A stretch of DNA of 64,000 bases from Candidatus Saccharimonadales bacterium. GTDB taxonomy: Bacteria > Patescibacteriota > Saccharimonadia > Saccharimonadales > UBA4665. The stretch covers positions 8,657 through 72,656 of the forward strand of contig JBBSEN010000004.1 of NCBI GenBank assembly GCA_038239685.1. Reading direction: 5' to 3'. Numbering within the stretch: the stretch's first letter is position 1; each line of letters starts with the position of its first letter. Position numbers and translations under genes: made by a program. Under the pieces are notes generated by a model that was not told the origin of the DNA, searched no databases, and worked only from the letters and a program-made list of their open reading frames with translations. Positions 1 through 64,000 of this stretch are shown one piece after another.

Positions 1-1038
1 AACGGCGATATCCTGGTGCCGCCGAACCTGATCGACCAGTTAGTAGCCAGCAATGTGCCGACGGTCACTATCGCGACTACCGGCCCTGACTCTAACAACT
101 CAGTCAATAACAGCAATTCCAATAACGTTACCGCCACCAATACCAATAACCAAGGCATTACCAACAACGTCAAGGCGACGGCCAGCAGCGGCCAGGCCGA
201 TGTTTCCCATAACACTAGCGCCGGTAGCGCTACCAGCGGCAACGCTTCGAATAACATTACGGCCTTTAACTTGACCGGCAGCCAGCTGATTGGCGCCAAT
301 GACATACTGGTTTTCGTCAACGTGTTCGGCAACTGGGTCGGCATGATCGTCAACGCCCCGGCCGGCGCCACAGCGGCCGAACTGGGCGGCGGCATTACCA
401 CTAATACTGGTCCTGATTCCAACAACACCACCAACAACCAGAACACCAATAACACCTCTATCAATGATAAAAATAACCAGACTATCAATAACAACATAAC
501 GGTTGGCGCTGAGAGCGGCAACGCCGCCGTGACCGGGAACACCAAGGGCGGCAACGCTACTAGCGGCGACGCCAAAACCGCCGTCAACCTGCTCAATGTC
601 GAAGGCACTCAAATAGCCTTGTCGCACCTGTTCGGTATCCTGTTCATTAACGTCTTTGGCAGCTGGCACGGCAGCTTCGGCGTCAACACCTCGGCCGGCG
701 ACCCGATCGCCCAAGCCGAAGCCAAGGCTACTGCCAGCGGGGCGTTTACGCCCGCCGCCATGCGTGTCTTCCGTTTCGTGCCAACCAGCGGCAGTAACAG
801 CGCTACTAGTAACTCCGGCAATGGATCCGCGGCCGTAGCCAGCAACAGCAACATCCCAAGCAACCCATTCAATGCCGCCCTGGCCGCTAAGTCAACCAAG
901 AGCACCACCCCGGTTCCGCAGCTGCAATCAGCCCACCGCAACCTGTGGTTGCCACTGGTCAGCCTCAGCTTGTTCACAATCTATGTCATCGTAGACGTCA
1001 CCTACAACCGCAGTCACAAAGCCGTCCGCCAGATTTAG
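1..1038 (+). CDS. Secreted Asn/Thr/Gly-rich repeat protein, 5' end cut by the window edge, with a C-terminal TM anchor
   Basis: Frame 1 is open from nt 1 (NGDILVPPNL...), so the 16..1038 ORF is likely a fragment. It contains two ~105-aa internal repeats, each with TGPDSNN ... GNT.GG(N/S)ATSG.A ... F(V/I)NVFG(N/S)W.G. A hydrophobic stretch, LWLPLVSLSLFTIYVIVDV, lies near the C-terminus. Confidence 0.7.
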   Translation, partial: NGDILVPPNLIDQLVASNVPTVTIATTGPDSNNSVNNSNSNNVTATNTNNQGITNNVKATASSGQADVSHNTSAGSATSGNASNNITAFNLTGSQLIGANDILVFVNVFGNWVGMIVNAPAGATAAELGGGITTNTGPDSNNTTNNQNTNNTSINDKNNQTINNNITVGAESGNAAVTGNTKGGNATSGDAKTAVNLLNVEGTQIALSHLFGILFINVFGSWHGSFGVNTSAGDPIAQAEAKATASGAFTPAAMRVFRFVPTSGSNSATSNSGNGSAAVASNSNIPSNPFNAALAAKSTKSTTPVPQLQSAHRNLWLPLVSLSLFTIYVIVDVTYNRSHKAVRQI

Positions 1039-1059
1039 TCCTAGCAGAGTTAGACGAAG

Positions 1060-1635
1060 CTATAATTCGTTAAAGAAGACCGATTGGTAAATGTCGATAA
1101 AAGCTTCTTCGTCATAGTAATCGGCGCCGTAGCTGGCCTTGACGATCTTGCCGTTGCGTCTATCCACTAAGAAAGAGGCTGGCACCAGGAACAAGTTGCC
1201 GTCGATTTTGGGCTGCTTGAAACCGTGGTCCTTGACGGCATGGACCCAGGCCGGGATCTTTGTGATACTGCGGGCAGCGGCCGCCAGCGAAGTGCCTACG
1301 CCATATAATTTATAGAATTCACGGGCGTGGTCGGCGATAATCGGGAATTCCGGCTTGACGGTGTGTCGTTTGTAGATATTGCTGATGATGTCGGATTTAT
1401 TAGATTGGATAAAGGCTACCACGGCGCAATCATGCTCCTTGAAACGGGGGTACTCCAGCGACAAGCGATGGATGGCCAGGTTACACCATGGACAACCGGA
1501 ATAGCGTAGGAATACCAGCAAGACGTAGCGGGCGTCGATTTTGCCCAAGCTGACTTTGTGGCCGGACACGTCCCGGGCGTTAAAGTCAGGGGCGGTTTGC
1601 CCGGCGCCCAGTCTGGTGGAGAGCAGTGATGTCAC
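1060..1635 (-). CDS. Peroxiredoxin-like (AhpC/TSA, PRX-like2) thiol-disulfide oxidoreductase
   Basis: Thioredoxin-fold pattern APDFNARDVSGHKVSL...VLLVFLRYSGCPWCN with a CPxC active site. The ~190 aa length is typical of the family. Confidence 0.7.
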   Translation of the reverse strand: MTSLLSTRLGAGQTAPDFNARDVSGHKVSLGKIDARYVLLVFLRYSGCPWCNLAIHRLSLEYPRFKEHDCAVVAFIQSNKSDIISNIYKRHTVKPEFPIIADHAREFYKLYGVGTSLAAAARSITKIPAWVHAVKDHGFKQPKIDGNLFLVPASFLVDRRNGKIVKASYGADYYDEEAFIDIYQSVFFNEL

Positions 1636-1692
1636 TTCCCTAGCTTAGCCTAATCCAAGCACTTTATACAGACGAACCCTTGCTTGACCTGG

Positions 1693-2826
1693 TTAGCTAC
1701 GGGCGAGAAGTTTCTTGGGTGCGACCAGGCCGCGCAGCATAGCCAAGACCTTAACGACTGACAAAACGTAAAAAAGCCCATAGGTTACCGGGATTAGCAG
1801 GCTGTAAGCGACCTTTTGAAGGGTTTTAAGCTGCTCGTCGCCCCAGATAGCGAATAGTACCAGGCCGGCGGTAATAATAAGACTGAGGACAAAGAAGGCC
1901 GGTTCGCGCAAGGCGATAGCCATATATATGAAGTAGCTAACTACGATAGGCAGTAAAAGCGTTATTAGGCCATTGCATAGAGCCAGCGACAACCGCAACC
2001 AGGCCGATAAGCGGCGCTGCCGCCAGAATGACCGGAAATCTTCGGCTTGTGCTTGGTACTGCAGCCGCATAAGCCCATAAAACAAGCTGTTGGGCCGGTA
2101 GCGTACCACGGCGTCGCTGGCATAGGCGGTGCGCCACGGCCGCTTGGCTGGTTTGTGTAGTGATAAGAATATTTCGCGGCGATAGATAACATCTATGGCG
2201 TGCTCGTAATCCGCGTTCAGCAGGCTGGCTAGCTTTTTAGAGCCAACACCTAGCATTTCCCGGTATTGCTGGAATAAACCGACGGTACTGAAAGCCGACA
2301 AGACGCGTCGGTTGAGGCGAGCCACGCCAAGGCTAGGCTCCATATTATAGCGCAGCACTAAGTTCGTAATAGCCTGTTTGTCGAGCAGGCTGCCGGCAGA
2401 TAGTTGGAGTACTAGTTCGGCGTGGGTGTATTTCTTGACATTGGCGGCGATGACCGCGCCAGATGCCATGGCAGTTCGGCGGCCGACCAGGCGGACAGGA
2501 CGTTTGGGATGCGCCGCCTGGAATTGCTGGATAATCGCCCGGGTACTATCAGTGGAACCGTGATCGATCACCAGTATTTCCAATTTACGGTAGCTGCCGG
2601 CCGTCAAACCGCCCAAGCATTGTCCGATCACCTTTTCGTCATTACTGGTGTTAATAACTACAGCTACCAGCGGTCGCTGGCGGTACTGGCTGGCATAGGG
2701 GTGACGGCTGAAGTGCTGCCGCTGCCGGGCGGCGCGAATGTCATAGATACTGGCGCCGATGAAATTCGCCACCGTCGTGATCAGCCCTATAACAGCGGTA
2801 AAAATAAACAACTGCCCGATGATCAT
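1693..2826 (-). CDS. Membrane-bound family 2 glycosyltransferase
   Basis: N-terminal TM, then PLVAVVINTSNDEKVI...LEILVIDHGSTDST (GT2 Rossmann start), then C-terminal TM helices. Its start overlaps the sortase stop (ATGA at 2823-2826). Confidence 0.75.
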   Translation of the reverse strand: MIIGQLFIFTAVIGLITTVANFIGASIYDIRAARQRQHFSRHPYASQYRQRPLVAVVINTSNDEKVIGQCLGGLTAGSYRKLEILVIDHGSTDSTRAIIQQFQAAHPKRPVRLVGRRTAMASGAVIAANVKKYTHAELVLQLSAGSLLDKQAITNLVLRYNMEPSLGVARLNRRVLSAFSTVGLFQQYREMLGVGSKKLASLLNADYEHAIDVIYRREIFLSLHKPAKRPWRTAYASDAVVRYRPNSLFYGLMRLQYQAQAEDFRSFWRQRRLSAWLRLSLALCNGLITLLLPIVVSYFIYMAIALREPAFFVLSLIITAGLVLFAIWGDEQLKTLQKVAYSLLIPVTYGLFYVLSVVKVLAMLRGLVAPKKLLARS

Positions 2827-3446
2827 TGGACGACCCTATCAAAACTGTAGCTATACAGTGTTCGGATCTCATTAAAACTGCCGGTACAGGTCTGGATGGT
2901 CAAGATAGGCGGGCCATGATAGTCCAGGACGGAAGTGGCATCCGGCGGCACGTTAGTGCTGCTGGTGAAACGATAGGAGAAAACGTGGCCGTTATCGGTA
3001 TAGACCAAGGCCGTCGAGCCGACGGCTGGCGTGACGTGCCGTAAGGCACCGAATACGTCGTTATTATTGTGGCCGTAGATGTAGGTCTCGCCGGCGAAGT
3101 TATTGGCCAAGCTGCTGACCGTCATGAACTGGGCGTGGTAGCCGCTCAGCGTCCAGGAGTCGCTGGCCTGGTCGTAGTAGCCCTTATCGACTGGCAAGTC
3201 GACGACCCGGCCGGCATAGGACGAGCCGGGTATGACTAACCGCACCGGCAAGCCAGAGACCTCTTTGACGGCTGGCGCGACCGGCGCGGCGGTACGGGGG
3301 GTAGTTTTCAAAGCGACGTAACGGGCTGAGCCAGCATGTGGTCCGGGATGAATGACAAACCAGCCAAATGCTATGGTTAGCAGGTATATCGTCGCCACGT
3401 TAAAGCAAAAACGAACTTTCTGGCGTAGAGAAAGTTCGTTTTGCAT
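2823..3446 (-). CDS. Sortase family transpeptidase
   Basis: N-terminal TM anchor, catalytic His context IYGHNNNDVFGAL, Cys motif LTIQTCTG (TLxTC-like) and a downstream Arg (EIRTLYSY). It lies directly downstream of an LPXTG protein. Confidence 0.85.
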   Translation of the reverse strand: MQNELSLRQKVRFCFNVATIYLLTIAFGWFVIHPGPHAGSARYVALKTTPRTAAPVAPAVKEVSGLPVRLVIPGSSYAGRVVDLPVDKGYYDQASDSWTLSGYHAQFMTVSSLANNFAGETYIYGHNNNDVFGALRHVTPAVGSTALVYTDNGHVFSYRFTSSTNVPPDATSVLDYHGPPILTIQTCTGSFNEIRTLYSYSFDRVVQ

Positions 3447-3464
3447 AGCGCCTATCCGTATCTA

Positions 3465-4007
3465 TTACTTGAGCGCGAAACGGCGGTAAGCCGAAACACC
3501 CAACTGGGATACAGCCAGGGTGCCGCCGATTATGGCGACGCCGGCAACAGTCGTGTCAAGCACAGCGTTGCTGCCAGTGTGTGGCAATGAAGCCACGTTG
3601 GCTGAAGCTGGAGCGGCGGCGGCAGGAGTGCTAGCAGCAGCGCCTTTTCCGCCGACAGCCGGCGTAGTAGCGGCTACGGTCGTAGCAGTGCCGCAACTGG
3701 CACCGATGTTGGTTACGACGACGCTAGAGTTGTTAACGGAACCGCTGTTGGCGTTGCCGCCGGTAGTGTTGCCGTCAACCAGCGCCTGGCCGGTGCTACC
3801 GATTTGCGAGTTGTTGTTGTCAACAACGATGTTGTTTACGCAAGACGCGTAGACTTTGTTAGTCAGGTTGGTCTCACAACTGTTATGTGAGTCCGGACCA
3901 GTATTAAAAATGTCACATGCGTCACTGGTCCCTGCAGCGGCGGCGACACCGACGACTAGGCTGGCGCCTACTAATGCTGTTGATAAAATTTGGATGAATC
4001 GCTTCAC
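3465..4007 (-). CDS. LPXTG-anchored surface protein, paralogue of the Asn/Thr/Gly-rich repeat family
   Basis: Signal peptide plus NTGPDSHN ... GNTTGGNANSG module. The C-terminal sorting signal is LPHTG, a hydrophobic stretch and RRFALK. I prefer the GTG start at 4007, which has AAGGGG 7 nt upstream. The tracked ATG start at 4037 has no SD. Confidence 0.85.
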   Translation of the reverse strand: MKRFIQILSTALVGASLVVGVAAAAGTSDACDIFNTGPDSHNSCETNLTNKVYASCVNNIVVDNNNSQIGSTGQALVDGNTTGGNANSGSVNNSSVVVTNIGASCGTATTVAATTPAVGGKGAAASTPAAAAPASANVASLPHTGSNAVLDTTVAGVAIIGGTLAVSQLGVSAYRRFALK

Positions 4008-4305
4008 GTTAAAACCCCTTACATTACTTATATACATTAGTTTTACACCACTTTAATATAAATGACAATAGGTAAAGTTTATTATATACATAAGCACTTT
4101 TCCCCATTAACATGACTACCCCCGTTGCACTCTGGTAATGCTAAAAATATATCGAGTTAAAGAAATAATGTAATTTTTGTAACATATAATATCGTCAGAC
4201 AAGGAACCTGATTATATTTGGTGCGGCAATCATTATCGGTGGCGTTTTCTTCCAGATTTACTTGTTGGATTTGCCTCTTATAAATAAAACTGTTATAATA
4301 TTGCA

Positions 4306-5121
4306 ATGTCTAAAGAATTATTAGCGGCCATCCAAGGCGCCGGCCCAGTACCCAAAATAGCCGCGGCCTTGGAGGATGACCCGATAGCGGCCGGCATAGT
4401 TGTTGATGACTATGAGGATAGCCTGGTCGGTTCGCGCCTGTTCAATGTCGCCACGGCGGCCATGGACGCCTTGCGCGTTGAGCCAACTGAGCCGGTTATA
4501 GCTAGGCCGCTTCAGCTGTCGCAACCGGAAGACCGGCTGGAGCGCTTCACTATGCGCATATTGAATAACAGCCTGGAACGGTCCGGTTCCCTATGCAGAT
4601 TACAGTTTACTAGCCCCGTAGTTGACAAGCTTGGCACCTGCAGTTACGCCGAGGAGCGGTTTTTGGAAGCCGTCGAGAGCGCGTACGGTGGAGCTCACGA
4701 CCCGGAGGCAACACCTTTATTGCTGGTTGACAGCAGCGGCCAGCCGATTATGTTAAAAAAGCCCAATAACGAACTGACAACGCTGACCTTTAAACCGATT
4801 GAAATTAATCACGTTCGTTATCCCGGCGGCACCCTGCTCAACATGCTGGAACAGGCAGATATGCCGGTCGTCGAATACGGCAACCTTGACATCGGGCGGG
4901 CCGACCCGGCTTTGGTTCGAGCCATCGCGGCCTTACGGTTTAGCTTTTTGGCTTTCGAGCCAGCTGCCCGGCAGTGTATTACAGAACCCATCCCGGGCTA
5001 TGAGCTGAGTAACGATGACATGCAGTCATTTACACAGAGTACGCTGTCAAACCTCCGAAACATGTTCCCCGACCAGCAAACATTGCGCCAAATTTATGCT
5101 GACCCTGGCCTGAAACCCTAG
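4306..5121 (+). CDS. Hypothetical protein (271 aa, no signal peptide)
   Basis: A long ORF following an AT-rich divergent intergenic region. I recognise no motif. Confidence 0.5.
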   Translation: MSKELLAAIQGAGPVPKIAAALEDDPIAAGIVVDDYEDSLVGSRLFNVATAAMDALRVEPTEPVIARPLQLSQPEDRLERFTMRILNNSLERSGSLCRLQFTSPVVDKLGTCSYAEERFLEAVESAYGGAHDPEATPLLLVDSSGQPIMLKKPNNELTTLTFKPIEINHVRYPGGTLLNMLEQADMPVVEYGNLDIGRADPALVRAIAALRFSFLAFEPAARQCITEPIPGYELSNDDMQSFTQSTLSNLRNMFPDQQTLRQIYADPGLKP

Positions 5122-5125
5122 AATA

Positions 5126-5434
5126 CTAGTTGGAGATATTGATGGTAGTCGTGCTGGTGCTGCTATTGCTGGCGTTGCCGCTAGTAGCGTTGCCGCCAGT
5201 AGTGTTGCCGCTGACGTTGGCGTTGCCAGTGTGGCTGGACTGGTGGTTGGTGTTGGTGACCGTAACGTTGTTAGTGTTAGTCGTGGTACTGCCGCCGTAG
5301 CCAGTACCGCTGGTGGTAGAAGTAGCCGCCGAAGCAGCGCCGAAACCGACTAGGCCGACAATTGTCAGTGAGCCGAGTCCGAGAGATAGCCGAGCGGCCA
5401 AACTGCTGTTTTTGATCTGACCCAATAGTCTCAT
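5126..5434 (-). CDS. Small secreted protein, third member of the GNTTGGNATSGNA family
   Basis: Signal/TM region LSLGLGSLTIVGLVGFGAASA, then NNVTVTNTNHQSSHTGNANVSGNTTGGNATSGNASNSS. The ATG at 5434 has AAGGAG 6 nt upstream. The tracked start at 5458 is less likely. Confidence 0.75.
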   Translation of the reverse strand: MRLLGQIKNSSLAARLSLGLGSLTIVGLVGFGAASAATSTTSGTGYGGSTTTNTNNVTVTNTNHQSSHTGNANVSGNTTGGNATSGNASNSSTSTTTINISN

Positions 5435-5591
5435 ATGCCACTCCTTCCCTTTTATCATTCTAGATTACCTTATATGCTTATTTTAGGCAAATGAAAAATC
5501 TTACAAATCAATGTAATATTGACTTTTGTCTACGGGGATACGATAATGTCCGACAGATACAACTAAAATAAAATTCCCTAAAGGAAATACT

Positions 5592-6521
5592 ATGAAAAAA
5601 CTCAATGTTAGCGGCTTCAGCCACGTGCTGCTGCCCTTGCTGGTAATTGGCGTTATCGCCACGATCGGTACTTATGTCCTAACCGGCAGCCACGCCGACA
5701 CGCCCGGGCCGGAAGTTATCAAGCCCAAGTCGATCAGTTTTAGCAACCAGTACCTGAGCGTCACGCCTAAAACCGGCCAGGTTAACGTCGACCGCGGCCA
5801 GCCTAATACCGGCTTGCTGCCCCCCGGCGTCGACCCTGTCGCCGCTGACGGCTATAGCGTCGGTTTTATAATCCATAATAAAACGGCCCTGGCTTATCGT
5901 TTGGAGAAAACTAACAATACGGCGTCGGCGGGCTTTGCTCTCGGCCCGAATAATAACTTGCAGCCCGGCCAGACACAGCCGGTAATTGTCTATGCCGACC
6001 GCTATCTCCCGAATCCGGTTCCCCAGACTCTCAGCGCCAGGCTACAGTACGAAATTACTGATAGCACGGCTCCAGGCGGCGTTCGCTGGAAGATCGGACC
6101 GGCTATTAGCCTGACCGTCTTCTTGACCGGCCAGCAGCCCTATACCGATTACTTCCACCTGTCGCAGCTAGTAGGTGGTTGCAACCTGAACCGCGGCCAG
6201 GTAAACCAGTCGACCGGGTTAATTACCTGCACTAGCACGAACGTCGTTATAATCGCTACGCATGCCACGCAATTCCAGCTCGTGCCGAACCCGGCGACAC
6301 CGCCTACCAGCGGCCAGGGTTATATCGTAGCGGTGACTGGCCAAGATCCGCAGCAGATATTCAATCTCCAGCCGGGACAACCCGGCGCCCTGTACCCGTA
6401 CCTGGCTCGAACCAAACAACCCGGCAATTACAACGGCTCAGAAATTATCCGTTTCCGCGAAGCGACCGGCGAGATGGTAAACGGCCCAGTGGTGTACTAC
6501 AACATCACCTTGGCTAACTAG
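5592..6521 (+). CDS. Secreted hypothetical protein (309 aa)
   Basis: N-terminal signal/TM region (LLPLLVIGVIATIGTYVL). The rest is predicted extracytoplasmic. No family recognised. Confidence 0.55.
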   Translation: MKKLNVSGFSHVLLPLLVIGVIATIGTYVLTGSHADTPGPEVIKPKSISFSNQYLSVTPKTGQVNVDRGQPNTGLLPPGVDPVAADGYSVGFIIHNKTALAYRLEKTNNTASAGFALGPNNNLQPGQTQPVIVYADRYLPNPVPQTLSARLQYEITDSTAPGGVRWKIGPAISLTVFLTGQQPYTDYFHLSQLVGGCNLNRGQVNQSTGLITCTSTNVVIIATHATQFQLVPNPATPPTSGQGYIVAVTGQDPQQIFNLQPGQPGALYPYLARTKQPGNYNGSEIIRFREATGEMVNGPVVYYNITLAN

Positions 6522-7012
6522 AGGTCGTCGCGGCGCAGTTCCAGGCCGGCCCGGACTAGGCCGATCAATAAGAAGTAGAAGGTCATGACCGAAAAAGTAT
6601 CGGCCAGCGTGGCGCGGCTGAGAGTGGTGGTGACCGGTACGATGATCAAGCAGATCAGGGCCGAACTGAAGATTATCCGGCTGGGCAGGCGCAGGATGAC
6701 TGCTGCCACACCGTAGACTAGGAAGGCCCAGTTAATGAAACTGGTGGCGACCGACACCACGGCCAGGACGGCGATCAGCAGCACGCTGTAAGCCAATTGA
6801 TTAAATAGGGCCGTGTCGGGCACGTTGCGGCTGATCGGCTCGGGCAGCGGCAGGGCCGGCGGTTTGGCGGCCAGGCTGATTAAGCGCTGGCGGCGCAGCT
6901 GGAGTTCACGGGCGTCGAGGAAGACGGCGTGCTGCCGGCGCGGACTAGGCTTGCCGCCGCCGCGGATCTCGTTGCCAACCAGCCGGCGGCGGTCAACCAC
7001 GGTAGGCCTCAT
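6518..7012 (-). CDS. Small integral membrane protein
   Basis: Arg-rich N-terminus followed by 3-4 hydrophobic helices. It overlaps the stop of the upstream gene. Confidence 0.5.
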   Translation of the reverse strand: MRPTVVDRRRLVGNEIRGGGKPSPRRQHAVFLDARELQLRRQRLISLAAKPPALPLPEPISRNVPDTALFNQLAYSVLLIAVLAVVSVATSFINWAFLVYGVAAVILRLPSRIIFSSALICLIIVPVTTTLSRATLADTFSVMTFYFLLIGLVRAGLELRRDDL

Positions 7013-8648
7013 TGCGATAAACGTCTAAGCCGCTGGCATGGCTGACTAGCTTCAAGTCACGCTGCCGCGATAAGAAGCCGTACTGGGAATAATCATAGCC
7101 ATGGGCTAGTAACACGTATTGGACGTGAATCCGCGCCAAAGTATGGCCCAGGTCGGTCCGGTCACTGCGGCCCAGCACCTGGCTTTCGACGAAGCGGCTG
7201 GTCGGTGTCGGTGTCGGGTCGTCAATGCCGCCGAACTGGGCGTTAGTGCCGGCAATTACCGATCCGTCAAAAAACGCCGGCGCCGGGTTGGCGATAATCC
7301 GCGGCGTGAAGTCGTAGCTCATATATTCGTGCCATGGCAGGAACAACAGTTTGCCGCTAGGCGGAGTAGCCTGCAATTGCCGGTTAAAGCTATACCAACT
7401 GGCCGGATACTGGACGGCCTTGAGCTGGTTAACGAAACCGAAGGGCATGGTGGCGGTATAGAAGACCGGCAGCAGCAGGGCGCCGTCGCGCAGCAGTTCC
7501 AACCGGCCAGTGGCGGCCGGCTTAACCCGGGCTAGTAGCCGGTCCAGGCCATGGGCGGCAAAGTAAACATAGGCTAGCGCCAGTAAGGCACTAAACTTCT
7601 CCGGTTCGCGGAAGCCGCGCATCAACGGCAGGTGCTCAATGCCCCAGCGCACCACCGGCCCGCTGACCGGCGCCTGGACGCCCAAGGCCACCACCAAGCC
7701 AATCAACCCGGCTAAGGCCAGGCTAACGGCCAGCAGCGACCGCGTCCGCCACCGCTCGCGACCGCCGATCACCACCAGCAACAAGATCAACAAGCCGCCA
7801 ACCAGCCAAACCAGCGGATTATGATTCGGCATAGCGTAGCGGCCATAGCGCTCTAGCCAGAAGCCGTACAGGCTGACCACATTGACGAACAGTCCGTGAT
7901 GCCCGGCAGTGCTAAAAGCACTGAGGTCACGACTGCCAATACCTCGAATTGTCTGACTGATTGGCGACGAGCCGCCAGCCACGCCAGCCAGCCAGTAGCT
8001 GTTCAGCACCACCACCCCCACAACGGCCAAGCCGCCGTAACGCCACATATTCCGGTAATAATTCCCCTTTGGCGATTGGGCGAACAAGTGGACGACGAAG
8101 ATGATTGCCCCAAGCAGGCTGCCGATGACCAGCATATGGACCGACACCAGGGCGATGGCGCAGTACCACCCGGCCACCCGCGCCGCCGTCCGCCGTCCCG
8201 GCCGGACACAGAAGCTCGCTAGGGCCGCCACCAAGAACGGCAGCAAGGCATAGCCTGCTAGCAACAGGTACTGCCCGGCCATCCAGCGCTCATAGGTGAA
8301 CGGATTAACGGTATAAAACAAACCGGCAAAGTAGCGCGGCAGCTCGGCCTTGGTCTGCATTAAGCGATACATACCAATGCCGCCTGTTAATAAGATAGCG
8401 AAGATCAGCAACTTCTCGACCACTTGCCCTGGCAGCACCAGGTTGACGACATGCAGCAACCAATGAAACAGATAACTATTAGATACAGCCGTCGGCGCCA
8501 CCAGCTTGGGCGTAAACACCATGTCCAAGGTCAGTACGAAACCAGGCCGTAGCATCGGCCCCATAATCACCAAGGCCAGCAGCGAAAACCACCCCACCTC
8601 CGGATGCCGCGCCACCACCCCGCCCAGCCGCTTACCTAGGCCCGACAT
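6993..8648 (-). CDS. Polytopic membrane protein, candidate GT-C-type glycosyltransferase
   Basis: About 11 hydrophobic helices over ~400 aa, then a ~130-aa soluble C-terminal domain. It sits between glycan genes. The assignment rests on architecture only. Confidence 0.5.
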   Translation of the reverse strand: MSGLGKRLGGVVARHPEVGWFSLLALVIMGPMLRPGFVLTLDMVFTPKLVAPTAVSNSYLFHWLLHVVNLVLPGQVVEKLLIFAILLTGGIGMYRLMQTKAELPRYFAGLFYTVNPFTYERWMAGQYLLLAGYALLPFLVAALASFCVRPGRRTAARVAGWYCAIALVSVHMLVIGSLLGAIIFVVHLFAQSPKGNYYRNMWRYGGLAVVGVVVLNSYWLAGVAGGSSPISQTIRGIGSRDLSAFSTAGHHGLFVNVVSLYGFWLERYGRYAMPNHNPLVWLVGGLLILLLVVIGGRERWRTRSLLAVSLALAGLIGLVVALGVQAPVSGPVVRWGIEHLPLMRGFREPEKFSALLALAYVYFAAHGLDRLLARVKPAATGRLELLRDGALLLPVFYTATMPFGFVNQLKAVQYPASWYSFNRQLQATPPSGKLLFLPWHEYMSYDFTPRIIANPAPAFFDGSVIAGTNAQFGGIDDPTPTPTSRFVESQVLGRSDRTDLGHTLARIHVQYVLLAHGYDYSQYGFLSRQRDLKLVSHASGLDVYRNEAYRG

Positions 8649-11600
8649 AACGCCATCCTTTGAAGTGCTTACTTTTTAGTACGTATTCGCCCCCTAGGTA
8701 GGCTATGCAGCCGATCAGCGTCAGGCCACTTATCGTAAGCCCGACATAGAAGTAACGTTCAGGTGTGAATTCCGCAGCCAGTTTAATATTGTAAGACCCA
8801 TCCTTATTCTTGTAGCAGGCATTCGATGTATGAGTGCACAGCATAACAGGGTCAACATACCAAGAATTCGCATAGCCATTGAGTTTAAGGTGATCTTTTT
8901 TGGGTACTGCTGTCGGATTGGTGTTAGGTAGCAATCCTTTTGCTCCACTCAGGCCTTTATCATTTAGCTCTAGTCTCCAGCCTGAGTTGTACGCCTCACT
9001 CATATTTAAATAGAAAGGAGTGTGGGCGCTTGTCACACTTATAAGTTTCTTGGTTGGACTAGGGCTTTGGAAGCTTATTTTTTCAGGCGTTTGAAGCACC
9101 TTATTATTGCTCTGAACAAGGTAATAATGACTCTCGATGTCCGGTACTTGCACAAGGCTAAAATTATCGTAACGATTAATTAATTGACGACCAGTTTGAC
9201 TATCCGGATATCCATAAACTGTGAGGTCTAATTTTGATGCACCATAAGGAATTTTCACTAATTTTTGAAAATGATGCCAGCCAGTACCGTCAATACTTAT
9301 TTGCTGGCTGACAGAACTATTTTGTGAATCGTTGAAGCCAAGGTGATAACCGGCTGACTGAGCATTCGGGCTCTGATAATCAAAGTCCAGTAAGTAGGTT
9401 TTACCTTCACTGACTCGCACGATACCGGGCCCGGTGCAAGCTATGTGCCTGGTAGTACGGAATTCAAGAGACTGCCGTCCATTTGTTTTCGTGGATTTCT
9501 CCAGCTCCATTTGTAAAACAGGATGATTATCGTAGTTATCACAATCCGATACATGGCGACTCCAAAGACCATTTTCTAATGAAGGATTTTTTATTAGGTT
9601 TTTACCCGTGTCTTTATCGTCAATGCTAAACTTGACTGGCTTTGTCGTATCTATTTGCTTCGGTACAAAATTCAAAGGGCGGCTGCTCGCAATATTTACG
9701 GGTATTTCTAAGGGTATAATTTGAACGTCATCATAATAAGTTTCAGCGTAGCCATTATTATCGTCATCGGGGTAACCTTTCAGCTGGAGAGTAAGGGTTG
9801 TAGCGCCTGGCGGAGCCTGGAAATAGGCAGAATGACCGTTCTCTCCAGAGCCATTCGGTAGTAAATCAGAACTAAGTGACGTGTGTTTACTATCATTAAA
9901 TAGTAGGTCGTACCCAACCCTTCTGCCATACTGTACTTTGAAATTTAATGACAAATTGTAGAATGAGCCTGGGGACATTCTCATATCATTAGAATTTGTA
10001 CATGCAGTATGGTTTCCAGCAAATAGGAGTAGGGATTGTCTCCCTGAGCTGGTAAAGTTTTTTGATACACCCATACTAATCTTCGGATTATCATCGTAGT
10101 TATTACAATCTTGAACCTTTGCCTGCCAAGGACCTTGCTCGAATGAGCCATTTTGAATCATATTCGGGCCATTTTCTTTAAACAGGTTAATAGAATCAGA
10201 TGTGTTACCGATATTTCTCGTAGCACCAGATTTATCGAGTGGATACGTATTATTACTTATTGAAAATAAATAACTGGATGACTTATCGAGTCTCAAAGAG
10301 CTAATAATAGTATTAGCAGGAAGGCCTGCTCCCCCGTCATTGGTAGAAAGATTATTCTGTGTTGTATTGCTAAATTGTAGCGTGCGACTTTTGACGAAAT
10401 AACTATATGAGGGAAAGTCATTGTCCGAATATAGTTCTGTGCGGGGGTAGCTTTTATTAGGCTGAGTGTGACTCACTAATTCACCATCTTGTGAGGGATA
10501 AATATTACTGAAAATATCGTTCACAATTTGTGCATTGTTGGCAGTGCTATCAGTAAAATCCAATGTTTTATTATTTAATTCCTGGCTTGTAAACTGAGCG
10601 TAGCTATTAATCTTAGTAATATCGGCTATCTCCGTTAATTTAGTGCTAGCTGAGATGTACGGACTGAAATCACGATTCTTGTACACGGCTAGCTGATCGC
10701 CGCCTACGTTAATCCTTTTCAGCCAGGATTGACGGTTTAATGAATTAATGAAGTAGCTCCGATTATTCCCATAGTATGGAAAAAAATCATCTTCATTGGC
10801 AGTATCACGTAAGGGCACAATGACGTACTTATAGTTTAAAGCCGTTAAATATTTAGGCGCTAAAGCTGAGGCGAAGTAGTTATTAGTCTGTAGGGCGAAT
10901 GGCTCTGATACAGAATCACTACTGCTCTGTGGCAAAATATCAGTGATAGAGCTCGCCGGTTTATTGTTAGTCGAATATGTCCACCTCGAAGTACTCGGTA
11001 GCCATAATGTCCTGAAGTGATCGGTGCTGTCCTTTTGCAAATAATTTTTTAGATATAGATACGAGCTGGGTATTTGGCGCTGGCTAAATAAGCTCTTAGG
11101 ATGCTCCAAGTAGAATGGAGTCACCATTAATACGATTAAAATGATAACCGCACCCGATAAAAACTTCAGTCCTTGTGGCCTTAAAGTCTTGTCGGATGAT
11201 TTTAGCTTTTGTCCCAAAAAAGTACCTATGACCACTGAGTAACCTAGCGAGATCAATATGTAAAACTTGCTAGCCTCTCTAAAGGCATTGAATCCGGGGA
11301 ACGTTGTGTAAAGCCAATAGTAGACTGAGCCAAATGGAGCCGCGTTCTCCTTACTTAAAAATATTCCTAGTAACGCAATTAATGAAAAACCAATAATATA
11401 ACTTTTACGACGCATACTGACTAGGGCCAATAGAAAGCAGCTAGGTAATAACCAGGCAAAAACAGGCGGCGTATGTATGGAGAACCACTCTATGCCATGA
11501 ATAGTCCAAAAGGAGTGCCACAGCGCAATAGAGTTTTCTAGCGGTAAATATTCAGATCCAAATAGACTTCTTGATAAGACAGCATTGCTTGTTAGTTGCC

Positions 11601-12366
11601 CCTGCGTTCCGATACCGAGCAGCCAATAGAAGCTGAGTAAACCGATAAGTACAAAAGCAATTAAGAGATATGCACAGCTTTTTAATTGCTTCCTAAACCC
11701 GTCTTCATTCAGTATCAAATAGATGAGTGTAAGTAAGGCTAAACCCAAGGAAGCAATGTAAAAGATTCGAAAGTCATAAATGCTCATGATCAATCCCGCC
11801 AAAGCCGTAATGACCGCTCGTCTTAAGCTTGGCTTTTCATAGAGTTTAATGGCGCATAACAGGAAAATTGGCGCGAATGCCATAGACCCTAAGATATTTA
11901 GATGTTGCGTATGCAGTATGAAAGTACAGGAATTAAATTGATAAATCATACTGCCGAAGAAAGCTGCTTTGTGAGATTTGGAAAAATGATATACCAGCAG
12001 ATAACTTCCAATACATGAAGCAATCACAATCGGCCACATATATATAAGACGCTCGAAGACCGCGAATCCAATATGCGCATGCGCGAATAGTCCTTCGATA
12101 AATTCAAGCGGATAGAATGAAGCAGTTATATTAGTAGAACCTAAACCGGCTGTATTCCACGCTTGCGGCAGATTAAAAAAGTGTCGAGCTACGCCAGTAT
12201 AGGTATAATTCCAATCACCATACGTAAGAATCCCAAAAGTGAAGAACCAGGTAGAATTAATAACTATACTTGCTACGACAGCACTGATAAACCAAGGGCT
12301 AGTAGTTTTCAATCTTTTCCGTATAGATAAGTGCATATCTTTCATTTTATAAGATGAAAGCGACAA
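8632..12366 (-). CDS. Giant (1244 aa) membrane protein: polytopic N-terminal domain (GT-C/AftD/YfhO-like), large extracytoplasmic region with two tandem CBM-like modules, and a C-terminal TM
   Basis: About 420 aa of TM helices come first. Duplicated ~155-aa modules occupy residues ~733-886 and ~921-1075 (NGSFEQGPWQAKVQDCNNYDDNP... versus NPSLENGLWSRHVSDCDNYDNHP...). The C-terminal TM is GLTISGLTLIGCIAYL. The composition is AT-rich. Confidence 0.75.
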   Translation of the reverse strand: MSLSSYKMKDMHLSIRKRLKTTSPWFISAVVASIVINSTWFFTFGILTYGDWNYTYTGVARHFFNLPQAWNTAGLGSTNITASFYPLEFIEGLFAHAHIGFAVFERLIYMWPIVIASCIGSYLLVYHFSKSHKAAFFGSMIYQFNSCTFILHTQHLNILGSMAFAPIFLLCAIKLYEKPSLRRAVITALAGLIMSIYDFRIFYIASLGLALLTLIYLILNEDGFRKQLKSCAYLLIAFVLIGLLSFYWLLGIGTQGQLTSNAVLSRSLFGSEYLPLENSIALWHSFWTIHGIEWFSIHTPPVFAWLLPSCFLLALVSMRRKSYIIGFSLIALLGIFLSKENAAPFGSVYYWLYTTFPGFNAFREASKFYILISLGYSVVIGTFLGQKLKSSDKTLRPQGLKFLSGAVIILIVLMVTPFYLEHPKSLFSQRQIPSSYLYLKNYLQKDSTDHFRTLWLPSTSRWTYSTNNKPASSITDILPQSSSDSVSEPFALQTNNYFASALAPKYLTALNYKYVIVPLRDTANEDDFFPYYGNNRSYFINSLNRQSWLKRINVGGDQLAVYKNRDFSPYISASTKLTEIADITKINSYAQFTSQELNNKTLDFTDSTANNAQIVNDIFSNIYPSQDGELVSHTQPNKSYPRTELYSDNDFPSYSYFVKSRTLQFSNTTQNNLSTNDGGAGLPANTIISSLRLDKSSSYLFSISNNTYPLDKSGATRNIGNTSDSINLFKENGPNMIQNGSFEQGPWQAKVQDCNNYDDNPKISMGVSKNFTSSGRQSLLLFAGNHTACTNSNDMRMSPGSFYNLSLNFKVQYGRRVGYDLLFNDSKHTSLSSDLLPNGSGENGHSAYFQAPPGATTLTLQLKGYPDDDNNGYAETYYDDVQIIPLEIPVNIASSRPLNFVPKQIDTTKPVKFSIDDKDTGKNLIKNPSLENGLWSRHVSDCDNYDNHPVLQMELEKSTKTNGRQSLEFRTTRHIACTGPGIVRVSEGKTYLLDFDYQSPNAQSAGYHLGFNDSQNSSVSQQISIDGTGWHHFQKLVKIPYGASKLDLTVYGYPDSQTGRQLINRYDNFSLVQVPDIESHYYLVQSNNKVLQTPEKISFQSPSPTKKLISVTSAHTPFYLNMSEAYNSGWRLELNDKGLSGAKGLLPNTNPTAVPKKDHLKLNGYANSWYVDPVMLCTHTSNACYKNKDGSYNIKLAAEFTPERYFYVGLTISGLTLIGCIAYLGGEYVLKSKHFKGWRYVGPR

Positions 12367-12376
12367 GACTCTAATA

Positions 12377-13543
12377 TTAAGAATAGTGTGACCTAGCTCG
12401 GAGCAAGTCGTTATAGAGGGCCAGCCACTTTTTTCTTACCAGTTTAGAGTCATGCTTTCTTTCAAATTCTTGCCTTGCGCCTGTCGATAGTTCTCTTAAT
12501 TTATTTCTGTCATTCATCAGGCTGGTTAGTATTTTCTTGAATGCTTCCCTATCGTTTCTCTTAATCATGTAACCAAAACCGTCATTGATAATTTGTTTTG
12601 CTCCGATGTTATTCGTCGTTATTATGGGCAGGCTCGAGGCCATTGCCTCAAGGTATACTTGTCCATAGCTTTCTTCTTGTTGCAGTAATGTAAAAACATG
12701 AGCGTCTTTGTACACTTTAGGCAGATCACTATTTTTGATAAAACCTTTTAAGAACACGTTTTTTTCAACTCCAAGGTTAGATATGAGAATCTGCAACTTA
12801 CTCATTTCAGGACCGTCACCATATATATTCAATACTGCTTTCGGATTTGCTTTGACTGTTTCGGCGAATACCCGTATTAAATAATCGAATCTTTTTCTCG
12901 GTATAAGGTAACCTACTGCTACTAGCTTAAATGGCTCGCTAAAGTAATCCTTAGCACTTGATAGCTTAAATCTATTTCCATCTACTCCTGGAGCGATTAA
13001 CTTAATCTTTTCTTGGTCGACATATGGAGAGACTAGTTTTTTTGTAACCATATCATAAACCACGACGCAGTCAGCCTTTGCCAGCGTCCTATGAGAAAGA
13101 GGTGAGATTATTTTTTGTAGTGTTCGGGGAAACAAAGGCAGCTTTTCATTATTGTACGGCACGGAAAAACTACCAATAATAAATATCTTGTTTCGGGTTA
13201 GATTTAATAGAGCTAGTAGATTGAAAGTTGCTCCTAATTTAAAAGGCCTGACATGATGGACAACGTCAAAATCTTCTCGCATTAATAGTTTTATTGATTT
13301 GAGCGAATAACGAATGGTAAATAATATTGCAGCTAAAGCACCCATTTCGTAAACAGTTTTTTTGGGCTGTGCTTCAATGACACGATAAGGTAGATTCATT
13401 TTTTCAGTGATTTTTCCAGTTACTACTACAGATTCTGGCCAGTTACGCGCGACTGAATCAGCTATTTCAAAAGCATGTCTATACTCAGAACCGCGCAATT
13501 GTGATTCGTATACGTAATGGCTGGGAGCAAGTAAAGCTTTCAT
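12377..13543 (-). CDS. Family 4 (GT-B) glycosyltransferase
   Basis: EESYGQVYLEAMASSLPIITTNNIG (EX7E region) within a typical ~390-aa GT4 layout. Confidence 0.8.
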   Translation of the reverse strand: MKALLAPSHYVYESQLRGSEYRHAFEIADSVARNWPESVVVTGKITEKMNLPYRVIEAQPKKTVYEMGALAAILFTIRYSLKSIKLLMREDFDVVHHVRPFKLGATFNLLALLNLTRNKIFIIGSFSVPYNNEKLPLFPRTLQKIISPLSHRTLAKADCVVVYDMVTKKLVSPYVDQEKIKLIAPGVDGNRFKLSSAKDYFSEPFKLVAVGYLIPRKRFDYLIRVFAETVKANPKAVLNIYGDGPEMSKLQILISNLGVEKNVFLKGFIKNSDLPKVYKDAHVFTLLQQEESYGQVYLEAMASSLPIITTNNIGAKQIINDGFGYMIKRNDREAFKKILTSLMNDRNKLRELSTGARQEFERKHDSKLVRKKWLALYNDLLRARSHYS

Positions 13544-13545
13544 AT

Positions 13546-14226
13546 TTATATATTAAGGCAATTATTAGATCTGTAAAAAATGGTGGTAACAGACATGACA
13601 GGTATTATTGGTGCCATGCCATGAAGATCTAGGCGTTTAAAGCCGGCATTAGTAAGTGAAGTTATGCCCTTGGTGTAGCGTTTTCGATCAGTATTATCCC
13701 AAACAATCACACCTCTTTTCGATAATGCTTCGACAGCGTATTTTGCGCAATTAACCCTATCGCGTCCGTCTACAACGATTATGTCGAACTTAAGTTTTGA
13801 CCTAGTCGAAGCTGTGGAATAATCACCATTCTTATTTAATGCTATGTATCGTATTATTACGTTTCTCGGTAACCCGTTCTTTACTTTTTGATACCAATTT
13901 TTATTGTGTTCGCAACTATAAACTTTTGAAACATGCTTTGCCCACCACAGGGTGCTGTTACCTGAACCATACTCAAAGACTTTCATTTTCTTATTTACCC
14001 TAGTCTCTAATAGGGATATCGCCGGATATGTGATCCATGGCACTGGAGAGTTTTTGCGATCAATTGACGTGTTGTGGAGCACGCTCTTAAACCAGCCGAG
14101 CTCATACAAAGCATGACTGCCTGTTATTAGTGACCAAACCATCCAGCAAAAATTAGTTAAGCCGATTTTATCAAGTGTGTTTTTTATTAAGCTCATCGAT
14201 CTACCGGTTATTAGACCTTTTACCAC
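13546..14226 (-). CDS. Putative class I SAM-dependent methyltransferase-like protein
   Basis: VFEYGSGNSTLWWA resembles SAM motif I (ExGxGxS), followed by IIVVDGRDR. Alternative start at 14196 (MSLIKNT...). The assignment is tentative. Confidence 0.45.
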   Translation of the reverse strand: MVKGLITGRSMSLIKNTLDKIGLTNFCWMVWSLITGSHALYELGWFKSVLHNTSIDRKNSPVPWITYPAISLLETRVNKKMKVFEYGSGNSTLWWAKHVSKVYSCEHNKNWYQKVKNGLPRNVIIRYIALNKNGDYSTASTRSKLKFDIIVVDGRDRVNCAKYAVEALSKRGVIVWDNTDRKRYTKGITSLTNAGFKRLDLHGMAPIIPVMSVTTIFYRSNNCLNI

Positions 14227-15049
14227 GAGAGTTTAGTTTACCGATATAATAAGGAACGCCTTTGATGAGTAAAAGCGTGATCGAAGCTAGGCTGGCCTTG
14301 ACGGTACCTTTACGGAACATACCTTTGCGGAAGCGCTCTTTGCGCTCTAGCAACTCTTCGTAGCGAGATTCGTGGGCGGCTTGGCTGGTATAGCCCCAGC
14401 GGTAAAATTTCTTAAACATGGCCCGTAGAGAGTTTGGCTCTATGTGTTGGACGGCACCGGGCAGTAAGTCTATCTTTTGGCTGTAAAGGTAAGCTTCGAA
14501 ATATATAATTGCGTGATCCTGGCCGCCAACGTTTTCTAAAGCGCTTTTGGGAATCGCGGCGAAGGCTTTTTTTAATAAGTCAGTTTTGTAGAAGCGCGGC
14601 AACATGACGCTTGTGTAAGGGTCAAAATCTTTTACGGTATGGATTAGCTTCCTATCCAGCTGGAACAGCTTTTCCAGCCAATTATTGGCCTGATAGACGT
14701 CCTCTTCTAGGACTAGCATGTCCAGGTCCTGGTCGTTAAGCATGTTGACTGACCGCTCTACCGCGGCGGGTTCCAGTATCTGGTCGCTGTCCAGGAGTAG
14801 TATATACTTGCCGTGGGCGCGGATAAGGCCCTCGTGCCTGGCTTTTAACAGGGCGTCGGTGCAAATAATTATCTCGTCGATGCCATGTTGTTCGGCAATT
14901 TTGACCGTGTCATCAGACGAGGCGCCGTCGATAATGTTAACCTCGATGTTTTGGTAGGTTTGCCGCTCAATCGCGTCTAAGCAGAGTTCCAAAAATTGGC
15001 CGCTATTTAATGTCGGGATACTGATCGTTACTAATGGATTGCCGGTCAT
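14201..15049 (-). CDS. Family 2 glycosyltransferase
   Basis: VTISIPTLNSGQFLELCLDAIERQTYQNIEVNIIDGASSDDT and a LLLDSDQ (DxD) motif. Confidence 0.8.
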   Translation of the reverse strand: MTGNPLVTISIPTLNSGQFLELCLDAIERQTYQNIEVNIIDGASSDDTVKIAEQHGIDEIIICTDALLKARHEGLIRAHGKYILLLDSDQILEPAAVERSVNMLNDQDLDMLVLEEDVYQANNWLEKLFQLDRKLIHTVKDFDPYTSVMLPRFYKTDLLKKAFAAIPKSALENVGGQDHAIIYFEAYLYSQKIDLLPGAVQHIEPNSLRAMFKKFYRWGYTSQAAHESRYEELLERKERFRKGMFRKGTVKASLASITLLLIKGVPYYIGKLNSRGKRSNNR

Positions 15050-16473
15050 TTCCTTACCACGTCAAACGTCTTTACAGGTTTAATAATAGCGTACAGGATA
15101 GCGACCCCTTCAATAAAACTCGAGATTGGCAAGAGGATGAAGGTCGAGAAGTAGAGGAATAATTTCCTAAAGATGTTCATATTAACATTTAGTAAGTTGC
15201 GGTAAGAGCCGAGCAGGTAGGCGCCGGCGTAGGAGCCTTGGGCGACAGCCGCTGTCAGCACAAAAGCCAGCGGTGCGTAGCCGTTGGGATGGAAGAAGTT
15301 GGCGATGGTAATTATCGGCCCCAGCCAGCCCAGCGTCCAAAGCAAGGTGTTGATAAGTAATATCCAGCGGGTTTTCAGACGCAGTTTCTTATCAAAGGAC
15401 AAGTGCTTGAGCCCGCAGAACCAGCGCCGCCGCTGTTTGAGGATGGCGCTAATCGTGAACGGCGACTGCTCGCGGATATAGCCGTCAATCCATTGGAACG
15501 AGACGCCCTTCTCGGCCGCATGGAGGGCGAAGTAGGCGTCCTCGGTTATCGAGCCCTTACCGCCCAAGTCAAAGCCGATATATTTTTCCAAGTATTGCGG
15601 CACTAGAAAGTAGGAGCCATGCATACCAAAAACCGGCCTTTTTAATAGGCGGTATTGGAATCTGAAGCGGCCCAGGTCATCACCGGTGCGGATACTATCG
15701 ATGGCGGTTATGAGCACGTTAGAACCATATTTGTGAGAATTGTATTTTATTTCTCCTTGCCCAATGCTTCTGCTGGTAGCTGGATCATGTATGAACTTGG
15801 CCACGCCGGCTAGGCATTCTGGAGTAATGAGGCTCTCTTCATCAAGGTGAAGTACCCAGGTATCACGATATGACACTTGCTTTTCGGTGACACCACGCCG
15901 TTCAATAACATAATGAAGGGCTCGGGCCTTATACTTTGCTCCTTTCTTAGTCACGTAATCAAGCGGTACCACATGAATGTTAATTTTAGGATTAGCCTTT
16001 ACCTTATCCCACACTGGCACGTCGGTTACAATCTCTAATAAATAATTTACGTCATACTTATGAAGTTGTTTGAGTGTTTCCAGGACTGACCGGCTTAAGG
16101 CCGCCCGGTTGTCACCACGCGAGACGTAGACGATTTTTAGTTTTTTGCGACCATCCCATCGCTTAGCGGTAAACCTTTCCAAATTTTTCTGATCTCGCCT
16201 CCTAGGTGAACCGAACATAAATATACCTGCCAGATTGGTAACGCTGAGCAGGATATTGGAATACCAGATGATCTTTACGCCAAACCAGATCTTACCAGAG
16301 GTCGTGGCTAAATCCGAAGCATTATTATTGGTAAAAAAGTAACTGAATACGATTGCGTAAAAGGCAATCGGCGCAAAGAGCGAAAAATAATAGACGAAAT
16401 TATCAGCGATGAAAGCCAACTTATCTTGCAGTCCGTTTCGTATATCGCGAAAACTAGCACTTTTTGTAATCAT
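15046..16473 (-). CDS. Processive GT2 beta-glycan synthase (cellulose/chitin/PNAG-synthase-like)
   Basis: N- and C-terminal TM helices flank a GT2 domain carrying VLHLDEES (DxD-like), GSITEDAYF (TED) and LKQRRRWFCG (QxxRW). These are the signature of processive synthases. Confidence 0.75.
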   Translation of the reverse strand: MITKSASFRDIRNGLQDKLAFIADNFVYYFSLFAPIAFYAIVFSYFFTNNNASDLATTSGKIWFGVKIIWYSNILLSVTNLAGIFMFGSPRRRDQKNLERFTAKRWDGRKKLKIVYVSRGDNRAALSRSVLETLKQLHKYDVNYLLEIVTDVPVWDKVKANPKINIHVVPLDYVTKKGAKYKARALHYVIERRGVTEKQVSYRDTWVLHLDEESLITPECLAGVAKFIHDPATSRSIGQGEIKYNSHKYGSNVLITAIDSIRTGDDLGRFRFQYRLLKRPVFGMHGSYFLVPQYLEKYIGFDLGGKGSITEDAYFALHAAEKGVSFQWIDGYIREQSPFTISAILKQRRRWFCGLKHLSFDKKLRLKTRWILLINTLLWTLGWLGPIITIANFFHPNGYAPLAFVLTAAVAQGSYAGAYLLGSYRNLLNVNMNIFRKLFLYFSTFILLPISSFIEGVAILYAIIKPVKTFDVVRK

Positions 16474-17576
16474 AGGCCGATGGCTTTCTTAAATTGTTGG
16501 TAGCTTTTGTCGAAAGTGATGGTTTTGCTCCATTGCCAGCCGGTTTTGCGCATGGCGTTATATCGCTGCTGGTTTGTTAGCAGTGTAACGATTGCTTCGG
16601 CTAGCTGCTGTGGGGTATTTCGCTTGGTGACCAGGCCGGTCTTATTATGACGGATGCTGTCGCGCAGGCCGTCGACGTTATAGACCGCGGCTGGCGTGCC
16701 TTGGCTGTTCGCCTCGGTAACGATCAGGCCCCAGCCTTCCTTGGTGCTGGTGACAGTGATTAGGTGGCTGCGGCGTAAAAGACGTTGCTTTTGGGCTTGG
16801 GAGACGCGGCCATGGTAGGTGATGTCGCGGGCGTAGCGGCTGGCATGGATGGCCCTCAGGACTTTACGGCCGTAGCGGCCGCTGCTGTCGCCGGCTACTT
16901 CCAGTTTGAGAGTAGGAATGGCCGCCTTGGCCAGCTCGAAGGCTTTGACTTGGTCGATGGTGTGCTTCATCTGGCGCATGCTGCCTAGGGAGAGCATGGT
17001 CGGGGTCTTGGCCTTGCTGCTGAGAGCTGGCAATTGGCGGGCTGGCGGGTGCTCCAGGCCTTCTGAGATGATCCTGATGTTGGACGGCTTGAAGCCGACT
17101 CGTTGCAGGTCTTGCTTAGTACTCTCCGAGACCGTGATGACTGGCTTATTGCTGAGCAGCCGCAAGTAGATCGGCTCGGCTATATAGCCAATGGCGCTCA
17201 GCGGCAGGGGCAGCTCGTCGAACCAGATCTTGCGGCAGAGCATGTGGGCGAAGATGATGTTGGGCTCCTTGACATAGAATTTGCAGAAGAATGGCACAGT
17301 GTTGACCTCGTCGATGGCCAGGTCGGCCCAACCCTTCAGGTGTTTTTGGTAATAAAGCCGGGCATGGTGGTAGACCGTGACGCGGTTGCCAACGCGGATT
17401 ATCTTATAGCCGTCAGGATGGGTCTCCTCGGGCGCGCCGCCCTTGTAGCCGCCGGTGATGAAGATCACCTCGTGGCCGTCTTGGACCAGCCGTTTGGCCA
17501 GTTGTTCGTTGACCACTTCGGCGCCACCGGCCAGCGGATGGGTCAGGTCCTTCCAGGTAAACCAGAGGATTTTCAT
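16470..17576 (-). CDS. Family 4 (GT-B) glycosyltransferase
   Basis: The protein starts MKILWFTWKDLTHPLAGGAEVV. The ATG at 17574-17576 overlaps the upstream stop codon by 1 nt. The tracked 497-aa ORF has a Pro/Arg-rich extension lying inside the upstream gene, which I discard. Confidence 0.8.
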   Translation of the reverse strand: MKILWFTWKDLTHPLAGGAEVVNEQLAKRLVQDGHEVIFITGGYKGGAPEETHPDGYKIIRVGNRVTVYHHARLYYQKHLKGWADLAIDEVNTVPFFCKFYVKEPNIIFAHMLCRKIWFDELPLPLSAIGYIAEPIYLRLLSNKPVITVSESTKQDLQRVGFKPSNIRIISEGLEHPPARQLPALSSKAKTPTMLSLGSMRQMKHTIDQVKAFELAKAAIPTLKLEVAGDSSGRYGRKVLRAIHASRYARDITYHGRVSQAQKQRLLRRSHLITVTSTKEGWGLIVTEANSQGTPAAVYNVDGLRDSIRHNKTGLVTKRNTPQQLAEAIVTLLTNQQRYNAMRKTGWQWSKTITFDKSYQQFKKAIGL

Positions 17577-18535
17577 CAGTCTAACCGCCGTTTCTCGACG
17601 TACAGCGGCCGGTTGACCACCTCGCCGTAAATATCGGCGATGTACAGTGCGATCAGCCCCAGACAGGCCAGTACGATGCCGATCATGAACAGTAGGATAA
17701 TCGCCAGGATGGCCGTGCCCGAGATGTGCAGGCTGAGCGGGTCGTTGAGGATGAAACGCTCGATAATGACGAAAACGCCCAGCGAACCTGACGTTATGAT
17801 GATGAAGACACCCAGATAGCCGGCCAGCCGCAGCGGGAAGAAGCTCAGCGACACCACCGTGCTGAGAGCCAGCTGGATCAGCGCCGCGTAGTTGTAGGTC
17901 GCCTGGCCGTGCAGGCGCTTGGCCGGCACGAAGTCGACGTAGGCCCGGCTGAAGCCCAGCCAATCGATCAGGCCGCGGGTCATCCGGTTGTGCTCGGTGA
18001 AACGCCGGAACTCATTGATGACCACCGCGTCTAATAGCCGGAAGTCAGTAGCGTTGGGCATGATCTCGATGCTGGAGATGCGGTTGATAAGACGGTAGAA
18101 CCAGCGCGAGCTGAGGCGTTTGAGGAAGTTGGCGTGGTGCTTGTTGGAGCTGCGCCGGCCAATGACGATGTCGTAGCCTTCCTGCCACTTTTGGAGCAAA
18201 TCCGGGATGACAGCCGGCGGGTGCTGCAAGTCGGCGTCCAGCATGATGGCCGCCCGGCCCTTAGCCTTGTGCAGGCCGGCCGTATTGGCGATCTCCTTGC
18301 CGAAGTTGCGGGCTAGCCGCACCAGCCGGACCTTGGGGTCGCGCCGCTCCAGGGCCTGGACGACCCGGACCGATTTGTCGGTGCTGCCATCATCAACGAA
18401 GATGAATTCGTAGCGATACTGCGGCAGACTGGCGAAGACCCTGGCCAGCTGGCGGTACAATTCGCGCACGTTATCAGCCTCGTTTTTCATCGGGATAATA
18501 ACCGAGATTAGTTTAGTGCTCTTACTTGGAGTCAT
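17576..18535 (-). CDS. Polyprenyl-phosphate glycosyltransferase (GtrB/ArnC/DPM1-like GT2)
   Basis: LISVIIPMKNEADNV...FIFVDDGSTDKS...ARNFGKE...LDADLQHPP plus two C-terminal TM helices, which is the typical GtrB architecture. Confidence 0.8.
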   Translation of the reverse strand: MTPSKSTKLISVIIPMKNEADNVRELYRQLARVFASLPQYRYEFIFVDDGSTDKSVRVVQALERRDPKVRLVRLARNFGKEIANTAGLHKAKGRAAIMLDADLQHPPAVIPDLLQKWQEGYDIVIGRRSSNKHHANFLKRLSSRWFYRLINRISSIEIMPNATDFRLLDAVVINEFRRFTEHNRMTRGLIDWLGFSRAYVDFVPAKRLHGQATYNYAALIQLALSTVVSLSFFPLRLAGYLGVFIIITSGSLGVFVIIERFILNDPLSLHISGTAILAIILLFMIGIVLACLGLIALYIADIYGEVVNRPLYVEKRRLD

Positions 18536-19806
18536 GCCGGTGCCTCCCGGTAGACCGGCAGCAGCCCAGCCAACAGCACCAGCAAAACTAACGCGCCGAT
18601 TACTAAGTCGCGTACCACCAGTCCAATCGTAGCGTGGGCCGCCGCCAGCAGCACGATGGTCGTCGCCATGCCGACCAGCACCGTCGGTGCCACCAGGAAG
18701 TGACGCAGGCCGATGTGGTAGTAGATCAGCAGGTTAGCCAGCGACAGCATGAACATCGACAGCCCCAGCCCGCGCAGGTAGACGGCGTAGCGGGCGTACT
18801 TATGCCCCAGTAGCACCGTTACCACCAGGTGCGGCAGCACTAAGAAGATTATTAATACGGAGCCGCCGATAGCCGTCGTGAACAGCAGCGAGCGTCGCAG
18901 CGTGGCGTAGTTGCGGGCGGCGCTGTAAGCCGGCTTGATGGAGGGGATCATCACCGCCGCGAACGGTCCGCTGACGAAGTAAATAATATTAGAGATAATC
19001 GAGATGCCGGTGTACAGCCCAGCTAGCACCGGCGGGAAGTAATGTTTAACCACCAGGATGTCGAAGCTCAGTAGCAGGTTGGTCGTCAGCGAGGTCGCTA
19101 GCACCACCAGGCCGTACGGCAATTCCGGCCGCAGCAGCTGCAAGTTAGGCCGCCGCAGGTGCAGGTTGTCGCGCACGAACTGGCGCACGCCCCGGCCCTT
19201 GTACAGCGAATAGGTCAGGCCAATCACCTGGGCGCCAATCAAGCCGCCGATGGCGCCCATCGTCTTCAGGCCCAGCAGCACCAGGCTGACCGCTAGTGCC
19301 AGCTTGCTGACTGCGTTAAGGATGTTTACCCTGGCTAGGGTTTTGAAGCGCTTGTGGCCTTGCAGGTAGGCGTTGGCGAATGACAACGGCACGTTGACCA
19401 GCAGCGTGATGCCCAGCAGCACGAACGGCCCGACTGACGTGAAATGGAAGAAACCTTCCAGTAAGGGCGAGAAGATTAAGCTTATCGCGAAGAAGACCAG
19501 TGACAAGATCAGGGCTAGCCGCGAGATTTCATTGGTCAGCTTGGCGCGCAGCGCCTCGTCGCTATACTTGGTTATAATGCCGATACTGACCAGCCCCAGC
19601 ACCTGGAAAAAGGCTGCCGCCTGGGTAAAGAACGAGATAATGGTCTGGGTTTCGCCGAACGAGGTCGGGTCCAGTAGTCGGCCCAGCACCGGATAAAACA
19701 GGTAATTCAGGAATGACACGAATAGCGAGGCGCTCCAAAAAATAGCGTTATGCCGCCAAAAGCTATTCCCCCGTAATTTCCATGCCGCTTGTGCTAATAC
19801 CCTCAC
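18532..19806 (-). CDS. Wzx-like oligosaccharide flippase (MOP superfamily)
   Basis: About 12 to 14 TM helices over 424 aa. It is translationally coupled to the GtrB-like gene. Confidence 0.7.
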   Translation of the reverse strand: MRVLAQAAWKLRGNSFWRHNAIFWSASLFVSFLNYLFYPVLGRLLDPTSFGETQTIISFFTQAAAFFQVLGLVSIGIITKYSDEALRAKLTNEISRLALILSLVFFAISLIFSPLLEGFFHFTSVGPFVLLGITLLVNVPLSFANAYLQGHKRFKTLARVNILNAVSKLALAVSLVLLGLKTMGAIGGLIGAQVIGLTYSLYKGRGVRQFVRDNLHLRRPNLQLLRPELPYGLVVLATSLTTNLLLSFDILVVKHYFPPVLAGLYTGISIISNIIYFVSGPFAAVMIPSIKPAYSAARNYATLRRSLLFTTAIGGSVLIIFLVLPHLVVTVLLGHKYARYAVYLRGLGLSMFMLSLANLLIYYHIGLRHFLVAPTVLVGMATTIVLLAAAHATIGLVVRDLVIGALVLLVLLAGLLPVYREAPA

Positions 19807-19976
19807 CTATCTATTATAGCCGTATCCCCTACCAAATCGCCAGTGATTGGGCAGGTGTGCCTGATTTCTTACATACAGTTATACAACCTGAGATTACGCT
19901 TAAACCAAATAGAAAATTAATTTCTAAATAACTTTATTAAATATCACTTATACACCTTACAAAAGGAGGGCATGCC

Positions 19977-20066
19977 TATGACCACTGAACAGATGATCAA
20001 CAACTTATATGAATTATCCCAAAACACCTCAGGTGCGCCGAAACCTAAAATCATCAAGAAGAAATA
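19977..20066 (+). CDS. Possible small ORF (29 aa, Lys-rich tail)
   Basis: GGAGG at 19964-19968 lies 8 nt before the ATG at 19977 (an in-frame ATG also occurs at 19971). Product: MTTEQMINNLYELSQNTSGAPKPKIIKKK. It is below the ORF-track size cut-off. Confidence 0.3.
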
Positions 20067-20092
20067 GCCGCCCCCCTTTTAAGCTTAAATAG

Positions 20093-20488
20093 TCAAACGT
20101 TATTGGCTGGCGTCGGATTGAGCTCTTTAACGTTTTGCGGCGGCATTATGTGCTTGCGCACCACGCAGTATTCCGGCTCTTTAGCGATGACGTCTTCGAT
20201 ACTATCGACCTCGTGGCCGCAGATAATCGCGAAAGCGTTCGGATCCCGATGGATTTTGTTGTAGTCTTTAGGACTAAGAAAGATACGGAGACGACAATTC
20301 TCGTCGGAACATTCGCAGGAAAAATTTAAACCTAGGTCGGCGTTGAACTCCTTCGGCAGCTCGCCTTCCGAGGCCGCGACTTGCTTAAACTGCTCTTGCC
20401 ACTTCAAAAAATTTTGGTTAAACGTGCGGAAGACAACCTGGTTCTCGGCCATTCGCCGCTCGGATGGTGTCTCAGCCGCCCTTTTCAT
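20093..20488 (-). CDS. Hypothetical Cys-containing protein (131 aa)
   Basis: I prefer the ATG at 20488 (MKRAAETPSERR...), which avoids overlap with the upstream RSH gene. It contains CECSDENC and ICGH. No family recognised. Confidence 0.5.
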   Translation of the reverse strand: MKRAAETPSERRMAENQVVFRTFNQNFLKWQEQFKQVAASEGELPKEFNADLGLNFSCECSDENCRLRIFLSPKDYNKIHRDPNAFAIICGHEVDSIEDVIAKEPEYCVVRKHIMPPQNVKELNPTPANNV

Positions 20489-20528
20489 AATCTCATAATA
20501 GCATGTTAAGTAGCTTAACCTGCGAATT

Positions 20529-22985
20529 CTAGGCCTGCGCCTGGTAGCCAAAATGCTTGGCGTACTGCCAGATTAGCTTATGGACGCGGGCGTAGACGTC
20601 GGATAATTCGGGCGAAGTGAAGTCTTCGGATAGGTGCTGGTCAGTTTTCGCGAAGTATTCCATAATTTTTTGCCAATCAGCCGAGCCTTGCGGCGCTTGG
20701 CCGGTGGCCAGTTTTATCAGATCAGTAATGTGGTTTTGCCACCGGTCAGCCGGCTTTACCAGCCGGGCGTATTCGTTATCTTGTATCTGTATAGAGTACT
20801 GTTCACGCCGGGCGTATTCGTCTTCGACCTCGAACGGATAGGTCATGGCATTGACACCGTCCATAACGGCAGACCCAAATTTTTGTTTAATTTCAAACAG
20901 CATCTCTTGGCGTTTGGCTAGTTTGGTTGCCTGGTCACCAATGCCTTCCAGGGCATTCTCAACGTGGTCATGCAGTATAGCGGTGGCGGCGATGTTGGCG
21001 GCGTATTGGTTGGGGCCGAGTCCTTCGTCATCCCAGACTTTGCCGCTCTGGGTGGCCAGCATGACTGCCGCTAAGGCTGTTGGCAGTATGTGCCCTTCCA
21101 AGACTGAGGTTACGCCGTCGTCTCTCATAGTATTTGCTTCGGATTCTTTAACCAGCTGCAAGGCGTTCAATATATTTTTGTCGGTGGCCAGGTCGCGGCC
21201 AAACATGCTGAGGGCATCTATGAATTGCTCTTCGCTTAGCTTGGCTGCCGGCAGAACCGCTAGGTTGCCGGAGTCGCCTAAGGCTTCCGCCAGCATCTGT
21301 GGCGCCAGCTTAGCCAATTCTTTGGGTACCAGTGTCCGGGTTCCTTTCTGGCCGTCGACGGCCCGGAATAATTTGTTAAACACAAACGGAATGTGCGGTG
21401 AGACGGCCAACATTTCGGCGATTGACTGGATGGTCGTGCCTGGCCCGATCTCGCGCTCGGCCCTGGCCCGCTCGGCCAAGTGGTTGAGGTGTTGCTGGTC
21501 ATAATCTGTATATTTACCCCTAGCCTTATAAAACAAGTCGCTCGACCTACCATACATTTTCATCCAATGCTGCCTTTGGGTTAGGACTTGGATTTCAAAT
21601 GGAACAGCATCAGGATAGTCTAACGAGCCGGGCTCGGGGTAGTAATAGAAAGTCATGTGGATGGCCTCATAGCCGCTCTTACGTCTCCTAGCGCCTTGCA
21701 TATCATCAAAAGCCGGCTCCCCCGCAGGGTGCTTGTCCTGAATTCTAGCTGGATCAGCGGTCAGGCGTTTCATGAATTGCTCGGCAAAATGGGTCATCTC
21801 GGCGCCGGCCATTTTATTAGGAACAATAAATGCCATGCCAACTCCGTCCGGTGTTAGATGGATTCCTTCATACTTCGGTTGGGCTAGCTTTTCACGCAGT
21901 GAGCCTTCGCTTTTGACACGGGCTTCAGATTCGACTTCGATACCGCTGAACTCTGTTTCCCGCAGCTTGGTAACTATTTCCTGTATGTCATCACGGTGCC
22001 GATGGGATAGGTCATGCTGTCGCTTAGCGTGACCATTAGGATCATCATATAACCACTCTAGGGCAGCGCCTCGCAAATCGATCGCCAACTTCTTATAGCC
22101 CAGCGCCATCAGGGCTGGCACAAAGAAGTTGAGCGCCTCGATGCAATCGCGGAAGGTCGAAGCCGGATTATTGGGCGGCGGGTTCTCGATAAGGTCTTTA
22201 GTTTCCAAGCCTTTGAAGAAGACGCCTTTAATATTATGGTTAAGGGTGCTGACACTGATCGAACGGAGCTTTAGTTCGACCATTTTACGGCCTTTAGTTT
22301 TTAACACCTGTTCCAGCTCGGCTTTGTCAAAGTTATCTAGTTCAGGTGTTTTGTAGACCGACGCTGTTAGCATTTTGCTTTCCCTTTCGTTGATCTCACC
22401 TTTTTTGAGCATTTCGCCAATTTTGTCCGCTCCCCCGTCTCGCCAAATCCGGGCGGCTGACTCCCACTTGGAGGAGTCTATAGCAAACAAATAGGCTTTG
22501 ATCAGGGCATCAGGGTCGGCGACGGCTTTTATCTCTTCTTGGTTGTCGTCTGTACCGCCTTCCAGCAATTCACTCAATCTGGCAAGGGCGTCAGCTTTTA
22601 TTTCGGCGGCTGGTTCACTGCTAGGACTTAATTTGACAGCTGTCTTTTCGGGATTTAAGATTGCATGCTCCACGAAGTCGCCCATCACAATCGTCATTCT
22701 GTCGATATGGCTGGTAGCCGGATCGCTTTTGGCGTCATCATCAGCCTCGGCGTAGTCTCTATAATAGGCCAGCATTCGGTTGTTGTGCTGGCTATGCCGG
22801 GCAGTACCATAAAGTTCGGTCATAAATTCTTCGATATTTTCGCCGACGATGTCGTAGTCATCCGGCATAAATTCCGAAGCGATGGCCAAGGCGGCCATTT
22901 CTGCGGCCGCGTCATAAGCGCCCTCATCATCGTGGGGGGCGTAATATATGCTATTTTCAAAGCCGCTAACCGGACCGTGCTTCAT
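20529..22985 (-). CDS. RelA/SpoT homologue with unusual domain order: unknown N-terminal region, then a (p)ppGpp-synthetase-like domain, then a SpoT-type HD hydrolase domain
   Basis: The synthetase motifs are ARVKSEGSLREKL...PDGVGMAFIV and KSGYEAIHMTFYYY...PFEIQVLTQRQHWM (residues ~355-475). The HD motifs are GHILPTALA, AILHDHVEN and KPADRWQNHITDL (residues ~630-755). Confidence 0.7.
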   Translation of the reverse strand: MKHGPVSGFENSIYYAPHDDEGAYDAAAEMAALAIASEFMPDDYDIVGENIEEFMTELYGTARHSQHNNRMLAYYRDYAEADDDAKSDPATSHIDRMTIVMGDFVEHAILNPEKTAVKLSPSSEPAAEIKADALARLSELLEGGTDDNQEEIKAVADPDALIKAYLFAIDSSKWESAARIWRDGGADKIGEMLKKGEINERESKMLTASVYKTPELDNFDKAELEQVLKTKGRKMVELKLRSISVSTLNHNIKGVFFKGLETKDLIENPPPNNPASTFRDCIEALNFFVPALMALGYKKLAIDLRGAALEWLYDDPNGHAKRQHDLSHRHRDDIQEIVTKLRETEFSGIEVESEARVKSEGSLREKLAQPKYEGIHLTPDGVGMAFIVPNKMAGAEMTHFAEQFMKRLTADPARIQDKHPAGEPAFDDMQGARRRKSGYEAIHMTFYYYPEPGSLDYPDAVPFEIQVLTQRQHWMKMYGRSSDLFYKARGKYTDYDQQHLNHLAERARAEREIGPGTTIQSIAEMLAVSPHIPFVFNKLFRAVDGQKGTRTLVPKELAKLAPQMLAEALGDSGNLAVLPAAKLSEEQFIDALSMFGRDLATDKNILNALQLVKESEANTMRDDGVTSVLEGHILPTALAAVMLATQSGKVWDDEGLGPNQYAANIAATAILHDHVENALEGIGDQATKLAKRQEMLFEIKQKFGSAVMDGVNAMTYPFEVEDEYARREQYSIQIQDNEYARLVKPADRWQNHITDLIKLATGQAPQGSADWQKIMEYFAKTDQHLSEDFTSPELSDVYARVHKLIWQYAKHFGYQAQA

Positions 22986-23084
22986 CAGGTGATAATAACA
23001 TAAAAACGGTATATTGACAATGTACTTAGGGTTGGCTAGTTATGGGGTGATTAGGCTCGGTACATTGACCGGCACTGAAGGGCA

Positions 23085-24371
23085 CTAGCTTCCGGGTATG
23101 GTAGCCGGGGTTATGGGCAGCGGCTGGTTACAGGTGGGGGCGGTGGGCCGAGCATCGAACCGGTCATTTATCCAACTAATAACCTCTGGCGCGATCGTCG
23201 AAGATAATTGGATATGCCCGACATCGGCTAGCCAGAGAGATGTCAGATTGGAGCCAGCTTGACAAGCTCGTTGGATATACAGCGCCGTGGTATTGGGCAG
23301 CACCACCTTGTCTTGCAAGCTTTCAGCCACTAGTAACGGTTGTGATGGATTTAATACGGGAGCTCCCTGGGCCTGGGTAACTGCCCGCCAATCAGGCGAA
23401 TCAACTGGGTTAGTACTAAAGAAATGCTGCCCGAAACTGTTGCGGACTAGAGCGCCCAAAGTTGCCGGAGCGATACAGGAGTCGGCGATTTTTTGGTAAC
23501 TTTTGTAGCCGGCGGTGGTAGTGATGTCTTTAGCGTCCAGGTTAGCATAGGCATTAGGCCAGGAAACCAGGACTTCCGGCCCGATTACCCAATCGATCGT
23601 CCCGCCCGTTTCACCGAATAAGGCTACCAACTCGGCGGCCGGTGCCGAAGCCACGGTGCCGGCCAGTTTAAGTTCTGGCGCGTAATCGGCAGCTTGGGCA
23701 GCCGAAAATAGCGCCGAGTTGCCTCCCTGTGAGTGACCCCAGACGGCGAACGTGCTGCCGGCCTGCGCCGCCGGAAGGTCGCGGGCCGCCCGGACGCTGT
23801 TGAGGACGTCATGGGCTTCATCATTCCCGACCAGGTAGTTCTCCACGCCGGGTGTCCCCAGTCCGGCGTAGTCAGTGGCCGTCACCACCCAGCCGCGGGC
23901 CAGCATTTCGTCGACCCAATCAATATTGCCGATAGGCTTATCAATGCGGGAAGGCGCGCACTGGTCACCCATGCCCACCGTGCCGTGGGCCCAAGCCACG
24001 ACCGGCCGCGGGCTGCCGGCGTTATTGTTATTAGGAATAAAAACCATGCCTGACGAGAAAGTAACTGAGCCGTCGCCTTTCTGGGTGCGGTATAAGACGC
24101 GCTCGGCTGTACCATGGGGCAGGCTTACTGCCAGTGGCTCGTGCCGTACCACCTGCCCCATCGGCCCGTCACTGCTCAGGCCGTTCGTATTATAAAAAGG
24201 TTGCAAGGCATTTTGCTTGTGGTTGACCTGCCAGCGGCCGACTAAGGTTGTAATTACCAGTATGGCTACCAGCAGCAAGAGCAGGCCAGTCGCCCCTACT
24301 AAAAGGCGTTTGCTATGACGCAACAGCGAGGCTGAAATTCTAGTAAATCGTCGCTTGCGCTTAGCGCTCAT
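23085..24371 (-). CDS. Secreted alpha/beta-hydrolase, secretory-lipase (LIP) family-like
   Basis: N-terminal TM/signal region and the nucleophile elbow VWGHSQGGN. The ~430 aa length and GTPGVENYLVG context resemble the LIP family. Confidence 0.65.
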   Translation of the reverse strand: MSAKRKRRFTRISASLLRHSKRLLVGATGLLLLLVAILVITTLVGRWQVNHKQNALQPFYNTNGLSSDGPMGQVVRHEPLAVSLPHGTAERVLYRTQKGDGSVTFSSGMVFIPNNNNAGSPRPVVAWAHGTVGMGDQCAPSRIDKPIGNIDWVDEMLARGWVVTATDYAGLGTPGVENYLVGNDEAHDVLNSVRAARDLPAAQAGSTFAVWGHSQGGNSALFSAAQAADYAPELKLAGTVASAPAAELVALFGETGGTIDWVIGPEVLVSWPNAYANLDAKDITTTAGYKSYQKIADSCIAPATLGALVRNSFGQHFFSTNPVDSPDWRAVTQAQGAPVLNPSQPLLVAESLQDKVVLPNTTALYIQRACQAGSNLTSLWLADVGHIQLSSTIAPEVISWINDRFDARPTAPTCNQPLPITPATIPGS

Positions 24372-24450
24372 GATGCCGCCATTGTAGCATGTTTAAGGAT
24401 AAGCGTGACCGTCGAGACGGTTTCGCGGCTATGGTAAAATAGGTTGTAGT

Positions 24451-25620
24451 ATGGAGAAACAAGTCCTCGCCAAATTATTATCCCAGATTAAGCACGGCAC
24501 CCTGTCGGTTACTTTTTGGGATGGTGAAACCCAGAACTACGGCCGCGGCCAACCCAAAGCCGGTGTCACTATCAAACGCCCCGGCATCTTAAAGAAAGCC
24601 GTCCGCAACCCCAGCTTGGTCCTGGGCGAGGCCTACATGAACGGCGACATTGACGTCGACGAGCCGCTGGAGAACTTGATCCAACTCGGCCAGGCCAACC
24701 CCTTGCGGCTGGAAGTCGGCAGCACGGTGCGCCGATTAAGCAAACTTCACAAAAACAAAAAGTCCAAGCAAGCCGCTTACATCGCCCACCACTATGATCT
24801 CGGCAATGACTTCTACCAGCTGTGGCTGGACCCGACGATGTCCTACTCCTGCGGCTATTTCACCTCGCCACGCGACAGCCTGGAGGCCGCCCAGCGGCAA
24901 AATACCGAACACCTCCTGCGCAAGTTGCAGCTGAAACCCGGCATGCGCCTGCTGGATATCGGCAGCGGCTGGGGCTTCCTGTTGATCGAGGCCGCTAAGC
25001 GCTACAAGGTCCAAGGCCTGGGCGTTTCCCTGAGCAAGGAGCAAATCAAGTACGCTAAGGCCGCCGCCAAGCGGGCCGGTGTCGACAAGCTGGTCAAGTT
25101 CCGGCTGCAGAACTACCAAGATTTACCCAAGGCCGAGACCTACGACCGGGTAATCAGCGTCGGTTTTTTCGAGCATGTTGGCCGCGGAAACCATGATACT
25201 TACTTTAAGATAGTCGACAATGTCCTCAAACCCGGCGGTATCTCAGTCTTGCACTCCATATCGCACCAGGACGAAGCCCTGATCGACCCGTGGGTCGACA
25301 AGTATATCTTCCCGGGCGGCTACCTGCCTAGCGTCCGCGAGACGACCCGGCTGCTCAGCGAGCATGATTTCTACCTGTTTGATTATGAAAACCTGGGACA
25401 GCATTACGCCATAACCCTAGAGCGCTGGTGGCGGGCCTTCGAGCGTCACAAGCCCCAAGTCATAGCCATGTACGACGAACGCTTCTACCGGATGTGGCGG
25501 CTCTATCTGCTGAGCGCCAGGACGGCATTCACCACTGGCAGCGCCCACCTTTCGCAGTGGACCTTCAAGAAGGGCCGCGACCCGGACTGGCCGCTGACGC
25601 GCGCCTATTTGTACAAGTAG
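24451..25620 (+). CDS. cfa: Cyclopropane-fatty-acyl-phospholipid synthase family SAM methyltransferase
   Basis: HYDLGNDFYQLWLDPTMSYSCGYF, LLDIGSGWG (SAM motif I) and the C-terminal WRLYL pattern are all typical of the CFA synthase/mycolic acid methyltransferase family. Confidence 0.8.
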   Translation: MEKQVLAKLLSQIKHGTLSVTFWDGETQNYGRGQPKAGVTIKRPGILKKAVRNPSLVLGEAYMNGDIDVDEPLENLIQLGQANPLRLEVGSTVRRLSKLHKNKKSKQAAYIAHHYDLGNDFYQLWLDPTMSYSCGYFTSPRDSLEAAQRQNTEHLLRKLQLKPGMRLLDIGSGWGFLLIEAAKRYKVQGLGVSLSKEQIKYAKAAAKRAGVDKLVKFRLQNYQDLPKAETYDRVISVGFFEHVGRGNHDTYFKIVDNVLKPGGISVLHSISHQDEALIDPWVDKYIFPGGYLPSVRETTRLLSEHDFYLFDYENLGQHYAITLERWWRAFERHKPQVIAMYDERFYRMWRLYLLSARTAFTTGSAHLSQWTFKKGRDPDWPLTRAYLYK

Positions 25621-25635
25621 AGCCGGCTTGTTCGC

Positions 25636-25971
25636 TTACGCTACTTTGCCATCCTTATTATAGATCGCTATGGCTTGTGACGGATCTCGCGCGGCTTCAT
25701 TTAAGGATAGAAGTCTTTGTAGTAATAAGCTGGCATCTTGGTCTTTTTTATATCCGGCCGCGGCTGCCTTAAATAAGGGCCTAGCCCATCGTTTTAACTC
25801 CGGCGCGTAGTATTGTACTAAGTCGTTTGCGTTGTCAGGACCAGGCAGCTCCATATCTTCAAAGGTCTGCTTGACGAGCATTCTGCCCGTAAAAAACAGC
25901 CTGTCCTCCAAAGTAGGTGGGTTTGTCAATTCTTGGACAGCACGCTCCGCCACGGTTATTTTCTCAGACAT
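25636..25971 (-). CDS. Hypothetical protein (111 aa)
   Basis: ORF only. No recognisable motif. Confidence 0.4.
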   Translation of the reverse strand: MSEKITVAERAVQELTNPPTLEDRLFFTGRMLVKQTFEDMELPGPDNANDLVQYYAPELKRWARPLFKAAAAGYKKDQDASLLLQRLLSLNEAARDPSQAIAIYNKDGKVA

Positions 25972-26032
25972 AAAGTTAGAATATCATAAAAAGTAGTATT
26001 TAACAAGCATAACTTCCTAGTGGGCGTACATG

Positions 26033-26199
26033 ATCCTGCCGACGGCTTCTCTAGCGATGGTCGCAGCCCAGCCAACAACAAGGCCGGCGTACTCCTTGCA
26101 GCAATTCGGTGATTGTCCGTTCTATATGATTGCTTCTGGTTTCTGGTCTCTTGTTGGAGATTACCCAGCAAATCCACTCATTACGGGCTAGTGGCGTCA
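26033..26199. repeat. Direct repeat copy A (167 bp), identical at 164 of 167 positions to 41574..41740
   Basis: My hand alignment found three mismatches: a/c, g/c near the left end, and t/a at ggccggcg(t/a)actcc. Confidence 0.9.
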
Positions 26200-26200
26200 T
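26051..26200 (-). pseudogene. Truncated duplicate of the 3' part of the ydeI-like gene (49-codon remnant)
   Basis: It translates as MTPLARNEWICWVISNKRPETRSNHIERTITELLQGVRRPCCWLGCDHR. Apart from a fortuitous ATG in place of the L codon, this matches the last 49 residues of the 83-aa protein at 41592..41843. Confidence 0.7.
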
Positions 26201-26299
26201 AATTCGGCTGGGAACTACGCTCAGCGCATTCCACTAACCTGGCGAAGCTAACTTTAACAATAGGTCTTAGCGCCAATCGGGGTATACTAGCTATAGGTT

Positions 26300-27349
26300 A
26301 TGAAGATTTTGGTAACGGGTGGTGCCGGATACATCGGTTCCCACACCGTTGTTGAGCTTCTTAATAGTCGGCACCAGGTCGTTATTGTCGACAACTTTTC
26401 TAACAGCAGCCCGGGTGTCTTGTCGCGACTGCGGCAACTGACCGGCTGGCAGCCAACACTCTACAAGGGCACAGTCCAGGACCGTCGGCTGCTCCATCGG
26501 ATATTCTCCGAGCATCGTATTGACGCCGTCATGCATTTCGCCGGCCTGAAAGCAGTTGGCGCGTCCATGCAGCAGCCGCTGGAATATTACCGTACCAATA
26601 TCGAAAGCTCACTGGCGCTCTGCGAAGTGATGCGGGCTAATAACGTTAAGAAATTGATCTTCAGTTCTTCGGCGACGGTCTATGGCGATCCCCAAGAGTT
26701 ACCGTTGCGGGAGACCAGCACCGCCGGCTACGACTTGGCCAATCCCTATGGGCGCAGCAAGTATATGGTGGAGCAGATATTGCACGACCTGGCGGCGGCC
26801 GAGACGGGCTGGCAGATTACATTGTTGCGCTATTTTAATCCGATTGGCGCCCATGACAGCGGCCTGATCGGCGAAGATCCGCGCGGCATTCCCAACAATC
26901 TACTACCCTACATTAGCCGCGTCGCTGCCGGCGTCCTGGAGAGGCTCCAGGTATTCGGGAAGGACTATGACACCGTTGACGGCACCGGCGTGCGCGATTA
27001 TATACATGTCGTTGACGTAGCCCAGGGTCACGTGGCCGCCCTAGAGCAATTGCGACCGGCTGACCGCCCGGAAGTTTACAATCTCGGCCGCGGCCGCGGC
27101 ACATCAGTCCTGGAGGTAGTGCGAACCTTCGAGGCAGTGTCCGGCAAAACTATTCCGTATCACGTCACTGGCGCGCGAGCGGGCGATGTCGCCAGCCTGT
27201 ATGCCGATGTCTCGAAGGCGAGGGTCAAGCTTGGCTGGCAGGCCAGCAAAAGTCTGGAAGAGGCCTGCGTCGACGCCTGGCGCTGGCAGTCGCAGCATCC
27301 AGATGGTTTCAGCGGCGTGCGTCGGCCACTTGTAGCGGTGGCTGGGTAG
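26300..27349 (+). CDS. galE: UDP-glucose 4-epimerase
   Basis: MKILVTGGAGYIGSH (GxxGxxG), the YGRSK catalytic YxxxK motif, and full-length GalE-like sequence. Confidence 0.9.
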   Translation: MKILVTGGAGYIGSHTVVELLNSRHQVVIVDNFSNSSPGVLSRLRQLTGWQPTLYKGTVQDRRLLHRIFSEHRIDAVMHFAGLKAVGASMQQPLEYYRTNIESSLALCEVMRANNVKKLIFSSSATVYGDPQELPLRETSTAGYDLANPYGRSKYMVEQILHDLAAAETGWQITLLRYFNPIGAHDSGLIGEDPRGIPNNLLPYISRVAAGVLERLQVFGKDYDTVDGTGVRDYIHVVDVAQGHVAALEQLRPADRPEVYNLGRGRGTSVLEVVRTFEAVSGKTIPYHVTGARAGDVASLYADVSKARVKLGWQASKSLEEACVDAWRWQSQHPDGFSGVRRPLVAVAG

Positions 27350-27358
27350 TTGTATAAT
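27330..27358 (+). promoter_or_regulatory. Putative sigma70-type promoter for the PP-loop gene pair
   Basis: TTGTAG (27330-27335), a 17-nt spacer, then TATAAT (27353-27358) preceded by TG. It lies 37 nt upstream of the ATG at 27396. Confidence 0.4.
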
Positions 27359-27395
27359 TGCTTTTACGATAGGGTGGCTAAACAAGGCATGATGA

Positions 27396-28622
27396 ATGGT
27401 CATTTCAGACGTTGAGCTTACCCGTAATAAGTCCTTTACAACTCTTTCCGCGAAGTGCAAGATCAGAAAAATCGGTTGGGACGAAGTATATTTCAAGGTT
27501 GCTGCCGAACACCAGTCGGATGTCTATGCTGACGCCAGCCCGTTTGCTTCGGCCTTGCTCATCCCCTCCATGCGCCGCGGCGAAGACTTGATTATCAAAG
27601 GCAGCATTTCCCGGCAATTATATGATGGCCTGCAGTCTATCATGGCGGAAGTCCTGGGCTGGGAGATCGGCCTCAAGCCGATTGCTATCAAAGCTGACGC
27701 GCTGGTCAAAGACAGCTACCGGCCGGCCAAGACAGCCACCTTCTTCTCGGGTGGAGTCGATTCCTTCTATACCTACCTCAAGCACACCGCCAAGTCAGCC
27801 ACAGCTGACCGGGTAGACAGCCTGATCTTTGTCAACAACGGCAATGATATTGACCCGCGCAATAAACAGCTGTGGGACAACACCCTTGAGAGCCTGCGCG
27901 AGATTGCCAAGGCCGGCCAGGTTGACCTGGTTGTCGTCGAGAGCAATATCAATTCACTGGAGCTGCTGAACCCTATCGTACCCTGGGATTACATCCACGG
28001 CGGCTGTCTGGCGGCTACCGGCCTGTTCCTACGCGGTGGCTTCCGCCGGATTTATGTGCCTTCTACCCACTCCGTCGCTGAGCAAATTCCTTATGGCTCT
28101 AACCTGGCCTTGGACAATCACTGGAGCACCGAACAGACGGAATTCATACACGATGGCAGCGAGACCACCCGACTGAACAAGGTCGTTAGCCGGATCGCCA
28201 AGTCGCCGATTGCCCTGCGGCATTTGCGAGTCTGCTACATGAACAAAAACGGCGTCTATAACTGCGGCAAATGCGATAAATGCCTGCGCACGATGGTGAA
28301 TCTGTATATTGCTGGCGTGCTCGACAAGTCCCAGACTTTTCCTCACCAGCTGGACCTGCTGCGGATTGCTAGCACACCGACCATCGCCGGCCAGGACCTG
28401 CAGATATTTCACCAGGAAAACCTGGCTGCCCTGCGTGAAACCCATATGGATCCCGGACTGGAAGCGGCCGTGGGCGCCAGCATCGCCTTAACGGTCGGCC
28501 TGAAGCCAGCCACCGTCAGTAAGAAAGTCAGGAATAAAGTCGCCTACCTCGATCACAGCTACTTAAAAGGCTGGCTGTACAGTGGTTATTCGGGCTTATT
28601 CGGCAAGCGGTTCAGCCCATGA
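27396..28622 (+). CDS. Uncharacterised PP-loop (SGGxDS) ATP-pyrophosphatase with a QueC-like Cys cluster, paralogue 1
   Basis: FFSGGVDSFYTYLKH at about residue 107 and LRVCYMNKNGVYNCGKCDKCLRTM. It also has unassigned ~105-aa N-terminal and ~100-aa C-terminal regions. Confidence 0.65.
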   Translation: MVISDVELTRNKSFTTLSAKCKIRKIGWDEVYFKVAAEHQSDVYADASPFASALLIPSMRRGEDLIIKGSISRQLYDGLQSIMAEVLGWEIGLKPIAIKADALVKDSYRPAKTATFFSGGVDSFYTYLKHTAKSATADRVDSLIFVNNGNDIDPRNKQLWDNTLESLREIAKAGQVDLVVVESNINSLELLNPIVPWDYIHGGCLAATGLFLRGGFRRIYVPSTHSVAEQIPYGSNLALDNHWSTEQTEFIHDGSETTRLNKVVSRIAKSPIALRHLRVCYMNKNGVYNCGKCDKCLRTMVNLYIAGVLDKSQTFPHQLDLLRIASTPTIAGQDLQIFHQENLAALRETHMDPGLEAAVGASIALTVGLKPATVSKKVRNKVAYLDHSYLKGWLYSGYSGLFGKRFSP

Positions 28623-29875
28623 TTATTCAGGATGTCCATCTAACGGTGGATCACGAAGCGGCCGTCCTATCCGCCAAGTGCAAGATCAGAAAAATCGGCT
28701 GGGACAGGGTGTATTTGCGGGTCGCTTCCCCAAACAGCGATTATGTCTTTGACGATGCCAGTCCTTTCGCCGCCATGCTGTTGCTGCCGGCCATGAAACA
28801 GGGCGAAGACTTAATTATTAAAGGCAGTATTTCCGAGCAACTGTATAACGGCATGCAGCTCATAATGGATGAAGTTGCCGGCTGGGGCGCCGGCCTGCGG
28901 ACTGTCAGGATTATAGCCGACCAGGTAGTCAAAGACCGGCACCGTCCCAGCCAGACAGCCAGTTTCTTTTCGGGAGGCGTGGATTCTTTCTATACATATT
29001 TAAAGCACAAGCACGACAGCCGTGAAGCCGATCGGGTAGACTGTTTCATCCTGGTGAAGAACTTTGACATTGATATCCAGAACAACGCTCTCTGGGAGAG
29101 CGCTCTCAAGAACGTCCAGGCCGTTGCCGACAAAGAGCATATCGAGCTGGTTGTGGTGGAAACTAATATTCACCAGTTGGTAGAGCCGCTACTGGCTTGG
29201 GATTATGCCCATGGCGGCTGCCTGGCGGCGGTCGGCTTGTTTCTGCGCCGGGCCTTCCGAACGGTTTATATTCCTTCAACGTTTTCCGTCGAAGAACAAA
29301 TCCCCTGGGGCTCGTCGTTAGCGCTAGATAAGCACTGGAGCACCGAATGTACCAGCTTCGTGCATGACGGCAGCGAAGTAACGCGTATCGGTAAGGTCTT
29401 CGCCGAGGTCGCCAAGTCGCCGGTTGCAATGAGCCATCTGCGGGTTTGCTATATGAATAAACGGGGGGCTTACAACTGCGGCAGATGTCCGAAATGCCTG
29501 CGAACCATGATCAGCCTATATGCCGCCGGCGTGTTGGGTAAGGTGGCGACCTTGCCCCACCGGATAGATCCTCAGCACGTGGCTGACATTCCGGCCGCCA
29601 GGAACCAAGGCCGGCAAATACTCGCTGGTGAATACCAGAACCTGGAAGCCTTGCGCCAGCGCCGGCTAAACCCCCGCCTCCAGCAGGCTATTTTGTCGAG
29701 CATCGCCCAGACCAATGCCCGCCAAATCCAACCAGCCTTCAGGCTAAAGTATAAAGTGGCTCGGCTGGCGCAGCGGCTGGTCTATTTCGATCATCTGTAT
29801 TTAAGGGGTTTACTTTACTCGGCGTATAATGGCCTGCTTGGCAAATCGTCCTTCGATTACACTAATTCCCGCTAA
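28619..29875 (+). CDS. Uncharacterised PP-loop (SGGxDS) ATP-pyrophosphatase with a QueC-like Cys cluster, paralogue 2
   Basis: Colinear with paralogue 1 (SAKCKIRKIGWD, GEDLIIKGSIS, FFSGGVDSFYTYLKH, LRVCYMNKRGAYNCGRCPKCLRTM). An ATGA start/stop overlap couples the two genes. Confidence 0.65.
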   Translation: MIIQDVHLTVDHEAAVLSAKCKIRKIGWDRVYLRVASPNSDYVFDDASPFAAMLLLPAMKQGEDLIIKGSISEQLYNGMQLIMDEVAGWGAGLRTVRIIADQVVKDRHRPSQTASFFSGGVDSFYTYLKHKHDSREADRVDCFILVKNFDIDIQNNALWESALKNVQAVADKEHIELVVVETNIHQLVEPLLAWDYAHGGCLAAVGLFLRRAFRTVYIPSTFSVEEQIPWGSSLALDKHWSTECTSFVHDGSEVTRIGKVFAEVAKSPVAMSHLRVCYMNKRGAYNCGRCPKCLRTMISLYAAGVLGKVATLPHRIDPQHVADIPAARNQGRQILAGEYQNLEALRQRRLNPRLQQAILSSIAQTNARQIQPAFRLKYKVARLAQRLVYFDHLYLRGLLYSAYNGLLGKSSFDYTNSR

Positions 29876-31121
29876 TGGCGGTGCGGTAGGCGGCGTAAGC
29901 GGGCTTCGAGCTGCCGTCGTAACGCAGCAAGCCGAAAAAGTTATTAGTATCGCCGGCTGAGGCACCGAGGTCCTGGTAGTTGTACCAAAAGAAACCGCCC
30001 AGCCACGGATCGGTTTTGTACTGTGTAACAGCATCGGTCAGCATGGCGGCCTGCAAGGCTTCGTCGACGTGATCCGGATGAGCGTCATAGTTAAAGTTCG
30101 CGCTGGTCGCCAGCGCGCCTGGCCCGTTCGTCGGCGCGCCGAATTCAGTCGCCCAAACCGGCTTGGCGGCGTCGCCGTAAGCCGTCATGATGGCGCGGAT
30201 ACTGTCGGACACGTCAGCCATGGTTGACCAGCCGCTCCAGCTGGCGACATGCGACGGCGTGGCCGGATAGGCGTAAGGGTGGTAGCCGACGGCGTCAAAG
30301 TAAGCTTTGGCGCCGCTGAGGTACATCGTTCGCAAGAAAGTTTGTTGCGGGAGGCTGAGCGAACTGCCATCCAGCGGGCCCAGTCCGCCGGTTAGTACCA
30401 GGGCGTTCGGATCAACCCGTTTAATAGCCGGATAGCTGGCTTGCAACAGCTGCGTGTAGTCTGACGGGCTTGGGGCTGGCTGCCAGAAGCCTTCTAGGTT
30501 TGGTTCGTTCCATATTTCCCAACTATGGACGCCCAGGGAAGCGTAGCGGCTAGCGGCGGCGGCGGCGAAGGTCGCGAACTGGCCGGGCGAGGCTGGCGCG
30601 CAGCGCTGGCTGGGCGTGCAGGCCGGCAGGCCGGCCCACGCCGGGGTGTAGCCCAAAGTACCTAGTATTTTTAGGCCATGGCTGTTGGCGGCGGCGACAA
30701 TATGGTCCAGCGGACTCCAATCGTACTGCGACGGATTGTCCGGCTGGATACTTGCCCAGGACACATCCACCCGAATCCAGCTGACGCCTAAGCTGGTCAT
30801 GTCGCTCAGTTCGGCATTCAGGCGGGCCGGATTATTCCAGGGTAAGGTCTCGCCCGTGGCCAGCCCGAACGGCTTGGTCAGCTTGACCGGTGCGGGCGGT
30901 GGCGCGGCCGACTTAAAGATGACGGCCGGTTGCTTGGCCTGGGTTCGGACTACCGATATAGGCTTTTTTGGCGCCAGCGCGGCTTTCGGCTCGTGGTGGA
31001 AGACTACTACGAGCGCGATGGCTAGCCCGATAAGGCTTACCAATAAGGCCGGCTGCCACCAGGCTTTCCGGGGTATTCTGCCTTGAATATAATACTTTCT
31101 AACCCTGATATCATCCCTCAA
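29862..31121 (-). CDS. Membrane-anchored clan GH-A glycoside hydrolase (GH5/GH39-like)
   Basis: N-terminal TM, SWEIWNEPN (acid/base Glu in NEP) and VWATEFG (nucleophile Glu). Confidence 0.7.
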   Translation of the reverse strand: MRDDIRVRKYYIQGRIPRKAWWQPALLVSLIGLAIALVVVFHHEPKAALAPKKPISVVRTQAKQPAVIFKSAAPPPAPVKLTKPFGLATGETLPWNNPARLNAELSDMTSLGVSWIRVDVSWASIQPDNPSQYDWSPLDHIVAAANSHGLKILGTLGYTPAWAGLPACTPSQRCAPASPGQFATFAAAAASRYASLGVHSWEIWNEPNLEGFWQPAPSPSDYTQLLQASYPAIKRVDPNALVLTGGLGPLDGSSLSLPQQTFLRTMYLSGAKAYFDAVGYHPYAYPATPSHVASWSGWSTMADVSDSIRAIMTAYGDAAKPVWATEFGAPTNGPGALATSANFNYDAHPDHVDEALQAAMLTDAVTQYKTDPWLGGFFWYNYQDLGASAGDTNNFFGLLRYDGSSKPAYAAYRTAISGN

Positions 31122-31229
31122 ATCCCCCTACCCTAAGAATATTTAAGCATAATAACTGCCAAAAAGCTCGAAAATATCGTATACTACCCCTTTAGATTAA
31201 GGGGTGCGGAGAAAGGTTAAGGCCGGAGC

Positions 31230-32498
31230 TTGAAAGCCACCGCCAGAGCGCTTGCCAGTGAAACCCTGTTTCGCAACTCTTTTTATCTGATATTCACCAC
31301 CGGGACGATGGCTGCCTTTGGTTTTGTATTCTGGGTGATAGTGGCCCGCCTCTACCAGCCGGCCCAACTCGGGGTAGCCTCCACTCTGATATCGTCCATG
31401 AATTTTATCGCTTACTTGAGCCTGCTGGGTTTTAACAGCACTTTCGTGCGTTTCCTGCCCCAGTCACGCAACCGCGACGAGCATATCAATACCGGACTGA
31501 TCCTGGTAACCGGCGCCGCCCTGTTGAGCGGTGGCTTGTTCGCGGTCCTGGCCCCACTCTTTGCGCCCAAGCTCGGCATCTTGCACCAGAGTATCTGGTT
31601 TGAACTAGGTTTCGTAGCGCTGTGCGTCGGCGCGGCGGTCAATCTAGTGACCGACAGCATTTTCGTGGCTTACCGTGCAGCTGGCTACAATCTCCTGGTT
31701 GACGGCTTGCTAGCCAGTAGCATCCAGTTGCTCCTGCCGGCCGTTTTAATCGGCTTGGGCGCCTATGGTATATACGCGGCGCAAGGTTCGGCGGTCTTTG
31801 TCGCCATGCTGGTCAGCCTGCTCTTTTTGATTAAAAAATTCCAGTACCGACCGGCTCTTAAGCTGAACCATCAGGTTTGGCAGGAAGTGAAACAGTATTC
31901 ATTTGGAAATTACGCTGGTAATTTGTTTAATACTCTGCCGAGCATCCTAGTGCCGATTATCGTTCTCAACAAGCTCGGGGCGGCCCCGGCCGGTTACTAT
32001 TACCTGGCCTTTATGATGGCCAATTTGCTGTTCGCGATCGCCTACGGCGTTACCCAGTCGCTCTTCGCCGAAGGCTCGTACGAGGAGCGACAGCTTTGGC
32101 TGTTAGTCAAGCGGGCCGCCGCCCTACTGGCCGTGCTGGTAATTCCGGCCAGCCTGATCCTGGTCGTTGTCGGACCGTTTATCTTAGATGTTTTCGGCCG
32201 AAATTACGGCCTGCACGCCAGACAGGTGTTGTTGGTCCTAGCCGCCGCCGCGCCTTTTACGGCGGCGTGCGCGCTCGGCACCGTCACGCTGCGTATTACC
32301 AAGCACGTCGGCTCCATCCTGCTCATTAACGTGTTCTACGCGTTGATCATTTGCGGCCTGGCCTTCGCCTGGGCGCCAAGGGGATTGGCCTGGGTAGGCG
32401 GCGCCTGGCTGAGCGGCCAGGTTTTGACGGCGGTTATTATTTTTGCGGTCTTGGGCTTTCAGCATCGTCGGCACTGGAACGCTCGTAGGCTTGCTTAA
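31230..32498 (+). CDS. Wzx-like polysaccharide flippase (MOP superfamily)
   Basis: 422 aa with about 12 to 14 TM helices. TTG start. It lies within the glycan cassette. Confidence 0.65.
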   Translation: MKATARALASETLFRNSFYLIFTTGTMAAFGFVFWVIVARLYQPAQLGVASTLISSMNFIAYLSLLGFNSTFVRFLPQSRNRDEHINTGLILVTGAALLSGGLFAVLAPLFAPKLGILHQSIWFELGFVALCVGAAVNLVTDSIFVAYRAAGYNLLVDGLLASSIQLLLPAVLIGLGAYGIYAAQGSAVFVAMLVSLLFLIKKFQYRPALKLNHQVWQEVKQYSFGNYAGNLFNTLPSILVPIIVLNKLGAAPAGYYYLAFMMANLLFAIAYGVTQSLFAEGSYEERQLWLLVKRAAALLAVLVIPASLILVVVGPFILDVFGRNYGLHARQVLLVLAAAAPFTAACALGTVTLRITKHVGSILLINVFYALIICGLAFAWAPRGLAWVGGAWLSGQVLTAVIIFAVLGFQHRRHWNARRLA

Positions 32499-33726
32499 TA
32501 ATCTCGGCCGCTCGGTGCGCCTTGTCAACATAAGCCGGTATAACCGTTTGCAGCTGACGGACGTAAGCCTGACGTTGCTCAACTAGGTGTGCGAACAACC
32601 GGGCCAGCCCATCCGTCGTGACATCTTCCATGTCGATAACCCATTTTTCCAGGCCGAGGTCCTGCATAATGCCGCTGGTTTTATGTTCGTACTCGATAGC
32701 AATTACCGGCACGCCGGCCGACAGGGCAAATATAACCGAATGAAAGCGGGTACCGACCAGATAATCCAAGTCTGTTATGACCAATTTTATGGCGCGATAA
32801 TCTAAGCGTTCCAAGAAGGTTACCTGCTCGTTACCTTTTAACAGCCGGGCCAACCGTTGGCCGACCAGTCGGTCGTCATCATCGTGGTGCTCGGAAGTTA
32901 CCTGGGCGATAACTACGACATTTAAATCGCCGCTACGCGTGATCCGGCTAATGAAGCCGGCCATGGCCTGTTCGTATTCGGCCTGGGCCGCCGGCGGCAG
33001 CCAGGCGCGGACGGTTAGGCCAACAACTTGACTGCCTGTGGTCGGGCCCACCAGCTGGCTGGGCCGGGGCTGACGTGGTGGTTTAAATAGGAACGCACTG
33101 TCCGGGACCTGGGTAATAAGTGGTGCCGTCAAACCTAAGCCGGCTAGCAGCTGGGCGGATCGGGCCTCCCGGACTAGGATTAAATCGACGCGGCGAAGAC
33201 CGGCCACGGCAATGCGTCTTTGGATTTTTTTGGGATACGGGCCGAACGACTGGGCATATAAGTAGACCGGTTTTTTCAGCAGTTTAGCCAGCCATATTTG
33301 ATGGAAGAGTAACAGTAAGATGACGGTACTGCTATGGTCGTCTTTGGCCCGCAGGTAGCCGCCGCCGACACAGACTTGCAGGTCGGCCGCCGCCAGCAGC
33401 CGCAGCGGCTGGCGCCAGGCACGGGGCAACGGCAAAGCCAGCCTGGTCAGGCGCAACGTGATTACCCAGAGCACGGTATAAGCCATCATGCTCCAAGCTA
33501 GCAGCAGTTTGGTCAGCTTATGATTCGATGGCGAAACGGCGCCATACATCAGGGCTTTAACAACCGGTACGCCGTCAAATTTGTAATCAGCCCTGATATT
33601 GTCAACCGACAGTACACTGAGCTCCGGGTGGTGAAATACCCGTTTTAGTTCGCTGATTTGGGCCGATAGTATGGCGGCGTCACCGGCGTTATGGCTGGAA
33701 TAAACGTGCGAGATTAAGATTTTCAC
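32437..33726 (-). CDS. Polysaccharide pyruvyl transferase family protein (CsaB/WcaK-like)
   Basis: MKILISHVYSSHNAGDAAILSAQISEL N-terminus and a C-terminal TRFHSVIFALSAGVP motif, both typical of PS_pyruv_trans. Its 3' end overlaps the convergent flippase by 62 nt. Confidence 0.7.
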   Translation of the reverse strand: MKILISHVYSSHNAGDAAILSAQISELKRVFHHPELSVLSVDNIRADYKFDGVPVVKALMYGAVSPSNHKLTKLLLAWSMMAYTVLWVITLRLTRLALPLPRAWRQPLRLLAAADLQVCVGGGYLRAKDDHSSTVILLLLFHQIWLAKLLKKPVYLYAQSFGPYPKKIQRRIAVAGLRRVDLILVREARSAQLLAGLGLTAPLITQVPDSAFLFKPPRQPRPSQLVGPTTGSQVVGLTVRAWLPPAAQAEYEQAMAGFISRITRSGDLNVVVIAQVTSEHHDDDDRLVGQRLARLLKGNEQVTFLERLDYRAIKLVITDLDYLVGTRFHSVIFALSAGVPVIAIEYEHKTSGIMQDLGLEKWVIDMEDVTTDGLARLFAHLVEQRQAYVRQLQTVIPAYVDKAHRAAEIIKQAYERSSADDAESPRPQK

Positions 33727-36700
33727 CGGTAGATCTCCGTTGCGCCATTGCTATAGAGCAGGTTTTTTTGCTGGTCGAGTAGGGCCGTCGGGTAACTGTA
33801 GGTTATTAGGTCCCCATTGTAGGCGACCGTGGATTGGCGTTTGGTAACATTGGAATAACCCAGGATGACATAGGTGCCCTGCCTGATAAGGCTTGGGAAA
33901 ATATTGTTAGTGGCATCTATATCCGAATAGTTCATCAGTTTATTAAACATATACTGGTCGGCTTGGACCTCCGGGGCCGGCTTGGTATGGCTAGCATGGG
34001 CGGTGCGGTCGAGCCAATCAACACCAGCTATTTCTTGGGCATGGGTATAGTAGATATCATAATAGGTGCCGGAGTTATTTAAATTAAGCTGGGCGGAATA
34101 GCCCCCCAGGGCTTGTGTAATCACACCTGTCGAAGACAGGAAGAACAGTATTGCTAGCAGCACCGGTAGGCCGAGTTTGAGTAGTCGGGTCGGCAGCCAG
34201 GCGAACAGGGCCAGGCTGCCCAGCACGGTAAATACCCCGAGTAGCATCAGCGATTGCTGGAAAGCCCGTAGTAAACCATATTGGACCGACAGTACCGGCA
34301 AGACGACTTGCAGGGCCACGAACACCATGCTGCCAATCGACAAGCTGATAAAGTCATTGTCGAGCAGGCGGCCGTAGCTTGGCCGCGCCAGTACGTAGAT
34401 AAAGCCTGATATGACTAGAATTTGTAATAGTTTGGCAGAACCCTGCCGCATGGCCTGGTTAAAGGCGGCGACGTCCAGTCCCCTGCTTTCCAGGCTCCGG
34501 CCCAGCCGGGTCAAAGGTTGGGTTTTTACCGGGACGAGCTTGACTGGATAATGTTTATAGTCGGCCGCCGGGTAGTAGGCGCCCGGATCCTTGGCCCGGG
34601 TAATGTCGGCGACGCTTTTGACATAGCTATTCAGTTCCTCGGCCGGTGATGCTGATTTCGAAGAAAACAGGTTGTAGCTGGTGTCGTTTGATTTCGGCTC
34701 TTCTTGGCGGAAACTACTGCCGATGGCACTAAAGGTCTGTTTGATGACCAGGCTGGTGTTACTGCCGGTGTGGGTCAGCACTGTCGTCCACCAAAAGCTG
34801 GCAAAAGCCAGGCTGACGACCATCAGCAGGCTGATTCGTTTCAGGTGGGAGGCCCGGACGCGGAGGGTCGCCAGCGGCCGGTTGGCTAGCAGCCGCCGTC
34901 GGCCCAGCCAATCACTGGTTTTCAGCAGGACCGGCCAAGCGACGGCCGCCATAAACAGGATGGCTATGATCGAGTAGGTTGTGGAGTAGTGGGATAGGAC
35001 TAAGCCCAGCCCGAACGCCATGAAGAGGCCTCGGCGCAGTTTAAGGACTAGCTGGTCCTGGAATAGTACATAAAACATCAGCGCCGCGAAGATGAAGGCG
35101 ATCTCCTGGCGGTTCAGAAACGGCAGGTCGGTAAAAAAGGTCGGGAAAGCCATAAAGTAGAGCGTTGCCAAAAAGGCTATTGCGACCGACAGCCATTTGC
35201 GCACTAGTAGGTAAATAATGGCCGGGCAAAACGCGAAGATTACTTGGAAGAGCACCTTATAAACGTAGGGGTCCAAGACTTTCAAAAGGTTGGCGAACAT
35301 CGTCGGCAAAATGGTCAGGCTCAAGCAGGCGTTGTAGGGGTCGCGGAAATCCTGGATTCGCCAAACGCCACTCGTCTTGGCCAGTTGGAAGACATGGTAT
35401 TCCAACTGGATGTCACTACCTGAGGTATACCAGCTGCGCAAGGAGGTCATCAGCAGCAAGGCCAGCGACATCAGGGTAATGGCAGCGGCGACGCTGGTAT
35501 CGCCGAGCCGGCGGCTTTTGGCCAGCAGCAGCCAGCTAAAGCCGGCCATACCGATCAGCATAACCATCGTCCAGGCGTTGGCTCCACCGTTGTTGAGACT
35601 GGTTGCCCCGAGGATACTCAGTACGACAAGGCCGAGTGGCGCGACCGCAACCTGGCGCTCCAGCCGTGTCGGCAGTAATTCTCGGAGCTTGGCGCGCGGG
35701 TTGAGCCGCCAGCCTTTGGCGCGCCACCAAGCTACGATTAGCAATACTGCCAATGAGGCGCTGATTTCCCAAACTAGATAGCTGGCGTCAAGCGGACGGC
35801 TGGTGCCGGCCAATTGCAACAGCGTGTTACCGAGCAAGCCAATTAGCAGCAATTCCAGCAAGCTGAAGCCGATGGCCAGGACCAACTTGCCCCAGGCCGC
35901 CAGCTGGTTAAGGCGCAGGCTGATAACCGTCAGCATGCCAGGTACCAGTGTCAAAAAACTAAAACCGACAGTGTCGGTGAGCACGGCCGGCAAGCCATGC
36001 GCGGCCCGTAAGCCGAGGAATAGTAACCACCAGCCGATCACACCGGTCGCCAAACCGAACCTGGTAATAGCGCGAGCCGGTTTTTGCAGGACCGGGCTCT
36101 CGTAGAGTGCCGTTAGTTGTTCGGCCAGCTGCCGCCAGGAATGTCCGGCCGCCATGTCGCGTCCGGCTTGCGATAACAAGGGGAGCTGCGTTTTCCGCTG
36201 CTCATAAAAGTCATCAATAGCCGTGGCGAAGGAGCTGGGCGATGGTTTTTTGACGAGTATGCCGTTGCCGCCAGCCAGATGTTCGCGGATACCCTGGACG
36301 TCCGAGCCGATAACCGGCAAACCGGCCGCCATGGCCTCCAGTAGGACCAGCGGCATGCCCTCTTTGTCGGACGGCAGGACGAAGACGTCGGCTTGTTCAT
36401 AAGCTCGTAATAACTCATCGCCGGCCAGCGTGCCGTGGAAGGTGATATTTTGCAAGCCGTGTTCCTCGGCGAGGGCCTGTAATTTGGCGCGGTCTTCACC
36501 GTCGCCGATAATAGCCAGCTGCACGTCGGCCGCCGTTTTAGTAAGTGCCTCAATCAGCCGGTCAACCCGTTTTTGGATGCTCAGCCGGCCGACATATAGC
36601 AGCCGCAGCGGCGTGTGCGCTTCCCTGTCTTTGGCGCCGATGTCCAGGAATTTTTGGGCGACGCCGTTGGGCAAGAAACTAACTTTGGCGGCGCTGATGT

Positions 36701-37232
36701 GGTAGCGGTGCTGGATCATGGCGGCCTGTTCCGGTGACAACGCGATAACCTGGTCCGCGCCGCGCATAATGACAGGTTGGACGAAGCGTTTGTAGAGCAC
36801 GAATAAGAAGCCTAAACGCCCGGACGGTTCGGCGTCTAGATGAAAATGAACGACGTAGGGAATGCGCCGCAGCTTGGCTGACAGCCAGACCATTTCCGGC
36901 AGGTAGGCCTGCGATAAGTGGAGATGAAATATAGCCGGCTTTTTGACGCGCAGCAAGCACCACAAGAGAGCTGGCATGAAGGGCGTATGGGCGAATTCAA
37001 AAGTTCGCAAGCGGCTAAGTTTATAGGGAATTTTGTGATCTTCAGCGAACGGGTTGGCGGCGTCAATACTGGATGTGATGACCTCGACCGGCCAGCCGGC
37101 CTCGGCCAGCGCCGAACTTATTTCTTGAGCAACCACTTCCATGCCGCCCAAATGCGGCGGGTAGTAGCCAACGATTTGGATGATAGTCGGTTTAGGTGCG
37201 GCCGTTTCGTCTGGCGGCGCGGGTTTACTCAT
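33723..37232 (-). CDS. Fusion protein (1169 aa): N-terminal GT4 glycosyltransferase plus a large polytopic membrane domain (polymerase/GT-C-like)
   Basis: Residues ~15-385 are GT4 (DKEGMPLVLLEAMAAGLPVIGSDV). Residues ~390-1169 hold many TM helices and a C-terminal soluble part. Confidence 0.75.
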   Translation of the reverse strand: MSKPAPPDETAAPKPTIIQIVGYYPPHLGGMEVVAQEISSALAEAGWPVEVITSSIDAANPFAEDHKIPYKLSRLRTFEFAHTPFMPALLWCLLRVKKPAIFHLHLSQAYLPEMVWLSAKLRRIPYVVHFHLDAEPSGRLGFLFVLYKRFVQPVIMRGADQVIALSPEQAAMIQHRYHISAAKVSFLPNGVAQKFLDIGAKDREAHTPLRLLYVGRLSIQKRVDRLIEALTKTAADVQLAIIGDGEDRAKLQALAEEHGLQNITFHGTLAGDELLRAYEQADVFVLPSDKEGMPLVLLEAMAAGLPVIGSDVQGIREHLAGGNGILVKKPSPSSFATAIDDFYEQRKTQLPLLSQAGRDMAAGHSWRQLAEQLTALYESPVLQKPARAITRFGLATGVIGWWLLFLGLRAAHGLPAVLTDTVGFSFLTLVPGMLTVISLRLNQLAAWGKLVLAIGFSLLELLLIGLLGNTLLQLAGTSRPLDASYLVWEISASLAVLLIVAWWRAKGWRLNPRAKLRELLPTRLERQVAVAPLGLVVLSILGATSLNNGGANAWTMVMLIGMAGFSWLLLAKSRRLGDTSVAAAITLMSLALLLMTSLRSWYTSGSDIQLEYHVFQLAKTSGVWRIQDFRDPYNACLSLTILPTMFANLLKVLDPYVYKVLFQVIFAFCPAIIYLLVRKWLSVAIAFLATLYFMAFPTFFTDLPFLNRQEIAFIFAALMFYVLFQDQLVLKLRRGLFMAFGLGLVLSHYSTTYSIIAILFMAAVAWPVLLKTSDWLGRRRLLANRPLATLRVRASHLKRISLLMVVSLAFASFWWTTVLTHTGSNTSLVIKQTFSAIGSSFRQEEPKSNDTSYNLFSSKSASPAEELNSYVKSVADITRAKDPGAYYPAADYKHYPVKLVPVKTQPLTRLGRSLESRGLDVAAFNQAMRQGSAKLLQILVISGFIYVLARPSYGRLLDNDFISLSIGSMVFVALQVVLPVLSVQYGLLRAFQQSLMLLGVFTVLGSLALFAWLPTRLLKLGLPVLLAILFFLSSTGVITQALGGYSAQLNLNNSGTYYDIYYTHAQEIAGVDWLDRTAHASHTKPAPEVQADQYMFNKLMNYSDIDATNNIFPSLIRQGTYVILGYSNVTKRQSTVAYNGDLITYSYPTALLDQQKNLLYSNGATEIYR

Positions 37233-37245
37233 AGGAAGTCCCTAG

Positions 37246-39078
37246 TTAAAGTTTCCCCGTCCGCAGCAGGGCGTCCGTTTTTTGTGCCTGGCTGTGCCAG
37301 CTGAAAGCTTGGGTGGCTTTGTGCCGGCCTTGGGCCCCCAGCCTTTCAGCGATCGCCGGGTGAGCCAGCAGGTAGGACAGCTTATCGGCTAAAGCGCGGC
37401 TATCGGCCGGAGGCACCAGGTAGCCGGTGCTGCCTTCGTCCACTAGCTGCGGCAGGCTGCCGACCGTCGTCGCGATAACAGGCAGGCCAGCCGCCATGGC
37501 TTCCAGGGTAACCATCGAAAAACTGTCGTTTAACGACGGCAGCACGAATATGGCCGCCTCCTGGAAGCTGTGCTGCAGCCTGGCACCGGTCTGGCCGCCC
37601 CTGAAAGTGATCTGCTTGCCGAGGCCCAGCTGTTGCACCAAGGTCTCGAAGCCGGGGCGCCCGGATCCCGAACCGACGATGGTAAGCCGGGCATCGGGGT
37701 GGCCCTGACTGACATGGCGAAAGGCCTCAAGCAAGTAGCGCAGACCTTTGTGCGTATCTGACTTATTAAGACTGCCGACGAACAGAATGGATTGCGGCGT
37801 TCGCCTTGCGGCCGGCTTGAAGAAGTCGCTATCAACGCCGGGCGTAATCGTCCGTGATTTGCCGAGATATGACTTGAGGAAATCATCGCGTACGCTGTCT
37901 GAAGCGCATATGATGCTTTCGGCTTTCTCTAGTGTCCTGGGGAGAACATAGCGTTCATAGGGTCGGATCAGCCAGTCGGCCGGTACTTGGCCTTTCTTCA
38001 TGCTTAACATGTGATAGGTGACCACCACAGGCAGCCGGCCGGCGACCCACGCCGCGATGTCGGCGAACAAAGGCACCGGCGCGTGGGCGTTGACGGTGTA
38101 GATGTCTTCACGCTTGATGATGCGGCGCAACCACCAGCCGGTCAGCGGATGCAGCGGCGTATTGGATAATTTGAGAAGATACGGCAGGCGGTAGACGACT
38201 AATCCCTTATAGCTGGTCTGAGCCAACTTCCAGCCCCGCTCTCCAGAGGTGGCGACGCGGACTTCCCAGCCATCATCGCGCTGCAGCCCTTGGGCAATGT
38301 GGAAGGCATAGTTTTCCTGTCCGCCCAAGTGCGGCGGGAAGTACGGCGCCGCCAGTAGTAGCCGTTTAGGACGGAACTCAACTAGCCCGCCATTACTGAC
38401 GTACTGGACATGTGGCCGACGAGCGATATATTGGAAGACGTCTTGCAGTTTTTGCCAATCGTTATGGGCGTCTATTTCCCAGGAATGTCCCCATAGGTGA
38501 TAGACGCCACCCTCGGCCAGTACGCGGTCAAACATGGCCTTGGCCAAGTTGTCCCACTGCCGGTAACGCCAGGCCCGCCGGGGGTTGAATTGAGCGAAGC
38601 GGAGTATCCGCCAGGCGTCTTGGTAATGATTATAGGCGTGGATGGTGGTCGCCGCTTCGAATAGAGAGGCCTTGAGGTCAAATGAATGTCGCCGAACAGT
38701 ACGGGCGTAGCGCAGGCCGGCCCGACGGACCATGGCCACGTGCTTTGGTTGATAATTCCCGCCCGGATAGCAAAAGCTGGTTACCTGCTTGCCGGTCATT
38801 GCTTCCAAGCGCAATTTGGAATCTAGAACTTCCCGGTAAGCGCTATCGTCGGGAATTTTCGGCAGGCGGGGATGGGTCATGGTATGGGCACCGATCTCAA
38901 ACGAACGGCTCAAAGTCTTGACTTGCTGAGCCGTTAAGCGGTCGGACGGCGCTAATTCCTGGTTCTGTGGCGCGATATAGAAGGTTCCAGCCAGGCCGTA
39001 TTGCTGTAGCAGCTGGGCCAGCCGCACGTCCAGCTTGTGGCCGTCATCCCAACTGGTAGTCACGATGACCAGTTTCAT
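37246..39078 (-). CDS. Fusion protein (610 aa): N-terminal NodB-type polysaccharide deacetylase (CE4) plus a C-terminal GT4 glycosyltransferase
   Basis: VIVTTSWDDGHKLDVRLAQLLQQYGLAGTFYI and IGAHTMTHP (NodB motifs). The C-terminal part carries LNDSFSMVTLEAMAAGLPVIATTVGS (GT4). Confidence 0.75.
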   Translation of the reverse strand: MKLVIVTTSWDDGHKLDVRLAQLLQQYGLAGTFYIAPQNQELAPSDRLTAQQVKTLSRSFEIGAHTMTHPRLPKIPDDSAYREVLDSKLRLEAMTGKQVTSFCYPGGNYQPKHVAMVRRAGLRYARTVRRHSFDLKASLFEAATTIHAYNHYQDAWRILRFAQFNPRRAWRYRQWDNLAKAMFDRVLAEGGVYHLWGHSWEIDAHNDWQKLQDVFQYIARRPHVQYVSNGGLVEFRPKRLLLAAPYFPPHLGGQENYAFHIAQGLQRDDGWEVRVATSGERGWKLAQTSYKGLVVYRLPYLLKLSNTPLHPLTGWWLRRIIKREDIYTVNAHAPVPLFADIAAWVAGRLPVVVTYHMLSMKKGQVPADWLIRPYERYVLPRTLEKAESIICASDSVRDDFLKSYLGKSRTITPGVDSDFFKPAARRTPQSILFVGSLNKSDTHKGLRYLLEAFRHVSQGHPDARLTIVGSGSGRPGFETLVQQLGLGKQITFRGGQTGARLQHSFQEAAIFVLPSLNDSFSMVTLEAMAAGLPVIATTVGSLPQLVDEGSTGYLVPPADSRALADKLSYLLAHPAIAERLGAQGRHKATQAFSWHSQAQKTDALLRTGKL

Positions 39079-40217
39079 GAGCTAACCTCCGGCAATAAAC
39101 CGGCGTAAATTTGATCGAGCTCACGGGCGACCTGCGGCCAGCTAAAGTGGCGCCGAACATAGTCCCGCGAATGGTTAGCCATGCGCCGGCGACGCGCCCC
39201 GTCATCGACTAGCTCTAGAATGGCCTGCCGGATAGCATCCGAAGACGGACGGTTGGCGAGCAGGTAGACAAATTCCTGGTCCAGCTTATAGGCGTCGTAG
39301 CCGTCATCATAAGACATGATGACTGGCAGGCCACTGGCCATGGCCTCTTGAATGACGAGCGGAAAGCCTTCGCCATAGGCCGGCAGTACAAAAATATCCG
39401 CCGCCCGGTAGATTTCCGCCAATTGCGGCTGAGACAGCTGACCCAGAAAGCGTACCTGTGACGATTCGGCCTGACTCGCCTGACCGCCCACGAATACCAG
39501 CTGGTAACGTTTATTCTTAGCGGCCAGTACCTTGTCAAAACCCTTCTTGATCGCGGCCCGGCCGACGAAAAGGATTATTTTCCGGTTTTCAACTAAGTCA
39601 TATTTTTGGCGGATTAATTGTTTTTCTAACGGCTTGGCTGGCCGGAATAGCTTGTCGTCAACGCCGTTGAAGATGAGCCGGATTTTGCGGCCACTAATGC
39701 CTCGGGCCAGCAAGAATGAACCAATGCGCTCGTTGAGAATGATAATGGTCGCGCTACAGCGGAAGACCATGGCGCCGGCCGTAGCGTATACCAGCCGCTG
39801 CAGCCAGCGGACCAGCCGGCTAGGGTGCGGCACCAGGTCCACGTGTTGGGTTAGGACGACCGGCCGTCCGTAGAGGCGGGCCAGGATGGCGGCGCACCAC
39901 GACGATATATAGAAGGCGTCATGAATATGTACTACCTCGGCCCGCCGGATTTCCCGACGCAGGCTAATCAGCAAACTTGGTGAAAAAATCGGAAACGGCA
40001 CGCCCCACCGCTCAAAGCCGTTAAAGGCGGGGACGCGGACAATGGTCGCCGATTTGTCCTGGCTGCAAGGCTTGTCGGCCAAAATCCGGCTGGTGAGGAC
40101 TGTTACGCTGTCGCCAAGCGCGGCCAGCGCTTTGGCTTGATTCTGGGCGACATATTCTATGCCGCCCGCATGCGGCGGATAGTAATGGGTTACGATCAGG
40201 ATTTTTTTAGCTTTCAC
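39075..40217 (-). CDS. Family 4 (GT-B) glycosyltransferase
   Basis: ILIVTHYYPPHAGGIEYV N-terminus and YGEGFPLVIQEAMASGLPVI. Confidence 0.8.
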   Translation of the reverse strand: MKAKKILIVTHYYPPHAGGIEYVAQNQAKALAALGDSVTVLTSRILADKPCSQDKSATIVRVPAFNGFERWGVPFPIFSPSLLISLRREIRRAEVVHIHDAFYISSWCAAILARLYGRPVVLTQHVDLVPHPSRLVRWLQRLVYATAGAMVFRCSATIIILNERIGSFLLARGISGRKIRLIFNGVDDKLFRPAKPLEKQLIRQKYDLVENRKIILFVGRAAIKKGFDKVLAAKNKRYQLVFVGGQASQAESSQVRFLGQLSQPQLAEIYRAADIFVLPAYGEGFPLVIQEAMASGLPVIMSYDDGYDAYKLDQEFVYLLANRPSSDAIRQAILELVDDGARRRRMANHSRDYVRRHFSWPQVARELDQIYAGLLPEVSS

Positions 40218-40253
40218 CGCGATAATAATTTAAAGTTCTACCGTTCCTGCCGT

Positions 40254-41006
40254 TTATTCCGAATCTTTCGGCACGGGCCGCCAGGTCATCGGCGTCGTGG
40301 TGGAAGCGTTAGTTCGGATCCTATGGCGCAGGGCGAAGCGCTTCTTAAAAAGTTCGGAAAAGGTCCGCCAAGCGTCAAAAACGGATAGCTTTTCATGGCC
40401 GACACGTTTGCTGTAGGTGATTGGTACTTCGGCGCAGCGAAAGCCGCCGACGTAGGCGTCTATTTTTATTTCCTGCGAGAACGGCATGCCAGGGTGTTTG
40501 CTATCCAGTCTCTGCCAAATGGACCGGCGAAAAATCCACATGCCCGATTGCGAATCCTTAAATGGCGCCCGGAACAAAAGATGCATGATGAAACTCAGGA
40601 TATAGTTGCCAATAATATGCGACCGGGACATAGCGGCCCGATTTAGCCTAGTGAGGCGGTCGGTCGTGACAAAGTCGAGGTCAGCCTGGTTGAAAGCGGC
40701 CAGAATGGCGGGCACCGCCGCGAAAGGATATGTCATATCGGCGTCGCCGGAAATAATAATATCGCCGGTGGCCGCGGCAAAGCCGGCTTGGTAGGCGTTG
40801 CCGTAGCCGCGGCGCGGCTGACTGATAACCCGGGCGCCGCGTTGACGGGCGATCTCGGCCGTGCGGTCAGTCGAATTATTGTCCACGACTAGCTTTTCAA
40901 TCGTGTAGCCGGCCGCCATCAGTTCAGTCACCGGAATGCTATCAAGCGTTGGGCCAATGCCGGTTTCTTCATCATAGGCCGGGATAACGAAGCTTAGCGA
41001 GGTCAT
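40254..41006 (-). CDS. Family 2 glycosyltransferase (DPM1/polyprenyl-phosphate sugar synthase-like, soluble form)
   Basis: LSFVIPAYDEETGIGPTLDSI...VVDNNSTDRTAEIA...SGDADMTYP. Confidence 0.75.
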   Translation of the reverse strand: MTSLSFVIPAYDEETGIGPTLDSIPVTELMAAGYTIEKLVVDNNSTDRTAEIARQRGARVISQPRRGYGNAYQAGFAAATGDIIISGDADMTYPFAAVPAILAAFNQADLDFVTTDRLTRLNRAAMSRSHIIGNYILSFIMHLLFRAPFKDSQSGMWIFRRSIWQRLDSKHPGMPFSQEIKIDAYVGGFRCAEVPITYSKRVGHEKLSVFDAWRTFSELFKKRFALRHRIRTNASTTTPMTWRPVPKDSE

Positions 41007-41458
41007 GACGCGCCCACTAACCAGAAGTGTATGGCTTCCGGCTGGTTTAACAACATGACGCTGACTTCGCCGCGACCGGCAAAGTTCGGTAGTGTCGTAG
41101 CGGCGGCGATCCGTGTCGTTTCCCCGGCTGGCAAGGAGAGTTGTCGCCGGTCTAGTATTGTGGTCTGGCCCGATGGCGCCGTAAAAACCGCCTTATAGGT
41201 ATAGGTCATGTCCCGGGCCTCGGCGTTGCGAATGGTGAAGCTAAAGGCTAATGATTTTTGACTAGCCGCGGTCGTGGGCAAACTATTCGGGTTTGTAAAA
41301 TAAAGTTCCGTGAAGCGCTCCGGCTGGTGCGTCGTGGCTTTTATGAGTAGTTGGCTGTGGCCCAGCCAATTGGCCGCCAAGACGACGCCAATCAACAACA
41401 TAATGACTCCCAGTAGGAATACACTCTTGGTAAAGGTTGTGGCGTTCCGAAGGATCAT
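41003..41458 (-). CDS. Membrane-anchored hypothetical protein (151 aa)
   Basis: One N-terminal TM helix. The rest is likely extracytoplasmic and beta-rich. It is translationally coupled to the GT2. Confidence 0.5.
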   Translation of the reverse strand: MILRNATTFTKSVFLLGVIMLLIGVVLAANWLGHSQLLIKATTHQPERFTELYFTNPNSLPTTAASQKSLAFSFTIRNAEARDMTYTYKAVFTAPSGQTTILDRRQLSLPAGETTRIAAATTLPNFAGRGEVSVMLLNQPEAIHFWLVGAS

Positions 41459-41573
41459 TCATTTCCTGAATCCCCCACCACTTTATAGTTGTCTACCCAA
41501 AACTGATACCCATCTATCGTTTCTTCTGTCAATTTAGCACACTTAAGGGGTGGGTATCAAGACGCAGGCCAAT

Positions 41574-41740
41574 ATCCTGCCGCCGCCTTCTCTAGCGATG
41601 GTCGCAGCCCAGCCAACAACAAGGCCGGCGAACTCCTTGCAGCAATTCGGTGATTGTCCGTTCTATATGATTGCTTCTGGTTTCTGGTCTCTTGTTGGAG
41701 ATTACCCAGCAAATCCACTCATTACGGGCTAGTGGCGTCA
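41574..41740. repeat. Direct repeat copy B (167 bp), partner of 26033..26199
   Basis: It covers the last 149 nt of the intact ydeI-like gene plus 18 nt downstream of it. Confidence 0.9.
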
Positions 41741-41843
41741 GGTCCTCCCACCTTTCAAGGGCAGATTCATCAGACACCAGGGCTTTACGTAAGTCGGCCG
41801 GTACTTCATGCACCACGCCAGCGGCAATTGCTGCTTTAGTCAT
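41592..41843 (-). CDS. YdeI/OmpD-associated (OmdA) family protein
   Basis: VPADLRKALVSDESALERWEDLTPLARNEWICWVISNKRPETRSNHIERTITEL matches my memory of the YdeI/OmdA domain pattern (...eTR..Ri...i..L). Confidence 0.6.
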   Translation of the reverse strand: MTKAAIAAGVVHEVPADLRKALVSDESALERWEDLTPLARNEWICWVISNKRPETRSNHIERTITELLQGVRRPCCWLGCDHR

Positions 41844-41886
41844 AATTAAACTATATCAAATAACTAAGCACTCTTCTCAAAATGCT

Positions 41887-41923
41887 CTGCTCAGCCCCTA
41901 GTAGACGTACTTCGCAACTTTAG
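41887..41923. repeat. Copy 1 of a ~36-nt intergenic motif
   Basis: ctgctcagcccctagtagacgtacttcgcaactttag. It aligns with the copies at 44942 and 46030. Confidence 0.55.
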
Positions 41924-41942
41924 TGAAGGAGCGGCTCATATT

Positions 41943-43448
41943 TTAGTAACCTGAAAAATGATCGGTTTTGATGTCGTTATTGGCAACACCTAGCTCACGT
42001 AAGTATTGTTTGGCGTTGTCAACCATGTGGTTTGGGCCGGAAACGTAGAATAGCCGCTCATCATAGTCTGGTACTACTTTCGACAATAGCCGTGGACTCA
42101 AGTGCGCATGTATTAATCCCGGTTGGTGCTCGCCCGTCTTGGTCACGATAGGAATTGTTTTAACACCTAGGTTAGCGGCGGCTTTCAAGTCTTCGACATA
42201 AGCGAATTCGTCGGGGTCGCTGACAAGATAAAGCAATACAATATCGCAGGCAGTCCCCTTGTCGGTTATATATTTAATCATGCTGCGAAAAGGCGTTATG
42301 CCAATGCCGCCGGCGATAAAGGCCAGTTTCTTGGTCTCGTTGCCATTCAGGGTGAAATTGCCGGCCAACTGGCTGCCATAAATAACATCACCTGGCTCTA
42401 AGTCATGGAACGTGGACTTATAGGTACTTGATGGCTCATAATATTTGAGCCCGACATGAACTTCTGACTCTGTCGGTGAGGAAGCAATGGTGAAGCTCCG
42501 CCGGTTACCTCGGCTGTCATAGGGGACGCCGGCCAGTGTCCATTCCATGTATTGGCCAGGGAGAAACTGGAAGGCGCCATCCGGCTTAAAAGTGTACGCG
42601 TAAACCCGATCCGATACACGCTGTATTGCTTGTAGCTTCAACCGCAGCCTGGCTTTGGGCGATACTGCATAAGCAAATAGGTTGCCTACCAGCAAGGCGA
42701 CCTCGGGGTAGATAATAACCGGCCCTACTTTCCAACCAGCGACATAAAGCACTGCTACCAAGCTGGCAAATACCAACTGCATATTGCGCCGCGGCGGCAT
42801 AGTGGCCGGCTCGGTCAGCATAATAGTTGATAAGAAAATGAGCGGCGAGGCGATGAGGGCGTGCTTCATATTTGTAAATAGCGGCTGGTGATGATGTATA
42901 AACAAGGCAGCTTGCAAGACGACACTTATAACCGCAAAGGTCGCGAACAGTGAAAATCGCCTGACTTTTCTGATAACGACGAGCCCCAATACGAGGCTAA
43001 AGGGCCAAAAAATTGAACTGCCAATCCACCAGGTTGTCGGCCAAAACCCCCACAGGCTTAAAAAAGCTGCCGCCAATGCCGCTGGATTAAAAAAGTGCTT
43101 GCCCTTGCGAGCCAACAAGAACTTGGAGGCACTGGATATAGCGCCAGCCAGAACGAGAGCCAGGCCAGCGGCCACGGAGTTGGCCGGCTGCAAAATTAAG
43201 TACAGTATCAGGCTGGTAATCAGCCAGGATTCCATATTGGTCGGTACCTGGAATAAGTAGCTAAAACCTCGGTTAGTCACCCAAGCCGAGCACAATATAA
43301 GGCCCAAGGATATGATCATTTGGGTCGGACTGGCGGCAAGATGCCCAAGTTTGGCGAAAATAATACTAAGCGCTGCTAAAATACCCAGCACATACACCAC
43401 CAAACGGTACATGGTCATTTTATTAAGTAAGTCGTCGAGCGGCTTCAT
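41943..43448 (-). CDS. Polytopic membrane domain fused to an FNR-type FAD/NAD(P)-binding oxidoreductase domain
   Basis: The N-terminal ~230 aa hold multiple TM helices with KHFFNPAALAAAF, which recalls NqrB/RnfD. The C-terminal part has RRSFTIASSP (RxY[ST] FAD motif), GGIGITPFRSM (NAD motif) and YVSGP. Confidence 0.7.
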   Translation of the reverse strand: MKPLDDLLNKMTMYRLVVYVLGILAALSIIFAKLGHLAASPTQMIISLGLILCSAWVTNRGFSYLFQVPTNMESWLITSLILYLILQPANSVAAGLALVLAGAISSASKFLLARKGKHFFNPAALAAAFLSLWGFWPTTWWIGSSIFWPFSLVLGLVVIRKVRRFSLFATFAVISVVLQAALFIHHHQPLFTNMKHALIASPLIFLSTIMLTEPATMPPRRNMQLVFASLVAVLYVAGWKVGPVIIYPEVALLVGNLFAYAVSPKARLRLKLQAIQRVSDRVYAYTFKPDGAFQFLPGQYMEWTLAGVPYDSRGNRRSFTIASSPTESEVHVGLKYYEPSSTYKSTFHDLEPGDVIYGSQLAGNFTLNGNETKKLAFIAGGIGITPFRSMIKYITDKGTACDIVLLYLVSDPDEFAYVEDLKAAANLGVKTIPIVTKTGEHQPGLIHAHLSPRLLSKVVPDYDERLFYVSGPNHMVDNAKQYLRELGVANNDIKTDHFSGY

Positions 43449-44329
43449 GATGTTGGGCTGAATACCCTGGCTGGAAAATCCTTGGCATGGTGGAGTGTCA
43501 TGTCTTGATCTAGGATGGCATAGCTGAAGTCAAAGTGCTTTTGCAGCTGCGAGGGTTCCGTAAAAAACAAGGCGGTCGCGATACCGTCGGCTGTCATAGT
43601 GTCGGCGGCCACAACCCAAACGGCAGTAATTTGGCGCGGCGATGCTAGGCTGCTTGGGTCTATGATATGGTGAAATGTTCCCCATTGGCGCTTGCAGCCA
43701 GCCGAGGCGCAGAGACTTTTATTGGTTAGCCGGGCAATGCCGATGGCTTCTGAAGTATCCATCGGATTTTCTAAACCAATTGCCAGGGTCTCGCTATCTT
43801 CGGATCGGTGCAGAATGTCACCGCCGGCATTGATGGTATATGACCGGATCCCAGCCTCATCCAAGATCCCGGCAACGATATCGACTAGGTAACCCTTGCC
43901 GGCCGCGCCGAAGTCCAGAAGCACGTTTTTATTTAAAGTGACGCTATTCTTATCATAAGCTATTGTATCTGTCCAGGACGGCGGAGAGGTGAGCTGCTTA
44001 GTTTGGAAAGAGTAGCCGGCGTCATATCCGGCATCGACCATGGTTTGACCAATCAACGGCGTTAATTTGCCGTCAGTAGCGGCGTATAACTTTTCATAAA
44101 AACCAAGTAGCTTATAGCCGTCCGGCGGCAGTTGATAGCGGCCAGGTTGTTGTGACATGCGTGTAACTAGTGAGTCTTGTCGAAAACGCGAATAGGCCTG
44201 GTCGAAGGCCTCGATACGCTGGCTAATTTGCTGCTGCACTCTGTCCCAAGCGATATCATTGAGCTGGCAGTGGTCTTGAATTTGCCAGTGAGTGCCGATG
44301 GCATCAAATTTGGTGAATCTGGTCGCCAT
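43445..44329 (-). CDS. apbE: FAD:protein FMN transferase (ApbE family)
   Basis: LLDFGAAGKGYLVD, INAGGDI, SLCASAGCKRQWGTFHHIIDPSS and ADGIATALFF motifs. No obvious signal peptide. Confidence 0.8.
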   Translation of the reverse strand: MATRFTKFDAIGTHWQIQDHCQLNDIAWDRVQQQISQRIEAFDQAYSRFRQDSLVTRMSQQPGRYQLPPDGYKLLGFYEKLYAATDGKLTPLIGQTMVDAGYDAGYSFQTKQLTSPPSWTDTIAYDKNSVTLNKNVLLDFGAAGKGYLVDIVAGILDEAGIRSYTINAGGDILHRSEDSETLAIGLENPMDTSEAIGIARLTNKSLCASAGCKRQWGTFHHIIDPSSLASPRQITAVWVVAADTMTADGIATALFFTEPSQLQKHFDFSYAILDQDMTLHHAKDFPARVFSPTS

Positions 44330-44337
44330 GCGCGCCT

Positions 44338-44844
44338 TTACGACTGCGCCTTGGAGGCAATTTGGCTGATCGCTTCGTTAAAGCCTTGAGTAGTATCAGA
44401 CGCGCCGGCAACAGTACCCAATCGCAGGCTACTAATTTTTTTCCCAACGACCGCGCTTTTGTAGGCACTGACAAAATCCTCTTGGTAAAGGGCCGAAGTC
44501 GAATCATATTCACTATTCTGGACGGAGACGACGGTCACCACGCCGCTACCCAGCATGACAGAAACTTGGATACTCTCATCGCCACGAGGAACTGAATAAT
44601 TGCTCGATGCAGTATAACCGCCATCCCTGAAGCCACCGGTTGTCGTCGTAGTTGGCCCGGTGGTCGGCGCTGACGTTTTGGTAAGCGTGTTGGCAGCCGA
44701 ACTGGTTTGGCTCAAAGCCCTGCTGGAAGTGGCGCTTTTCGGCTTCAAATAGTCGGCAACAAGCATAACGCCGGCAATTACTACGATTGCTACCACGGTG
44801 GTAATAAGCTTCAGCTTTGCTTGTTTTTGGTAGGTGGTCGCCAT
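44338..44844 (-). CDS. Membrane-anchored FMN_bind domain protein (NqrC/RnfG-like), predicted flavinylation substrate
   Basis: N-terminal TM, a Thr/Ser-rich linker, FRDGGYTASSNY...IQVSVML..GVVTVVSV, and the candidate flavinylation site TVAGASDTT (compare the SGAT consensus). Confidence 0.75.
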   Translation of the reverse strand: MATTYQKQAKLKLITTVVAIVVIAGVMLVADYLKPKSATSSRALSQTSSAANTLTKTSAPTTGPTTTTTGGFRDGGYTASSNYSVPRGDESIQVSVMLGSGVVTVVSVQNSEYDSTSALYQEDFVSAYKSAVVGKKISSLRLGTVAGASDTTQGFNEAISQIASKAQS

Positions 44845-44941
44845 ATTGTCCTTGTCCTTAAAACCGCTATGCTTAATTGTAAAGAATAAAGCCTGAGTGT
44901 TTACTTAAGGAAACTTATCGTTAGTGCTCAAAGTACTATTG

Positions 44942-44978
44942 CTTAGCTCCCGCTATCGGGTGAACTCCGCAACTTTAA
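44942..44978. repeat. Copy 2 of a ~36-nt intergenic motif
   Basis: cttagctcccgctatcgggtgaactccgcaactttaa. It lies immediately 3' of the stop of the 44984..45478 gene. Confidence 0.55.
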
Positions 44979-44983
44979 CGAGG

Positions 44984-45478
44984 CTACTTTTCCTTCGGAT
45001 CCTTACTGGTTAAAGGGCTCAATAGTGTATCAACAAAGTTCTCCGTTTGCTTGTACAAACTCGGTCGTTTAGCTTTTTCTCGCTGAATCGTGGCATGTAA
45101 CTTATGCATGGCGGGATGAACTTCGAGCTCAGAGAGCAACTTTTTAAACTCATCATCGAGGTGCTCAATCTCGTTGTCCGTAAGCGTTTCAAGCCCGATG
45201 AATGTGTCGCGAGCCTTTTTGTCGGCAACGATTAGCTCATTAAGTTTGAGCTGTATAGCCTTGCTGTCTCGTGCTTGGGTGTTCTGGATCGAAAAGACCA
45301 TCACGAAGATAATCACGTCGGTAATGACGGTGATAGTTATTAGCCAGGTATCCGAATAATGATAATGTGGCCCGGCGAGTAGCCAGATTGCCACAACAAC
45401 CATTGACAGCACGAAAGCGGCAGTCGTGCTGGCCAACCGGGATACCTTGATCGAAAAGTTTCGGATGTTGTTTCTCAT
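44984..45478 (-). CDS. Low-affinity iron permease family (PF04120-like) membrane protein
   Basis: Two TM helices, then FSIQNTQARDSKAIQLKLNELI, which matches my memory of this family. Confidence 0.6.
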   Translation of the reverse strand: MRNNIRNFSIKVSRLASTTAAFVLSMVVVAIWLLAGPHYHYSDTWLITITVITDVIIFVMVFSIQNTQARDSKAIQLKLNELIVADKKARDTFIGLETLTDNEIEHLDDEFKKLLSELEVHPAMHKLHATIQREKAKRPSLYKQTENFVDTLLSPLTSKDPKEK

Positions 45479-45607
45479 GTTTACTATTAGTCCCTGTCAT
45501 CAGTATAGAGCACCCCACTGATCAAGTAAAAATCCACCTCTTGCAATGTGCATATGTCTGTTCCAGCCTACCGGTCTAGAACTTTTTAATAAATAATAAT
45601 TATTGTG

Positions 45608-45964
45608 CTAAATTATGCGCTCTCGTGCGTATTGTGCCCAATCTGGCGCGGGCTGCTCTTGCAGCTTCGATACGTGAATTGCTACATTTGCGGTCGTTCT
45701 TGCATCATATCGTGCATTCATGTAAGCATTGTCAACTACCCCTGCGACCGCAAGAGTCACGACAGGTGCGAGTGCGCCTACGATTTTCTTAGGCCGTGAG
45801 TCGCTAAATGCGAGTAAACCTAATTCGGCCACAGCTAATCCTGCCGCTGCAACAATAGATGCTCTTACGCCAAGGTCTAAGTCGTCGACCCGGTCGACCC
45901 TACGATGATACTGACTTTCTAACATACTCAATGCTCGTGAGGAAGGAGATGATGATTCTGTCAT
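45608..45964 (-). CDS. Hypothetical small membrane protein (118 aa)
   Basis: An ORF with two hydrophobic segments. No motif recognised. Confidence 0.4.
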   Translation of the reverse strand: MTESSSPSSRALSMLESQYHRRVDRVDDLDLGVRASIVAAAGLAVAELGLLAFSDSRPKKIVGALAPVVTLAVAGVVDNAYMNARYDARTTANVAIHVSKLQEQPAPDWAQYARERII

Positions 45965-46029
45965 TGTACTAAGTCCTCACTACTTACTAATTTAAGTAAT
46001 GTTAATACTTAAAGTTGCATTTGACAAGT

Positions 46030-46065
46030 CTTGGCTCCCCCAGTGGACGAGCTTCGAAACTTTAG
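46030..46065. repeat. Copy 3 of a ~36-nt intergenic motif
   Basis: cttggctcccccagtggacgagcttcgaaactttag. It overlaps the TAA stop of the 46062..46385 gene. Confidence 0.55.
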
Positions 46066-46385
46066 CGGGTCAATCGAGCGGCCACAGCGAATTGCATGAA
46101 GTAGCGATCCAGGCTTTGAATGGCTTGTTGTGAGGCATTACTATCGTTCACAATAGCCAAGAACTGTTCTTTGGAGCGAGCTACTTCCTTTGCTTTTGGT
46201 GATTTTGCTTTAGTTTGAGCTGAGATAGTAGCGTCAAAAAGTTCTAAGGCTCGGGCGATCGCCAGATTATTTGGATCAGCCTGATGTTTAAACGACCTAC
46301 CAACTTCACTATATATATTGCCCATCTGATTAAATATATCTAACTTTGCCCACCGGTCTTTGTCGATTGTATAGTTGTCACTCAT
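46062..46385 (-). CDS. Hypothetical protein (107 aa)
   Basis: An ORF translationally coupled to the upstream gene (4-nt overlap). AT-rich composition. Confidence 0.5.
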   Translation of the reverse strand: MSDNYTIDKDRWAKLDIFNQMGNIYSEVGRSFKHQADPNNLAIARALELFDATISAQTKAKSPKAKEVARSKEQFLAIVNDSNASQQAIQSLDRYFMQFAVAARLTR

Positions 46386-46741
46386 GCTGTAACTTTCTGT
46401 GCTACCAGGCTAATAATACTCTGTTGAATGGTCTCGTCTTCTACACTTCTTGACATGTTTTGCTGTCGTGGGCGAATGTTAATCATCGAATCAAATTCAA
46501 CGAATTCATCTGTGCCAAATTTGGCGGGGTATAAGTTTATGCCCCATAAATCAGATTGTTTTGAGCCCTGCTCTAATAAATATGCCTCTTCATCGGCGTG
46601 CATTTCCGCATCAATTACCATACTATTTTGTGCCAAATCAACCACGGCTTTCACTAGATTGCCATACATATTTTCAGCCATTGCTTGCAGCTCAGAAACA
46701 GTGATTATATCTACGACTTTCATTACAGTTAAGTATATCAA
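46382..46741 (-). CDS. Hypothetical protein (possibly DUF5674-like)
   Basis: The tracked start is a TTG. An ATG at 46723 (MKVVDIITVSELQ...) sits 8 nt after a TATACT box and is the more likely start. Confidence 0.5.
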   Translation of the reverse strand: MIYLTVMKVVDIITVSELQAMAENMYGNLVKAVVDLAQNSMVIDAEMHADEEAYLLEQGSKQSDLWGINLYPAKFGTDEFVEFDSMINIRPRQQNMSRSVEDETIQQSIISLVAQKVTA

Positions 46742-46770
46742 AACAAAAAGACTTCAGATGAAGTCTTTTA
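46741..46770 (-). terminator. Putative intrinsic terminator (minus-strand orientation)
   Basis: A 6-bp stem gacttc/gaagtc (46750-46755 and 46760-46765) with a 4-nt loop. On the minus strand it is followed by TTTTTGTTTT. The stem is weak. Confidence 0.35.
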
Positions 46771-46782
46771 CGCATTAGTATC

Positions 46783-46810
46783 TTGGCTCCGGGGACTGGA
46801 TTCGAACCAG
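46783..46810. repeat. 28-bp duplicate of the 3' end of tRNA-Asn (att-like)
   Basis: ttggctccggggactggattcgaaccag is identical to 47930..47957, the 3' acceptor strand plus part of the T-arm of the tRNA-Asn gene. Confidence 0.85.
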
Positions 46811-46902
46811 GTATTTGTGCCACCTAAATTTTAGGCCCGCTTACTTTAGCTTACCTCTGTAAAATGTCAAAATTATTAATAATAATGTGTTATAATGGGA
46901 GT

Positions 46903-47079
46903 ATGAATAAAGCAATCTCCAAACGGACAAAAATTGTAAAGCGAGCCGTCGCAAATGAGCGACTTGAAGGCTTAAGAGTATCTAAAGATTCACGCAAAAT
47001 CGCAGATAACTACATAACCGGCAAGGCATCCGCCAAACAAGCAGCCAATAAAATACGAGCGCGCTACGGAGTTTTGTAG
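46903..47079 (+). CDS. VbhA-like antitoxin of the Fic toxin
   Basis: A 58-aa protein MNKAISKRTKIVKRAVANERLEGL... with an ERLEG motif resembling the (S/T)xxxE(G/N) Fic-inhibitory helix. GGGAG lies upstream of the ATG at 46903. Its stop overlaps the fic start. Confidence 0.6.
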   Translation: MNKAISKRTKIVKRAVANERLEGLRVSKDSRKIADNYITGKASAKQAANKIRARYGVL

Positions 47080-47681
47080 TGGACGATTTCGTCGATCCGT
47101 ATTTCGACGAATCCATAAGCGACCTACGAAACTTATTAGGAGCAAAGTCATCTGAAGAATTGCGTAAGCTGGAACCCCAGATAGTCTTTGCTAACGAGCT
47201 TGAACTTGAGTCAATACATATACCACGCACGAATGATTTGAATGAACTACTGCATATTCATGCGCAGTTGTTTAAGGACGTTTATGATTGGGCTGGCCAG
47301 ATCCGCACGGTAGATATAAAAAAGAACGATGATAGTGCAGAATATTTCCTGATTGTAAGCAAAATAGCCGATGCATCAAACTATGTATTCGGAGAACTTG
47401 CAAAGCAGGATAATCTTAAGGCCTTATTGGTCGACGAGTTTATTGAGAGGCTTGCTTACTTCTATGATCAGCTCAACTATATTCATCCGTTTCGCGAAGG
47501 AAATGGAAGAGCACAGCGTATTTTTTGGACTAGGGTTGCACATGGTGCAGGTTATGAAATTAATTGGGACGAAATTGTCGGCGATGAAAATGACGAAGCA
47601 TCAAGGCTTGCAGCCGAAAAACTTGACCTATCAGCACTAAGAGAAATGTTTACAAAAATAGTAAAACCGCTACAGAAGTAG
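47079..47681 (+). CDS. fic: Fic/DOC family protein (AMPylase-type toxin)
   Basis: Canonical Fic motif HPFREGNGRAQR (HxFx[D/E]GNGRxxR). 200 aa, GTG start. Confidence 0.85.
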   Translation: MDDFVDPYFDESISDLRNLLGAKSSEELRKLEPQIVFANELELESIHIPRTNDLNELLHIHAQLFKDVYDWAGQIRTVDIKKNDDSAEYFLIVSKIADASNYVFGELAKQDNLKALLVDEFIERLAYFYDQLNYIHPFREGNGRAQRIFWTRVAHGAGYEINWDEIVGDENDEASRLAAEKLDLSALREMFTKIVKPLQK

Positions 47682-47929
47682 AGTGGCCGGTCACGGAACC
47701 CGGTCGGCTTTCACGCTGCTTGGTTGCCTCAGTGATGACTGGTTAGTTCCAGAACCAAATAACAGAGACAAACAAATTTTCTGAGGTCTCTTTTCTGGTT
47801 CCAACAAACACATAACGTAATTCAAATTTAGAGAAACTGGACTCGAACTGGCTAACAGATAAGAAGTTGTTTGACAAAAATAAGAAAACCAGGTCTAGGA
47901 ATCCGGTCTACCTCTGTTGGTGCTTGGTT

Positions 47930-48004
47930 TGGCTCCGGGGACTGGATTCGAACCAGCGACCTAGGCGTTAACAGCGCCCCGCTCTACCGCTGAGCTACCC
48001 CGGA
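47930..48004 (-). tRNA. tRNA-Asn (anticodon GTT), CCA encoded
   Basis: Hand-folded cloverleaf: acceptor UCCGGGG/CCCCGGA, D arm GCUC-AGCGGUA-GAGC, anticodon arm GGGCG-CUGUUAA-CGCCU, variable loop AGGUC, T arm GCUGG-UUCGAAU-CCAGU, discriminator G, CCA. Confidence 0.9.
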
Positions 48005-48058
48005 TTATAGGTGAGAACTTGGGCAATTATACGACAAAGGCGTAAGGTGTGGCAACCG

Positions 48059-48523
48059 TTAGCGGCGGTCTTTGACGGCGGCAGCCGCGCGGCGGGCGTC
48101 GTCGCGGGCCTTGAGGGTCTGGCGTTTGTCGTAGCGTTTCTTGCCGCGGCCGATGGAAATGCGCAGCTTGATGTAGCGGCCGCCGGTCAGGATTTCTAGC
48201 GGTACGATGGTTTTGCCCTGTTGTTTGCCGGCGATCAGGTCGGCGATTTCGCGGCGTTTGGCCAGCAGCTTGCGGGCGCGTGTCTGTGTAGCCTCATCGA
48301 TTGGAATGCCGCTGGTGCCGGAGATGGTGGCGTTGATCAGGTAGAGCTCGTCTGACTTGACCGTCACGTAGGCGCCGCGTAGCTGGCCGTGGCCCATGCG
48401 CAGGGCCTTGGTCTCGGCGCCGGTCAGTTCCAGGCCCACCACTAAGGAGTCGCCGAGCTCGTAATCGTGAATAGCGCGGCGGTTGGTGATGCGTTTGGGC
48501 TGGTTAAACTTCTTCTTAGCCAT
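48059..48523 (-). CDS. smpB: SsrA-binding protein
   Basis: NRRAIHDYELGDSLVVGLELTGAETKALR...YVTVKSDELYLINATISG...RKLLAKRREI is full-length SmpB-like. Confidence 0.9.
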   Translation of the reverse strand: MAKKKFNQPKRITNRRAIHDYELGDSLVVGLELTGAETKALRMGHGQLRGAYVTVKSDELYLINATISGTSGIPIDEATQTRARKLLAKRREIADLIAGKQQGKTIVPLEILTGGRYIKLRISIGRGKKRYDKRQTLKARDDARRAAAAVKDRR

Positions 48524-48556
48524 GGGTGATAGTATGACCTAACTTCGGCCGTGACG

Positions 48557-49645
48557 CTACTGCTTGGCCATAAATTCTTGGCGGGCGACGTTCATAAGGC
48601 TGGGATCGTGCAGTACTTGCTGGCGGTAGTACCAGTATTCAGCGCCCCAGAGGTCGATTTGCTTCATGCCGGTGGCTTTACCGTATTGGAAACGGGCTTG
48701 GAGGCGTTTAGCATTAATGGATTTGTTCTGCTCGGCCAGGCTGGTCTGGGTGATCTGTTTGCCATTTGGCGGCCAGGCTTCGGCCTGCAGCTCGTCAATT
48801 ACCATATTCTTGTGCAGGAAGAGCTTCTGGGTGCCGGCCAGGAAGCCGTAGAACCAGGCTGGTTGCGGGTACTCCAGGTAGCGGTGCGAGAAACCGGCGT
48901 CCCAAACGCGCTTGTAGACTGAGATGCCGAACTCGTCTGGCTGTGGCTGCCCGACTGGGAAACCGAGGCTGTTATTGCTGCGGGCGACGATGATGGGATG
49001 CTTAGGATCGAGCTTTTTGACTAGGTTGTACTCGTCGATCAGGCGCTGGCGGCCGAAGTTGGTGCAGATGCCGAAACCTTTGAGGAAGTATTCGTTCTCG
49101 ACCTGGTAGCTCTGTAGGCTAGGTGAATTTTTGTAGCGCTGCACGACCTTTTGCATGAAATTTTTTAGCTGCGGCTGCCACTGCATGGCGGTCTGGTTGA
49201 GGTCGACCCAGCCGGGGGCATGGCACTCCGGCCAGCGCGGTTGTCTGAGACCGACGGTGAGGATAATCTTGGCGTGGGCGGCTTCGGCTTTATGGAATTC
49301 CCAATCGAGCTGGCTGAAGTCGTACTGGCCCGGGTTGGGCTCGCCATCGCTCCAGTAGCTAACTAGGCGGAATTGCTTGACGCCGATACCCAACAAGGCG
49401 TCCATGGTCTGGTGGGGATCGACGCCGAGACTCTGGGCATAGTCGGGGATGAAGCTGACGCCCATTTGCAGCGGCTGCCCAGCCTGGGCGTGGATGTACC
49501 ACTGGGCGATGCCATACATGGCGCTGGTTACCAGGAAGACAATGATCACGATGACGCTAACCAGTTTGTGCCAGAAGTTGCGGCGCCAGTAGCGTTTTAA
49601 GCTGTTTGCCAGCCGCTTGGGGTAGGATAATGGGCGGTTTGTCAT
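48557..49645 (-). CDS. Membrane-anchored TIM-barrel glycoside hydrolase-like protein (clan GH-A)
   Basis: N-terminal TM, and YQVENEYF with a candidate acid/base Glu in an NE(Y/P) context. The family is not resolved. Confidence 0.5.
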   Translation of the reverse strand: MTNRPLSYPKRLANSLKRYWRRNFWHKLVSVIVIIVFLVTSAMYGIAQWYIHAQAGQPLQMGVSFIPDYAQSLGVDPHQTMDALLGIGVKQFRLVSYWSDGEPNPGQYDFSQLDWEFHKAEAAHAKIILTVGLRQPRWPECHAPGWVDLNQTAMQWQPQLKNFMQKVVQRYKNSPSLQSYQVENEYFLKGFGICTNFGRQRLIDEYNLVKKLDPKHPIIVARSNNSLGFPVGQPQPDEFGISVYKRVWDAGFSHRYLEYPQPAWFYGFLAGTQKLFLHKNMVIDELQAEAWPPNGKQITQTSLAEQNKSINAKRLQARFQYGKATGMKQIDLWGAEYWYYRQQVLHDPSLMNVARQEFMAKQ

Positions 49646-49666
49646 ATAATAGTATAAGAAGTTCTA

Positions 49667-50506
49667 ATGAAAATCAGCCTTGTCATCCCAGTATACAACG
49701 AAGCCGATCACCTGGCGGCCTGCCTGCAGGCGATTGCCCGGCAAACCTGGCGGCCCCACGAAGTGATCGTAGTTGATAATAACTCCTCTGATGGCACGGC
49801 GGTAATCGCCGAGGCTTTTGATTTCGTGACAGTTCTTCGCGAGCCGCGGCAAGGCGTGGTGCATGCCCGCAATCGCGGCTTCAATGCTGCCAGCGGCGAC
49901 ATTATCGGCCGGATTGACGCTGACACGCTGCTGCCACCAAGCTGGATAGCCCAGGTCCAAAACATTTTCAAGGACCAATCCGTGACGGCGGTTTCTGGCG
50001 CGCCGCATTATTATGATTTCGCCTTGGCTGGCGTAGCCGATGCCATCGACATATACATGAGAGACCGTCTGGCCCGCAAGCTGGGAGATACCAACTTTCT
50101 CTGGGGCGCCAATATGGCGGTTCGCCGTTCAGCTTGGCTCGATATTCGTCAATTTCTTTGCAACCAGGCCGGTATGCACGAAGATTTTGACCTCGGCCTG
50201 CACTTGCAAGCATCCGGTTTGCGGGTAGCTTACGACGAGCAATTAGTCGCCGGCGTATCGTCACGACGAATTGACAGTGGCTGGCTGGCCTATGCCCGTT
50301 ATACGCTAGCCAGCCCACGCACCTATGCCCTGCACCGCTTGCGTAGTCGTCGCCACATGTACCCGGTGATTATAGTTTGTTGGCTGGCTTACCTGCCTGG
50401 ACGGATGGTTTATCGCGGTTATAATCCTGCGACCGGCGTGTTTTCGCTCACTAGTTTGCTGACACCCACGTCGCAAAGAGTCGACCCTACTGTTCATGTA
50501 ATCTAA
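49667..50506 (+). CDS. Family 2 glycosyltransferase
   Basis: ISLVIPVYNEADHLAACLQAIARQTWRPHEVIVVDNNSSDGT, then GRIDADT (DxD). Confidence 0.8.
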   Translation: MKISLVIPVYNEADHLAACLQAIARQTWRPHEVIVVDNNSSDGTAVIAEAFDFVTVLREPRQGVVHARNRGFNAASGDIIGRIDADTLLPPSWIAQVQNIFKDQSVTAVSGAPHYYDFALAGVADAIDIYMRDRLARKLGDTNFLWGANMAVRRSAWLDIRQFLCNQAGMHEDFDLGLHLQASGLRVAYDEQLVAGVSSRRIDSGWLAYARYTLASPRTYALHRLRSRRHMYPVIIVCWLAYLPGRMVYRGYNPATGVFSLTSLLTPTSQRVDPTVHVI

Positions 50507-51090
50507 GCCGCCTCGTTCATCTTATAGCCGCCATCGTCACTTGGTGTCGGGTGGCAGTTAGCCCAGAGGCCCTTATGGGCGGCTATGGCGGCCTGCTCAT
50601 CGGCCGCGAATTGCTGGGACTTGCTAAATGGAAAGTACGGATAATAGAAACCGTAACCCTCTTGGACGAGCTTTTCGTTTAGGTTGGTGCCATCCGGCAG
50701 GTAGACGTAGCGCAGTAGCCGGTCGTAACGGTCGCGGTCAGTGCTGAGCGAGTCGGATACTAAGCGAACTTTTTGGGTGCCGATCGTATTCTTAGTGTAG
50801 GCCGCGGCGGCTGGGCCATAGCACTGCACCGGCGTGTTAGGCTTGTGGGTTTCCGGTGTATCGACACCGACAAAGCGCACCTTCTCGACCTTGCCATTCA
50901 TATTGACGGCGATAGTGTCGCCATCGACGAAGTGTGCGATGCTGTACAGCCCAGGTTGGTCGCGCTGGGCAGCCTGCCCAGGCTTGTTAAGCCACCCGGC
51001 CTGCTGGGCGGCGGTCAATAGCAAAGCAATTAGGACTAGGCAGACGGCCAGCCAGCCATGTACGCCGTGGTAGCGAAATCGGGGAGTCAT
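50503..51090 (-). CDS. Secreted thermonuclease (staphylococcal nuclease, SNase family)
   Basis: Signal/TM region, VDGDTIAV...VRFVGVDTPE, DRYDRLLRYVY and LNEKLVQEGY motifs. Confidence 0.8.
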   Translation of the reverse strand: MTPRFRYHGVHGWLAVCLVLIALLLTAAQQAGWLNKPGQAAQRDQPGLYSIAHFVDGDTIAVNMNGKVEKVRFVGVDTPETHKPNTPVQCYGPAAAAYTKNTIGTQKVRLVSDSLSTDRDRYDRLLRYVYLPDGTNLNEKLVQEGYGFYYPYFPFSKSQQFAADEQAAIAAHKGLWANCHPTPSDDGGYKMNEAA

Positions 51091-51091
51091 A

Positions 51092-51613
51092 CTACTTAAC
51101 TAAATCGATCACCGCTTGTCTGTCAAGTTTCGCCCCGTCTATTTTAATTGTTTTTTCATCTTCGGTCGGCGGCTCCAGCTTTGAGACTATGGCGTCGAAC
51201 TGCGTCTCACTCATACTTATTTGGTAGCCGTTTCGGCTGTCGGGCGTATTGACGGCGCGGGCCTTGGCTGTTTCTGCCGGCAGTTCAATCCAGGCCACGA
51301 TAGTTTCGGCGCCATGCCGATTAGCAATGTCACGCAACTTCTGCCGGTCGGCGTAGAAGTTAAAGTTAGTGTCAAAGACCACACTCTTGCCTGCCGCCAG
51401 CAGCTGCTCGGCTTGCTCGTTTAATTTGTCATACAATTCTATACTCTCTTGCTGCGAGTGCGTCGGCCGCCCGAACATTTTTTGGCGCTCCACGTCGGCC
51501 CAAATATGTACCGCGCCGGTCGTTTCGGCGATAATCTTCGAAACGGTTGTTTTGCCGGCACCAGGATAGCCAATTAACAGGTATAGTTTTGGTTTTGTCA
51601 TGCTGCCTACCAT
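51092..51613 (-). CDS. P-loop kinase/AAA-type ATPase (zeta-toxin or gluconate-kinase-like fold)
   Basis: Walker A motif GYPGAGKTT. The likely true start is the ATG at 51601 (MTKPKLYLLIG). Confidence 0.55.
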   Translation of the reverse strand: MVGSMTKPKLYLLIGYPGAGKTTVSKIIAETTGAVHIWADVERQKMFGRPTHSQQESIELYDKLNEQAEQLLAAGKSVVFDTNFNFYADRQKLRDIANRHGAETIVAWIELPAETAKARAVNTPDSRNGYQISMSETQFDAIVSKLEPPTEDEKTIKIDGAKLDRQAVIDLVK

Positions 51614-51625
51614 TGTAGCAAACCG

Positions 51626-52195
51626 TTAGTAATCAATACCCTTATTAGCCAGGAATTTATCGTCGAAATGGTGCTTGAGCTTGCGCATGTCAGTAGCGAT
51701 ATCAACCTCTTTAAGCAGCCTGTCCGGGAAATCGCGGCCGGTCAGGCAGAGGCTGGTTTTTGAGGCATGGCTGGTGATGAGGCTCTGGAGCTGTTTCTCT
51801 GTAATCAGTCCGTCATGCGCGGCGTTGTTGATTTCGTCGCAGATGACCAAGTCGTAGTCGCCGCTAGAAACCGCTTTTAGGGCTTCCTGGTAAGTTTCCA
51901 AGGCCGCCTGCTTATGTTGTTCTTCCGAGATATGCTGTTCGCTAAGATCACCAGCTTGATAAAATCCCTTGCCGCCTTTATAAAAAAATAGCTGGTCTTT
52001 AAAAAGTGGTCGGATATCCCGGATAAAAACATGCTCGCCGACGCCCCAATATTTAATGAACTGGAAAAAAGCCACTTTCGAGCGGTTGCCGAGCGCCCGC
52101 GTCATCAATCCAAGCGCTGCGCTGGTCTTACCCTTGCCTTCGCCGGTATAGACAATTACCACCGAATCCTTGGTCTTATAATCTTCAAACGCCAT
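51626..52195 (-). CDS. cobO: Cob(I)yrinic acid a,c-diamide adenosyltransferase family (CobO/BtuR-like) P-loop protein
   Basis: VIVYTGEGKGKTSAALGL...FFQFIK...YDLVICDEINNA is the characteristic family pattern. Confidence 0.65.
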   Translation of the reverse strand: MAFEDYKTKDSVVIVYTGEGKGKTSAALGLMTRALGNRSKVAFFQFIKYWGVGEHVFIRDIRPLFKDQLFFYKGGKGFYQAGDLSEQHISEEQHKQAALETYQEALKAVSSGDYDLVICDEINNAAHDGLITEKQLQSLITSHASKTSLCLTGRDFPDRLLKEVDIATDMRKLKHHFDDKFLANKGIDY

Positions 52196-52216
52196 GTACT
52201 ACAGTATAGCTGTAAC

Positions 52217-52477
52217 TTAGCTCAAGTGGTGGGTTTTGAGGGCATTGTCGATCTTGGGGCGGTCAAAGCCGACGATAATCTCGCCGCCGATGTCGATGAC
52301 GGGGATGCCTCGCTGTCCAGATTTGACAACGGCTTGAGTACCGGCTTCGGGGGTTTTTTCGACGTCTTTATCGGTGTATTTAACGCCTAATTTATCGAAG
52401 TAATCCTTGGCGGCGTGGCAGAACGCGCACCAGGTGGCGCTGTAGACAGTAACGGTGGCGGTTTTCGTATCGCTCAT
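52217..52477 (-). CDS. Glutaredoxin-like protein (NrdH/YruB type)
   Basis: VTVYSATWCAFCHAAKDYFDKLGVKY (CxxC) and GIPVIDIGGEIIVGF. Confidence 0.8.
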   Translation of the reverse strand: MSDTKTATVTVYSATWCAFCHAAKDYFDKLGVKYTDKDVEKTPEAGTQAVVKSGQRGIPVIDIGGEIIVGFDRPKIDNALKTHHLS

Positions 52478-52518
52478 ATACAGTAATTATATCACTATAC
52501 TTTGTAAAGTATCAAGCC

Positions 52519-52731
52519 TTAGCTATCATTTAAATCTAAAAACCTCGTCGAATCTTTCTTGGTGGCTTCACGGACTGCTTTCGGATAATTGCCGCCAACT
52601 TCTTTATGGAGAACATACCTGATGTATTCTGAGCGGGACATGTAGCGGTCCTTGGCCGCCTGGTCAACCTCGACTAGCAATTCCTCCGGTATTGTAAAGT
52701 GGATGTCTTTTAATAGTTTCCAAAGTACCAT
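52519..52731 (-). CDS. Ribbon-helix-helix (CopG/MetJ-type) DNA-binding protein
   Basis: IHFTIPEELLVEVDQAAKDRYMSRSEYIRYVL is a classic RHH pattern. The ATG at 52731 is preceded by AAGGAG (52736-52741). The tracked GTG start at 52752 is less likely. Confidence 0.65.
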   Translation of the reverse strand: MVLWKLLKDIHFTIPEELLVEVDQAAKDRYMSRSEYIRYVLHKEVGGNYPKAVREATKKDSTRFLDLNDS

Positions 52732-52773
52732 GCTTCTCCTTGCCAACCCCACATTCCTTACTCTAGTTTGAGT

Positions 52774-52852
52774 CCCCGTCCAATTATGGATGGTTCATGG
52801 ATGTGTGCTGATCTGTTAGATGTATCCTCATTCTATCCATAATTGGACGGGG
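52774..52852. repeat. Perfect 18-bp inverted repeat with a 43-nt spacer
   Basis: ccccgtccaattatggat (52774-52791) and atccataattggacgggg (52835-52852). It lies between the RHH gene start and the atp promoter. Confidence 0.85.
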
Positions 52853-52926
52853 GTCAATTGTGGGCAGGCTTTTGTGGCTAGATTTAATAACTAGTTAATT
52901 GTTAAGCCGGCCGAGCGTGTCGACGG

Positions 52927-52956
52927 TTGCGTGAGATAGATCACATCTGTTATAAT
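52927..52956 (+). promoter_or_regulatory. Putative sigma70-type promoter of the atp operon (near-leaderless)
   Basis: TTGCGT (52927-52932), an 18-nt spacer, then a consensus TATAAT (52951-52956). The atpZ ATG is at 52965 with no SD in between. Confidence 0.5.
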
Positions 52957-52964
52957 TATAGGGA

Positions 52965-53282
52965 ATGAAGCAGACGACCGCGCCGCGCACGACGCCCTCG
53001 CCCAAAGGTGGAGAAAAACAGCCAATTGCGGCGGTGAACAGTGCCAAAAACCCCAAGACTGAATTCTTGATGGCTGCCCTGTCTATGAGCTGGCAATTAG
53101 CTATCGTGGTGCTGGTACCGATCATCGGCGGCTTTGAGCTGGACCAGAAGCTCAACACGCTGCCGGCGCTGACTATTGTCGGTTTCTTAGTAGCGATGGC
53201 TGGCATGGGCGCGGTAGTGTGGCGGCAGTTGCAGATCTTCAGCCCGCCCGTCACCACTCCGTCTAAGGGACATCGTTCATGA
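52965..53282 (+). CDS. atpZ: ATP synthase accessory protein AtpZ/AtpI
   Basis: A small protein with two TM helices (WQLAIVVLVPIIGGF, LTIVGFLVAMAGMGAVV) immediately upstream of atpB. Confidence 0.7.
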   Translation: MKQTTAPRTTPSPKGGEKQPIAAVNSAKNPKTEFLMAALSMSWQLAIVVLVPIIGGFELDQKLNTLPALTIVGFLVAMAGMGAVVWRQLQIFSPPVTTPSKGHRS

Positions 53283-54139
53283 TCAGCGCACTTGCACGGT
53301 TCGCCGAAAGCGGCCCGATCGTCCACGTGGCGCCAGCTAAGCTGTTCACTGTCGACGGTTTCACGATTACTAATTCCATCCTCTACGGCTGGATCGCCAT
53401 TACCGCCATTACCGTACTTTTTGTTTGGACGGCCCGTCAGGTGCGCGTCAAGCCCCGGGGCGGTTTCGTGCAAGTCGTCGAAGTCGGCGTCGATTTTATC
53501 ACTAACTTGGTAGAGAACGCTTTTGACAACAAGGAGATTGGCCGCAAGTACGTGCCCTATTTCGTGACACTGTTCTTTTTCATCTTATTTAATAACTGGC
53601 TCGGCCTGCTGCCAATTGTCGGCGAGGGTTTCCTGGTTCACGGCAGCCCGCTGCTGCGGCCCTTCACCGGTGACCTTAACGGCACCTTGGCCCTTGGCGT
53701 GGTGACCATGCTACTGGTCTACGGGGCGTCGATCCGCGAAGCCGGTGGCCCGCTGAAGTACCTGCACCACTTCTTTATTGGCAGCCCGAAGAACCCGTTG
53801 TATTTCGGGATCGGCCTGCTGGAGATGTTCACCGACTTGACGCGTGTGCTCAGCCTGAGCCTCCGGCTTTTCCTTAATATTACTATTGGTGAGATCGTCA
53901 TCGCCGTCTTCGCCTACTTGGGCCATGTGGCGGCGCCACTGACGGCCCTGCCATTCACCTTGCTGGAAATCCTGGTGGGCGCCCTGCAGGCCTATATCTT
54001 CACCATTTTAGCTACTATGTACCTGGCCATCGCCGTCAACCATGCCGAGGAGCATGCCGGTGACCCGGACTTGACCGAAGACGACGTACCTGAAACAATA
54101 GGGGTACAGAATACCGAGAGTGTGCATGGGCAGGCTTAA
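53279..54139 (+). CDS. atpB: F0F1 ATP synthase subunit a
   Basis: LSLSLRLFLNITIGE (essential Arg) and LQAYIFTILATMY. It has an unusual acidic C-terminal tail of about 35 aa. Confidence 0.9.
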   Translation: MISALARFAESGPIVHVAPAKLFTVDGFTITNSILYGWIAITAITVLFVWTARQVRVKPRGGFVQVVEVGVDFITNLVENAFDNKEIGRKYVPYFVTLFFFILFNNWLGLLPIVGEGFLVHGSPLLRPFTGDLNGTLALGVVTMLLVYGASIREAGGPLKYLHHFFIGSPKNPLYFGIGLLEMFTDLTRVLSLSLRLFLNITIGEIVIAVFAYLGHVAAPLTALPFTLLEILVGALQAYIFTILATMYLAIAVNHAEEHAGDPDLTEDDVPETIGVQNTESVHGQA

Positions 54140-54163
54140 TTTTGTAATTAAAAGGAGTAATTA

Positions 54164-54394
54164 ATGGCAATTATCGCAGACGCAGTAAACACGGCAATCA
54201 TCGGCAAAGGCCTGATGATCGGCGGCGGCTTTATCGGGCCGGGCATCGGTATCGGCCTGATTGGCGGCAACTACTTGCAGGCCGTCGGGCGCAACCCAGA
54301 AGCGGCGAAGTTTCTGGGCCAGGCCCTGATCTTCGTGGCTATCGTGGAGCTTTTCGGACTTTTGGCTTTCGCCTCCATCTTCATCGTTAAATAA
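54164..54394 (+). CDS. atpE: F0F1 ATP synthase subunit c
   Basis: A 76-aa helical hairpin with a GRNPE loop and the carboxylate in AIVELFGLLAF. AAGGAG SD. Confidence 0.9.
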   Translation: MAIIADAVNTAIIGKGLMIGGGFIGPGIGIGLIGGNYLQAVGRNPEAAKFLGQALIFVAIVELFGLLAFASIFIVK

Positions 54395-54404
54395 GGAGTT
54401 TTAA

Positions 54405-54941
54405 TTGATTCAAACGGCTCTGACACAATTCGGCGACAGTTCTTCTGGTCTCGGGGCTCTAGGCTTTGACGGCAAAGCCTTCGTCATCCAGCTGATTACC
54501 TTCGTGCTGGCCCTGTTAGTACTGCGGCGCTACGCTTTCGGGCCGATCCTCAAAGTATTACGCGAACGTCGCGAGACCATCGAGCAAGGTGTCAAGCTCG
54601 GTGAGCAAATGCGCCGCGAGCAGGCCGAAATGGAAGATAAGGTAGTCAAAGCCTTGCAGGCAGCCCGCCAGCAGGCTGACCAGATTATCGCCGGCGCCCA
54701 GGACAGCGGCCGCCAGGCCATCCGCGCGGCCGAGGACAAGGCCCGCGACAAAGACGCTGGTGTACTCAAGGATGCTGACGCGCGCATTGCCCAAGACACT
54801 GCTCGAGCCCGCCAAGGCTTGGAGAAGGAATTGGTAGGACTGGTATCTGACGCCACTGAGGCGATTATTGAAGAAAAAGTTGACGCCAAGAAAGACGCCG
54901 ATCTTATTAGGCGGGCGCTCAAGGAGCGGCAAACGGCATGA
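54405..54941 (+). CDS. atpF: F0F1 ATP synthase subunit b
   Basis: One TM helix followed by a long charged helix. TTG start after AAGGAG. Operon position supports the call. Confidence 0.85.
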   Translation: MIQTALTQFGDSSSGLGALGFDGKAFVIQLITFVLALLVLRRYAFGPILKVLRERRETIEQGVKLGEQMRREQAEMEDKVVKALQAARQQADQIIAGAQDSGRQAIRAAEDKARDKDAGVLKDADARIAQDTARARQGLEKELVGLVSDATEAIIEEKVDAKKDADLIRRALKERQTA

Positions 54942-55342
54942 AGCAAGCTCGCACCAAAATCGCCCAGGTCATCGCCGACCGAACGCTAAAAAAGGGTGTT
55001 TCCAAGCAATTGAGCCGTGAAGTTGCCGCCTACCTCTTATCTGAGCGGCGCGTTAACGAGCTGGACTCAGTACTGCGGGATGTCCAGGCCGACTGGGCTG
55101 AGGACGGTTACGTTGAGGTTTTGGCCAGCAGCGCTCACGCCCTGACCGATGTCACCAAGGCCGACATCACTAAGCAGGTTAAAGAGCTGTACCCGGTCGC
55201 CCAGCAGATCATCGTCACCGAAGTGCATGACCCGGCCATCATCGGCGGCGTCCGACTGAGCGTGGCCAACCGGCAGCTCGATCTCAGCGTCGAGGCCAAG
55301 TTGAATAGATTTAGACAGTTAACGACCGCAGGAAAGGATTAA
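54938..55342 (+). CDS. atpH: F0F1 ATP synthase subunit delta (short, 134 aa)
   Basis: The position between b and alpha, and the C-terminal IIGGVRLSVANRQLDLSVEAKL typical of OSCP/delta. Confidence 0.8.
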   Translation: MKQARTKIAQVIADRTLKKGVSKQLSREVAAYLLSERRVNELDSVLRDVQADWAEDGYVEVLASSAHALTDVTKADITKQVKELYPVAQQIIVTEVHDPAIIGGVRLSVANRQLDLSVEAKLNRFRQLTTAGKD

Positions 55343-56911
55343 ATGGCTACCAAGACCGATTTATCAATTACTGAATTATCAGATGACATCCGGGCGGCCA
55401 TTGCCGAGCTGAAGCAGCGCCCCGAGATCGAAAGCGTCGGTGTTGTCACTCGCGTCGGCGACGGCATCGCCTGGATTTACGGCCTGAGCGCTGCCGGTTA
55501 TAACGAGATGTTAGAGATCGACGGTGTTAACGGCGCCAAGGTCACGGCCTTCGCCCTCAACCTCGGCGAGGATGAAATCGGCGCGGTACTCCTCGGCGAA
55601 GACACGGCCGTCAAGGCAGGTGCCAAAGTCCGCCTCAGCGGCAAAGTCCTGGAAGTTCCTGTCGGACCCGAACTGGTCGGGCGAGTAGTTGATCCCTTAG
55701 GTAACCCCCTGGACGGCGGCGAACCAATTAAGGCCAAGCAAACCAGCCGCGTTGAGCGCCCTGCACCCGGCGTCTTGGCCCGTAAGAGCGTCCACGAGCC
55801 GCTGATGACTGGCCTAACCGCTATTGACGCTATGATCCCGATCGGCCGCGGCCAGCGTGAGCTGATTATCGGCGACCGCCAAACCGGTAAGACGGCCATC
55901 ACCGTCGACACCATGGTCAACCAGGCCAAGCAAAAGACCAGCGTCATCAACGTGTACGTCGCCATCGGTCAGAAGCTATCCAAGATCGCCGCCCTGCAGG
56001 AACGCCTGCGCCGCGAAGGCGTCATGGACCAGACTATCATCGTGGCTACCAGCCCGGCCGATCCGGCCGCCTTGCTTTACCTGGCGCCTTATGCCGGCTG
56101 CGCCATGGGCGAGTACTTCCGCGACAACAAGCAGCACGCCCTAATTATCTATGACGACCTGACTAAGCACGCCCAGGCTTATCGCCAGATGTCGCTACTG
56201 TTGCGCCGCCCCCCGGGTCGTGAGACCTATCCCGGTGACGTCTTCTACCTGCACTCCCGACTGTTGGAGCGGGCCGCCAAGATGAGCGACAAGCTCGGCG
56301 CCGGCTCTCTGACCGCCCTGCCCATCATCGAGACCCAGGCCGGCGACATCAGCGCCTACATCCCGACCAACGTTATTTCGATTACCGATGGCCAGATCTT
56401 CCTGGAAACCAATCTTTTCTATCAGGGCATCCGTCCGGCTATTTCGGTTGGCTTATCAGTCTCGCGTGTTGGCGGCTCCGCCCAGACCAAGGCCATTAAA
56501 GCCGTTGGCGGCGGCCTTAAGCTAGCTTTAGCCCAATTCCGCGAATTAGCCGCCTTCAGCCAGTTCTCAACTGACTTGGACCCGGAAACCCGCCATACCA
56601 TTGAGCGTGGACAGCGTTTGACAGAATTACTCAAGCAGCCCCAGTTCAGCCCCTATGCCATCTGGGAAATGTACACTAGTCTGTACGCCGCCACCCAAGG
56701 CGTCTTTGACACTGTACCGCTGGAAAAGATCAAGCCCGCCGAAGAAGCCTTGCACCGCGAACTCAAGTCCAAACATGCCAAGTTGACCGACGCCCTCAAC
56801 ACCGGCGACAAGCCAACTGACGCCAAGAACGAAACCGTACTCAAAGTCGCCAAGGCCATCGCCGAGAGCTACAAGGCACCGTCAAGCGATAAAAAGGCTG
56901 AGGAGAAGTAA
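55343..56911 (+). CDS. atpA: F0F1 ATP synthase subunit alpha
   Basis: Walker A motif GDRQTGKT and full-length alpha similarity. Confidence 0.95.
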
Positions 56912-56916
56912 GCCCA

Positions 56917-57783
56917 GTGGCCAGTACGATTACCCTAAAGCGCCGGATCACTTCGATCAGCAGCACCCGCCAGATCACTAAAGCTATGGAGCTGGTTAGC
57001 GCCAGCAAGCTGCGACGGGCCCAGGAGTACGCCCAGCGCAGCCGCGACTACCGCGACCTGGCCTATGACCTGCTGCGCAAGCTGAACGCCATGAGCGAAG
57101 TCGAGCGTATGCCGCTGTTCCGCAAGCGCGAAGTTAAGGATCGGCTATACATAGTCATTACCAGCAACACTGGACTTGCCGGGGCCTACAATGCCAATAC
57201 ATTGAAGCTATTAACCGAAGGCTTGCGAGAAGACCGCGACAAGAGGGTCAAGAGCCATGTCATTACAGTCGGCAGCAAAGGCGCCCAGTTTGTCCGCCGC
57301 ATCCAGGACGTCGACCTGCTGGCGGCCTACCCGCCGCTCGGTGACCAGCCGACGGCTAACGACGTGCGACCGATCCTCAATACCGTACTTGACCAATATA
57401 TATCCGAAAAAATCGACGAAGTCCGCATCCTGTACACGAACTTCAAATCCAACCTGCTACAGGAAGCTACCAGCCTGCAGATCCTGCCGGCGCCGCTGAT
57501 GGATGTCGACAGCGATGCCACGCCGATCAGCAACTTCGAGCCGGATGTCGAGACGGTCGTGCAGGAAGTCACTACCCGGCTGATCGAAGCCCAGATCTGG
57601 CAGGCTATATTGGAGAGCTTAGCCAGTGAGCATGCCATGCGCATGATCGCCACCAAGAACGCCACCGACAACGCCAACGACCTGATCCGCGACTACACCC
57701 TGGAATTAAATACCGCCCGACAGGCCGCCATTACCCAGGAGCTGGCCGAAATCAGCGGCGGCGTGGAAGCATTAAGCGATTAA
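56917..57783 (+). CDS. atpG: F0F1 ATP synthase subunit gamma
   Basis: The N-terminal ITKAMELVSASKLRRAQ and C-terminal NTARQAAITQELAEI helices. Confidence 0.9.
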   Translation: MASTITLKRRITSISSTRQITKAMELVSASKLRRAQEYAQRSRDYRDLAYDLLRKLNAMSEVERMPLFRKREVKDRLYIVITSNTGLAGAYNANTLKLLTEGLREDRDKRVKSHVITVGSKGAQFVRRIQDVDLLAAYPPLGDQPTANDVRPILNTVLDQYISEKIDEVRILYTNFKSNLLQEATSLQILPAPLMDVDSDATPISNFEPDVETVVQEVTTRLIEAQIWQAILESLASEHAMRMIATKNATDNANDLIRDYTLELNTARQAAITQELAEISGGVEALSD

Positions 57784-59199
<1,416 letters not shown>

Positions 59200-59201
59200 G
59201 C

Positions 59202-59630
59202 GTGTTCCACTTCCAGCTGGTCAGTCTCAGCGGCAAGCAGTTCGACGAGGATGTTTACGAAGTCATTCTGCCGACCTTGGACGGCGAAATTGGCGTGCTG
59301 CAAGACCACATGCCGCTGGTCAGTGTCGCCAAGACCGGCGTGATTGCCGTTCGCCGCAACCCCAAGGATTCCGACGCCCAGCGTGAGTTCTTCGCCACCA
59401 ACGGTGGGGCCATAGAAGTGAGCGACAACACCTTACGCGTACTGGTTGACGAGGCAGACCACGCCGACGTGATCAATGAAGCCGAAGTCCAAAAGGCCCT
59501 GGAGCGCGCCCAGAAGATGAAGGCCGAAGCCAAAGACCAGGTTAGCCTGGATCACGCCCAAGCCCTGGTCGACCGCCAAGCCGTCCGCCTGCAAGTGGCC
59601 GGTCTCAAGCGCCGCCATCAACGTCGTTAA
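59202..59630 (+). CDS. atpC: F0F1 ATP synthase subunit epsilon
   Basis: GTG start. Beta-sandwich pattern (VILPTLDGEIGVLQDHMPL) plus a C-terminal helical region. Confidence 0.85.
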   Translation: MFHFQLVSLSGKQFDEDVYEVILPTLDGEIGVLQDHMPLVSVAKTGVIAVRRNPKDSDAQREFFATNGGAIEVSDNTLRVLVDEADHADVINEAEVQKALERAQKMKAEAKDQVSLDHAQALVDRQAVRLQVAGLKRRHQRR

Positions 59631-60035
59631 TTAACCGAGTTTACTAGTACAAAAAGCGCAGCGCGTGGCGGCCTTGGGTATCTCACTCAAGCAGAACTGG
59701 CATTTCTTTTCGGTCGGGTCTTCTGGTGTCTTGCGGCGGCTGGAATACTCTTGCAACTTATTGAGCGGATGGATGATTAAGAAGAATATCACGGCCGCCA
59801 AAATCAAGAAGGCAATAACCGCGTTAATGAAGTCACCATACATGAACTTGCTGCTGTTAAGCGTAAAGAACAACCCGGAAAAGTCCGGCTTACCACCGAC
59901 AGCGGCGAGTAACGGCGTAATCAAATCTTTCACTAATGAAGTGACAATCGCTCCAAAGGCCGCGCCGATGACAACCGCCACCGCCAGGTCAACCACATTA
60001 CCGCGCAGGATAAATTTCTTAAATTCGTTCAGCAT
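59631..60035 (-). CDS. mscL: Large-conductance mechanosensitive channel with a C-terminal CxxC...CxxC extension
   Basis: MLNEFKKFILRGNVVDLAVAVVIGAAFG is the canonical MscL N-terminus. The ATG at 60035 follows AAGGA. The tail is CQFCLSEIPKAATRCAFC. Confidence 0.9.
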   Translation of the reverse strand: MLNEFKKFILRGNVVDLAVAVVIGAAFGAIVTSLVKDLITPLLAAVGGKPDFSGLFFTLNSSKFMYGDFINAVIAFLILAAVIFFLIIHPLNKLQEYSSRRKTPEDPTEKKCQFCLSEIPKAATRCAFCTSKLG

Positions 60036-60154
60036 ACTTTTTTCCTTGCTTATTAGGTATAGTAACAGATTATTTAAAGACTTGCATATCGACCAAAGAC
60101 AAGATACTATAAGTCTCATATTTGTGATAAAAAACACATTTGTTGGAGTGAATA

Positions 60155-61099
60155 GTGCATGAAAACTTATCCGGTAGCAATGAAGTGACAGGAGCGCCTA
60201 CATGTCCGGTCATAGTAGTTACGCGCATTTCTGAAGGTTTAAGTTTTGGTGAGGGTGCAATTTCTGCAAGCGGCGAAGATGAAAGAGTTTTGGAACTTAT
60301 GGATACCGCTATACATGGCGGACCAGAAATTCTGGTTCCTGTTGAAACCGAAGACGACGGTTGTAGTGACGGCCGGCCCGCCATTTCTGTATTTAGGAAA
60401 CGATCAATATTCAAACATAATCATCATCGGGCCAAAATTTTTGGTGGAGCGGTTGTCATGACCGCAGCGTCCAAGATTGGCTTGGGCGAGAATCGACATC
60501 AGGAATTGCCCAACATCTTAGCAGGGTCTATCGACACTCTAGTAGAGGAGAATATTAATTTCGGTGCTCACATTGACGAGGCCGCACATGGCGAGAACTG
60601 TGGTTGCGGAGCGATTGACCGGGGTCCTGACTCACTATGGGCCGCTGTGAAATATGAAAATGAGATCCGTCAGGTCATCGCTGTATTGGGCGTTGAAACG
60701 ACAGGGTTAGATGAAGTGCAGAGCAATTTCCGCCAGTATGTAAATACAAATCTATCCCAGCCTATAGAATATAGCGGCCGCAAAGTTATGGATAAAATCG
60801 TTGATACAGGTAAGATTGTAAAGAAACTCGGGGGCGAACATCGTGAACGGCGCATTATCTTGAATCAAGTGAGGGGCTTCACGGTGAATCAGCGGCTAAT
60901 ACGGGCAGTGACAGATGGAGAAGCCCAGGTCTTTGGTGTCGATACATGGCGCTTAGAAGACGTCGTCGCCAAACTTTATCCTGCTGAGCCGGAGCGACAA
61001 CATAAAGCAGTGCTCAGCATGTTAGTTTATACTCTTGGCACAGCCGCAGTACTAACCAAGGGTGATCTACCGATAGATATTATAGAGGAGGCTTTCTAG
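60155..61099 (+). CDS. Hypothetical protein with Cys/His/Asp motifs (possible metalloenzyme)
   Basis: DDGCSDGRP (CxDxR-like) at residues ~70-74 and AAHGENCGCGAIDRG at ~145-151. The start is uncertain (tracked GTG). Confidence 0.45.
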   Translation: MHENLSGSNEVTGAPTCPVIVVTRISEGLSFGEGAISASGEDERVLELMDTAIHGGPEILVPVETEDDGCSDGRPAISVFRKRSIFKHNHHRAKIFGGAVVMTAASKIGLGENRHQELPNILAGSIDTLVEENINFGAHIDEAAHGENCGCGAIDRGPDSLWAAVKYENEIRQVIAVLGVETTGLDEVQSNFRQYVNTNLSQPIEYSGRKVMDKIVDTGKIVKKLGGEHRERRIILNQVRGFTVNQRLIRAVTDGEAQVFGVDTWRLEDVVAKLYPAEPERQHKAVLSMLVYTLGTAAVLTKGDLPIDIIEEAF

Positions 61100-61189
61100 G
61101 GCGATAAATGTGCCTCCTCTATTTAGGCACTTTACAAATGCCCAAACTAACGCTATTCTTATGACATTAAATAAGTGGAGGTTCCAATT

Positions 61190-61912
61190 ATGTTTGGAAG
61201 ACGCAACACGGCTGCCTTAGTAGCTGAATTTTTAGGTACCGGAGCATTGACGCTCCTGATTTTGAGCGTGCAGCGCTCTACGATAGGTGTGCCCTTCTTT
61301 GTGGCAGCCGCGGCTGGTCTAACATTAATCTTAATGATGTTCGCTCTCGGCGAAGTCTCGGGCGGCTACTTTAACCCGGCTTTGACGCTGGGATTTTGGA
61401 CCACCCGGCGGATATCAACTATCAAGGCTATCCTTTATATCGGCGCCCAGTTTCTTGGTGCCTGGGGAGCTTACTACCTCTACACCTACTTCGTAAAAAA
61501 TTCCCTGCAGCCAGTTGGCGGCCATTACAGCGGGCGTATCCTGACTGCTGAGGCAGTCGGTACGGCCGTGTTTAGCTTCGGCTACGCGTCGGCTGTCTAC
61601 CAAGGCTTCACGCGGGCTGTTACGGCTTCAGTTGCCGGCCTGGCTTTCATGATCGGCATCATTGCCGCTTCACCAGCCGCTATCGGCTTGCTGAACCCGG
61701 CCATCGCCCTCGGGGCCCGGGCCTGGGTCTTGGGTACCTACGTCTTAGGGCCGGTCCTTGGCGCTATCATCGGCATCAATTTGTACAGCCTGTTGTTCAC
61801 GGAATCTGGCGCCGGCAGCGCGGCTACCTTTGTCCGTAGTTTTAGCACCGGCAACAGTACGGTAACCGTCGAAACTACCAAGAAGCGCCCAGCCAAAAAA
61901 GTCCGCCGCTAG
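61190..61912 (+). CDS. MIP-family channel (aquaporin/glycerol facilitator)
   Basis: Two NPA boxes (FNPALTLG and LNPAIALG) and six TM helices. The ATG at 61190 follows a GGAGG-containing stretch at 61177-61181. The tracked GTG start at 61175 is unlikely. Confidence 0.85.
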   Translation: MFGRRNTAALVAEFLGTGALTLLILSVQRSTIGVPFFVAAAAGLTLILMMFALGEVSGGYFNPALTLGFWTTRRISTIKAILYIGAQFLGAWGAYYLYTYFVKNSLQPVGGHYSGRILTAEAVGTAVFSFGYASAVYQGFTRAVTASVAGLAFMIGIIAASPAAIGLLNPAIALGARAWVLGTYVLGPVLGAIIGINLYSLLFTESGAGSAATFVRSFSTGNSTVTVETTKKRPAKKVRR

Positions 61913-61938
61913 ACTATTAGTTTAGGCGAATGACTGCG

Positions 61939-61968
61939 AAACCGCCCGCTCAGCCGGGCGGTTTTATA
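61939..61968. terminator. Intrinsic terminator between convergent genes
   Basis: A 10-bp stem aaaccgcccg/cgggcggttt with the loop ctcagc, followed by a T-run on the plus strand. Confidence 0.7.
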
Positions 61969-64000
61969 TATTGCCGTCAATAAGGTCTTGTTCGAACTGT
62001 TGGATGCCGCGCGCGTTTTTAGCGTATTGGTTAGTATCTGGAAAATCTAATTCCATTATATGTGCCCAGACCGCGCCGATGAGTTTGGTAAAGTTTTCTA
62101 ATTCCAGCAGATCAAAAGTGAGTTCCAAATTATTAATGAGCCTTCCTTGCTCGTTCGGTTCGACAAACTCTAGGGCGCCGCCGCTGGCTGTCACTTTACC
62201 GCGAAAACTGGCCGAATTCTCGACTAATAGTTTGTAGAACAGCAATTGTTGGCGGTACTTATGCAATTTGACACGTTCGTATTCGTCCTTACCCTGCCAA
62301 GATGTGGCCGGCTTGCCGGTTTTGAAGTCAATGACCATGGCACTGCCGCTCTGCTCAATGTGTAATTTGTCGATTTTACCGCTCAGGTTGGCGTCGCCAA
62401 TCACGACGCCTTCGTTATTAAAGCCGCGCTCGACGATGTCTTTGGCCGACATGTCCGCTCCTCGCTCTTTTACGTACAGTGCCAGCGCTTCCCGGCCGCG
62501 CCGCCCTAGGCGATTATAATCGGTCTTTTTGAGATGCTTGCGTTCTAAGACGTCGACGAAGTAGTCTTGCTGCTTGACAATGGGCGGAAGCTTGCCGGCT
62601 TTGCGCAGTTCCGTATGCGCCCACTGCAGTGTCTTATGGATAGAATCGCCATAGGCCGCCGAAGGAGTCGGCGCTTCCGGAAATCTCAACAGATTGTGCG
62701 TAAAGAAATACTTCGGCCCGGCCCCTTGTACGTCAATAAAGTTATTGAGGTGCGTCACGCTCAGCTTATAGGTCGCCAGGATGGGCTCGAACAGGGCCGG
62801 CTTGTCAGCGATGACTTGGCGAAAACGGTAGGCCCAGTCGGTCGATAAGATCTCGGCGGCTTTGGCTGAGGCCGGCTTGTCGATGGGCTTGGGTTGCAGC
62901 GAGTCTTCGAAGAAGCTCAACGGCGGTGACAACTTGTTCTCCAAAGTATGAGTGTAGCCAGTTATGTGCAGGGTGTGGCGGGCGCGGGTTAACGCCACGA
63001 ACAGGAGCCGTAAGCGGTCGTTGTCACTCTCCCCCGCCGGCACGATCGGCAGGTTGCGCGGCAAGGCAATGCGCGAGGACTGCGAGCGGGCGGTCGGCCC
63101 CCAGATCTCATCTTGGGCGTTAATCACAAACACGGCATCGAACTCCAGTCCTTTAGCCTTATATGCCGTCATGACCTGGACGGCCTTGGTGGTCTGGGTA
63201 TGCGGGTTGGTATCGGCTATTTTGAGGTTGGCCGCCTGGTGCAGCTCGGCGAACTCCACGAGATCCTTGATGTACAGCGCTTTGTTGGGCTTCCACTGGC
63301 GCAGCCGCTGCCGCAGCGTCGATAACTGGCCTAACAACGTGAGGTAGGTGTCGGTACTCTCCTCGTAGCGTTCCGCGCTGAAGTAATAGGCCCGCAACGG
63401 CGAGACGAATTGCTCGGGCTTGGACTGAGGCAGGAGTAACTCGTCGTACTCGCTGTCGACGCCGTCATGGCCGGCGCCGATCAGCTGGTCAAGCAGGTAT
63501 TCCATCGGCTCCAGCGCGCCGCGTTTGGACAAGCCGATGAACCAAGCGGAGATCGTCAGCAACTTCTTATCTTTATGCTTGGCTAAGGCCTTTAACCAGT
63601 GCTCATGCTTGTTGTAGGAGTCTAAGCTGAGCTGTACTAAAGTCTCGGCCGACACGGCCCAGAAATCATAGCCCAGCACCTCGCTGAACAGCGCGTCGGC
63701 GTCATCCTGGCGATTCTCGGCCAACGCCACCACCAGTTCCGACATTCGCAGCAGCTGCAGCACGATCGGCGCTTCCAGGATATTCTCGCGCCGCTCGTAG
63801 GCTACTGGAATATGCCGCTCGCCCAAATATGGCATCAGCCGCTCCAGGTACTTATGCCGCGGCGCGATGACGGCGATCTCCTCCGGCGCCGACCCTCTCT
63901 CAATAAGCTTCTTAATCGCTTCGGCGATCCAATCATACTGGGCCAGCTCGCTAGAAAAGGATGAGTAATCAAGGATTTTAGAGGGATAGCTCTGCTTAGC
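61964..64000 (-). CDS. UvrD/PcrA-like superfamily 1 helicase with a C-terminal PD-(D/E)xK (RecB-type) nuclease domain, 5' end beyond the window
   Basis: The frame stays open upstream of the tracked Met to nt 64000 (...EEIAVIAPRHKYLERLMPYLG). Helicase motifs are VMTAYKAKGLEFDAVFV and LLFVALTRAR. Nuclease motifs are VIDFKTGKP and QLLFYKLL. Confidence 0.8.
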   Translation of the reverse strand, partial: AKQSYPSKILDYSSFSSELAQYDWIAEAIKKLIERGSAPEEIAVIAPRHKYLERLMPYLGERHIPVAYERRENILEAPIVLQLLRMSELVVALAENRQDDADALFSEVLGYDFWAVSAETLVQLSLDSYNKHEHWLKALAKHKDKKLLTISAWFIGLSKRGALEPMEYLLDQLIGAGHDGVDSEYDELLLPQSKPEQFVSPLRAYYFSAERYEESTDTYLTLLGQLSTLRQRLRQWKPNKALYIKDLVEFAELHQAANLKIADTNPHTQTTKAVQVMTAYKAKGLEFDAVFVINAQDEIWGPTARSQSSRIALPRNLPIVPAGESDNDRLRLLFVALTRARHTLHITGYTHTLENKLSPPLSFFEDSLQPKPIDKPASAKAAEILSTDWAYRFRQVIADKPALFEPILATYKLSVTHLNNFIDVQGAGPKYFFTHNLLRFPEAPTPSAAYGDSIHKTLQWAHTELRKAGKLPPIVKQQDYFVDVLERKHLKKTDYNRLGRRGREALALYVKERGADMSAKDIVERGFNNEGVVIGDANLSGKIDKLHIEQSGSAMVIDFKTGKPATSWQGKDEYERVKLHKYRQQLLFYKLLVENSASFRGKVTASGGALEFVEPNEQGRLINNLELTFDLLELENFTKLIGAVWAHIMELDFPDTNQYAKNARGIQQFEQDLIDGNI

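What the first reader, a model, noticed from the sequence alone, without database searches (positions are those of the whole stretch)
20093..22985. RelA/SpoT homologue with inverted domain order and a 330-aa unknown N-terminus
Canonical long RSH enzymes are ordered HD hydrolase, then synthetase, then TGS/ACT. Here the synthetase-like motifs come first (ARVKSEGSLREKL, DGVGMAFIV, KSGYEAIHMTFYYY, FEIQVLTQRQHWM; roughly nt 21516-21998). The SpoT-type HD motifs follow at the C-terminus (H632, HD in AILHDHVEN, KPADRWQNHITDL compared with K.ADRLHN; roughly nt 20691-21113). No TGS/ACT-like tail is evident. About 330 aa of acidic unknown sequence precede the synthetase domain. A 131-aa Cys-containing protein of unknown function follows about 40 nt downstream on the same strand. 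The architecture looks like a fused small alarmone synthetase plus small alarmone hydrolase. Self-limiting or toxin-like alarmone and nucleotide-pyrophosphokinase systems (toxSAS/CapRel type) are a conceivable analogy, but that is only inference.
Basis: partly seen in the sequence, partly recalled or inferred. Interest (0 to 1): 0.62.

Follow-up and report, generated by a model that had tools for sequence, protein, structure and literature searches.

The report
Rearranged alarmone enzyme in soil Saccharibacteria
This 818-residue protein of a soil Saccharibacteria genome is a rare RelA/SpoT-type enzyme with a (p)ppGpp synthetase in the middle, an intact SpoT-type hydrolase at the C-terminal end in place of the usual ribosome-sensing tail, and probably a decayed hydrolase at the front; it is the only such enzyme in the genome.

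Summary
ORF 20529-22985 (-) encodes 818 aa with a RelA/SpoT synthetase domain (res ~346-500) followed by a SpoT/Rel-type HD hydrolase (res ~604-818). There is no TGS or ACT domain. Catalytic residues of both sites are invariant or nearly so across 46 homologues of 21-58% identity.

The interpretation needs correcting in three ways.
- Residues 249-345 of the "unknown N-terminus" are homologous to the last HD helix plus the central helix bundle of long Rel enzymes (hhalign 98%). Residues 40-248 carry a collinear H...HD...E motif set, so they are probably a degenerate HD. The order is therefore [hd]-SYN-HD, not a plain SAS+SAH fusion.
- The synthetase is closer to long RSHs (RelSeq 1e-23) than to SASs (28-31 bits) or CapRel (19 bits).
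- The downstream 131-aa gene is not a conserved partner, and nothing supports a toxin-antitoxin or defence role.

The family is tiny: 70 clusters among 1.84 billion, and 6 of 185,579 species genomes. All named members are Saccharibacteria. In all eight carrier genomes it is the sole RSH, with no canonical Rel.

It is most likely a self-contained bifunctional alarmone synthetase/hydrolase that does not sense the ribosome. I found no description of this architecture. It is a new variant of a known kind, of moderate interest.

The parts
20529..22985 (-). Whole ORF, 818 aa plus stop: divergent RelA/SpoT homologue with architecture [hd]-SYN-linker-HD
   Evidence: ORF list. There are 25 full-length homologues at 42-57% identity, and M1 is aligned in all of them. 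The AF2 model has pLDDT 85 and pTM 0.84.
22872..22985 (-). Res 1-38: acidic, poorly conserved tail, predicted disordered
   Evidence: pLDDT is below 50 for res 1-38. The alignment is gappy here. pI is 4.2.
22242..22868 (-). Res 40-248: all-helical N-terminal domain, probably a degenerate HD domain (H67 ... G102-D103 ... with about 90 aa of extra helices). This protein alone has Gly in place of the His of the HD pair.
   Evidence: H67 is kept in 41/46 sequences, H102 in 41/46 and D103 in 42/46. The alignment to Rel HD res 43-82 is collinear but weak (hhalign probability 1-5%). Shorter relatives carry an 'R.dG....H..RI..(25)..HD' motif resembling that of the canonical Rel HD. For the N-terminal model, Foldseek ranks Rel NTD first, but E is only 0.34. 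Pfam finds HD_4 in 1 of 19 fragments at E 0.11.
21951..22241 (-). Res 249-345: equivalent of the last HD helix (K258..E261..D264, compare KLADRLHN) plus the central helix bundle that links HD to SYN in long RSHs
   Evidence: hhalign of Q249-512 against Rel 131-381 gives probability 98.3% and E 2.2e-14. The HMMER profile aligns this region with Thermus Rel res 153 onwards and RelSeq res 162 onwards. E261 is kept in 45/46 sequences.
21486..21950 (-). Res 346-500: RelA/SpoT synthetase (nucleotide pyrophosphokinase) domain with its catalytic motifs intact
   Evidence: Pfam PF04607 matches res 356-490. K358, D380 and E464 are invariant. R356, K366, Y439 and Q466 are kept in at least 44/46 sequences. 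Foldseek matches RelQ and RelP with TM 0.57-0.61. The PDB profile search gives RelSeq 1.3e-23.
21177..21485 (-). Res 501-603: conserved alpha/beta linker of unknown function (R506, P554, L557, P579, F588 nearly invariant). No detectable TGS.
   Evidence: Conservation, secondary structure, and no match to the Rel TGS region or to any PDB sequence.
20532..21176 (-). Res 604-818: SpoT/Rel-type HD (alarmone 3'-pyrophosphohydrolase) domain carrying R621, H632, H672-D673, E676, K744, D747, R748, N751 and D755
   Evidence: hhalign of Q604-754 against Rel HD 21-150 gives probability 98.4% and E 4.8e-15. Residue conservation is 43-46 of 46. Relative P0035 scores 45 bits on HD_4. Foldseek matches the small alarmone hydrolases PaSAH and Mesh1 with TM 0.66-0.71. 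Mesh1 scores 43.5 bits and SpoT 50 bits in the PDB profile search.
22992..23020 (-). Promoter-like site TTGTCA-17-(TG)TTATTAT ending 6 nt before the ATG. No Shine-Dalgarno sequence, so the transcript may be leaderless.
   Evidence: Consensus scan, 10/12 matches, and the sequence itself. This is a consensus match only, not evidence of function.
20093..20488 (-). Neighbouring 131-aa five-Cys protein. It is not part of the system. It has its own TGCTATTAT-N6-ATG arrangement.
   Evidence: It is not adjacent to RSH homologues elsewhere. Its family occurs in 30 of 301 class genomes, there is a second copy in the window's own genome, and in G227 it lies on a different contig from the RSH. It matches no Pfam, NCBIfam or PADLOC family.

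Best explanation
The gene encodes a divergent, long-RSH-derived alarmone enzyme with the domain order [degenerate HD]-[helix bundle]-[synthetase]-[alpha/beta linker]-[intact RSH-type HD].

Shown: the synthetase and the C-terminal HD are homologous to those of Rel, RelA and SpoT. Their catalytic residues are conserved across the whole family. The ribosome/tRNA-sensing C-terminal region (TGS, ACT) is absent. The protein is the only RSH in its genome, and the lineage lacks canonical Rel.

Inferred: the central domain transfers pyrophosphate from ATP to the 3'-OH of GDP/GTP to make (p)ppGpp, and the C-terminal HD removes it again in a Mn2+-dependent reaction. One polypeptide would then both set and reset the alarmone level. 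Control would be intramolecular or ligand-dependent rather than through the ribosome. The N-terminal HD-like domain would act mainly as a scaffold or regulatory module in this protein, which lacks the first His of its HD pair, much as the inactive HD does in RelA.

Evolutionary inference: a Rel-like catalytic half whose own HD lost the catalytic Glu-Asp (ED) pair regained a hydrolase by acquiring a second HD at the C-terminus. Relatives of 550-660 aa with only the N-domain and synthetase may represent the state without that addition.
For: Architecture: hhalign of the 46-sequence family profile against canonical Saccharimonadia Rel gives two independent hits. One is Q604-754 to the HD (98.4%, E 4.8e-15). 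The other is Q249-512 to the last HD helix, helix bundle and SYN (98.3%, E 2.2e-14).

PDB profile search: the best matches are long RSHs, each with both a SYN and an HD stretch (RelSeq 1.3e-23, Thermus Rel 1.6e-23, S. aureus Rel, M. tuberculosis Rel, RelA). SASs score 28-31 bits and CapRel 18.8 bits.

Structure: the AF2 model (pLDDT 85) matches RelA, Rel NTD, SpoT, SASs and SAHs by Foldseek.

Active sites: K358, D380, E464, R621, H632, H672, E676 and D755 are invariant. R356, K366, Y439, Q466, D673, D747, R748 and N751 are kept in at least 43/46 sequences at 21-58% identity.

No TGS or ACT.

Sole RSH: the window's genome (100% complete) has one RelA_SpoT match and no HD_4 match. All the other carrier genomes also have only this one match. 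By contrast, 177 of 301 genomes of the class have a canonical Rel at E about 1e-35 to 1e-40.

Neighbours are variable and are housekeeping or envelope genes, with no conserved partner.
Against: No biochemical data exist, so substrate and product are inferred from homology alone. This protein scores below the Pfam cut-off for RelA_SpoT and gets no Pfam HD hit, so it is highly divergent. Some second-shell synthetase residues differ: A385 where distant relatives and Rel have Arg, and L468 where Rel has the Arg of 'QIRT'. The family is present in only 4 of 301 class genomes, and most genomes of the same taxonomic family have no RSH at all. It is therefore dispensable and could serve an accessory role. 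HD identity of the N-terminal domain is not statistically established.
Confidence: 0.6

Rival explanations
1. It is a conflict or toxin-like RSH. The synthetase would be a toxSAS-type pyrophosphokinase that makes (p)ppApp or pyrophosphorylates the tRNA CCA end. The C-terminal HD would act in cis as a fused antitoxin or reset module, by analogy with SAH antitoxins of toxSAS systems and the fused toxin-antitoxin CapRel.
For: SAH-type hydrolases are known antitoxins of toxSASs (PMC7229694), and fused RSH toxin-antitoxins exist (CapRel; PDB 7ztb appears among the matches). The distribution is patchy and rare. Foldseek against viral proteins finds phage RelA/SpoT and Tas1-like proteins, though only weakly.
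Against: There are no PADLOC hits. CapRel is the weakest RSH match at 18.8 bits, against 86 bits for Rel. There is no conserved neighbouring gene, mobile element or defence island. The protein is the sole RSH in every carrier genome, and those genomes lack Rel. The region upstream of the synthetase is of the long-RSH type.
Confidence: 0.12
2. It is a simple fusion of a small alarmone synthetase and a small alarmone hydrolase behind an unrelated novel N-terminal domain.
For: The order SYN then HD is real. The C-terminal HD scores as well against the single-domain hydrolase Mesh1 (43.5 bits) as against Rel HDs (27-30 bits). Homology of res 40-248 to HD is not significant on its own.
Against: Res 249-345 are homologous to the last HD helix and helix bundle of long RSHs, contiguous with SYN. 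SASs score only 28-31 bits, against 55-62 bits for the SYN stretch of long RSHs. The H...HD...E motifs in the N-domain are collinear with the Rel HD and are kept in about 90% of members.
Confidence: 0.15
3. It is mainly a hydrolase or scavenging enzyme. The synthetase would be inactive or would act on another acceptor, and one or both HD domains would degrade alarmones or other phosphorylated nucleotides taken up from the host. These epibionts cannot make nucleotides themselves.
For: The HD motifs are the most strictly conserved part. The N-terminal H/HD/E set is kept in about 90% of relatives, so many members may have two metal sites. A published Saccharibacteria genome is predicted to rely on scavenged nucleotides (PMC6031116).
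Against: The synthetase catalytic residues K358, D380 and E464 are invariant, and Y439 and Q466 nearly so, over deep divergence. This argues for a working pyrophosphokinase.
Confidence: 0.1

Closest known systems
Bifunctional long RSH Rel (RelSeq 1VJ7, Thermus Rel 6S2T, canonical Saccharimonadia Rel)
   Same: The synthetase domain is homologous, and so are the preceding helix bundle and last HD helix. The HD-type hydrolase is homologous and carries the same catalytic residues. Both activities sit in one polypeptide.
   Different: The intact hydrolase lies C-terminal to the synthetase rather than N-terminal. The N-terminal HD position is occupied by a divergent domain with about 90 aa of extra helices and no ED pair. 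There is no TGS, helical, zinc-finger or ACT/RRM region.
RelA (monofunctional long RSH with an inactive pseudo-HD)
   Same: A degenerate HD-like domain precedes an apparently active synthetase. RelA aligns from its res 143 through the SYN domain. The acidic AFDD motif sits where Rel has RXKD; its resemblance to the EXDD motif of RelA is recalled from memory and was not tested.
   Different: RelA has no second HD, and it depends on its C-terminal domains and the ribosome for activation.
Small alarmone hydrolases (Mesh1, PaSAH) and small alarmone synthetases (RelQ, RelP)
   Same: Single-domain folds match the respective parts of the model, with TM 0.66-0.71 for the hydrolases and 0.57-0.61 for the synthetases.
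   Different: Those are stand-alone proteins of about 180-230 aa. Here both domains are embedded in an 818-aa chain, and the sequence is nearer to long RSHs.
toxSAS toxin-antitoxin systems and CapRel
   Same: They have an RSH synthetase fold and share the idea of a neutralising module, which may be an SAH or a fused C-terminal domain.
   Different: There is no conserved bicistronic partner, no pseudo-zinc-finger antitoxin domain, no defence context, and only a very weak sequence match.

Membership tests
RSH superfamily, synthetase (SYNTH, PF04607) | Significant profile match to the RelA_SpoT domain | tested here: met
   Scores are 24.8 bits (cut-off 27) by hmmscan and 28.4 bits in the genome search. 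Relatives score 30-44 bits. hhalign gives 98.3%. The PDB profile search gives RelSeq 1.3e-23.
RSH superfamily, synthetase (SYNTH, PF04607) | Catalytic motifs RxKxxxSxxxK, DxxG, GY..H and ExQ | tested here: met
   R356, K358, S362, K366, D380, G383, Y439, H443, E464 and Q466 are present. K358, D380 and E464 are invariant in 46 sequences.
RSH superfamily, hydrolase (HD_4, PF13328) | Profile match to the RSH-type HD domain | tested here: met
   Pfam gives no hit for this protein. However, hhalign gives 98.4% and E 4.8e-15, relative P0035 scores 45 bits on HD_4, and Mesh1, SpoT and Rel HD stretches match in the PDB search.
RSH superfamily, hydrolase (HD_4, PF13328) | Metal and catalytic residues R...H...HD..E(D)...K.aDR..N | tested here: met
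   R621, H632, H672, D673, E676, K744, D747, R748 and N751 are present in 43-46 of 46 sequences. The second residue of the ED pair is N677 here and Asp in 22/46.
Canonical long RSH (Rel/RelA/SpoT) | HD domain N-terminal to SYN | tested here: inconclusive
   The last HD helix and helix bundle are clearly present. The H...HD part aligns collinearly but not significantly. Foldseek gives E 0.34. This protein has G102 in place of His.
Canonical long RSH (Rel/RelA/SpoT) | C-terminal regulatory region with TGS and ACT/RRM | tested here: not met
   There are no TGS or ACT matches in this protein or in ten relatives. hhalign finds no match to the Rel region after res 381.
Small alarmone synthetase (SAS) | Single-domain protein consisting essentially of SYNTH | tested here: not met
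   The protein has 818 aa with additional conserved domains on both sides.
toxSAS toxin-antitoxin module | Conserved adjacent antitoxin gene (bicistronic architecture) | tested here: not met
   Neighbours differ in every locus examined. The 131-aa downstream gene is not found beside homologues.
toxSAS toxin-antitoxin module | Toxicity on expression, neutralised by the partner | not testable with these tools
   This needs expression in a laboratory E. coli strain.
CapRel-type fused defence RSH | C-terminal pseudo-zinc-finger antitoxin/sensor domain and membership of known defence models | tested here: not met
   The C-terminus is an HD domain. There is no PADLOC hit. CapRel scores only 18.8 bits.

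The most novel reading that the evidence does not exclude
This would be a previously unclassified RSH subfamily, [hSH] in the bracket notation of Atkinson et al. A decayed N-terminal HD was functionally replaced by a second, C-terminal HD, and the ribosome-sensing tail was discarded. The result would be a ribosome-independent, self-resetting alarmone switch that took over from Rel in some soil Saccharibacteria. In most members, though not this one, the N-terminal H/HD/E site is intact, so those enzymes might carry two different hydrolase sites flanking one synthetase.
Probability: 0.35. Interest if true: 0.7.

Novelty: new variant of a known kind. Interest (0 to 1): 0.55.

Why it matters
In long RSH enzymes, synthesis and hydrolysis are coupled through a fixed HD-SYN arrangement and steered by ribosome-binding C-terminal domains. 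A natural enzyme that keeps both chemistries, puts the working hydrolase on the other side of the synthetase and has no sensor tail is a ready-made test. It can show how much of that coupling depends on domain order, and what else can control alarmone levels.

It also bears on the physiology of Saccharibacteria. Published genome analyses report some soil lineages as unable to make (p)ppGpp (PMC6031116). Pfam-level annotation misses or under-scores this family, so some of those lineages may have an unrecognised alarmone enzyme.

The family is very small and has not been characterised experimentally. The significance is for specialists rather than general.

Tried and rejected
1. Pfam, NCBIfam, PADLOC and PHROGs on the 818-aa and 131-aa proteins gave only a sub-threshold RelA_SpoT hit and a weak PHROG 'metal-dependent phosphohydrolase' hit.
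2. Single-sequence phmmer against PDB found nothing useful. The 46-sequence family profile was needed.
3. Internal duplication was tested by hhalign of the N-domain against the C-terminal HD. Only the 10-22 residue 'LHD.V' stretch aligned, with probability up to 19%. A recent duplication is therefore not shown.
4. The N-terminal profile found nothing against PDB sequences. In Pfam, HD_4 matched 1 of 19 fragments at E 0.11. A separate AF2 model of res 26-347 (pLDDT 87) ranked Rel NTD and an SAH first by Foldseek, but with E >= 0.34 and TM 0.2-0.3. This is suggestive, not proof.
5. A TGS remnant in the linker, res 501-603, was not detected.
6. The toxin-antitoxin idea involving the 131-aa gene was rejected.
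7. The viral structure library gave only generic phage RSH and HD hits.
8. Literature searches for this architecture or for RSHs in Saccharibacteria/CPR found no description.
9. The earlier-findings index held nothing.
10. The search for related loci with the deep alignment failed for lack of a conserved stretch. It was repeated with the closer alignment.
Full report
**What is there**

The window carries an 818-codon ORF on the minus strand, 20529..22985. A 131-codon ORF follows 40 nt downstream on the same strand, at 20093..20488. The local sequence is reproduced without differences in a Logan contig of a soil metagenome at about 14x word depth.

The genome holding the window is 914 kb in five contigs and is estimated 100% complete. 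Homologues that carry a source name are all Candidatus Saccharimonadales or Saccharibacteria.

**Domains that are firmly established**

- **Single-sequence searches.** Pfam finds only RelA_SpoT, at res 356-490 with 24.8 bits against a cut-off of 27. The six-frame genome search gives 28.4 bits. It finds no HD, TGS or ACT domain.
- **Homologues.** The protein has 25 full-length homologues at 42-57% identity. An exhaustive search of 1.84 billion cluster representatives returned only 70 hits. These include 744-817-aa relatives at 21-35% identity with the same layout. One of them, P0035, scores above the Pfam cut-offs for RelA_SpoT (42 bits), HD_4 (45 bits) and HD, in that order along the chain.
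- **Comparison with canonical Rel.** I took ten canonical Saccharimonadia Rel proteins from relatives' genomes. A 46-sequence family profile compared with them gave two strong, separate hits. Res 604-754 match Rel HD res 21-150 (98.4%, E 4.8e-15). Res 249-512 match Rel res 131-381 (98.3%, E 2.2e-14).
- **PDB sequences.** The same profile puts long RSHs first, each with both a SYN and an HD stretch: RelSeq 1.3e-23, Thermus Rel 1.6e-23, then S. aureus Rel, M. tuberculosis Rel and RelA. Small alarmone synthetases reach only 28-31 bits and CapRel 18.8 bits. Mesh1 reaches 43.5 bits and SpoT 50 bits on the HD.
- **Structure.** An AlphaFold2 model (pLDDT 85, pTM 0.84) matches RelA, Rel NTD and SpoT, matches SASs at TM 0.57-0.61, and matches small alarmone hydrolases at TM 0.66-0.71.

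**Active sites**

In the 46-sequence alignment:

- Synthetase residues K358, D380 and E464 are invariant. R356, K366, Y439 and Q466 are kept in at least 44 of 46.
- Hydrolase residues R621, H632, H672, E676 and D755 are invariant. D673, K744, D747, R748 and N751 are kept in at least 43 of 46.

Such conservation at 21-58% overall identity indicates that both catalytic centres are under selection.

**The 'unknown' N-terminus**

The second hhalign hit starts well upstream of the synthetase. Query 'HNIxGLFxKxxExxDNI' aligns with Rel 'DVRVIIIKLADRLHNL', the last conserved helix of the HD domain. The alignment then runs through the central helix bundle into SYN. Res 249-345 are therefore of the long-RSH type.

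Further upstream, res 63-113 align collinearly with Rel res 43-82. H67 falls on the His of 'HPL', and 'LHDFVDH' falls on 'LHDTVEDT'. The probability is only 1-5%.

These positions are nevertheless conserved. H67 is kept in 41/46, H102 in 41/46, D103 in 42/46, and E261 (at the position of the metal-binding Asp) in 45/46. Shorter relatives of 550-660 aa have only the N-domain and SYN. They show 'R.dG....H..RI..(about 25 aa)..HD', which resembles the 'R.SGEPYI.HPL.VA' motif of the canonical Rel HD.

A separate AF2 model of res 26-347 (pLDDT 87) puts Thermus Rel NTD, B. subtilis Rel and a small alarmone hydrolase at the top of the Foldseek list. However, E is at least 0.34 and TM is 0.2-0.3. The Pfam and PDB sequence searches add nothing significant.

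My reading, at about 65-70%, is that res 40-260 are a degenerate HD domain with roughly 90 aa of inserted helices and without the catalytic ED pair. The window's protein is the only one of the 46 with Gly at the His of the HD doublet. In this protein the N-domain is therefore very probably not a working metal-dependent hydrolase.

The architecture is best written [hd]-SYN-linker-HD. The linker, res 501-603, is conserved but matches nothing, including TGS.

**Context and distribution**

The gene lies between a secretory-lipase gene and a polysaccharide biosynthesis cluster of flippase and glycosyltransferases, with a cyclopropane-fatty-acid synthase gene nearby. Neighbours of homologues differ in every locus and include an ABC transporter, two-component systems, the ATP synthase operon, SmpB and an rRNA methyltransferase.

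The downstream 131-aa protein has no homologue beside any other family member. Its family occurs in 30 of 301 genomes of the class, has a second copy in the window's own genome, and in genome G227 lies on a different contig from the RSH. No defence model matches.

Close relatives occur in only 6 of 185,579 species genomes, and any relative in 4 of 301 genomes of the class.

Canonical Rel, with a RelA_SpoT match at E about 1e-35 to 1e-40, is present in 177 of 301 genomes of the class. It is absent from the window's own taxonomic family, where only 4 of about 24 genomes have any match. In each of the eight carrier genomes the family member is the single RelA_SpoT match. This fits a published remark that a soil Saccharibacterium appears unable to make (p)ppGpp while most others can (PMC6031116).

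**How it most likely works**

- **Shown:** homology, domain order, conserved catalytic residues, absence of sensor domains, and status as the sole RSH.
- **Inferred:** the central domain makes (p)ppGpp from ATP and GDP/GTP. The C-terminal HD hydrolyses it. Regulation is intramolecular or ligand-dependent rather than driven by ribosome or tRNA. The N-domain is a scaffold or regulatory remnant.
- **Evolutionary inference:** a Rel-like catalytic half with a decayed HD acquired a second HD at the C-terminus.

**Rivals**

1. A toxSAS-like pyrophosphokinase with a cis-acting reset module. This is disfavoured by context, by the absence of defence-model hits and by the sequence affinities.
2. A plain SAS+SAH fusion behind an unrelated N-domain. 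The long-RSH-type region upstream of SYN contradicts this.
3. A mainly hydrolytic or scavenging enzyme. The invariant synthetase residues contradict this.

**Novelty**

The RSH classifications I could read describe long RSHs, SASs and SAHs (PMC3153485; PMC7229694). I found no mention there of a SYN-then-HD order or of a two-HD architecture. Searches on Saccharibacteria or CPR together with alarmones, and on synthetase-hydrolase fusions, gave nothing relevant.

I therefore rate it a new variant of a known kind. It would interest RSH specialists and people working on CPR physiology, but no experiment has yet tested it.

Noticed in passing
window 22985-23020 (-) and 20488-20515 (-): Both the RSH gene and the 131-aa gene have an extended -10-like TGnTATTAT ending 6 nt before the ATG, and neither has a Shine-Dalgarno sequence. 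This suggests leaderless transcripts with separate promoters. I did not check whether this is general in the genome.
   Followed up: partly
window 20093-20488 (-); second copy at G000:C1:60180-60527: The 131-aa five-Cys protein (CxCx4C...C...C) belongs to an unannotated small-protein family. It is present in 30 of 301 Saccharimonadia genomes, often in several copies, and matches no Pfam, NCBIfam or PADLOC family.
   Followed up: partly
window about 8600-14000: G+C drops to 38-40% here against about 55% elsewhere. The segment covers a 1244-aa ORF with a weak carbohydrate-binding-module match and a GT1 glycosyltransferase within a long minus-strand polysaccharide cluster. It may be a horizontally acquired or hypervariable surface-glycan segment.
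   Followed up: partly
window about 46000-48000: A second low-G+C segment, 42%. Not examined.
   Followed up: no
L010-L019 and the table: Canonical Rel in one large Saccharimonadales family (f2) sits in open frames of about 480-580 aa. In other families of the class the frames are about 720-750 aa. Many Saccharibacteria Rel proteins therefore seem to lack the distal part of the regulatory C-terminal region.
   Followed up: no
P0066-P0086; L038 (G283, 590-aa frame); L009 (G269, 552-aa frame): Relatives of 550-660 aa share the N-domain and synthetase but have no C-terminal HD. One Saccharimonadales genome (G269) has a canonical Rel and, at a separate locus, a 552-aa frame that weakly matches res 248-308. 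Their function is unknown.
   Followed up: partly
L036 (G197, 365-aa frame), L037 (G295, 284-aa frame), L035 (G265, 616-aa frame): Other non-canonical RelA_SpoT matches occur in Saccharimonadales genomes, at E 1e-16 to 1e-26. They may be SAS-like or truncated RSHs. Not examined.
   Followed up: no

Follow-up and report, generated by a model that had tools for sequence, protein, structure and literature searches.

The ydeI gene in the window analysed here (the whole stretch of 64,000 nucleotides) is separated from the gene that formerly followed it by an intact surface-glycan cassette, and the arrangement is polarized: the native 3′ end of ydeI survives as an orphan fragment at the far end of the cassette, while the cassette itself adjoins the copy by which the gene is now completed. 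We give roughly even chances to the reading that the resulting repeat is the scar of a Campbell-type single crossover that inserted DNA from a close relative, the crossover being probably driven by homology rather than by a dedicated integrase; an integrase that acted in trans or was later lost is the main rival. What this analysis appears to add to the preliminary description of the locus is the polarity of the insertion, as read from the uninterrupted ydeI locus of a relative, L003. The repeat copies, the gene and its flanks are as follows.

25636..25971, minus strand: ORFan gene of 111 aa, which would be the next gene after ydeI once the empty site is rebuilt
25972..26032, minus strand: native ydeI-downstream spacer, homologous to the ydeI-downstream spacer of L003 (p ~ 0.0015)
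26016-26029, minus strand: 14-nt motif GTACGCCCACTAGG, within the native downstream spacer
26033..26199, minus strand: copy A, orphan ydeI 3′ fragment (149 nt coding plus 18-nt tail)
41574..41740, minus strand: copy B, last 149 nt of intact ydeI plus 18 nt downstream, completing the gene
41592..41843, minus strand: intact OmdA/YdeI-family gene of 83 aa (Pfam OmdA/YdeI, E = 5e-19)
41897..41910, minus strand: 14-nt motif, second occurrence (GTACGYCYACTAGG), 54 nt ahead of the ydeI start

Realignment of the direct repeats (26033-26199 and 41574-41740) was gapless and reproduced the 164 identical positions out of 167 reported earlier. The only other long repeat in the 64-kb window is a pair of paralogous genes at 27.4/28.7 kb, which excludes a chance match. 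The copies differ at repeat positions 10, 13 and 58; two of these 3 differences fall in the 18-nt non-coding tail (P about 0.03 for this clustering, with three sites only) and the remaining one is synonymous, the coding parts of copies A and B having identical translations. The longest perfect block common to both is 109 nt, and homology has sharp borders at both repeat ends, with no similarity past either. The earlier assignment of copy B to the 3′ end of an intact 83-aa gene, with copy A as an orphan, also stands: the gene has its Pfam match, and the reading frame upstream of copy A is full of stops, which identifies copy A as an orphan fragment. The gene-internal end of the repeat resembles the motif that lies beside both ends of ydeI in the empty site, where GTACGCCCACTAGG and then a −10-like box precede the 111-aa gene.

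Among the relatives, the nearest ydeI locus is that of L003/L001 (83% nucleotide identity for L003), which is contiguous and uninterrupted. An empty site reconstructed by joining 41942..41741, one repeat and 26032..25950 aligns end to end with it, and the region upstream of ydeI matches that of L003 (p < 0.0005). The L003 downstream spacer matches the flank of copy A and not that of copy B, where the cassette end has no similarity to the native ydeI-downstream DNA of L003 (p = 0.92). Copy A is thus the native gene end, moved out of place, and copy B arrived with the cassette. Of the related genomes, in which the preliminary description had proposed to look for empty sites, L003 supplies an uninterrupted ydeI with a matching spacer; neither a true empty site, nor a donor arrangement of ydeI and cassette lacking copy A, nor an excision product was encountered. 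The searched collections yielded no same-species genome besides the source and no donor genome, and the locus is present in one sample only. In L007, L019, L022, L025 and L078 an SmpB/GH42-like block followed by ydeI is kept, with synteny ending at ydeI; in L007, which has no glycan cassette, a CMAS gene lies 4 kb past ydeI and its relative orientation is unchanged.

The cassette between the copies comprises 11 intact glycan genes by Pfam, together with a promoter-like site at one end.

26300..27349, plus strand: GalE-type NAD-dependent epimerase, first cassette gene (Pfam)
27396..29875, plus strand: two tandem paralogues of 408 and 418 aa (SGGVDS PP-loop motif and CxxCxxC motif)
29862..31121, minus strand: GH5-like glycoside hydrolase (Pfam)
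31230..32498, plus strand: Wzx-type polysaccharide flippase (Pfam)
32437..33726, minus strand: polysaccharide pyruvyl transferase (Pfam)
33723..37232, minus strand: 1169-aa fusion of a GT4 glycosyltransferase and a DUF2206 membrane domain (Pfam)
37246..39078, minus strand: polysaccharide deacetylase-GT4 fusion (Pfam)
39075..40217, minus strand: GT4 glycosyltransferase (Pfam)
40254..41006, minus strand: GT2 glycosyltransferase (Pfam)
41003..41458, minus strand: DUF1616-like small membrane protein, last cassette gene (Pfam)
41531-41560, minus strand: promoter-like site inside the cassette end

The previously given gene list is borne out as to its 11 intact genes, except that the PP-loop assignment of the tandem paralogues rests on the SGGVDS motif: the 2 proteins, 57% identical to each other, matched no curated family, with only sub-threshold hits to QueC/HUP. 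A comparison of cassette and backbone composition, likewise proposed earlier, gave a GC3 of 0.62-0.72, like that of core genes such as those for ATP synthase and SmpB, and tetranucleotide usage matching host core genes; the composition of the cassette is host-like. Cassette homologues in other Saccharibacteria occupy unrelated sites and are free of flanking repeats; those of L084, L087 and L089/L090 have neither such repeats nor ydeI. In its present state the cassette is an unremarkable glycan locus, intact and host-adapted, without mobility genes of its own.

Pfam searches detected no integrase, recombinase or transposase domain in the 11 cassette genes or in nearly all large ORFs of the window, so that the earlier statement that none lies inside the cassette holds and extends to the whole 64 kb. 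One TnsD match, which scored 13 bits where the cut-off is 32, was treated as due to chance. The spaces between the repeats and the first and last cassette genes, 100 and 115 nt, are too small for recombinase remnants. Among 116 ORFs located just downstream of ydeI in 38 relatives, no recurring integrase family was found in the best 25 of 91 families by frequency; no second ydeI fragment occurred within 10 kb at 82 related loci, and no ydeI relatives were found in IMG/VR viral contigs. Judging from these surveys of about 80 relatives, ydeI is not a site of repeated integration. A composite of transposons or insertion sequences was rejected, there being no transposase domain and no inverted repeats at the cassette ends; a duplication of 167 bp also far exceeds any target-site duplication known to us. 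Elsewhere in the window lies a second att-like islet, in which a 28-nt perfect repeat of a tRNA-Asn 3′ end brackets a Fic gene, again without an integrase.

An independent assembly of the same run (SRR24807096; Logan contigs, k = 31) has contigs that stop at window position 26075, span 26170-41616 and resume at 41711, each break lying exactly 30 nt (k − 1) beyond the last base that distinguishes the copies. Breaks at the repeat edges show that the reads themselves contain the repeat, recombinant and parental junctions being indistinguishable in contigs of this k. Within the cassette there are no mismatches to the window, and a single SNP, at 24903, separates the window from a Logan contig. It is highly improbable that the arrangement is an assembly artefact, in which an empty site accompanied by a separate circle, or a mixture of strains, was threaded into the chromosome as a loop. 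At small k the graph of flank, repeat and loop would indeed be identical for the integrated form and for a circle plus empty site, the Logan contigs do stop at the repeat, and the SNP at 24903 indicates some heterogeneity. However, the independent assembly joins each set of variants at the 3 differing positions to the outer sequence belonging to it, the 109-nt perfect core can be spanned by ordinary 150-nt reads or by k ≥ 111, and a 15.5-kb circle without a replication gene would be unlikely to persist.

Insertion by a single crossover, which the preliminary description did not consider, would fit the sequences at least as well as the mechanisms that it proposed. The incoming DNA would have borne its own last 149 nt of ydeI and the adjoining 18 nt; a single reciprocal crossover inside ydeI would then have let the incoming copy complete the gene (copy B) and pushed the native 3′ end (copy A) 15.5 kb away, where it kept the native spacer and the 111-aa gene, with the cassette of about 15.4 kb placed between ydeI and its former next gene. 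The substrate of RecA would have been a fragment, either circularized or anchored at one end, that came from a very close relative, presumably a sibling strain, plausibly after uptake of free DNA. The window itself carries neither RecA-pathway nor DNA-uptake genes. The homology-driven route is favoured by the 98% identity of the copies, their 109-nt perfect block and the silent or non-coding nature of the differences, which, at three sites only, would be what 2 functional alleles of sibling strains are expected to show. Against it stands the need for a further rare step, in which the DNA circularized illegitimately or an illegitimate joint formed at precisely codon 35. That a gene has its 3′ end replaced is the hallmark of integrase-borne elements, which also counts against a homology-driven event, as does the tRNA-Asn islet, showing that site-specific integration followed by decay occurs in this genome.

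The latter points lead to the main rival, an integrase-mediated island of the e14/icd type that would now resemble a CIME, its recombinase having acted in trans or been deleted, its attP mimicking the ydeI 3′ end, and the whole still being excisable by a cognate integrase. We regard this as possible but clearly less probable than the single crossover. Geometry and polarity match those of e14, both homology borders are sharp, the tRNA-Asn/Fic islet is a second att-like structure without an integrase in the same window, and the motif near the gene-internal repeat end could be a recombinase site; moreover, CIMEs by definition keep attL and attR while losing integration and transfer genes (PMC5704250). 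On the other hand, neither an integrase or excisionase nor a remnant of one is present, and the end spacers leave no room for it; the cargo consists purely of glycan operons of host-like composition; the homologous cassettes of the relatives are associated with neither repeats nor ydeI; ydeI is not a recurrent attachment site in relatives or viral contigs; and the 98% identity is above expectation for an attP replica carried for long. The attL/attR-like geometry noted in the preliminary description is real, and so is its polarity; neither of the 2 mechanisms offered there gained positive support, and the lack of remnant space, the composition and the non-recurrence of the site speak against an old integrative island that lost its integrase.

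The other of these mechanisms, a programmed on/off switch in which the cassette loops out and back to give reversible phase variation of the glycan, we consider unlikely. Going by the repeat length generally needed, the 167-bp repeat, with its perfect block of 109 nt, has sufficient length for recombination by RecA and is in this respect a plausible substrate, as had been proposed; ydeI would remain intact after a deletion, with its protein unchanged, and in Vibrio vulnificus capsule genes are known to be deleted between flanking repeats (PMC7247339). Against the switch, a circle once excised would carry no function for replication or integration, making the loss irreversible, the homologous cassettes of relatives have no such repeats, and the repeat is already explained as a by-product of insertion. 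On the single-crossover reading, the only rearrangement that the repeats would allow is a rare, one-way, RecA-dependent deletion, which would restore the normal junction between ydeI and the 111-aa gene with YdeI unchanged and the pathway irreversibly lost. There is likewise very little to recommend duplication of ydeI in place followed by deletion of the 5′ half of one copy, whereby 2 full paralogues would once have flanked the cassette. This, too, leaves a 3′ fragment next to the 111-aa gene, but it requires at least 2 unrelated events, 2 ydeI copies were found in none of the 82 related loci, and the native spacer following the orphan while the native upstream region stays with the intact gene is the outcome of one crossover.

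We see no sign in the sequence of a working mobile element or switch at the locus. The class of mechanism is a textbook one, whether Campbell insertion or e14-like replacement of a gene end, and the value of the locus is that of a worked example rather than a new principle. Surface glycans probably shape the host attachment and phage escape of ultrasmall epibiotic bacteria, and the gain and loss of glycan loci in Patescibacteria is poorly documented; the locus, which borders a conserved synteny block, provides a clean, polarized scar of the gain of a whole pathway, and with its 3 diagnostic SNPs excision or deletion could be tested directly in existing reads. As a speculation with little chance of being correct, whole glycan cassettes might shuttle between strains of the naturally competent, integrase-poor Saccharibacteria with no recombinase devoted to the task, RecA forming circles at a duplicated fragment of ydeI as a highly conserved landing pad, and uptake by neighbours and single-crossover re-insertion at this gene resulting in reversible swapping of surface glycans within the population; alternatively, the motif-like ends of the repeat unit might mark a novel recombination site.

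Direct inspection of the e14/icd-icdC locus showed the same polarity as at ydeI. In both cases, the element lies between the gene and its orphan 3′ fragment, a replica borne by the element completes the gene, and homology runs from within the gene to slightly beyond its stop codon; the dimensions are also close, with a 165-nt icd 3′ end, the orphan icdC at the far end and a 15.2-kb element in e14, compared with 167 nt and about 15.4 kb here. Loss of e14 recombines icd with icdC (PMC13626634). By contrast, e14 encodes IntE, XisE and phage genes, whereas the ydeI cassette has host-like glycan cargo and no recombinase, and identity of the replica is about 93% in e14, where amino acids are changed, as against 98% and no changed amino acid at ydeI. 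CIMEs, described in the ICE/IME systems of Firmicutes as elements that kept attL and attR after losing the genes for integration and transfer (PMC5704250), share with the ydeI locus flanking direct repeats containing a protein gene's 3′ end and the lack of integration and transfer genes, the att function of the ydeI repeats being putative. However, they are recognized through a cognate ICE or IME at the same att site, and none was found beside ydeI in relatives or in viral contigs; unlike in a CIME, nothing resembling decayed ICE content is seen in the cassette. In the group 1 CPS operon of V. vulnificus, where direct repeats also flank glycan genes, recombination between them produces an irreversible acapsular variant (PMC7247339), but those repeats are short tandem octamers flanking wzb alone, whereas here a 167-bp fragment pair flanks an 11-gene locus, of which only the undeleted form was observed. 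Finally, a single crossover between the chromosome and a circle carrying a partial gene end leaves duplications of 109-950 bp flanking the insert (PMC3240628). Although such precedents of Campbell insertion, from suicide vectors and E. coli conjugation, are engineered plasmids, whereas ours is a natural chromosomal cassette of about 15.4 kb for which we infer circularization or anchoring, the outcome is alike: the duplicated segment is found on both sides of the insert, with one copy completing the gene and the other left as an orphan.

The two copies of the repeat that bracket the surface-glycan cassette align without gaps and are identical at 164 of 167 positions, and repeat searches of the surrounding 20 kb and of the whole 64 kb returned this 167-bp pair as the sole long near-identical repeat, the only other family in the 64 kb being a diverged paralogue pair at 27.4/28.7 kb. 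The features concerned are as follows.

26033-26199: copy A, beside the galE end of the cassette
41574-41740, minus strand: copy B, the last 149 nt of the ORF at 41592-41843 plus 18 nt beyond its stop codon
41592-41843, minus strand: intact ydeI, encoding an 83-aa protein (Pfam OmdA/YdeI, PF13376, E 5e-19)

Read in the same frame, copy A encodes the 49 C-terminal residues of YdeI, identical to those of copy B, but stop codons lie immediately upstream, and copy A is therefore an orphan 3' fragment of ydeI. Thus, the ungapped alignment, the ORF translation and the Pfam match bear out the preliminary description, which had reported direct repeats made up of an intact 83-aa gene and a 3' remnant. 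Two of the three mismatches, at repeat positions 10 and 13, fall in the 18-nt non-coding tail (P ~0.03 for at least 2 of 3 differences there, assuming a uniform spread over 167 nt) and the third, at position 58 (T in copy A, A in copy B), is synonymous; the longest perfect block shared by the copies is 109 nt (26091-26199/41632-41740). Where the cassette meets copy A, an in-frame ATG arises, making the orphan a formal 49-aa ORF (MTPLARNEW...CDHR; 26051-26200, minus strand), with no obvious ribosome-binding site ahead of it.

Whether the pair might be a contig-join duplication could be addressed with a second assembly. In the protein collection, the 1169-aa GT4 fusion of the cassette has a single 100%-identical match, whose sources are the 87.7-kb NCBI contig and Logan. 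The latter is an independent assembly (k=31), in this case of run SRR24807096, and 3 of its contigs cover the region.

L092: ends at window position 26075
L083: spans 26170-41616, with 0 mismatches
L086: starts at 41711

Each break lies exactly 30 nt (k-1) past the last base that distinguishes the copies, be it an outer border or variant position 13, the pattern that a genuine repeat in two copies, differing at these SNPs, is bound to give, and the Logan contigs link the A variants with the left flank and the B variants with the DUF1616 end of the cassette. The repeat is therefore present in the reads. A k=31 graph cannot bridge the 109-nt perfect core and would look the same for the integrated form and for a chromosome with an empty site accompanied by the cassette as a separate circle; however, such an assembly artefact is unlikely, because the core is within the span of ordinary 150-nt reads and a circle without a replication gene is implausible. 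The 3 SNPs and the 109-nt core make the structure directly testable at the read level. A one-base difference from the Logan contig of the same run at window position 24903, inside the CMAS gene, points either to strain heterogeneity in the sample or to a difference in consensus.

The key new result is the polarity of the insertion. No conspecific genome with a true empty site was found in the protein, genome and metagenome collections searched, and we therefore used as a stand-in the locus of the closest ydeI orthologue (L003/L001), in which a ydeI with 83% nucleotide identity to that of the window is contiguous with both of its spacers. The empty site reconstructed from the window (41942..41741, one repeat copy, and 26032..25950) aligns to L003 through the ydeI promoter region, the gene and its tail, up to the start codon of the next gene. 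In local alignments with shuffle controls, the DNA following copy A matched the spacer downstream of ydeI in L003 (p ~0.0015) and the upstream regions of the 2 genes matched each other (p < 0.0005), whereas the DNA following copy B, at the cassette end, showed no similarity to the downstream spacer (p = 0.92). A weak similarity between cassette end and native spacer, hinted at by a MAFFT alignment, was lost in this shuffle test. Judged by these flanks, copy A is the original 3' end of ydeI in its native context, and copy B is the one that came in attached to the cassette and makes the gene complete today. The attL/attR-like geometry noted in the preliminary description is thus upheld and, through the L003 comparison, polarised; of the empty sites it anticipated in relatives, only a contiguous orthologous locus could be recovered.

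Near ydeI we also noted a 14-nt motif, GTACGYCYACTAGG, which occurs exactly twice in the window (0.06 expected) and recurs in L003 and in a further fetched locus, L004.

26016-26029, minus strand: GTACGYCYACTAGG, 3 nt beyond copy A
41897-41910, minus strand: GTACGYCYACTAGG, 54 nt upstream of the ydeI start
L003 10289-10302; L004 387, 1438 and 1797: GTACGYCYACTAGG in relatives

The motif, which has a longer form (GTTGCGAAGTACGTCYACTAGG..GAGC), brackets the empty-site ydeI in the window and the closest relatives: in the longer form, the spacer upstream of ydeI in the window and that downstream of ydeI in L003 share 27 of 30 positions, and in L004 ydeI is flanked on either side by 42-nt copies (38/42), with another 1 kb upstream. 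The 3 copies in L004, and the invariable position of the motif ahead of a -10-like box and a start codon, led us to reject ydeI as a mini-cassette bracketed by direct repeats. Since the motif always lies ~40-60 nt upstream of a start codon with the -10-like box between, it is most simply explained as a putative promoter/operator element shared by neighbouring small genes. The gene-internal end of the 167-bp repeat, ACGCCACTAG, is found only in copies A and B and resembles GTACGYCYACTAGG with a one-base deletion, so that the repeat unit would span nearly from one motif-like site to the next; curiously, motif-like sites thus appear near both of its ends, a post hoc and unexplained observation.

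A genome scan with YdeI yielded 80 loci, none from the same species (best match 89% amino acid identity), and homologues at 75-90% identity came overwhelmingly from Candidatus Saccharibacteria/Saccharimonadales MAGs. Exact-protein matches were absent for YdeI, the 111-aa protein encoded beside copy A and CMAS, likely because the k=31 contigs break inside ydeI and differ by one SNP in CMAS. The 111-aa protein had no detectable homologues, the exact 27-nt core pattern matched no metagenome contig, and no relative was confirmed when metagenomes were scanned with the 1169-aa GT4 fusion. When all window proteins were compared with the fetched loci by tblastn, a block upstream of ydeI (w51626, a GH42-like gene, SmpB and, after a few kb, ydeI, in the same orientation) was found to be kept in L007, L019, L022, L025 and L078 and, inverted, in L021 and L027. 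Synteny ends at ydeI in all of them; L007 alone carries a CMAS gene (61% amino acid identity) 4 kb past ydeI. Its orientation relative to ydeI is that seen in the window, and 6 small unrelated genes, but no glycan cassette, separate the two. So ydeI sits where a conserved block gives way to a variable region. No second ydeI fragment was found within 10 kb in any of 82 loci (an island >10 kb would escape this search), no integrase family recurred among 116 ORFs lying immediately downstream of ydeI in 38 relatives (judged by the 25 commonest of their 91 families, led by a 3-demethylubiquinone-type methyltransferase fold and sortase, so that an integrase occurring once would escape notice), and no ydeI relatives were confirmed in viral contigs (IMG/VR). 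By these counts, ydeI is probably not a recurrent attachment site. The 83-aa protein itself is unusually conserved (loci L030-L082), at 75-90% identity in Saccharibacteria versus 40-70% for neighbouring genes, and also occurs at 65-71% identity in many soil MAGs of Acidobacteriota (Acidoferrales/Terriglobia), which suggests exchange between phyla.

Pfam searches of the cassette and the window confirmed the reported glycan content of 11 intact genes and the lack of a recombinase. Pfam identified a GalE-type epimerase, a GH5-like hydrolase, a Wzx-type flippase, a pyruvyl transferase, GT4-DUF2206 and deacetylase-GT4 fusions, a GT4, a GT2 and a DUF1616-like membrane protein, and no recombinase, transposase or phage domains in the cassette or the rest of the window; the terminal genes of the cassette lie a mere 100 and 115 nt from the repeats, too close for an integrase remnant to fit in between. 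The remaining 2 genes are tandem paralogues (27396-29875; 408 and 418 aa, 57% identical), both with an SGGVDS PP-loop motif and a QueC-like CxxCxxC motif, which gave nothing above threshold in Pfam, NCBIfam or PDB sequence searches; an AlphaFold2 model from a 2-sequence alignment was unusable (pLDDT 33). They are kept in homologous cassettes (59-60% identity in contig L084) and look like an uncharacterised family of glycan-modifying ATP-pyrophosphatases.

The cassette does not stand out by its composition: GC (0.54-0.61), GC3 (0.62-0.72) and tetranucleotide usage of the cassette are those of host core genes (ATP synthase, SmpB), ruling out a foreign composition. More atypical in appearance are the immediate right flank, an islet around a Fic gene and, at 8.6-14.2 kb, part of a second glycan cluster. 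Homologous modules (45-72% amino acid identity) in other Saccharibacteria contigs (L084/L085, L087, L089/L090) share DUF1616, GT2, GT4, deacetylase-GT4, GT4-DUF2206, pyruvyl transferase and flippase genes, with or without GH5 and the PP-loop protein, each in a different chromosomal context without ydeI, and no flanking repeats were found around those in L084, L087 and L089/L090. The module is thus a lineage-typical glycan locus of variable position, not obviously foreign cargo.

Other parts of the window differ in character. The second glycan cluster (8632-19806) encodes a 1244-aa CBM-containing protein, GT4, methyltransferase, GT2, GT2, GT4, GT2 and a flippase, and its distal part (8.6-14.2 kb) has a GC of 0.38-0.41 and GC3 of 0.33-0.40 versus ~0.55-0.60 for the genome, which suggests recent foreign origin. 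A 28-nt perfect direct repeat (46783-46810/47929-47956) corresponds to the 3' end of tRNA-Asn(GTT) (47930-48004, minus strand) and a second copy 1.1 kb from it; apart from a 71-aa ORF, the low-GC stretch between them (GC3 0.38) contains just a Fic/DOC gene (47079-47681), and the arrangement resembles an attL/attR remnant left by a tRNA-targeting element that lacks an integrase. A 58-nt inverted repeat (517-574/5170-5227, 84% complementary) lies within Gly/Asn-rich coding repeats of 2 ORFs flanking a sortase (2823-3446) and an LPXTG-anchored protein (3465-4037).

Whichever enzyme acted, the structure at ydeI has the form that one reciprocal crossover yields, the partners of which would have been the chromosome and a circular (or one-end-anchored) DNA bringing in ydeI codons 35-83, the 18-nt tail and the cassette. 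The reading that we favour, and to which we assign an even chance, is homology-driven insertion of DNA from a sibling strain. Several observations point that way. The copies agree at 98% of positions and share an unbroken 109-nt stretch, and the few bases at which they differ are silent or non-coding, as between 2 alleles that both function. The cargo resembles the host, the cassette neither encodes a recombinase nor has room for one, and ydeI does not behave as a recurrent attachment site. Finally, single crossovers of circles carrying a partial gene end are known to give flanking duplications (109-950 bp; PMC3240628).

The main rival, integration by an integrase supplied in trans or since lost, a CIME-like state (PMC5704250), would account for the gene-end replacement, a hallmark of such elements, for homology borders that are sharp on both sides, and for the second integrase-less att-like islet, at tRNA-Asn; with no recombinase in cassette or window and no space for a remnant, we regard it as possible but doubtful. 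A decayed island of this kind was one of the 2 mechanisms originally proposed; the other was a programmed on/off switch by loop-out of the cassette. Loss of the cassette through recombination of the repeats is plausible on physical grounds and would give back a ydeI with the same protein, but the excised circle would be unable to replicate or re-integrate unaided, making the event one-way and a switch unlikely. Neither original mechanism is demonstrated, and homology-driven single-crossover insertion is at least as likely.

The predicted one-way loss of the cassette has a counterpart in Vibrio vulnificus, where repeat-mediated capsule deletions are one-way too (PMC7247339). The locus is a further example of a familiar class of structure and, as such, of modest interest. 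In Escherichia coli K-12, which we checked directly, the 15.2-kb e14 element contains the final 165 nt of icd and has a 165-nt orphan, icdC, at its far end, with homology that begins within the gene and stops just past the stop codon; loss of e14 recombines icd with icdC (PMC13626634). As at ydeI, the element-side copy completes the gene and the orphan 3' fragment marks the far end, whereas icd and icdC are ~93% identical and the ydeI copies 98%.

Follow-up and report, generated by a model that had tools for sequence, protein, structure and literature searches.

Two adjacent genes, here called A and B, in a 64,000-nucleotide stretch of DNA from a Candidatus Saccharimonadales bacterium (the whole stretch is referred to below as the window) encode tandem paralogues that belong to a very large, unannotated branch of the QueC superfamily. 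Across bacteria and archaea this branch travels with polysaccharide pyruvyl transferases, a sign that pyruvylated sugars of the cell surface undergo a chemical modification not described so far. Our best overall explanation, which we hold with about even confidence, is that A and B are cytoplasmic adenylating enzymes that modify, probably by amidation, the pyruvate-ketal carboxylate of a glycan.

The initial annotation had read the pair as two open reading frames of 408 and 418 aa joined by an ATGA overlap, and all of this is confirmed (Table 1). A full-length pairwise alignment of the proteins shows 56% identity (E=2e-170), and the genes are 61% identical at the nucleotide level. Stretches of near-identical nucleotide sequence had also been reported; an exact 23-mer, AAGTGCAAGATCAGAAAAATCGG, indeed occurs exactly twice, at 27453 and 28676 (0 expected by chance), but it is the only identical run of at least 20 nt. 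Gene conversion was considered as its source and rejected, given the 61% nucleotide identity, the 51% codon identity and the lack of a second run of this length. The same codon is used at 51% of the residues identical in A and B, so their likeness reflects ordinary paralogy and is not evidence of gene conversion. The proposed promoter of the pair itself is weak: a candidate extended -10 element can be picked out by eye, but its -35 is poor (TTGTAG at 27330-27335, 3/6 matches) and a two-hexamer scan of 27350-27395 found no promoter. Co-transcription with galE, which runs in the same direction and ends 46 nt before gene A begins, is equally possible.

Table 1. Features of the A/B locus and its surroundings, in window coordinates.
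Feature	Position	Strand	Remarks
UDP-glucose 4-epimerase GalE	26300-27349	+	TIGR01179 435.9 bits vs cut-off 262.3; Pfam Epimerase E=1.2e-60
Candidate extended -10 TGTATAAT	27351-27358	+	Found by eye; weak candidate; missed by two-hexamer scan
Gene A	27396-28622	+	408 aa; ORF call and translation
PP-loop FFSGGVDS of A, residues 116-123	27741-27764	+	ATP alpha-phosphate/pyrophosphate binding loop
Four-Cys cluster of A, C280-x9-C290-G-x-C293-x2-C296	28233-28283	+	Predicted Zn site, QueC type
ATGA overlap, A stop codon/B start codon	28619-28622	+	Translational coupling; read from sequence
Gene B	28619-29875	+	418 aa; paralogue of A; keeps every family-invariant residue
PP-loop FFSGGVDS of B, residues 116-123	28964-28987	+	Motif match
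Four-Cys cluster of B, C277-x9-CGRCPKC	29447-29497	+	Motif match
GH5-family glycoside hydrolase	29862-31121	-	Convergent with B; Pfam Cellulase E=7e-13; conserved-cassette member
Wzx-like oligosaccharide flippase	31230-32498	+	Polysacc_synt family; conserved-cassette member
Polysaccharide pyruvyl transferase, WcaK/CsaB-like	32437-33726	-	PF04230 E=1.7e-35
GT4 glycosyltransferase-DUF2206 (GT-C/PMT-like) membrane domain fusion	33723-37232	-	Conserved-cassette member
Polysaccharide deacetylase-GT4 fusion, GT4, GT2	37246-41006	-	Remaining glycan assembly cluster

Both the SGGxDS PP-loop and the QueC-style Cys cluster reported for the two proteins are present. The stretch FFSGGVDSFYTYLKH occupies residues 116-130 in A and in B alike, with SGGVDS starting at residue 118 directly after a strand of the model (112-116). 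The Cys clusters of A and B are LRVCYMNKNGVYNCGKCDKCLRTM and LRVCYMNKRGAYNCGRCPKCLRTM, respectively, and the two proteins also have SAKCKIRKIGWD and GEDLIIKGSIS.QLY in common. Conservation was assessed over 98 diverse homologues with a mean column identity of ~27%. Among these, C280, N289, C290 and C293 are invariant, conservation is 90% or higher at F116, F117, G120, V121, D122, S123 and C296, and a relaxed form of the PP-loop is found in 88/98. Far from being lost in most homologues, the SGGxDS and Cys motifs are therefore conserved. The pattern C(x)9CGxCxxC, a variant of the C(x)8CxxCxxC of QueC, is near-invariant in the family, and its sequence predicts a metal site. From the loop, together with the Foldseek results that follow, A and B are members of the PP-loop ATP pyrophosphatase superfamily, and we consider it very probable that they are adenylating enzymes of this type.

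The AlphaFold2 model of A (pLDDT 87.8, pTM 0.87) divides the protein into an N-terminal alpha/beta domain (~1-105), a five-strand PP-loop Rossmann core (~106-260), a predicted zinc knuckle (280-296) and a helical extension at the C-terminus (~306-408). In layout, the ~105-aa N-terminal and ~100-aa C-terminal regions that had been noticed at the outset match the two terminal extensions of QatC, which is the QueC-family member of the anti-phage system QatABCD (PDB 9y02; PMC13279940, PMC13376578). In a Foldseek search of the PDB, the only match at E<=0.001 was QatC (9y02_B; E=1e-5, probability 1.0, full length), at a sequence identity of 11% and a TM-score of only 0.42. Weaker matches were to NcsA, TilS, GMPS, LarE, Cap9 and MnmA, all of them PP-loop enzymes; those to LarE/NcsA/MnmA-type enzymes cover the core fold only (E 0.05-0.3). 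The top matches in BFVD were phage QueC proteins (E=3.6e-5), leaving these and QatC as the only significant structural neighbours. With QatC as its sole PDB match and phage QueC proteins as its BFVD matches, the confident model of A has the fold of the QueC superfamily, with QatC-like N- and C-terminal extensions.

Clustered at 50% identity, the A/B family (FAM) comprises 6,626 representatives from Patescibacteria, Actinomycetota, Pseudomonadota, Cyanobacteriota, Bacillota and haloarchaea. Its RefSeq relatives are all named "hypothetical protein". The initial annotation could place the pair in no family, and this assessment stands: none of the Pfam, NCBIfam, PADLOC or PDB sequence models was significant for A or B, and searches of PDB sequences with A and with the profiles A1 and A2 returned nothing meaningful. 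Since no curated family claims A or B in these searches, they yielded no full-length match to a characterised family. Pfam QueC (PF06508) scored 13.4 and 10.8 bits against a gathering cut-off of 22, over the Cys-cluster stretch only, and gave sub-threshold matches in 23/98 family members. When the A2 profile was compared by hhalign with the single E. coli QueC sequence, the probability was 3% and the match covered the P-loop only; with a template that lacked an alignment of its own, this result is uninformative. Some relatives carry the automatic JGI names "QueC" or "diphthamide synthase", which are generic PP-loop assignments. Our literature searches found nothing on the family, including for pyruvyl transferase combined with PP-loop or QueC, and nothing relevant for Saccharibacteria and pyruvyl.

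The glycan locus in which the pair had been placed is well supported by a GalE equivalog, a GH5 hydrolase, a Wzx-like flippase, a pyruvyl transferase and several GT4 and GT2 genes. Pyruvyl transferases of the WcaK type usually act on galactose, and GalE provides it as UDP-galactose. The pyruvyl transferase of the window matches the NCBIfam CsaB and WcaK models under their equivalog cut-offs, and we infer that it is the functional partner of the pair. A gene-neighbourhood survey, proposed in the initial annotation, was positive. Its counts refer to 46 loci, each flanked by 3 kb or more on either side, and genes within 5 kb were counted as near. A PF04230 pyruvyl transferase (PyrT) is near in 31/46 loci and adjacent and co-oriented in 17/46, which makes it the most specific neighbour; a spot check of these calls found 10/10 to be true PF04230. 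The corresponding counts (near, then adjacent and co-oriented, out of 46) are 21 and 3 for GT4, 17 and 1 for Wzx, 16 and 2 for GT2, 8 and 3 for GH5, 7 and 4 for the epimerase, and 1 and 0 for UDP-glucose dehydrogenase (Ugd). Adjacency of PyrT and FAM recurs in Gloeothece, in several Patescibacteria classes, on plasmids of Priestia megaterium (PyrT-FAM-FAM) and on p4 of Azospirillum brasilense, where PyrT-FAM forms an isolated two-gene module. The gene order of the Priestia locus, at 49.4-53.3 kb of NZ_CP109861, is galactosyltransferase-PyrT-FAM-FAM-GT-D-GalU, and the Azospirillum module comprises WP_137142849 and WP_247896056. The two are also found fused, as FAM-FAM-PyrT (P0188), FAM-PyrT-FAM (P0141) and FAM-PyrT (P0340), alongside a FAM-FAM-GT2 protein (P0156). 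In about one third of these 46 loci the 5-kb surroundings contain no pyruvyl transferase, and a whole subclade (L018-L024, L035) adjoins genes for an FAD monooxygenase and a membrane O-methyltransferase of ICMT/LmtA-like type instead. We are confident that A and B act in glycan tailoring, and evenly divided on whether they act on the pyruvyl group or with PyrT.

QueC-family enzymes adenylate a carboxylate and then form an amide (PMC13329287, PMC13279940). For A and B we infer the chemistry of adenylation, which carboxylate is activated, which nucleophile attacks it and how the proteins assemble. The two proteins, in which no transmembrane segment was found (maximum Kyte-Doolittle 19-residue average 1.28, given for A), would be soluble and cytoplasmic. 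ATP would be bound at the SGGVDS loop and the substrate carboxylate adenylated, as in QueC, Cap9 and QatC, after which a nitrogen nucleophile would displace AMP to give an amide, with the four-Cys zinc knuckle shaping the substrate site. The substrate would be a glycan intermediate of the window locus and not a deazaguanine. The most likely target would be the carboxylate of the pyruvate ketal that the WcaK/CsaB-like pyruvyl transferase places on a lipid-linked repeat unit ahead of its flipping by Wzx. The outcome would be a charge-neutralised pyruvyl group, in the form of an amide or an amine conjugate.

We think it unlikely that the product is a simple amide. QueC itself works in two steps, from acid to amide to nitrile; if A and B resemble it in this, they could even yield a nitrile, each of the tandem paralogues taking one step. 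In the surveyed neighbourhoods the family shows no consistent linkage to a glutaminase or any other gene for a nitrogen donor. In one locus an AsnB-like amidotransferase lies beside a FAM-PyrT fusion, so amidation could be done by another enzyme. No report of amidated pyruvate ketals was found in the literature. We put forward only tentatively, and with some doubt, the broader proposal that the family performs an undescribed ATP-dependent conversion of the pyruvate-ketal carboxylate into an amide or amine conjugate on the surface polysaccharides of bacteria and archaea.

In this lineage an old tandem duplication gave rise to two translationally coupled paralogues with intact catalytic motifs, which probably form a heterodimer or carry out two specialised steps. 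Most genomes have a single family copy. Tandem pairs arose independently in the window, in L002, L003, L111/L112, L123 and L128, and in Priestia, and single-chain FAM-FAM proteins also exist; both copies of such tandem or fused pairs keep the catalytic motifs. The orthologous pair in L002 (9995-11221 and 11218-12444) has the same 4-nt ATGA overlap as the window. B clusters with the second L002 gene in a clade apart from A, and the A/B duplication is therefore older than the split between the window and L002. A natural FAM-FAM fusion (P0128) was modelled with a pLDDT of 87 and a pTM of 0.65, its first half having a shallow alignment because all single-domain homologues aligned to the second half; the model lends weak support to a fixed domain pair. 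A heteromer of A and B, as the initial annotation had suggested, has indirect support from the recurrent tandem pairs and FAM-FAM fusions and falls a little short of an even chance in our view. It is not intrinsic to the family, most genomes being single-copy, and most organisms presumably use one copy as a homodimer.

It is also quite conceivable, if not our expectation, that A and B do not associate at all and are independent enzymes with different substrates, or that one of them is a redundant copy being lost. The prevalence of single copies would fit, as would duplications that are lineage-specific and recurrent, and with all catalytic residues present in both copies each could act alone. 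Yet the A and B lineages have been maintained separately since before the window/L002 split with their 4-nt overlap conserved, and the fusion of two copies into one polypeptide in several lineages is a classic signature of interacting partners. This question concerns the quaternary state alone, and either answer is compatible with adenylation of a pyruvate-ketal carboxylate.

The pair might instead tailor another group of the glycan, by amidating a uronic acid carboxylate or conjugating it to an amino acid, or by converting an N-acetyl to an acetamidino group. The PP-loop enzymes known from polysaccharide loci, the N-acetyl sugar amidotransferases of the WbpG/PseA/LfnA type, share the general chemistry, and their P-loop variant SGGxDSxY, described for the WbpG cluster (PMC13329287), is common to A and B. 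The roughly one third of loci without a pyruvyl transferase close by are glycan loci all the same, as in Nostoc and Haloterrigena, and some neighbourhoods hold an AsnB-like gene and a sulfotransferase. However, no TIGR03573 or other NCBIfam amidotransferase model matches even at E<=10, and the CxxC(x)6CxC motif of the WbpG type occurs in 0/98 members. Membership of that type is thereby excluded, in line with the different domain architecture noted from the start. Uronic-acid amidation was examined through linkage to Ugd and rejected, Ugd being within 5 kb in only 1/46 loci. The isolated PyrT-FAM module of Azospirillum and the FAM-PyrT fusions are, moreover, difficult to account for unless the family is tied directly to pyruvylation, and we regard a different glycan target as improbable.

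Much less likely still is a QatC/Cap9-like reaction in which 7-carboxy-7-deazaguanine or another small carboxylate is joined to the N-terminus of a protein, in defence or in the modification of envelope proteins. QatC is the best structural match and has the same three-part layout, but the QatC model NF041925 scores only 10.5 bits against a cut-off of 280, PADLOC returned no match, and QatC motifs as well as the deazaguanine motifs YxQxHxxE, VPxRN and YPDC (PMC13329287) occur in 0/98 members. Around 120 loci contain no qatA, qatB, qatD, CD-NTase or conserved small partner protein, and the neighbourhoods are those of glycan biosynthesis. The least probable reading, to which we give hardly any credence, is a LarE/TtuA/NcsA-type sulfur transferase that turns a carboxylate or carbonyl into a thio-derivative with the Cys cluster holding an Fe-S centre: the four conserved cysteines and the Foldseek likeness to NcsA, LarE and MnmA over the Rossmann core are in its favour, but E is at least 0.05 for these matches, C-x9-CGxCxxC after the core is the zinc pattern of QueC and not the three-Cys Fe-S pattern of LarE/TtuA, and the surveyed neighbourhoods contain no linked genes for sulfur carriers or cysteine desulfurases.

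Capsules, exopolysaccharides and secondary cell-wall polymers owe much of their negative charge to pyruvate ketals, which also anchor S-layer proteins through SLH domains. If A and B do rewrite the ketal carboxylate, such an enzyme would alter charge, ion binding, recognition by phages and antibodies, and S-layer anchoring, and would amount to a charge switch for pyruvylated glycans across thousands of lineages, the ultra-small Saccharimonadia among them. With its 6,626 clusters across bacteria and archaea, the family has neither a Pfam or NCBIfam model nor a solved structure or literature, and defining it would annotate thousands of "hypothetical" genes. The hypothesis is directly testable, as Priestia megaterium and Azospirillum brasilense are cultured, tractable carriers of compact modules.

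Among known systems, Pfam DUF6395 (PF19932) gives sub-threshold matches in 22/98 members, in the Cys-cluster region and below the gathering score in every case; it is itself uncharacterised, and we found no mention of it in the literature. With QueC (PF06508), A and B share the SGGxDS loop; after the Rossmann core comes a C-terminal C-x(8-9)-C-x2-C-x2-C pattern, which is the zinc motif of QueC and a predicted zinc site in A and B. Unlike QueC, they carry the extra N-terminal ~105-aa and C-terminal ~100-aa domains, and no queD, queE or folE context was seen around family genes. QatC differs in its Cys spacing, x19 as opposed to x9 in the A/B family. The closest resemblance is to QatC, which like A and B has ~400 aa and begins with an alpha/beta extension, followed by a QueC-type PP-loop core of five strands, a four-Cys site with CGxCxxC (predicted to bind zinc in A and B) and a helical extension at the C-terminus. 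If A and B act as proposed, the new uses of the QueC scaffold that were recently recognised in Cap9 and QatC would extend from nucleobase and protein chemistry to glycans.

Genes A and B were found at the exact positions and sizes given in the initial annotation, with the ATGA overlap it described, and their products are full-length paralogues (56% identity, E=2e-170) sharing every motif reported for them: FFSGGVDSFYTYLKH, LRVCYMNK.G.YNCG.C.KCLRTM, SAKCKIRKIGWD and GEDLIIKGSIS.QLY. The near-identical nucleotide stretches also reported proved to be one 23-nt identity (at 27453 and 28676), with no second long identical run. Gene conversion was rejected as its source, and we attribute the match to paralogy, because nucleotide identity is 61% overall and the same codon is used at 51% of identical residues. 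A promoter private to the pair is a weak proposal: the sequence TGTATAAT is present at 27351-27358, but a two-hexamer scan reported no promoter there, and galE lies 46 nt upstream of gene A on the same strand. Neither protein contains a hydrophobic segment, and both are therefore predicted to be cytoplasmic.

Features of the window around genes A and B
Feature	Position	Strand	Size
Protein adjoining second glycan cluster	8632-12366		1,244 aa
Second glycan cluster	12377-19806	-	
Wzx-like flippase of second cluster	18532-19806	-	
Protein with RelA_SpoT signal	20529-22985	-	818 aa
Secretory lipase (LIP family) and divergent CMAS-type synthase	23085-25620	- / +	
GalE, true equivalog	26300-27349		
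Gene A	27396-28622	+	408 aa
Gene B	28619-29875	+	418 aa
GH5 hydrolase	29862-31121	-	
Wzx-like flippase	31230-32498		
Pyruvyl transferase, WcaK/CsaB-like	32437-33726	-	
GT4 fused to DUF2206/GT-C-like membrane domain	33723-37232	-	1,169 aa
Deacetylase-GT4 fusion, GT4, GT2	37246-41006	-	
Deacetylase (PF01522)-GT4, single protein	37246-39078	-	610 aa
ApbE flavin transferase and NAD_binding_1 oxidoreductase-domain protein	41943-44329	-	501 aa (latter)
tRNA-Asn(GTT)	47930-48004	-	

The glycan-locus setting claimed for the pair is borne out: the neighboring GalE, GH5, flippase, pyruvyl transferase and glycosyltransferase genes make up a glycan assembly cluster of the Wzx type. Saccharimonadales/Saccharimonadia metagenome-assembled genomes (MAGs) are the source of the closest relatives and of the best syntenic locus (L002, 68% identity), so the window probably belongs to a Saccharimonadia (Patescibacteria) genome. 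The GT4 part of the GT4-DUF2206 protein is cytoplasmic and the membrane domain of its L002 orthologue is PMT_2/GT-C-like; this fusion, which may be a combined transferase/polymerase, is kept beside the pyruvyl transferase and A/B-type genes in many Patescibacteria loci. The polysaccharide deacetylase is likewise joined to a GT4 glycosyltransferase, and the ApbE gene and its neighbor sit at the locus edge. Directly upstream of the locus, the lipase and the cyclopropane-fatty-acyl-phospholipid synthase are lipid-remodelling genes, notable if this is the genome of a Saccharimonadia epibiont. The second glycan cluster has its own flippase and several GT2 genes, and the protein adjoining it gives a weak CBM_4_9 carbohydrate-binding signal. 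The sole Pfam signal of the 818-aa protein, a RelA_SpoT nucleotidyltransferase region (24.8 bits against a threshold of 27), may reflect a divergent small-alarmone-synthetase-like domain within a large protein. The tRNA is the sole Rfam/ARAGORN match in the 64 kb.

The family of A and B (hereafter FAM) is large. A word-indexed search gave more than 2,000 matches, and an exhaustive HMMER scan of representatives clustered at 50% identity gave 6,626 at E<=1e-3, including 1,100 at E<=1e-30. Members occur in Patescibacteria (Saccharimonadia, Paceibacterota, Levybacteria, Shapirobacteria, Woesebacteria), Actinomycetota (Streptosporangiaceae, Nocardiopsis), Alpha-, Beta- and Gammaproteobacteria, Cyanobacteriota (Gloeothece, Nostoc), Bacillota (Priestia), Planctomycetota, Chloroflexota and haloarchaea. 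The PP-loop and Cys motifs are kept, rather than lost in most homologues: among 98 diverse members (mean column identity ~27%), C280, N289, C290 and C293 are invariant, and F116, F117, G120, V121, D122, S123, K295 and C296, together with the polar residues D151, T183, N184, W197, D240, R259, K262 and R278, are at least 90% conserved. In a neighbor-joining tree, genes present as single copies in Streptosporangiaceae and Nocardiopsis MAGs (L004, L005, L006, L014 and L046; 56-60% identity to gene A) nest within the Saccharimonadia A-type clade. Actinomycetes are known hosts of Saccharibacteria, and these genes may reflect host-epibiont transfer, or mis-binning.

We surveyed about 120 loci, drawn from genomes, metagenomes and plasmids, calling neighbors by iterative HMM searches checked with Pfam; spot checks of polysaccharide pyruvyl transferases (PyrT) gave 10/10 true PF04230. 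Counts were taken over the 46 non-redundant loci flanked on each side by at least 3 kb: PyrT lay within 5 kb in 31 (67%) and was adjacent (same strand, <=250 nt) in 17 (37%). The corresponding counts were 21 and 3 for GT4, 17 and 1 for Wzx, 16 and 2 for GT2, 8 and 3 for GH5, 7 and 4 for epimerases, and 1 and 0 for UDP-glucose dehydrogenase, whose near absence argues against uronic acids as a general substrate. Homologues often, but not always, sit with pyruvyl transferase genes: about one third of loci lack PyrT. PyrT-FAM adjacency recurs across unrelated phyla (Azospirillum, Gloeothece PCC 7822, Priestia megaterium, Thiobacillus and several Patescibacteria classes), and on Azospirillum brasilense p4 the two genes form an isolated module among unrelated genes. 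Fusions provide evidence independent of adjacency: FAM-PyrT (P0340), FAM-FAM-PyrT (P0188) and FAM-PyrT-FAM (P0141), alongside FAM-FAM-GT2 (P0156) and FAM-methyltransferase (P0226). Because of this adjacency and these fusions, the link is specific and not a mere by-product of glycan-locus location; this genomic coupling is newly documented.

Individual loci vary. In L126 (1312-5847) and L127 (782-5317), the P0340 fusion (906 aa) is immediately preceded by a 596-aa AsnB-like gene of the asparagine synthase family, placing two distinct amidotransferase-type chemistries side by side. In L128 (5788-11652), tandem FAM genes (390 and 421 aa) precede genes for a 404-aa protein of no known kind, a GT2 enzyme, a sulfotransferase and the exporter ABC-2, so that glycan pathways dependent on ABC transporters also contain the family. 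On the Priestia megaterium plasmid NZ_CP109861 (L130, 5375-9263), PyrT-FAM-FAM is flanked by a galactosyltransferase-related gene on one side and GT-D/GalU genes on the other; this Firmicute can be cultivated and offers a convenient experimental system. A subclade at about 35% identity from Levybacteria-type and similar MAGs (L018-L024 and L035, FAM at about 10001-11240) has no pyruvyl transferase nearby. Its fixed order is a 183-aa protein of no known kind, FAM, an ICMT/PEMT/LmtA-like membrane O-methyltransferase, an FAD monooxygenase (opposite strand) and riboflavin kinase, an arrangement that suggests another anionic target in the envelope.

Enzymes of the QueC family activate a carboxylate by adenylation and then transfer it to ammonia or an amine: QueC turns 7-carboxy-7-deazaguanine (CDG) first into an amide and then into a nitrile, and Cap9 and QatC attach CDG to the N-terminus of a protein (PMC13329287; PMC13279940). 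By analogy, FAM would act as an adenylating enzyme of this kind. At the cytoplasmic face, pyruvyl transferases of the WcaK/CsaB type give a lipid-linked sugar a new carboxylate; for WcaK-type enzymes the sugar is usually galactose. In the window, GalE would supply the galactose, PyrT would add the carboxylate, and A/B would act on it to form an amide or an amine conjugate ahead of export by Wzx. We consider this carboxylate the most plausible substrate because FAM, predicted to be soluble and ATP-dependent, is co-encoded and co-oriented with PyrT and sometimes fused to it. The proposal is weakened by the third of loci that lack PyrT, by the Levybacteria-type subclade linked to an O-methyltransferase instead, and by the fact that we know of no amidated pyruvate ketal, a literature search having found none. 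The testable parts of the initial interpretation were all supported, and the family predicts an undescribed glycan modification in organisms that include cultured carriers.

Most genomes carry a single FAM copy. Tandem copies occur in the window, L002, L003, L111/L112/L121, L123, L128 and Priestia (71% identity, motifs intact in both), and P0128, P0140 and P0215 are single-chain FAM-FAM proteins; the PP-loop and four Cys are nearly always intact in both copies. In most doubles each copy is related most closely to its partner, a sign of many independent duplications. The A/B duplication is older, since A clusters with the first L002 gene at 68% identity and B clusters with the second at 62%, against 56-59% between A and B; both genomes share the 4-nt overlap. 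That doubles are recurrently kept, translationally coupled and fused fits, indirectly, a dimeric enzyme, homomeric in most organisms and heteromeric here, the latter a possibility raised in the initial annotation; the predicted fold of P0128 (pLDDT 87, pTM 0.65) lends this weak support.

The pair had been described as QueC-like but of unassigned family, and both descriptions hold. Pfam gave only a sub-threshold QueC signal (13.4 bits, threshold 22) limited to the Cys cluster, with DUF6395 the nearest Pfam neighbor; searches of NCBIfam (including QatC and sugar-amidotransferase models), PADLOC and PDB sequences and profiles gave no match. Every RefSeq-plasmid relative from a cultured organism is annotated "hypothetical protein", and neither the family nor DUF6395 turned up in a literature search. 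In a confident AlphaFold2 model of A (30 homologues as input; pLDDT 87.8, pTM 0.87), about the first 105 residues form an alpha/beta domain; it is followed by a Rossmann core of five strands, the first of which leads straight into the PP-loop, and then by a Cys knuckle and a helical extension at the C-terminus. The model's sole PDB match at E<=0.001 was the QatC chain of the QatB-QatC complex (9y02_B), aligned over the full length at 11% identity (E=1e-5, probability 1.0, TM 0.42); NcsA, TilS, GMP synthetase, LarE, Cap9 and MnmA matched weakly and over the core only, and phage QueC proteins topped the BFVD comparison (E=3.6e-5). The model agrees with the published layout of QatC, in which a beta/alpha extension at the N-terminus precedes the QueC core, four Cys bind Zn and three helices form the C-terminus (PMC13279940). 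The YxQxHxxE, VPxRN and YPDC motifs diagnostic of canonical QueC and Cap9, the diagnostic motifs of QatC and the WbpG type of Cys motif are each missing from 98/98 members, and motif and HMM tests ruled out membership in QueC, QatC or WbpG. The family is therefore a separate, unnamed, new branch of the known QueC superfamily.
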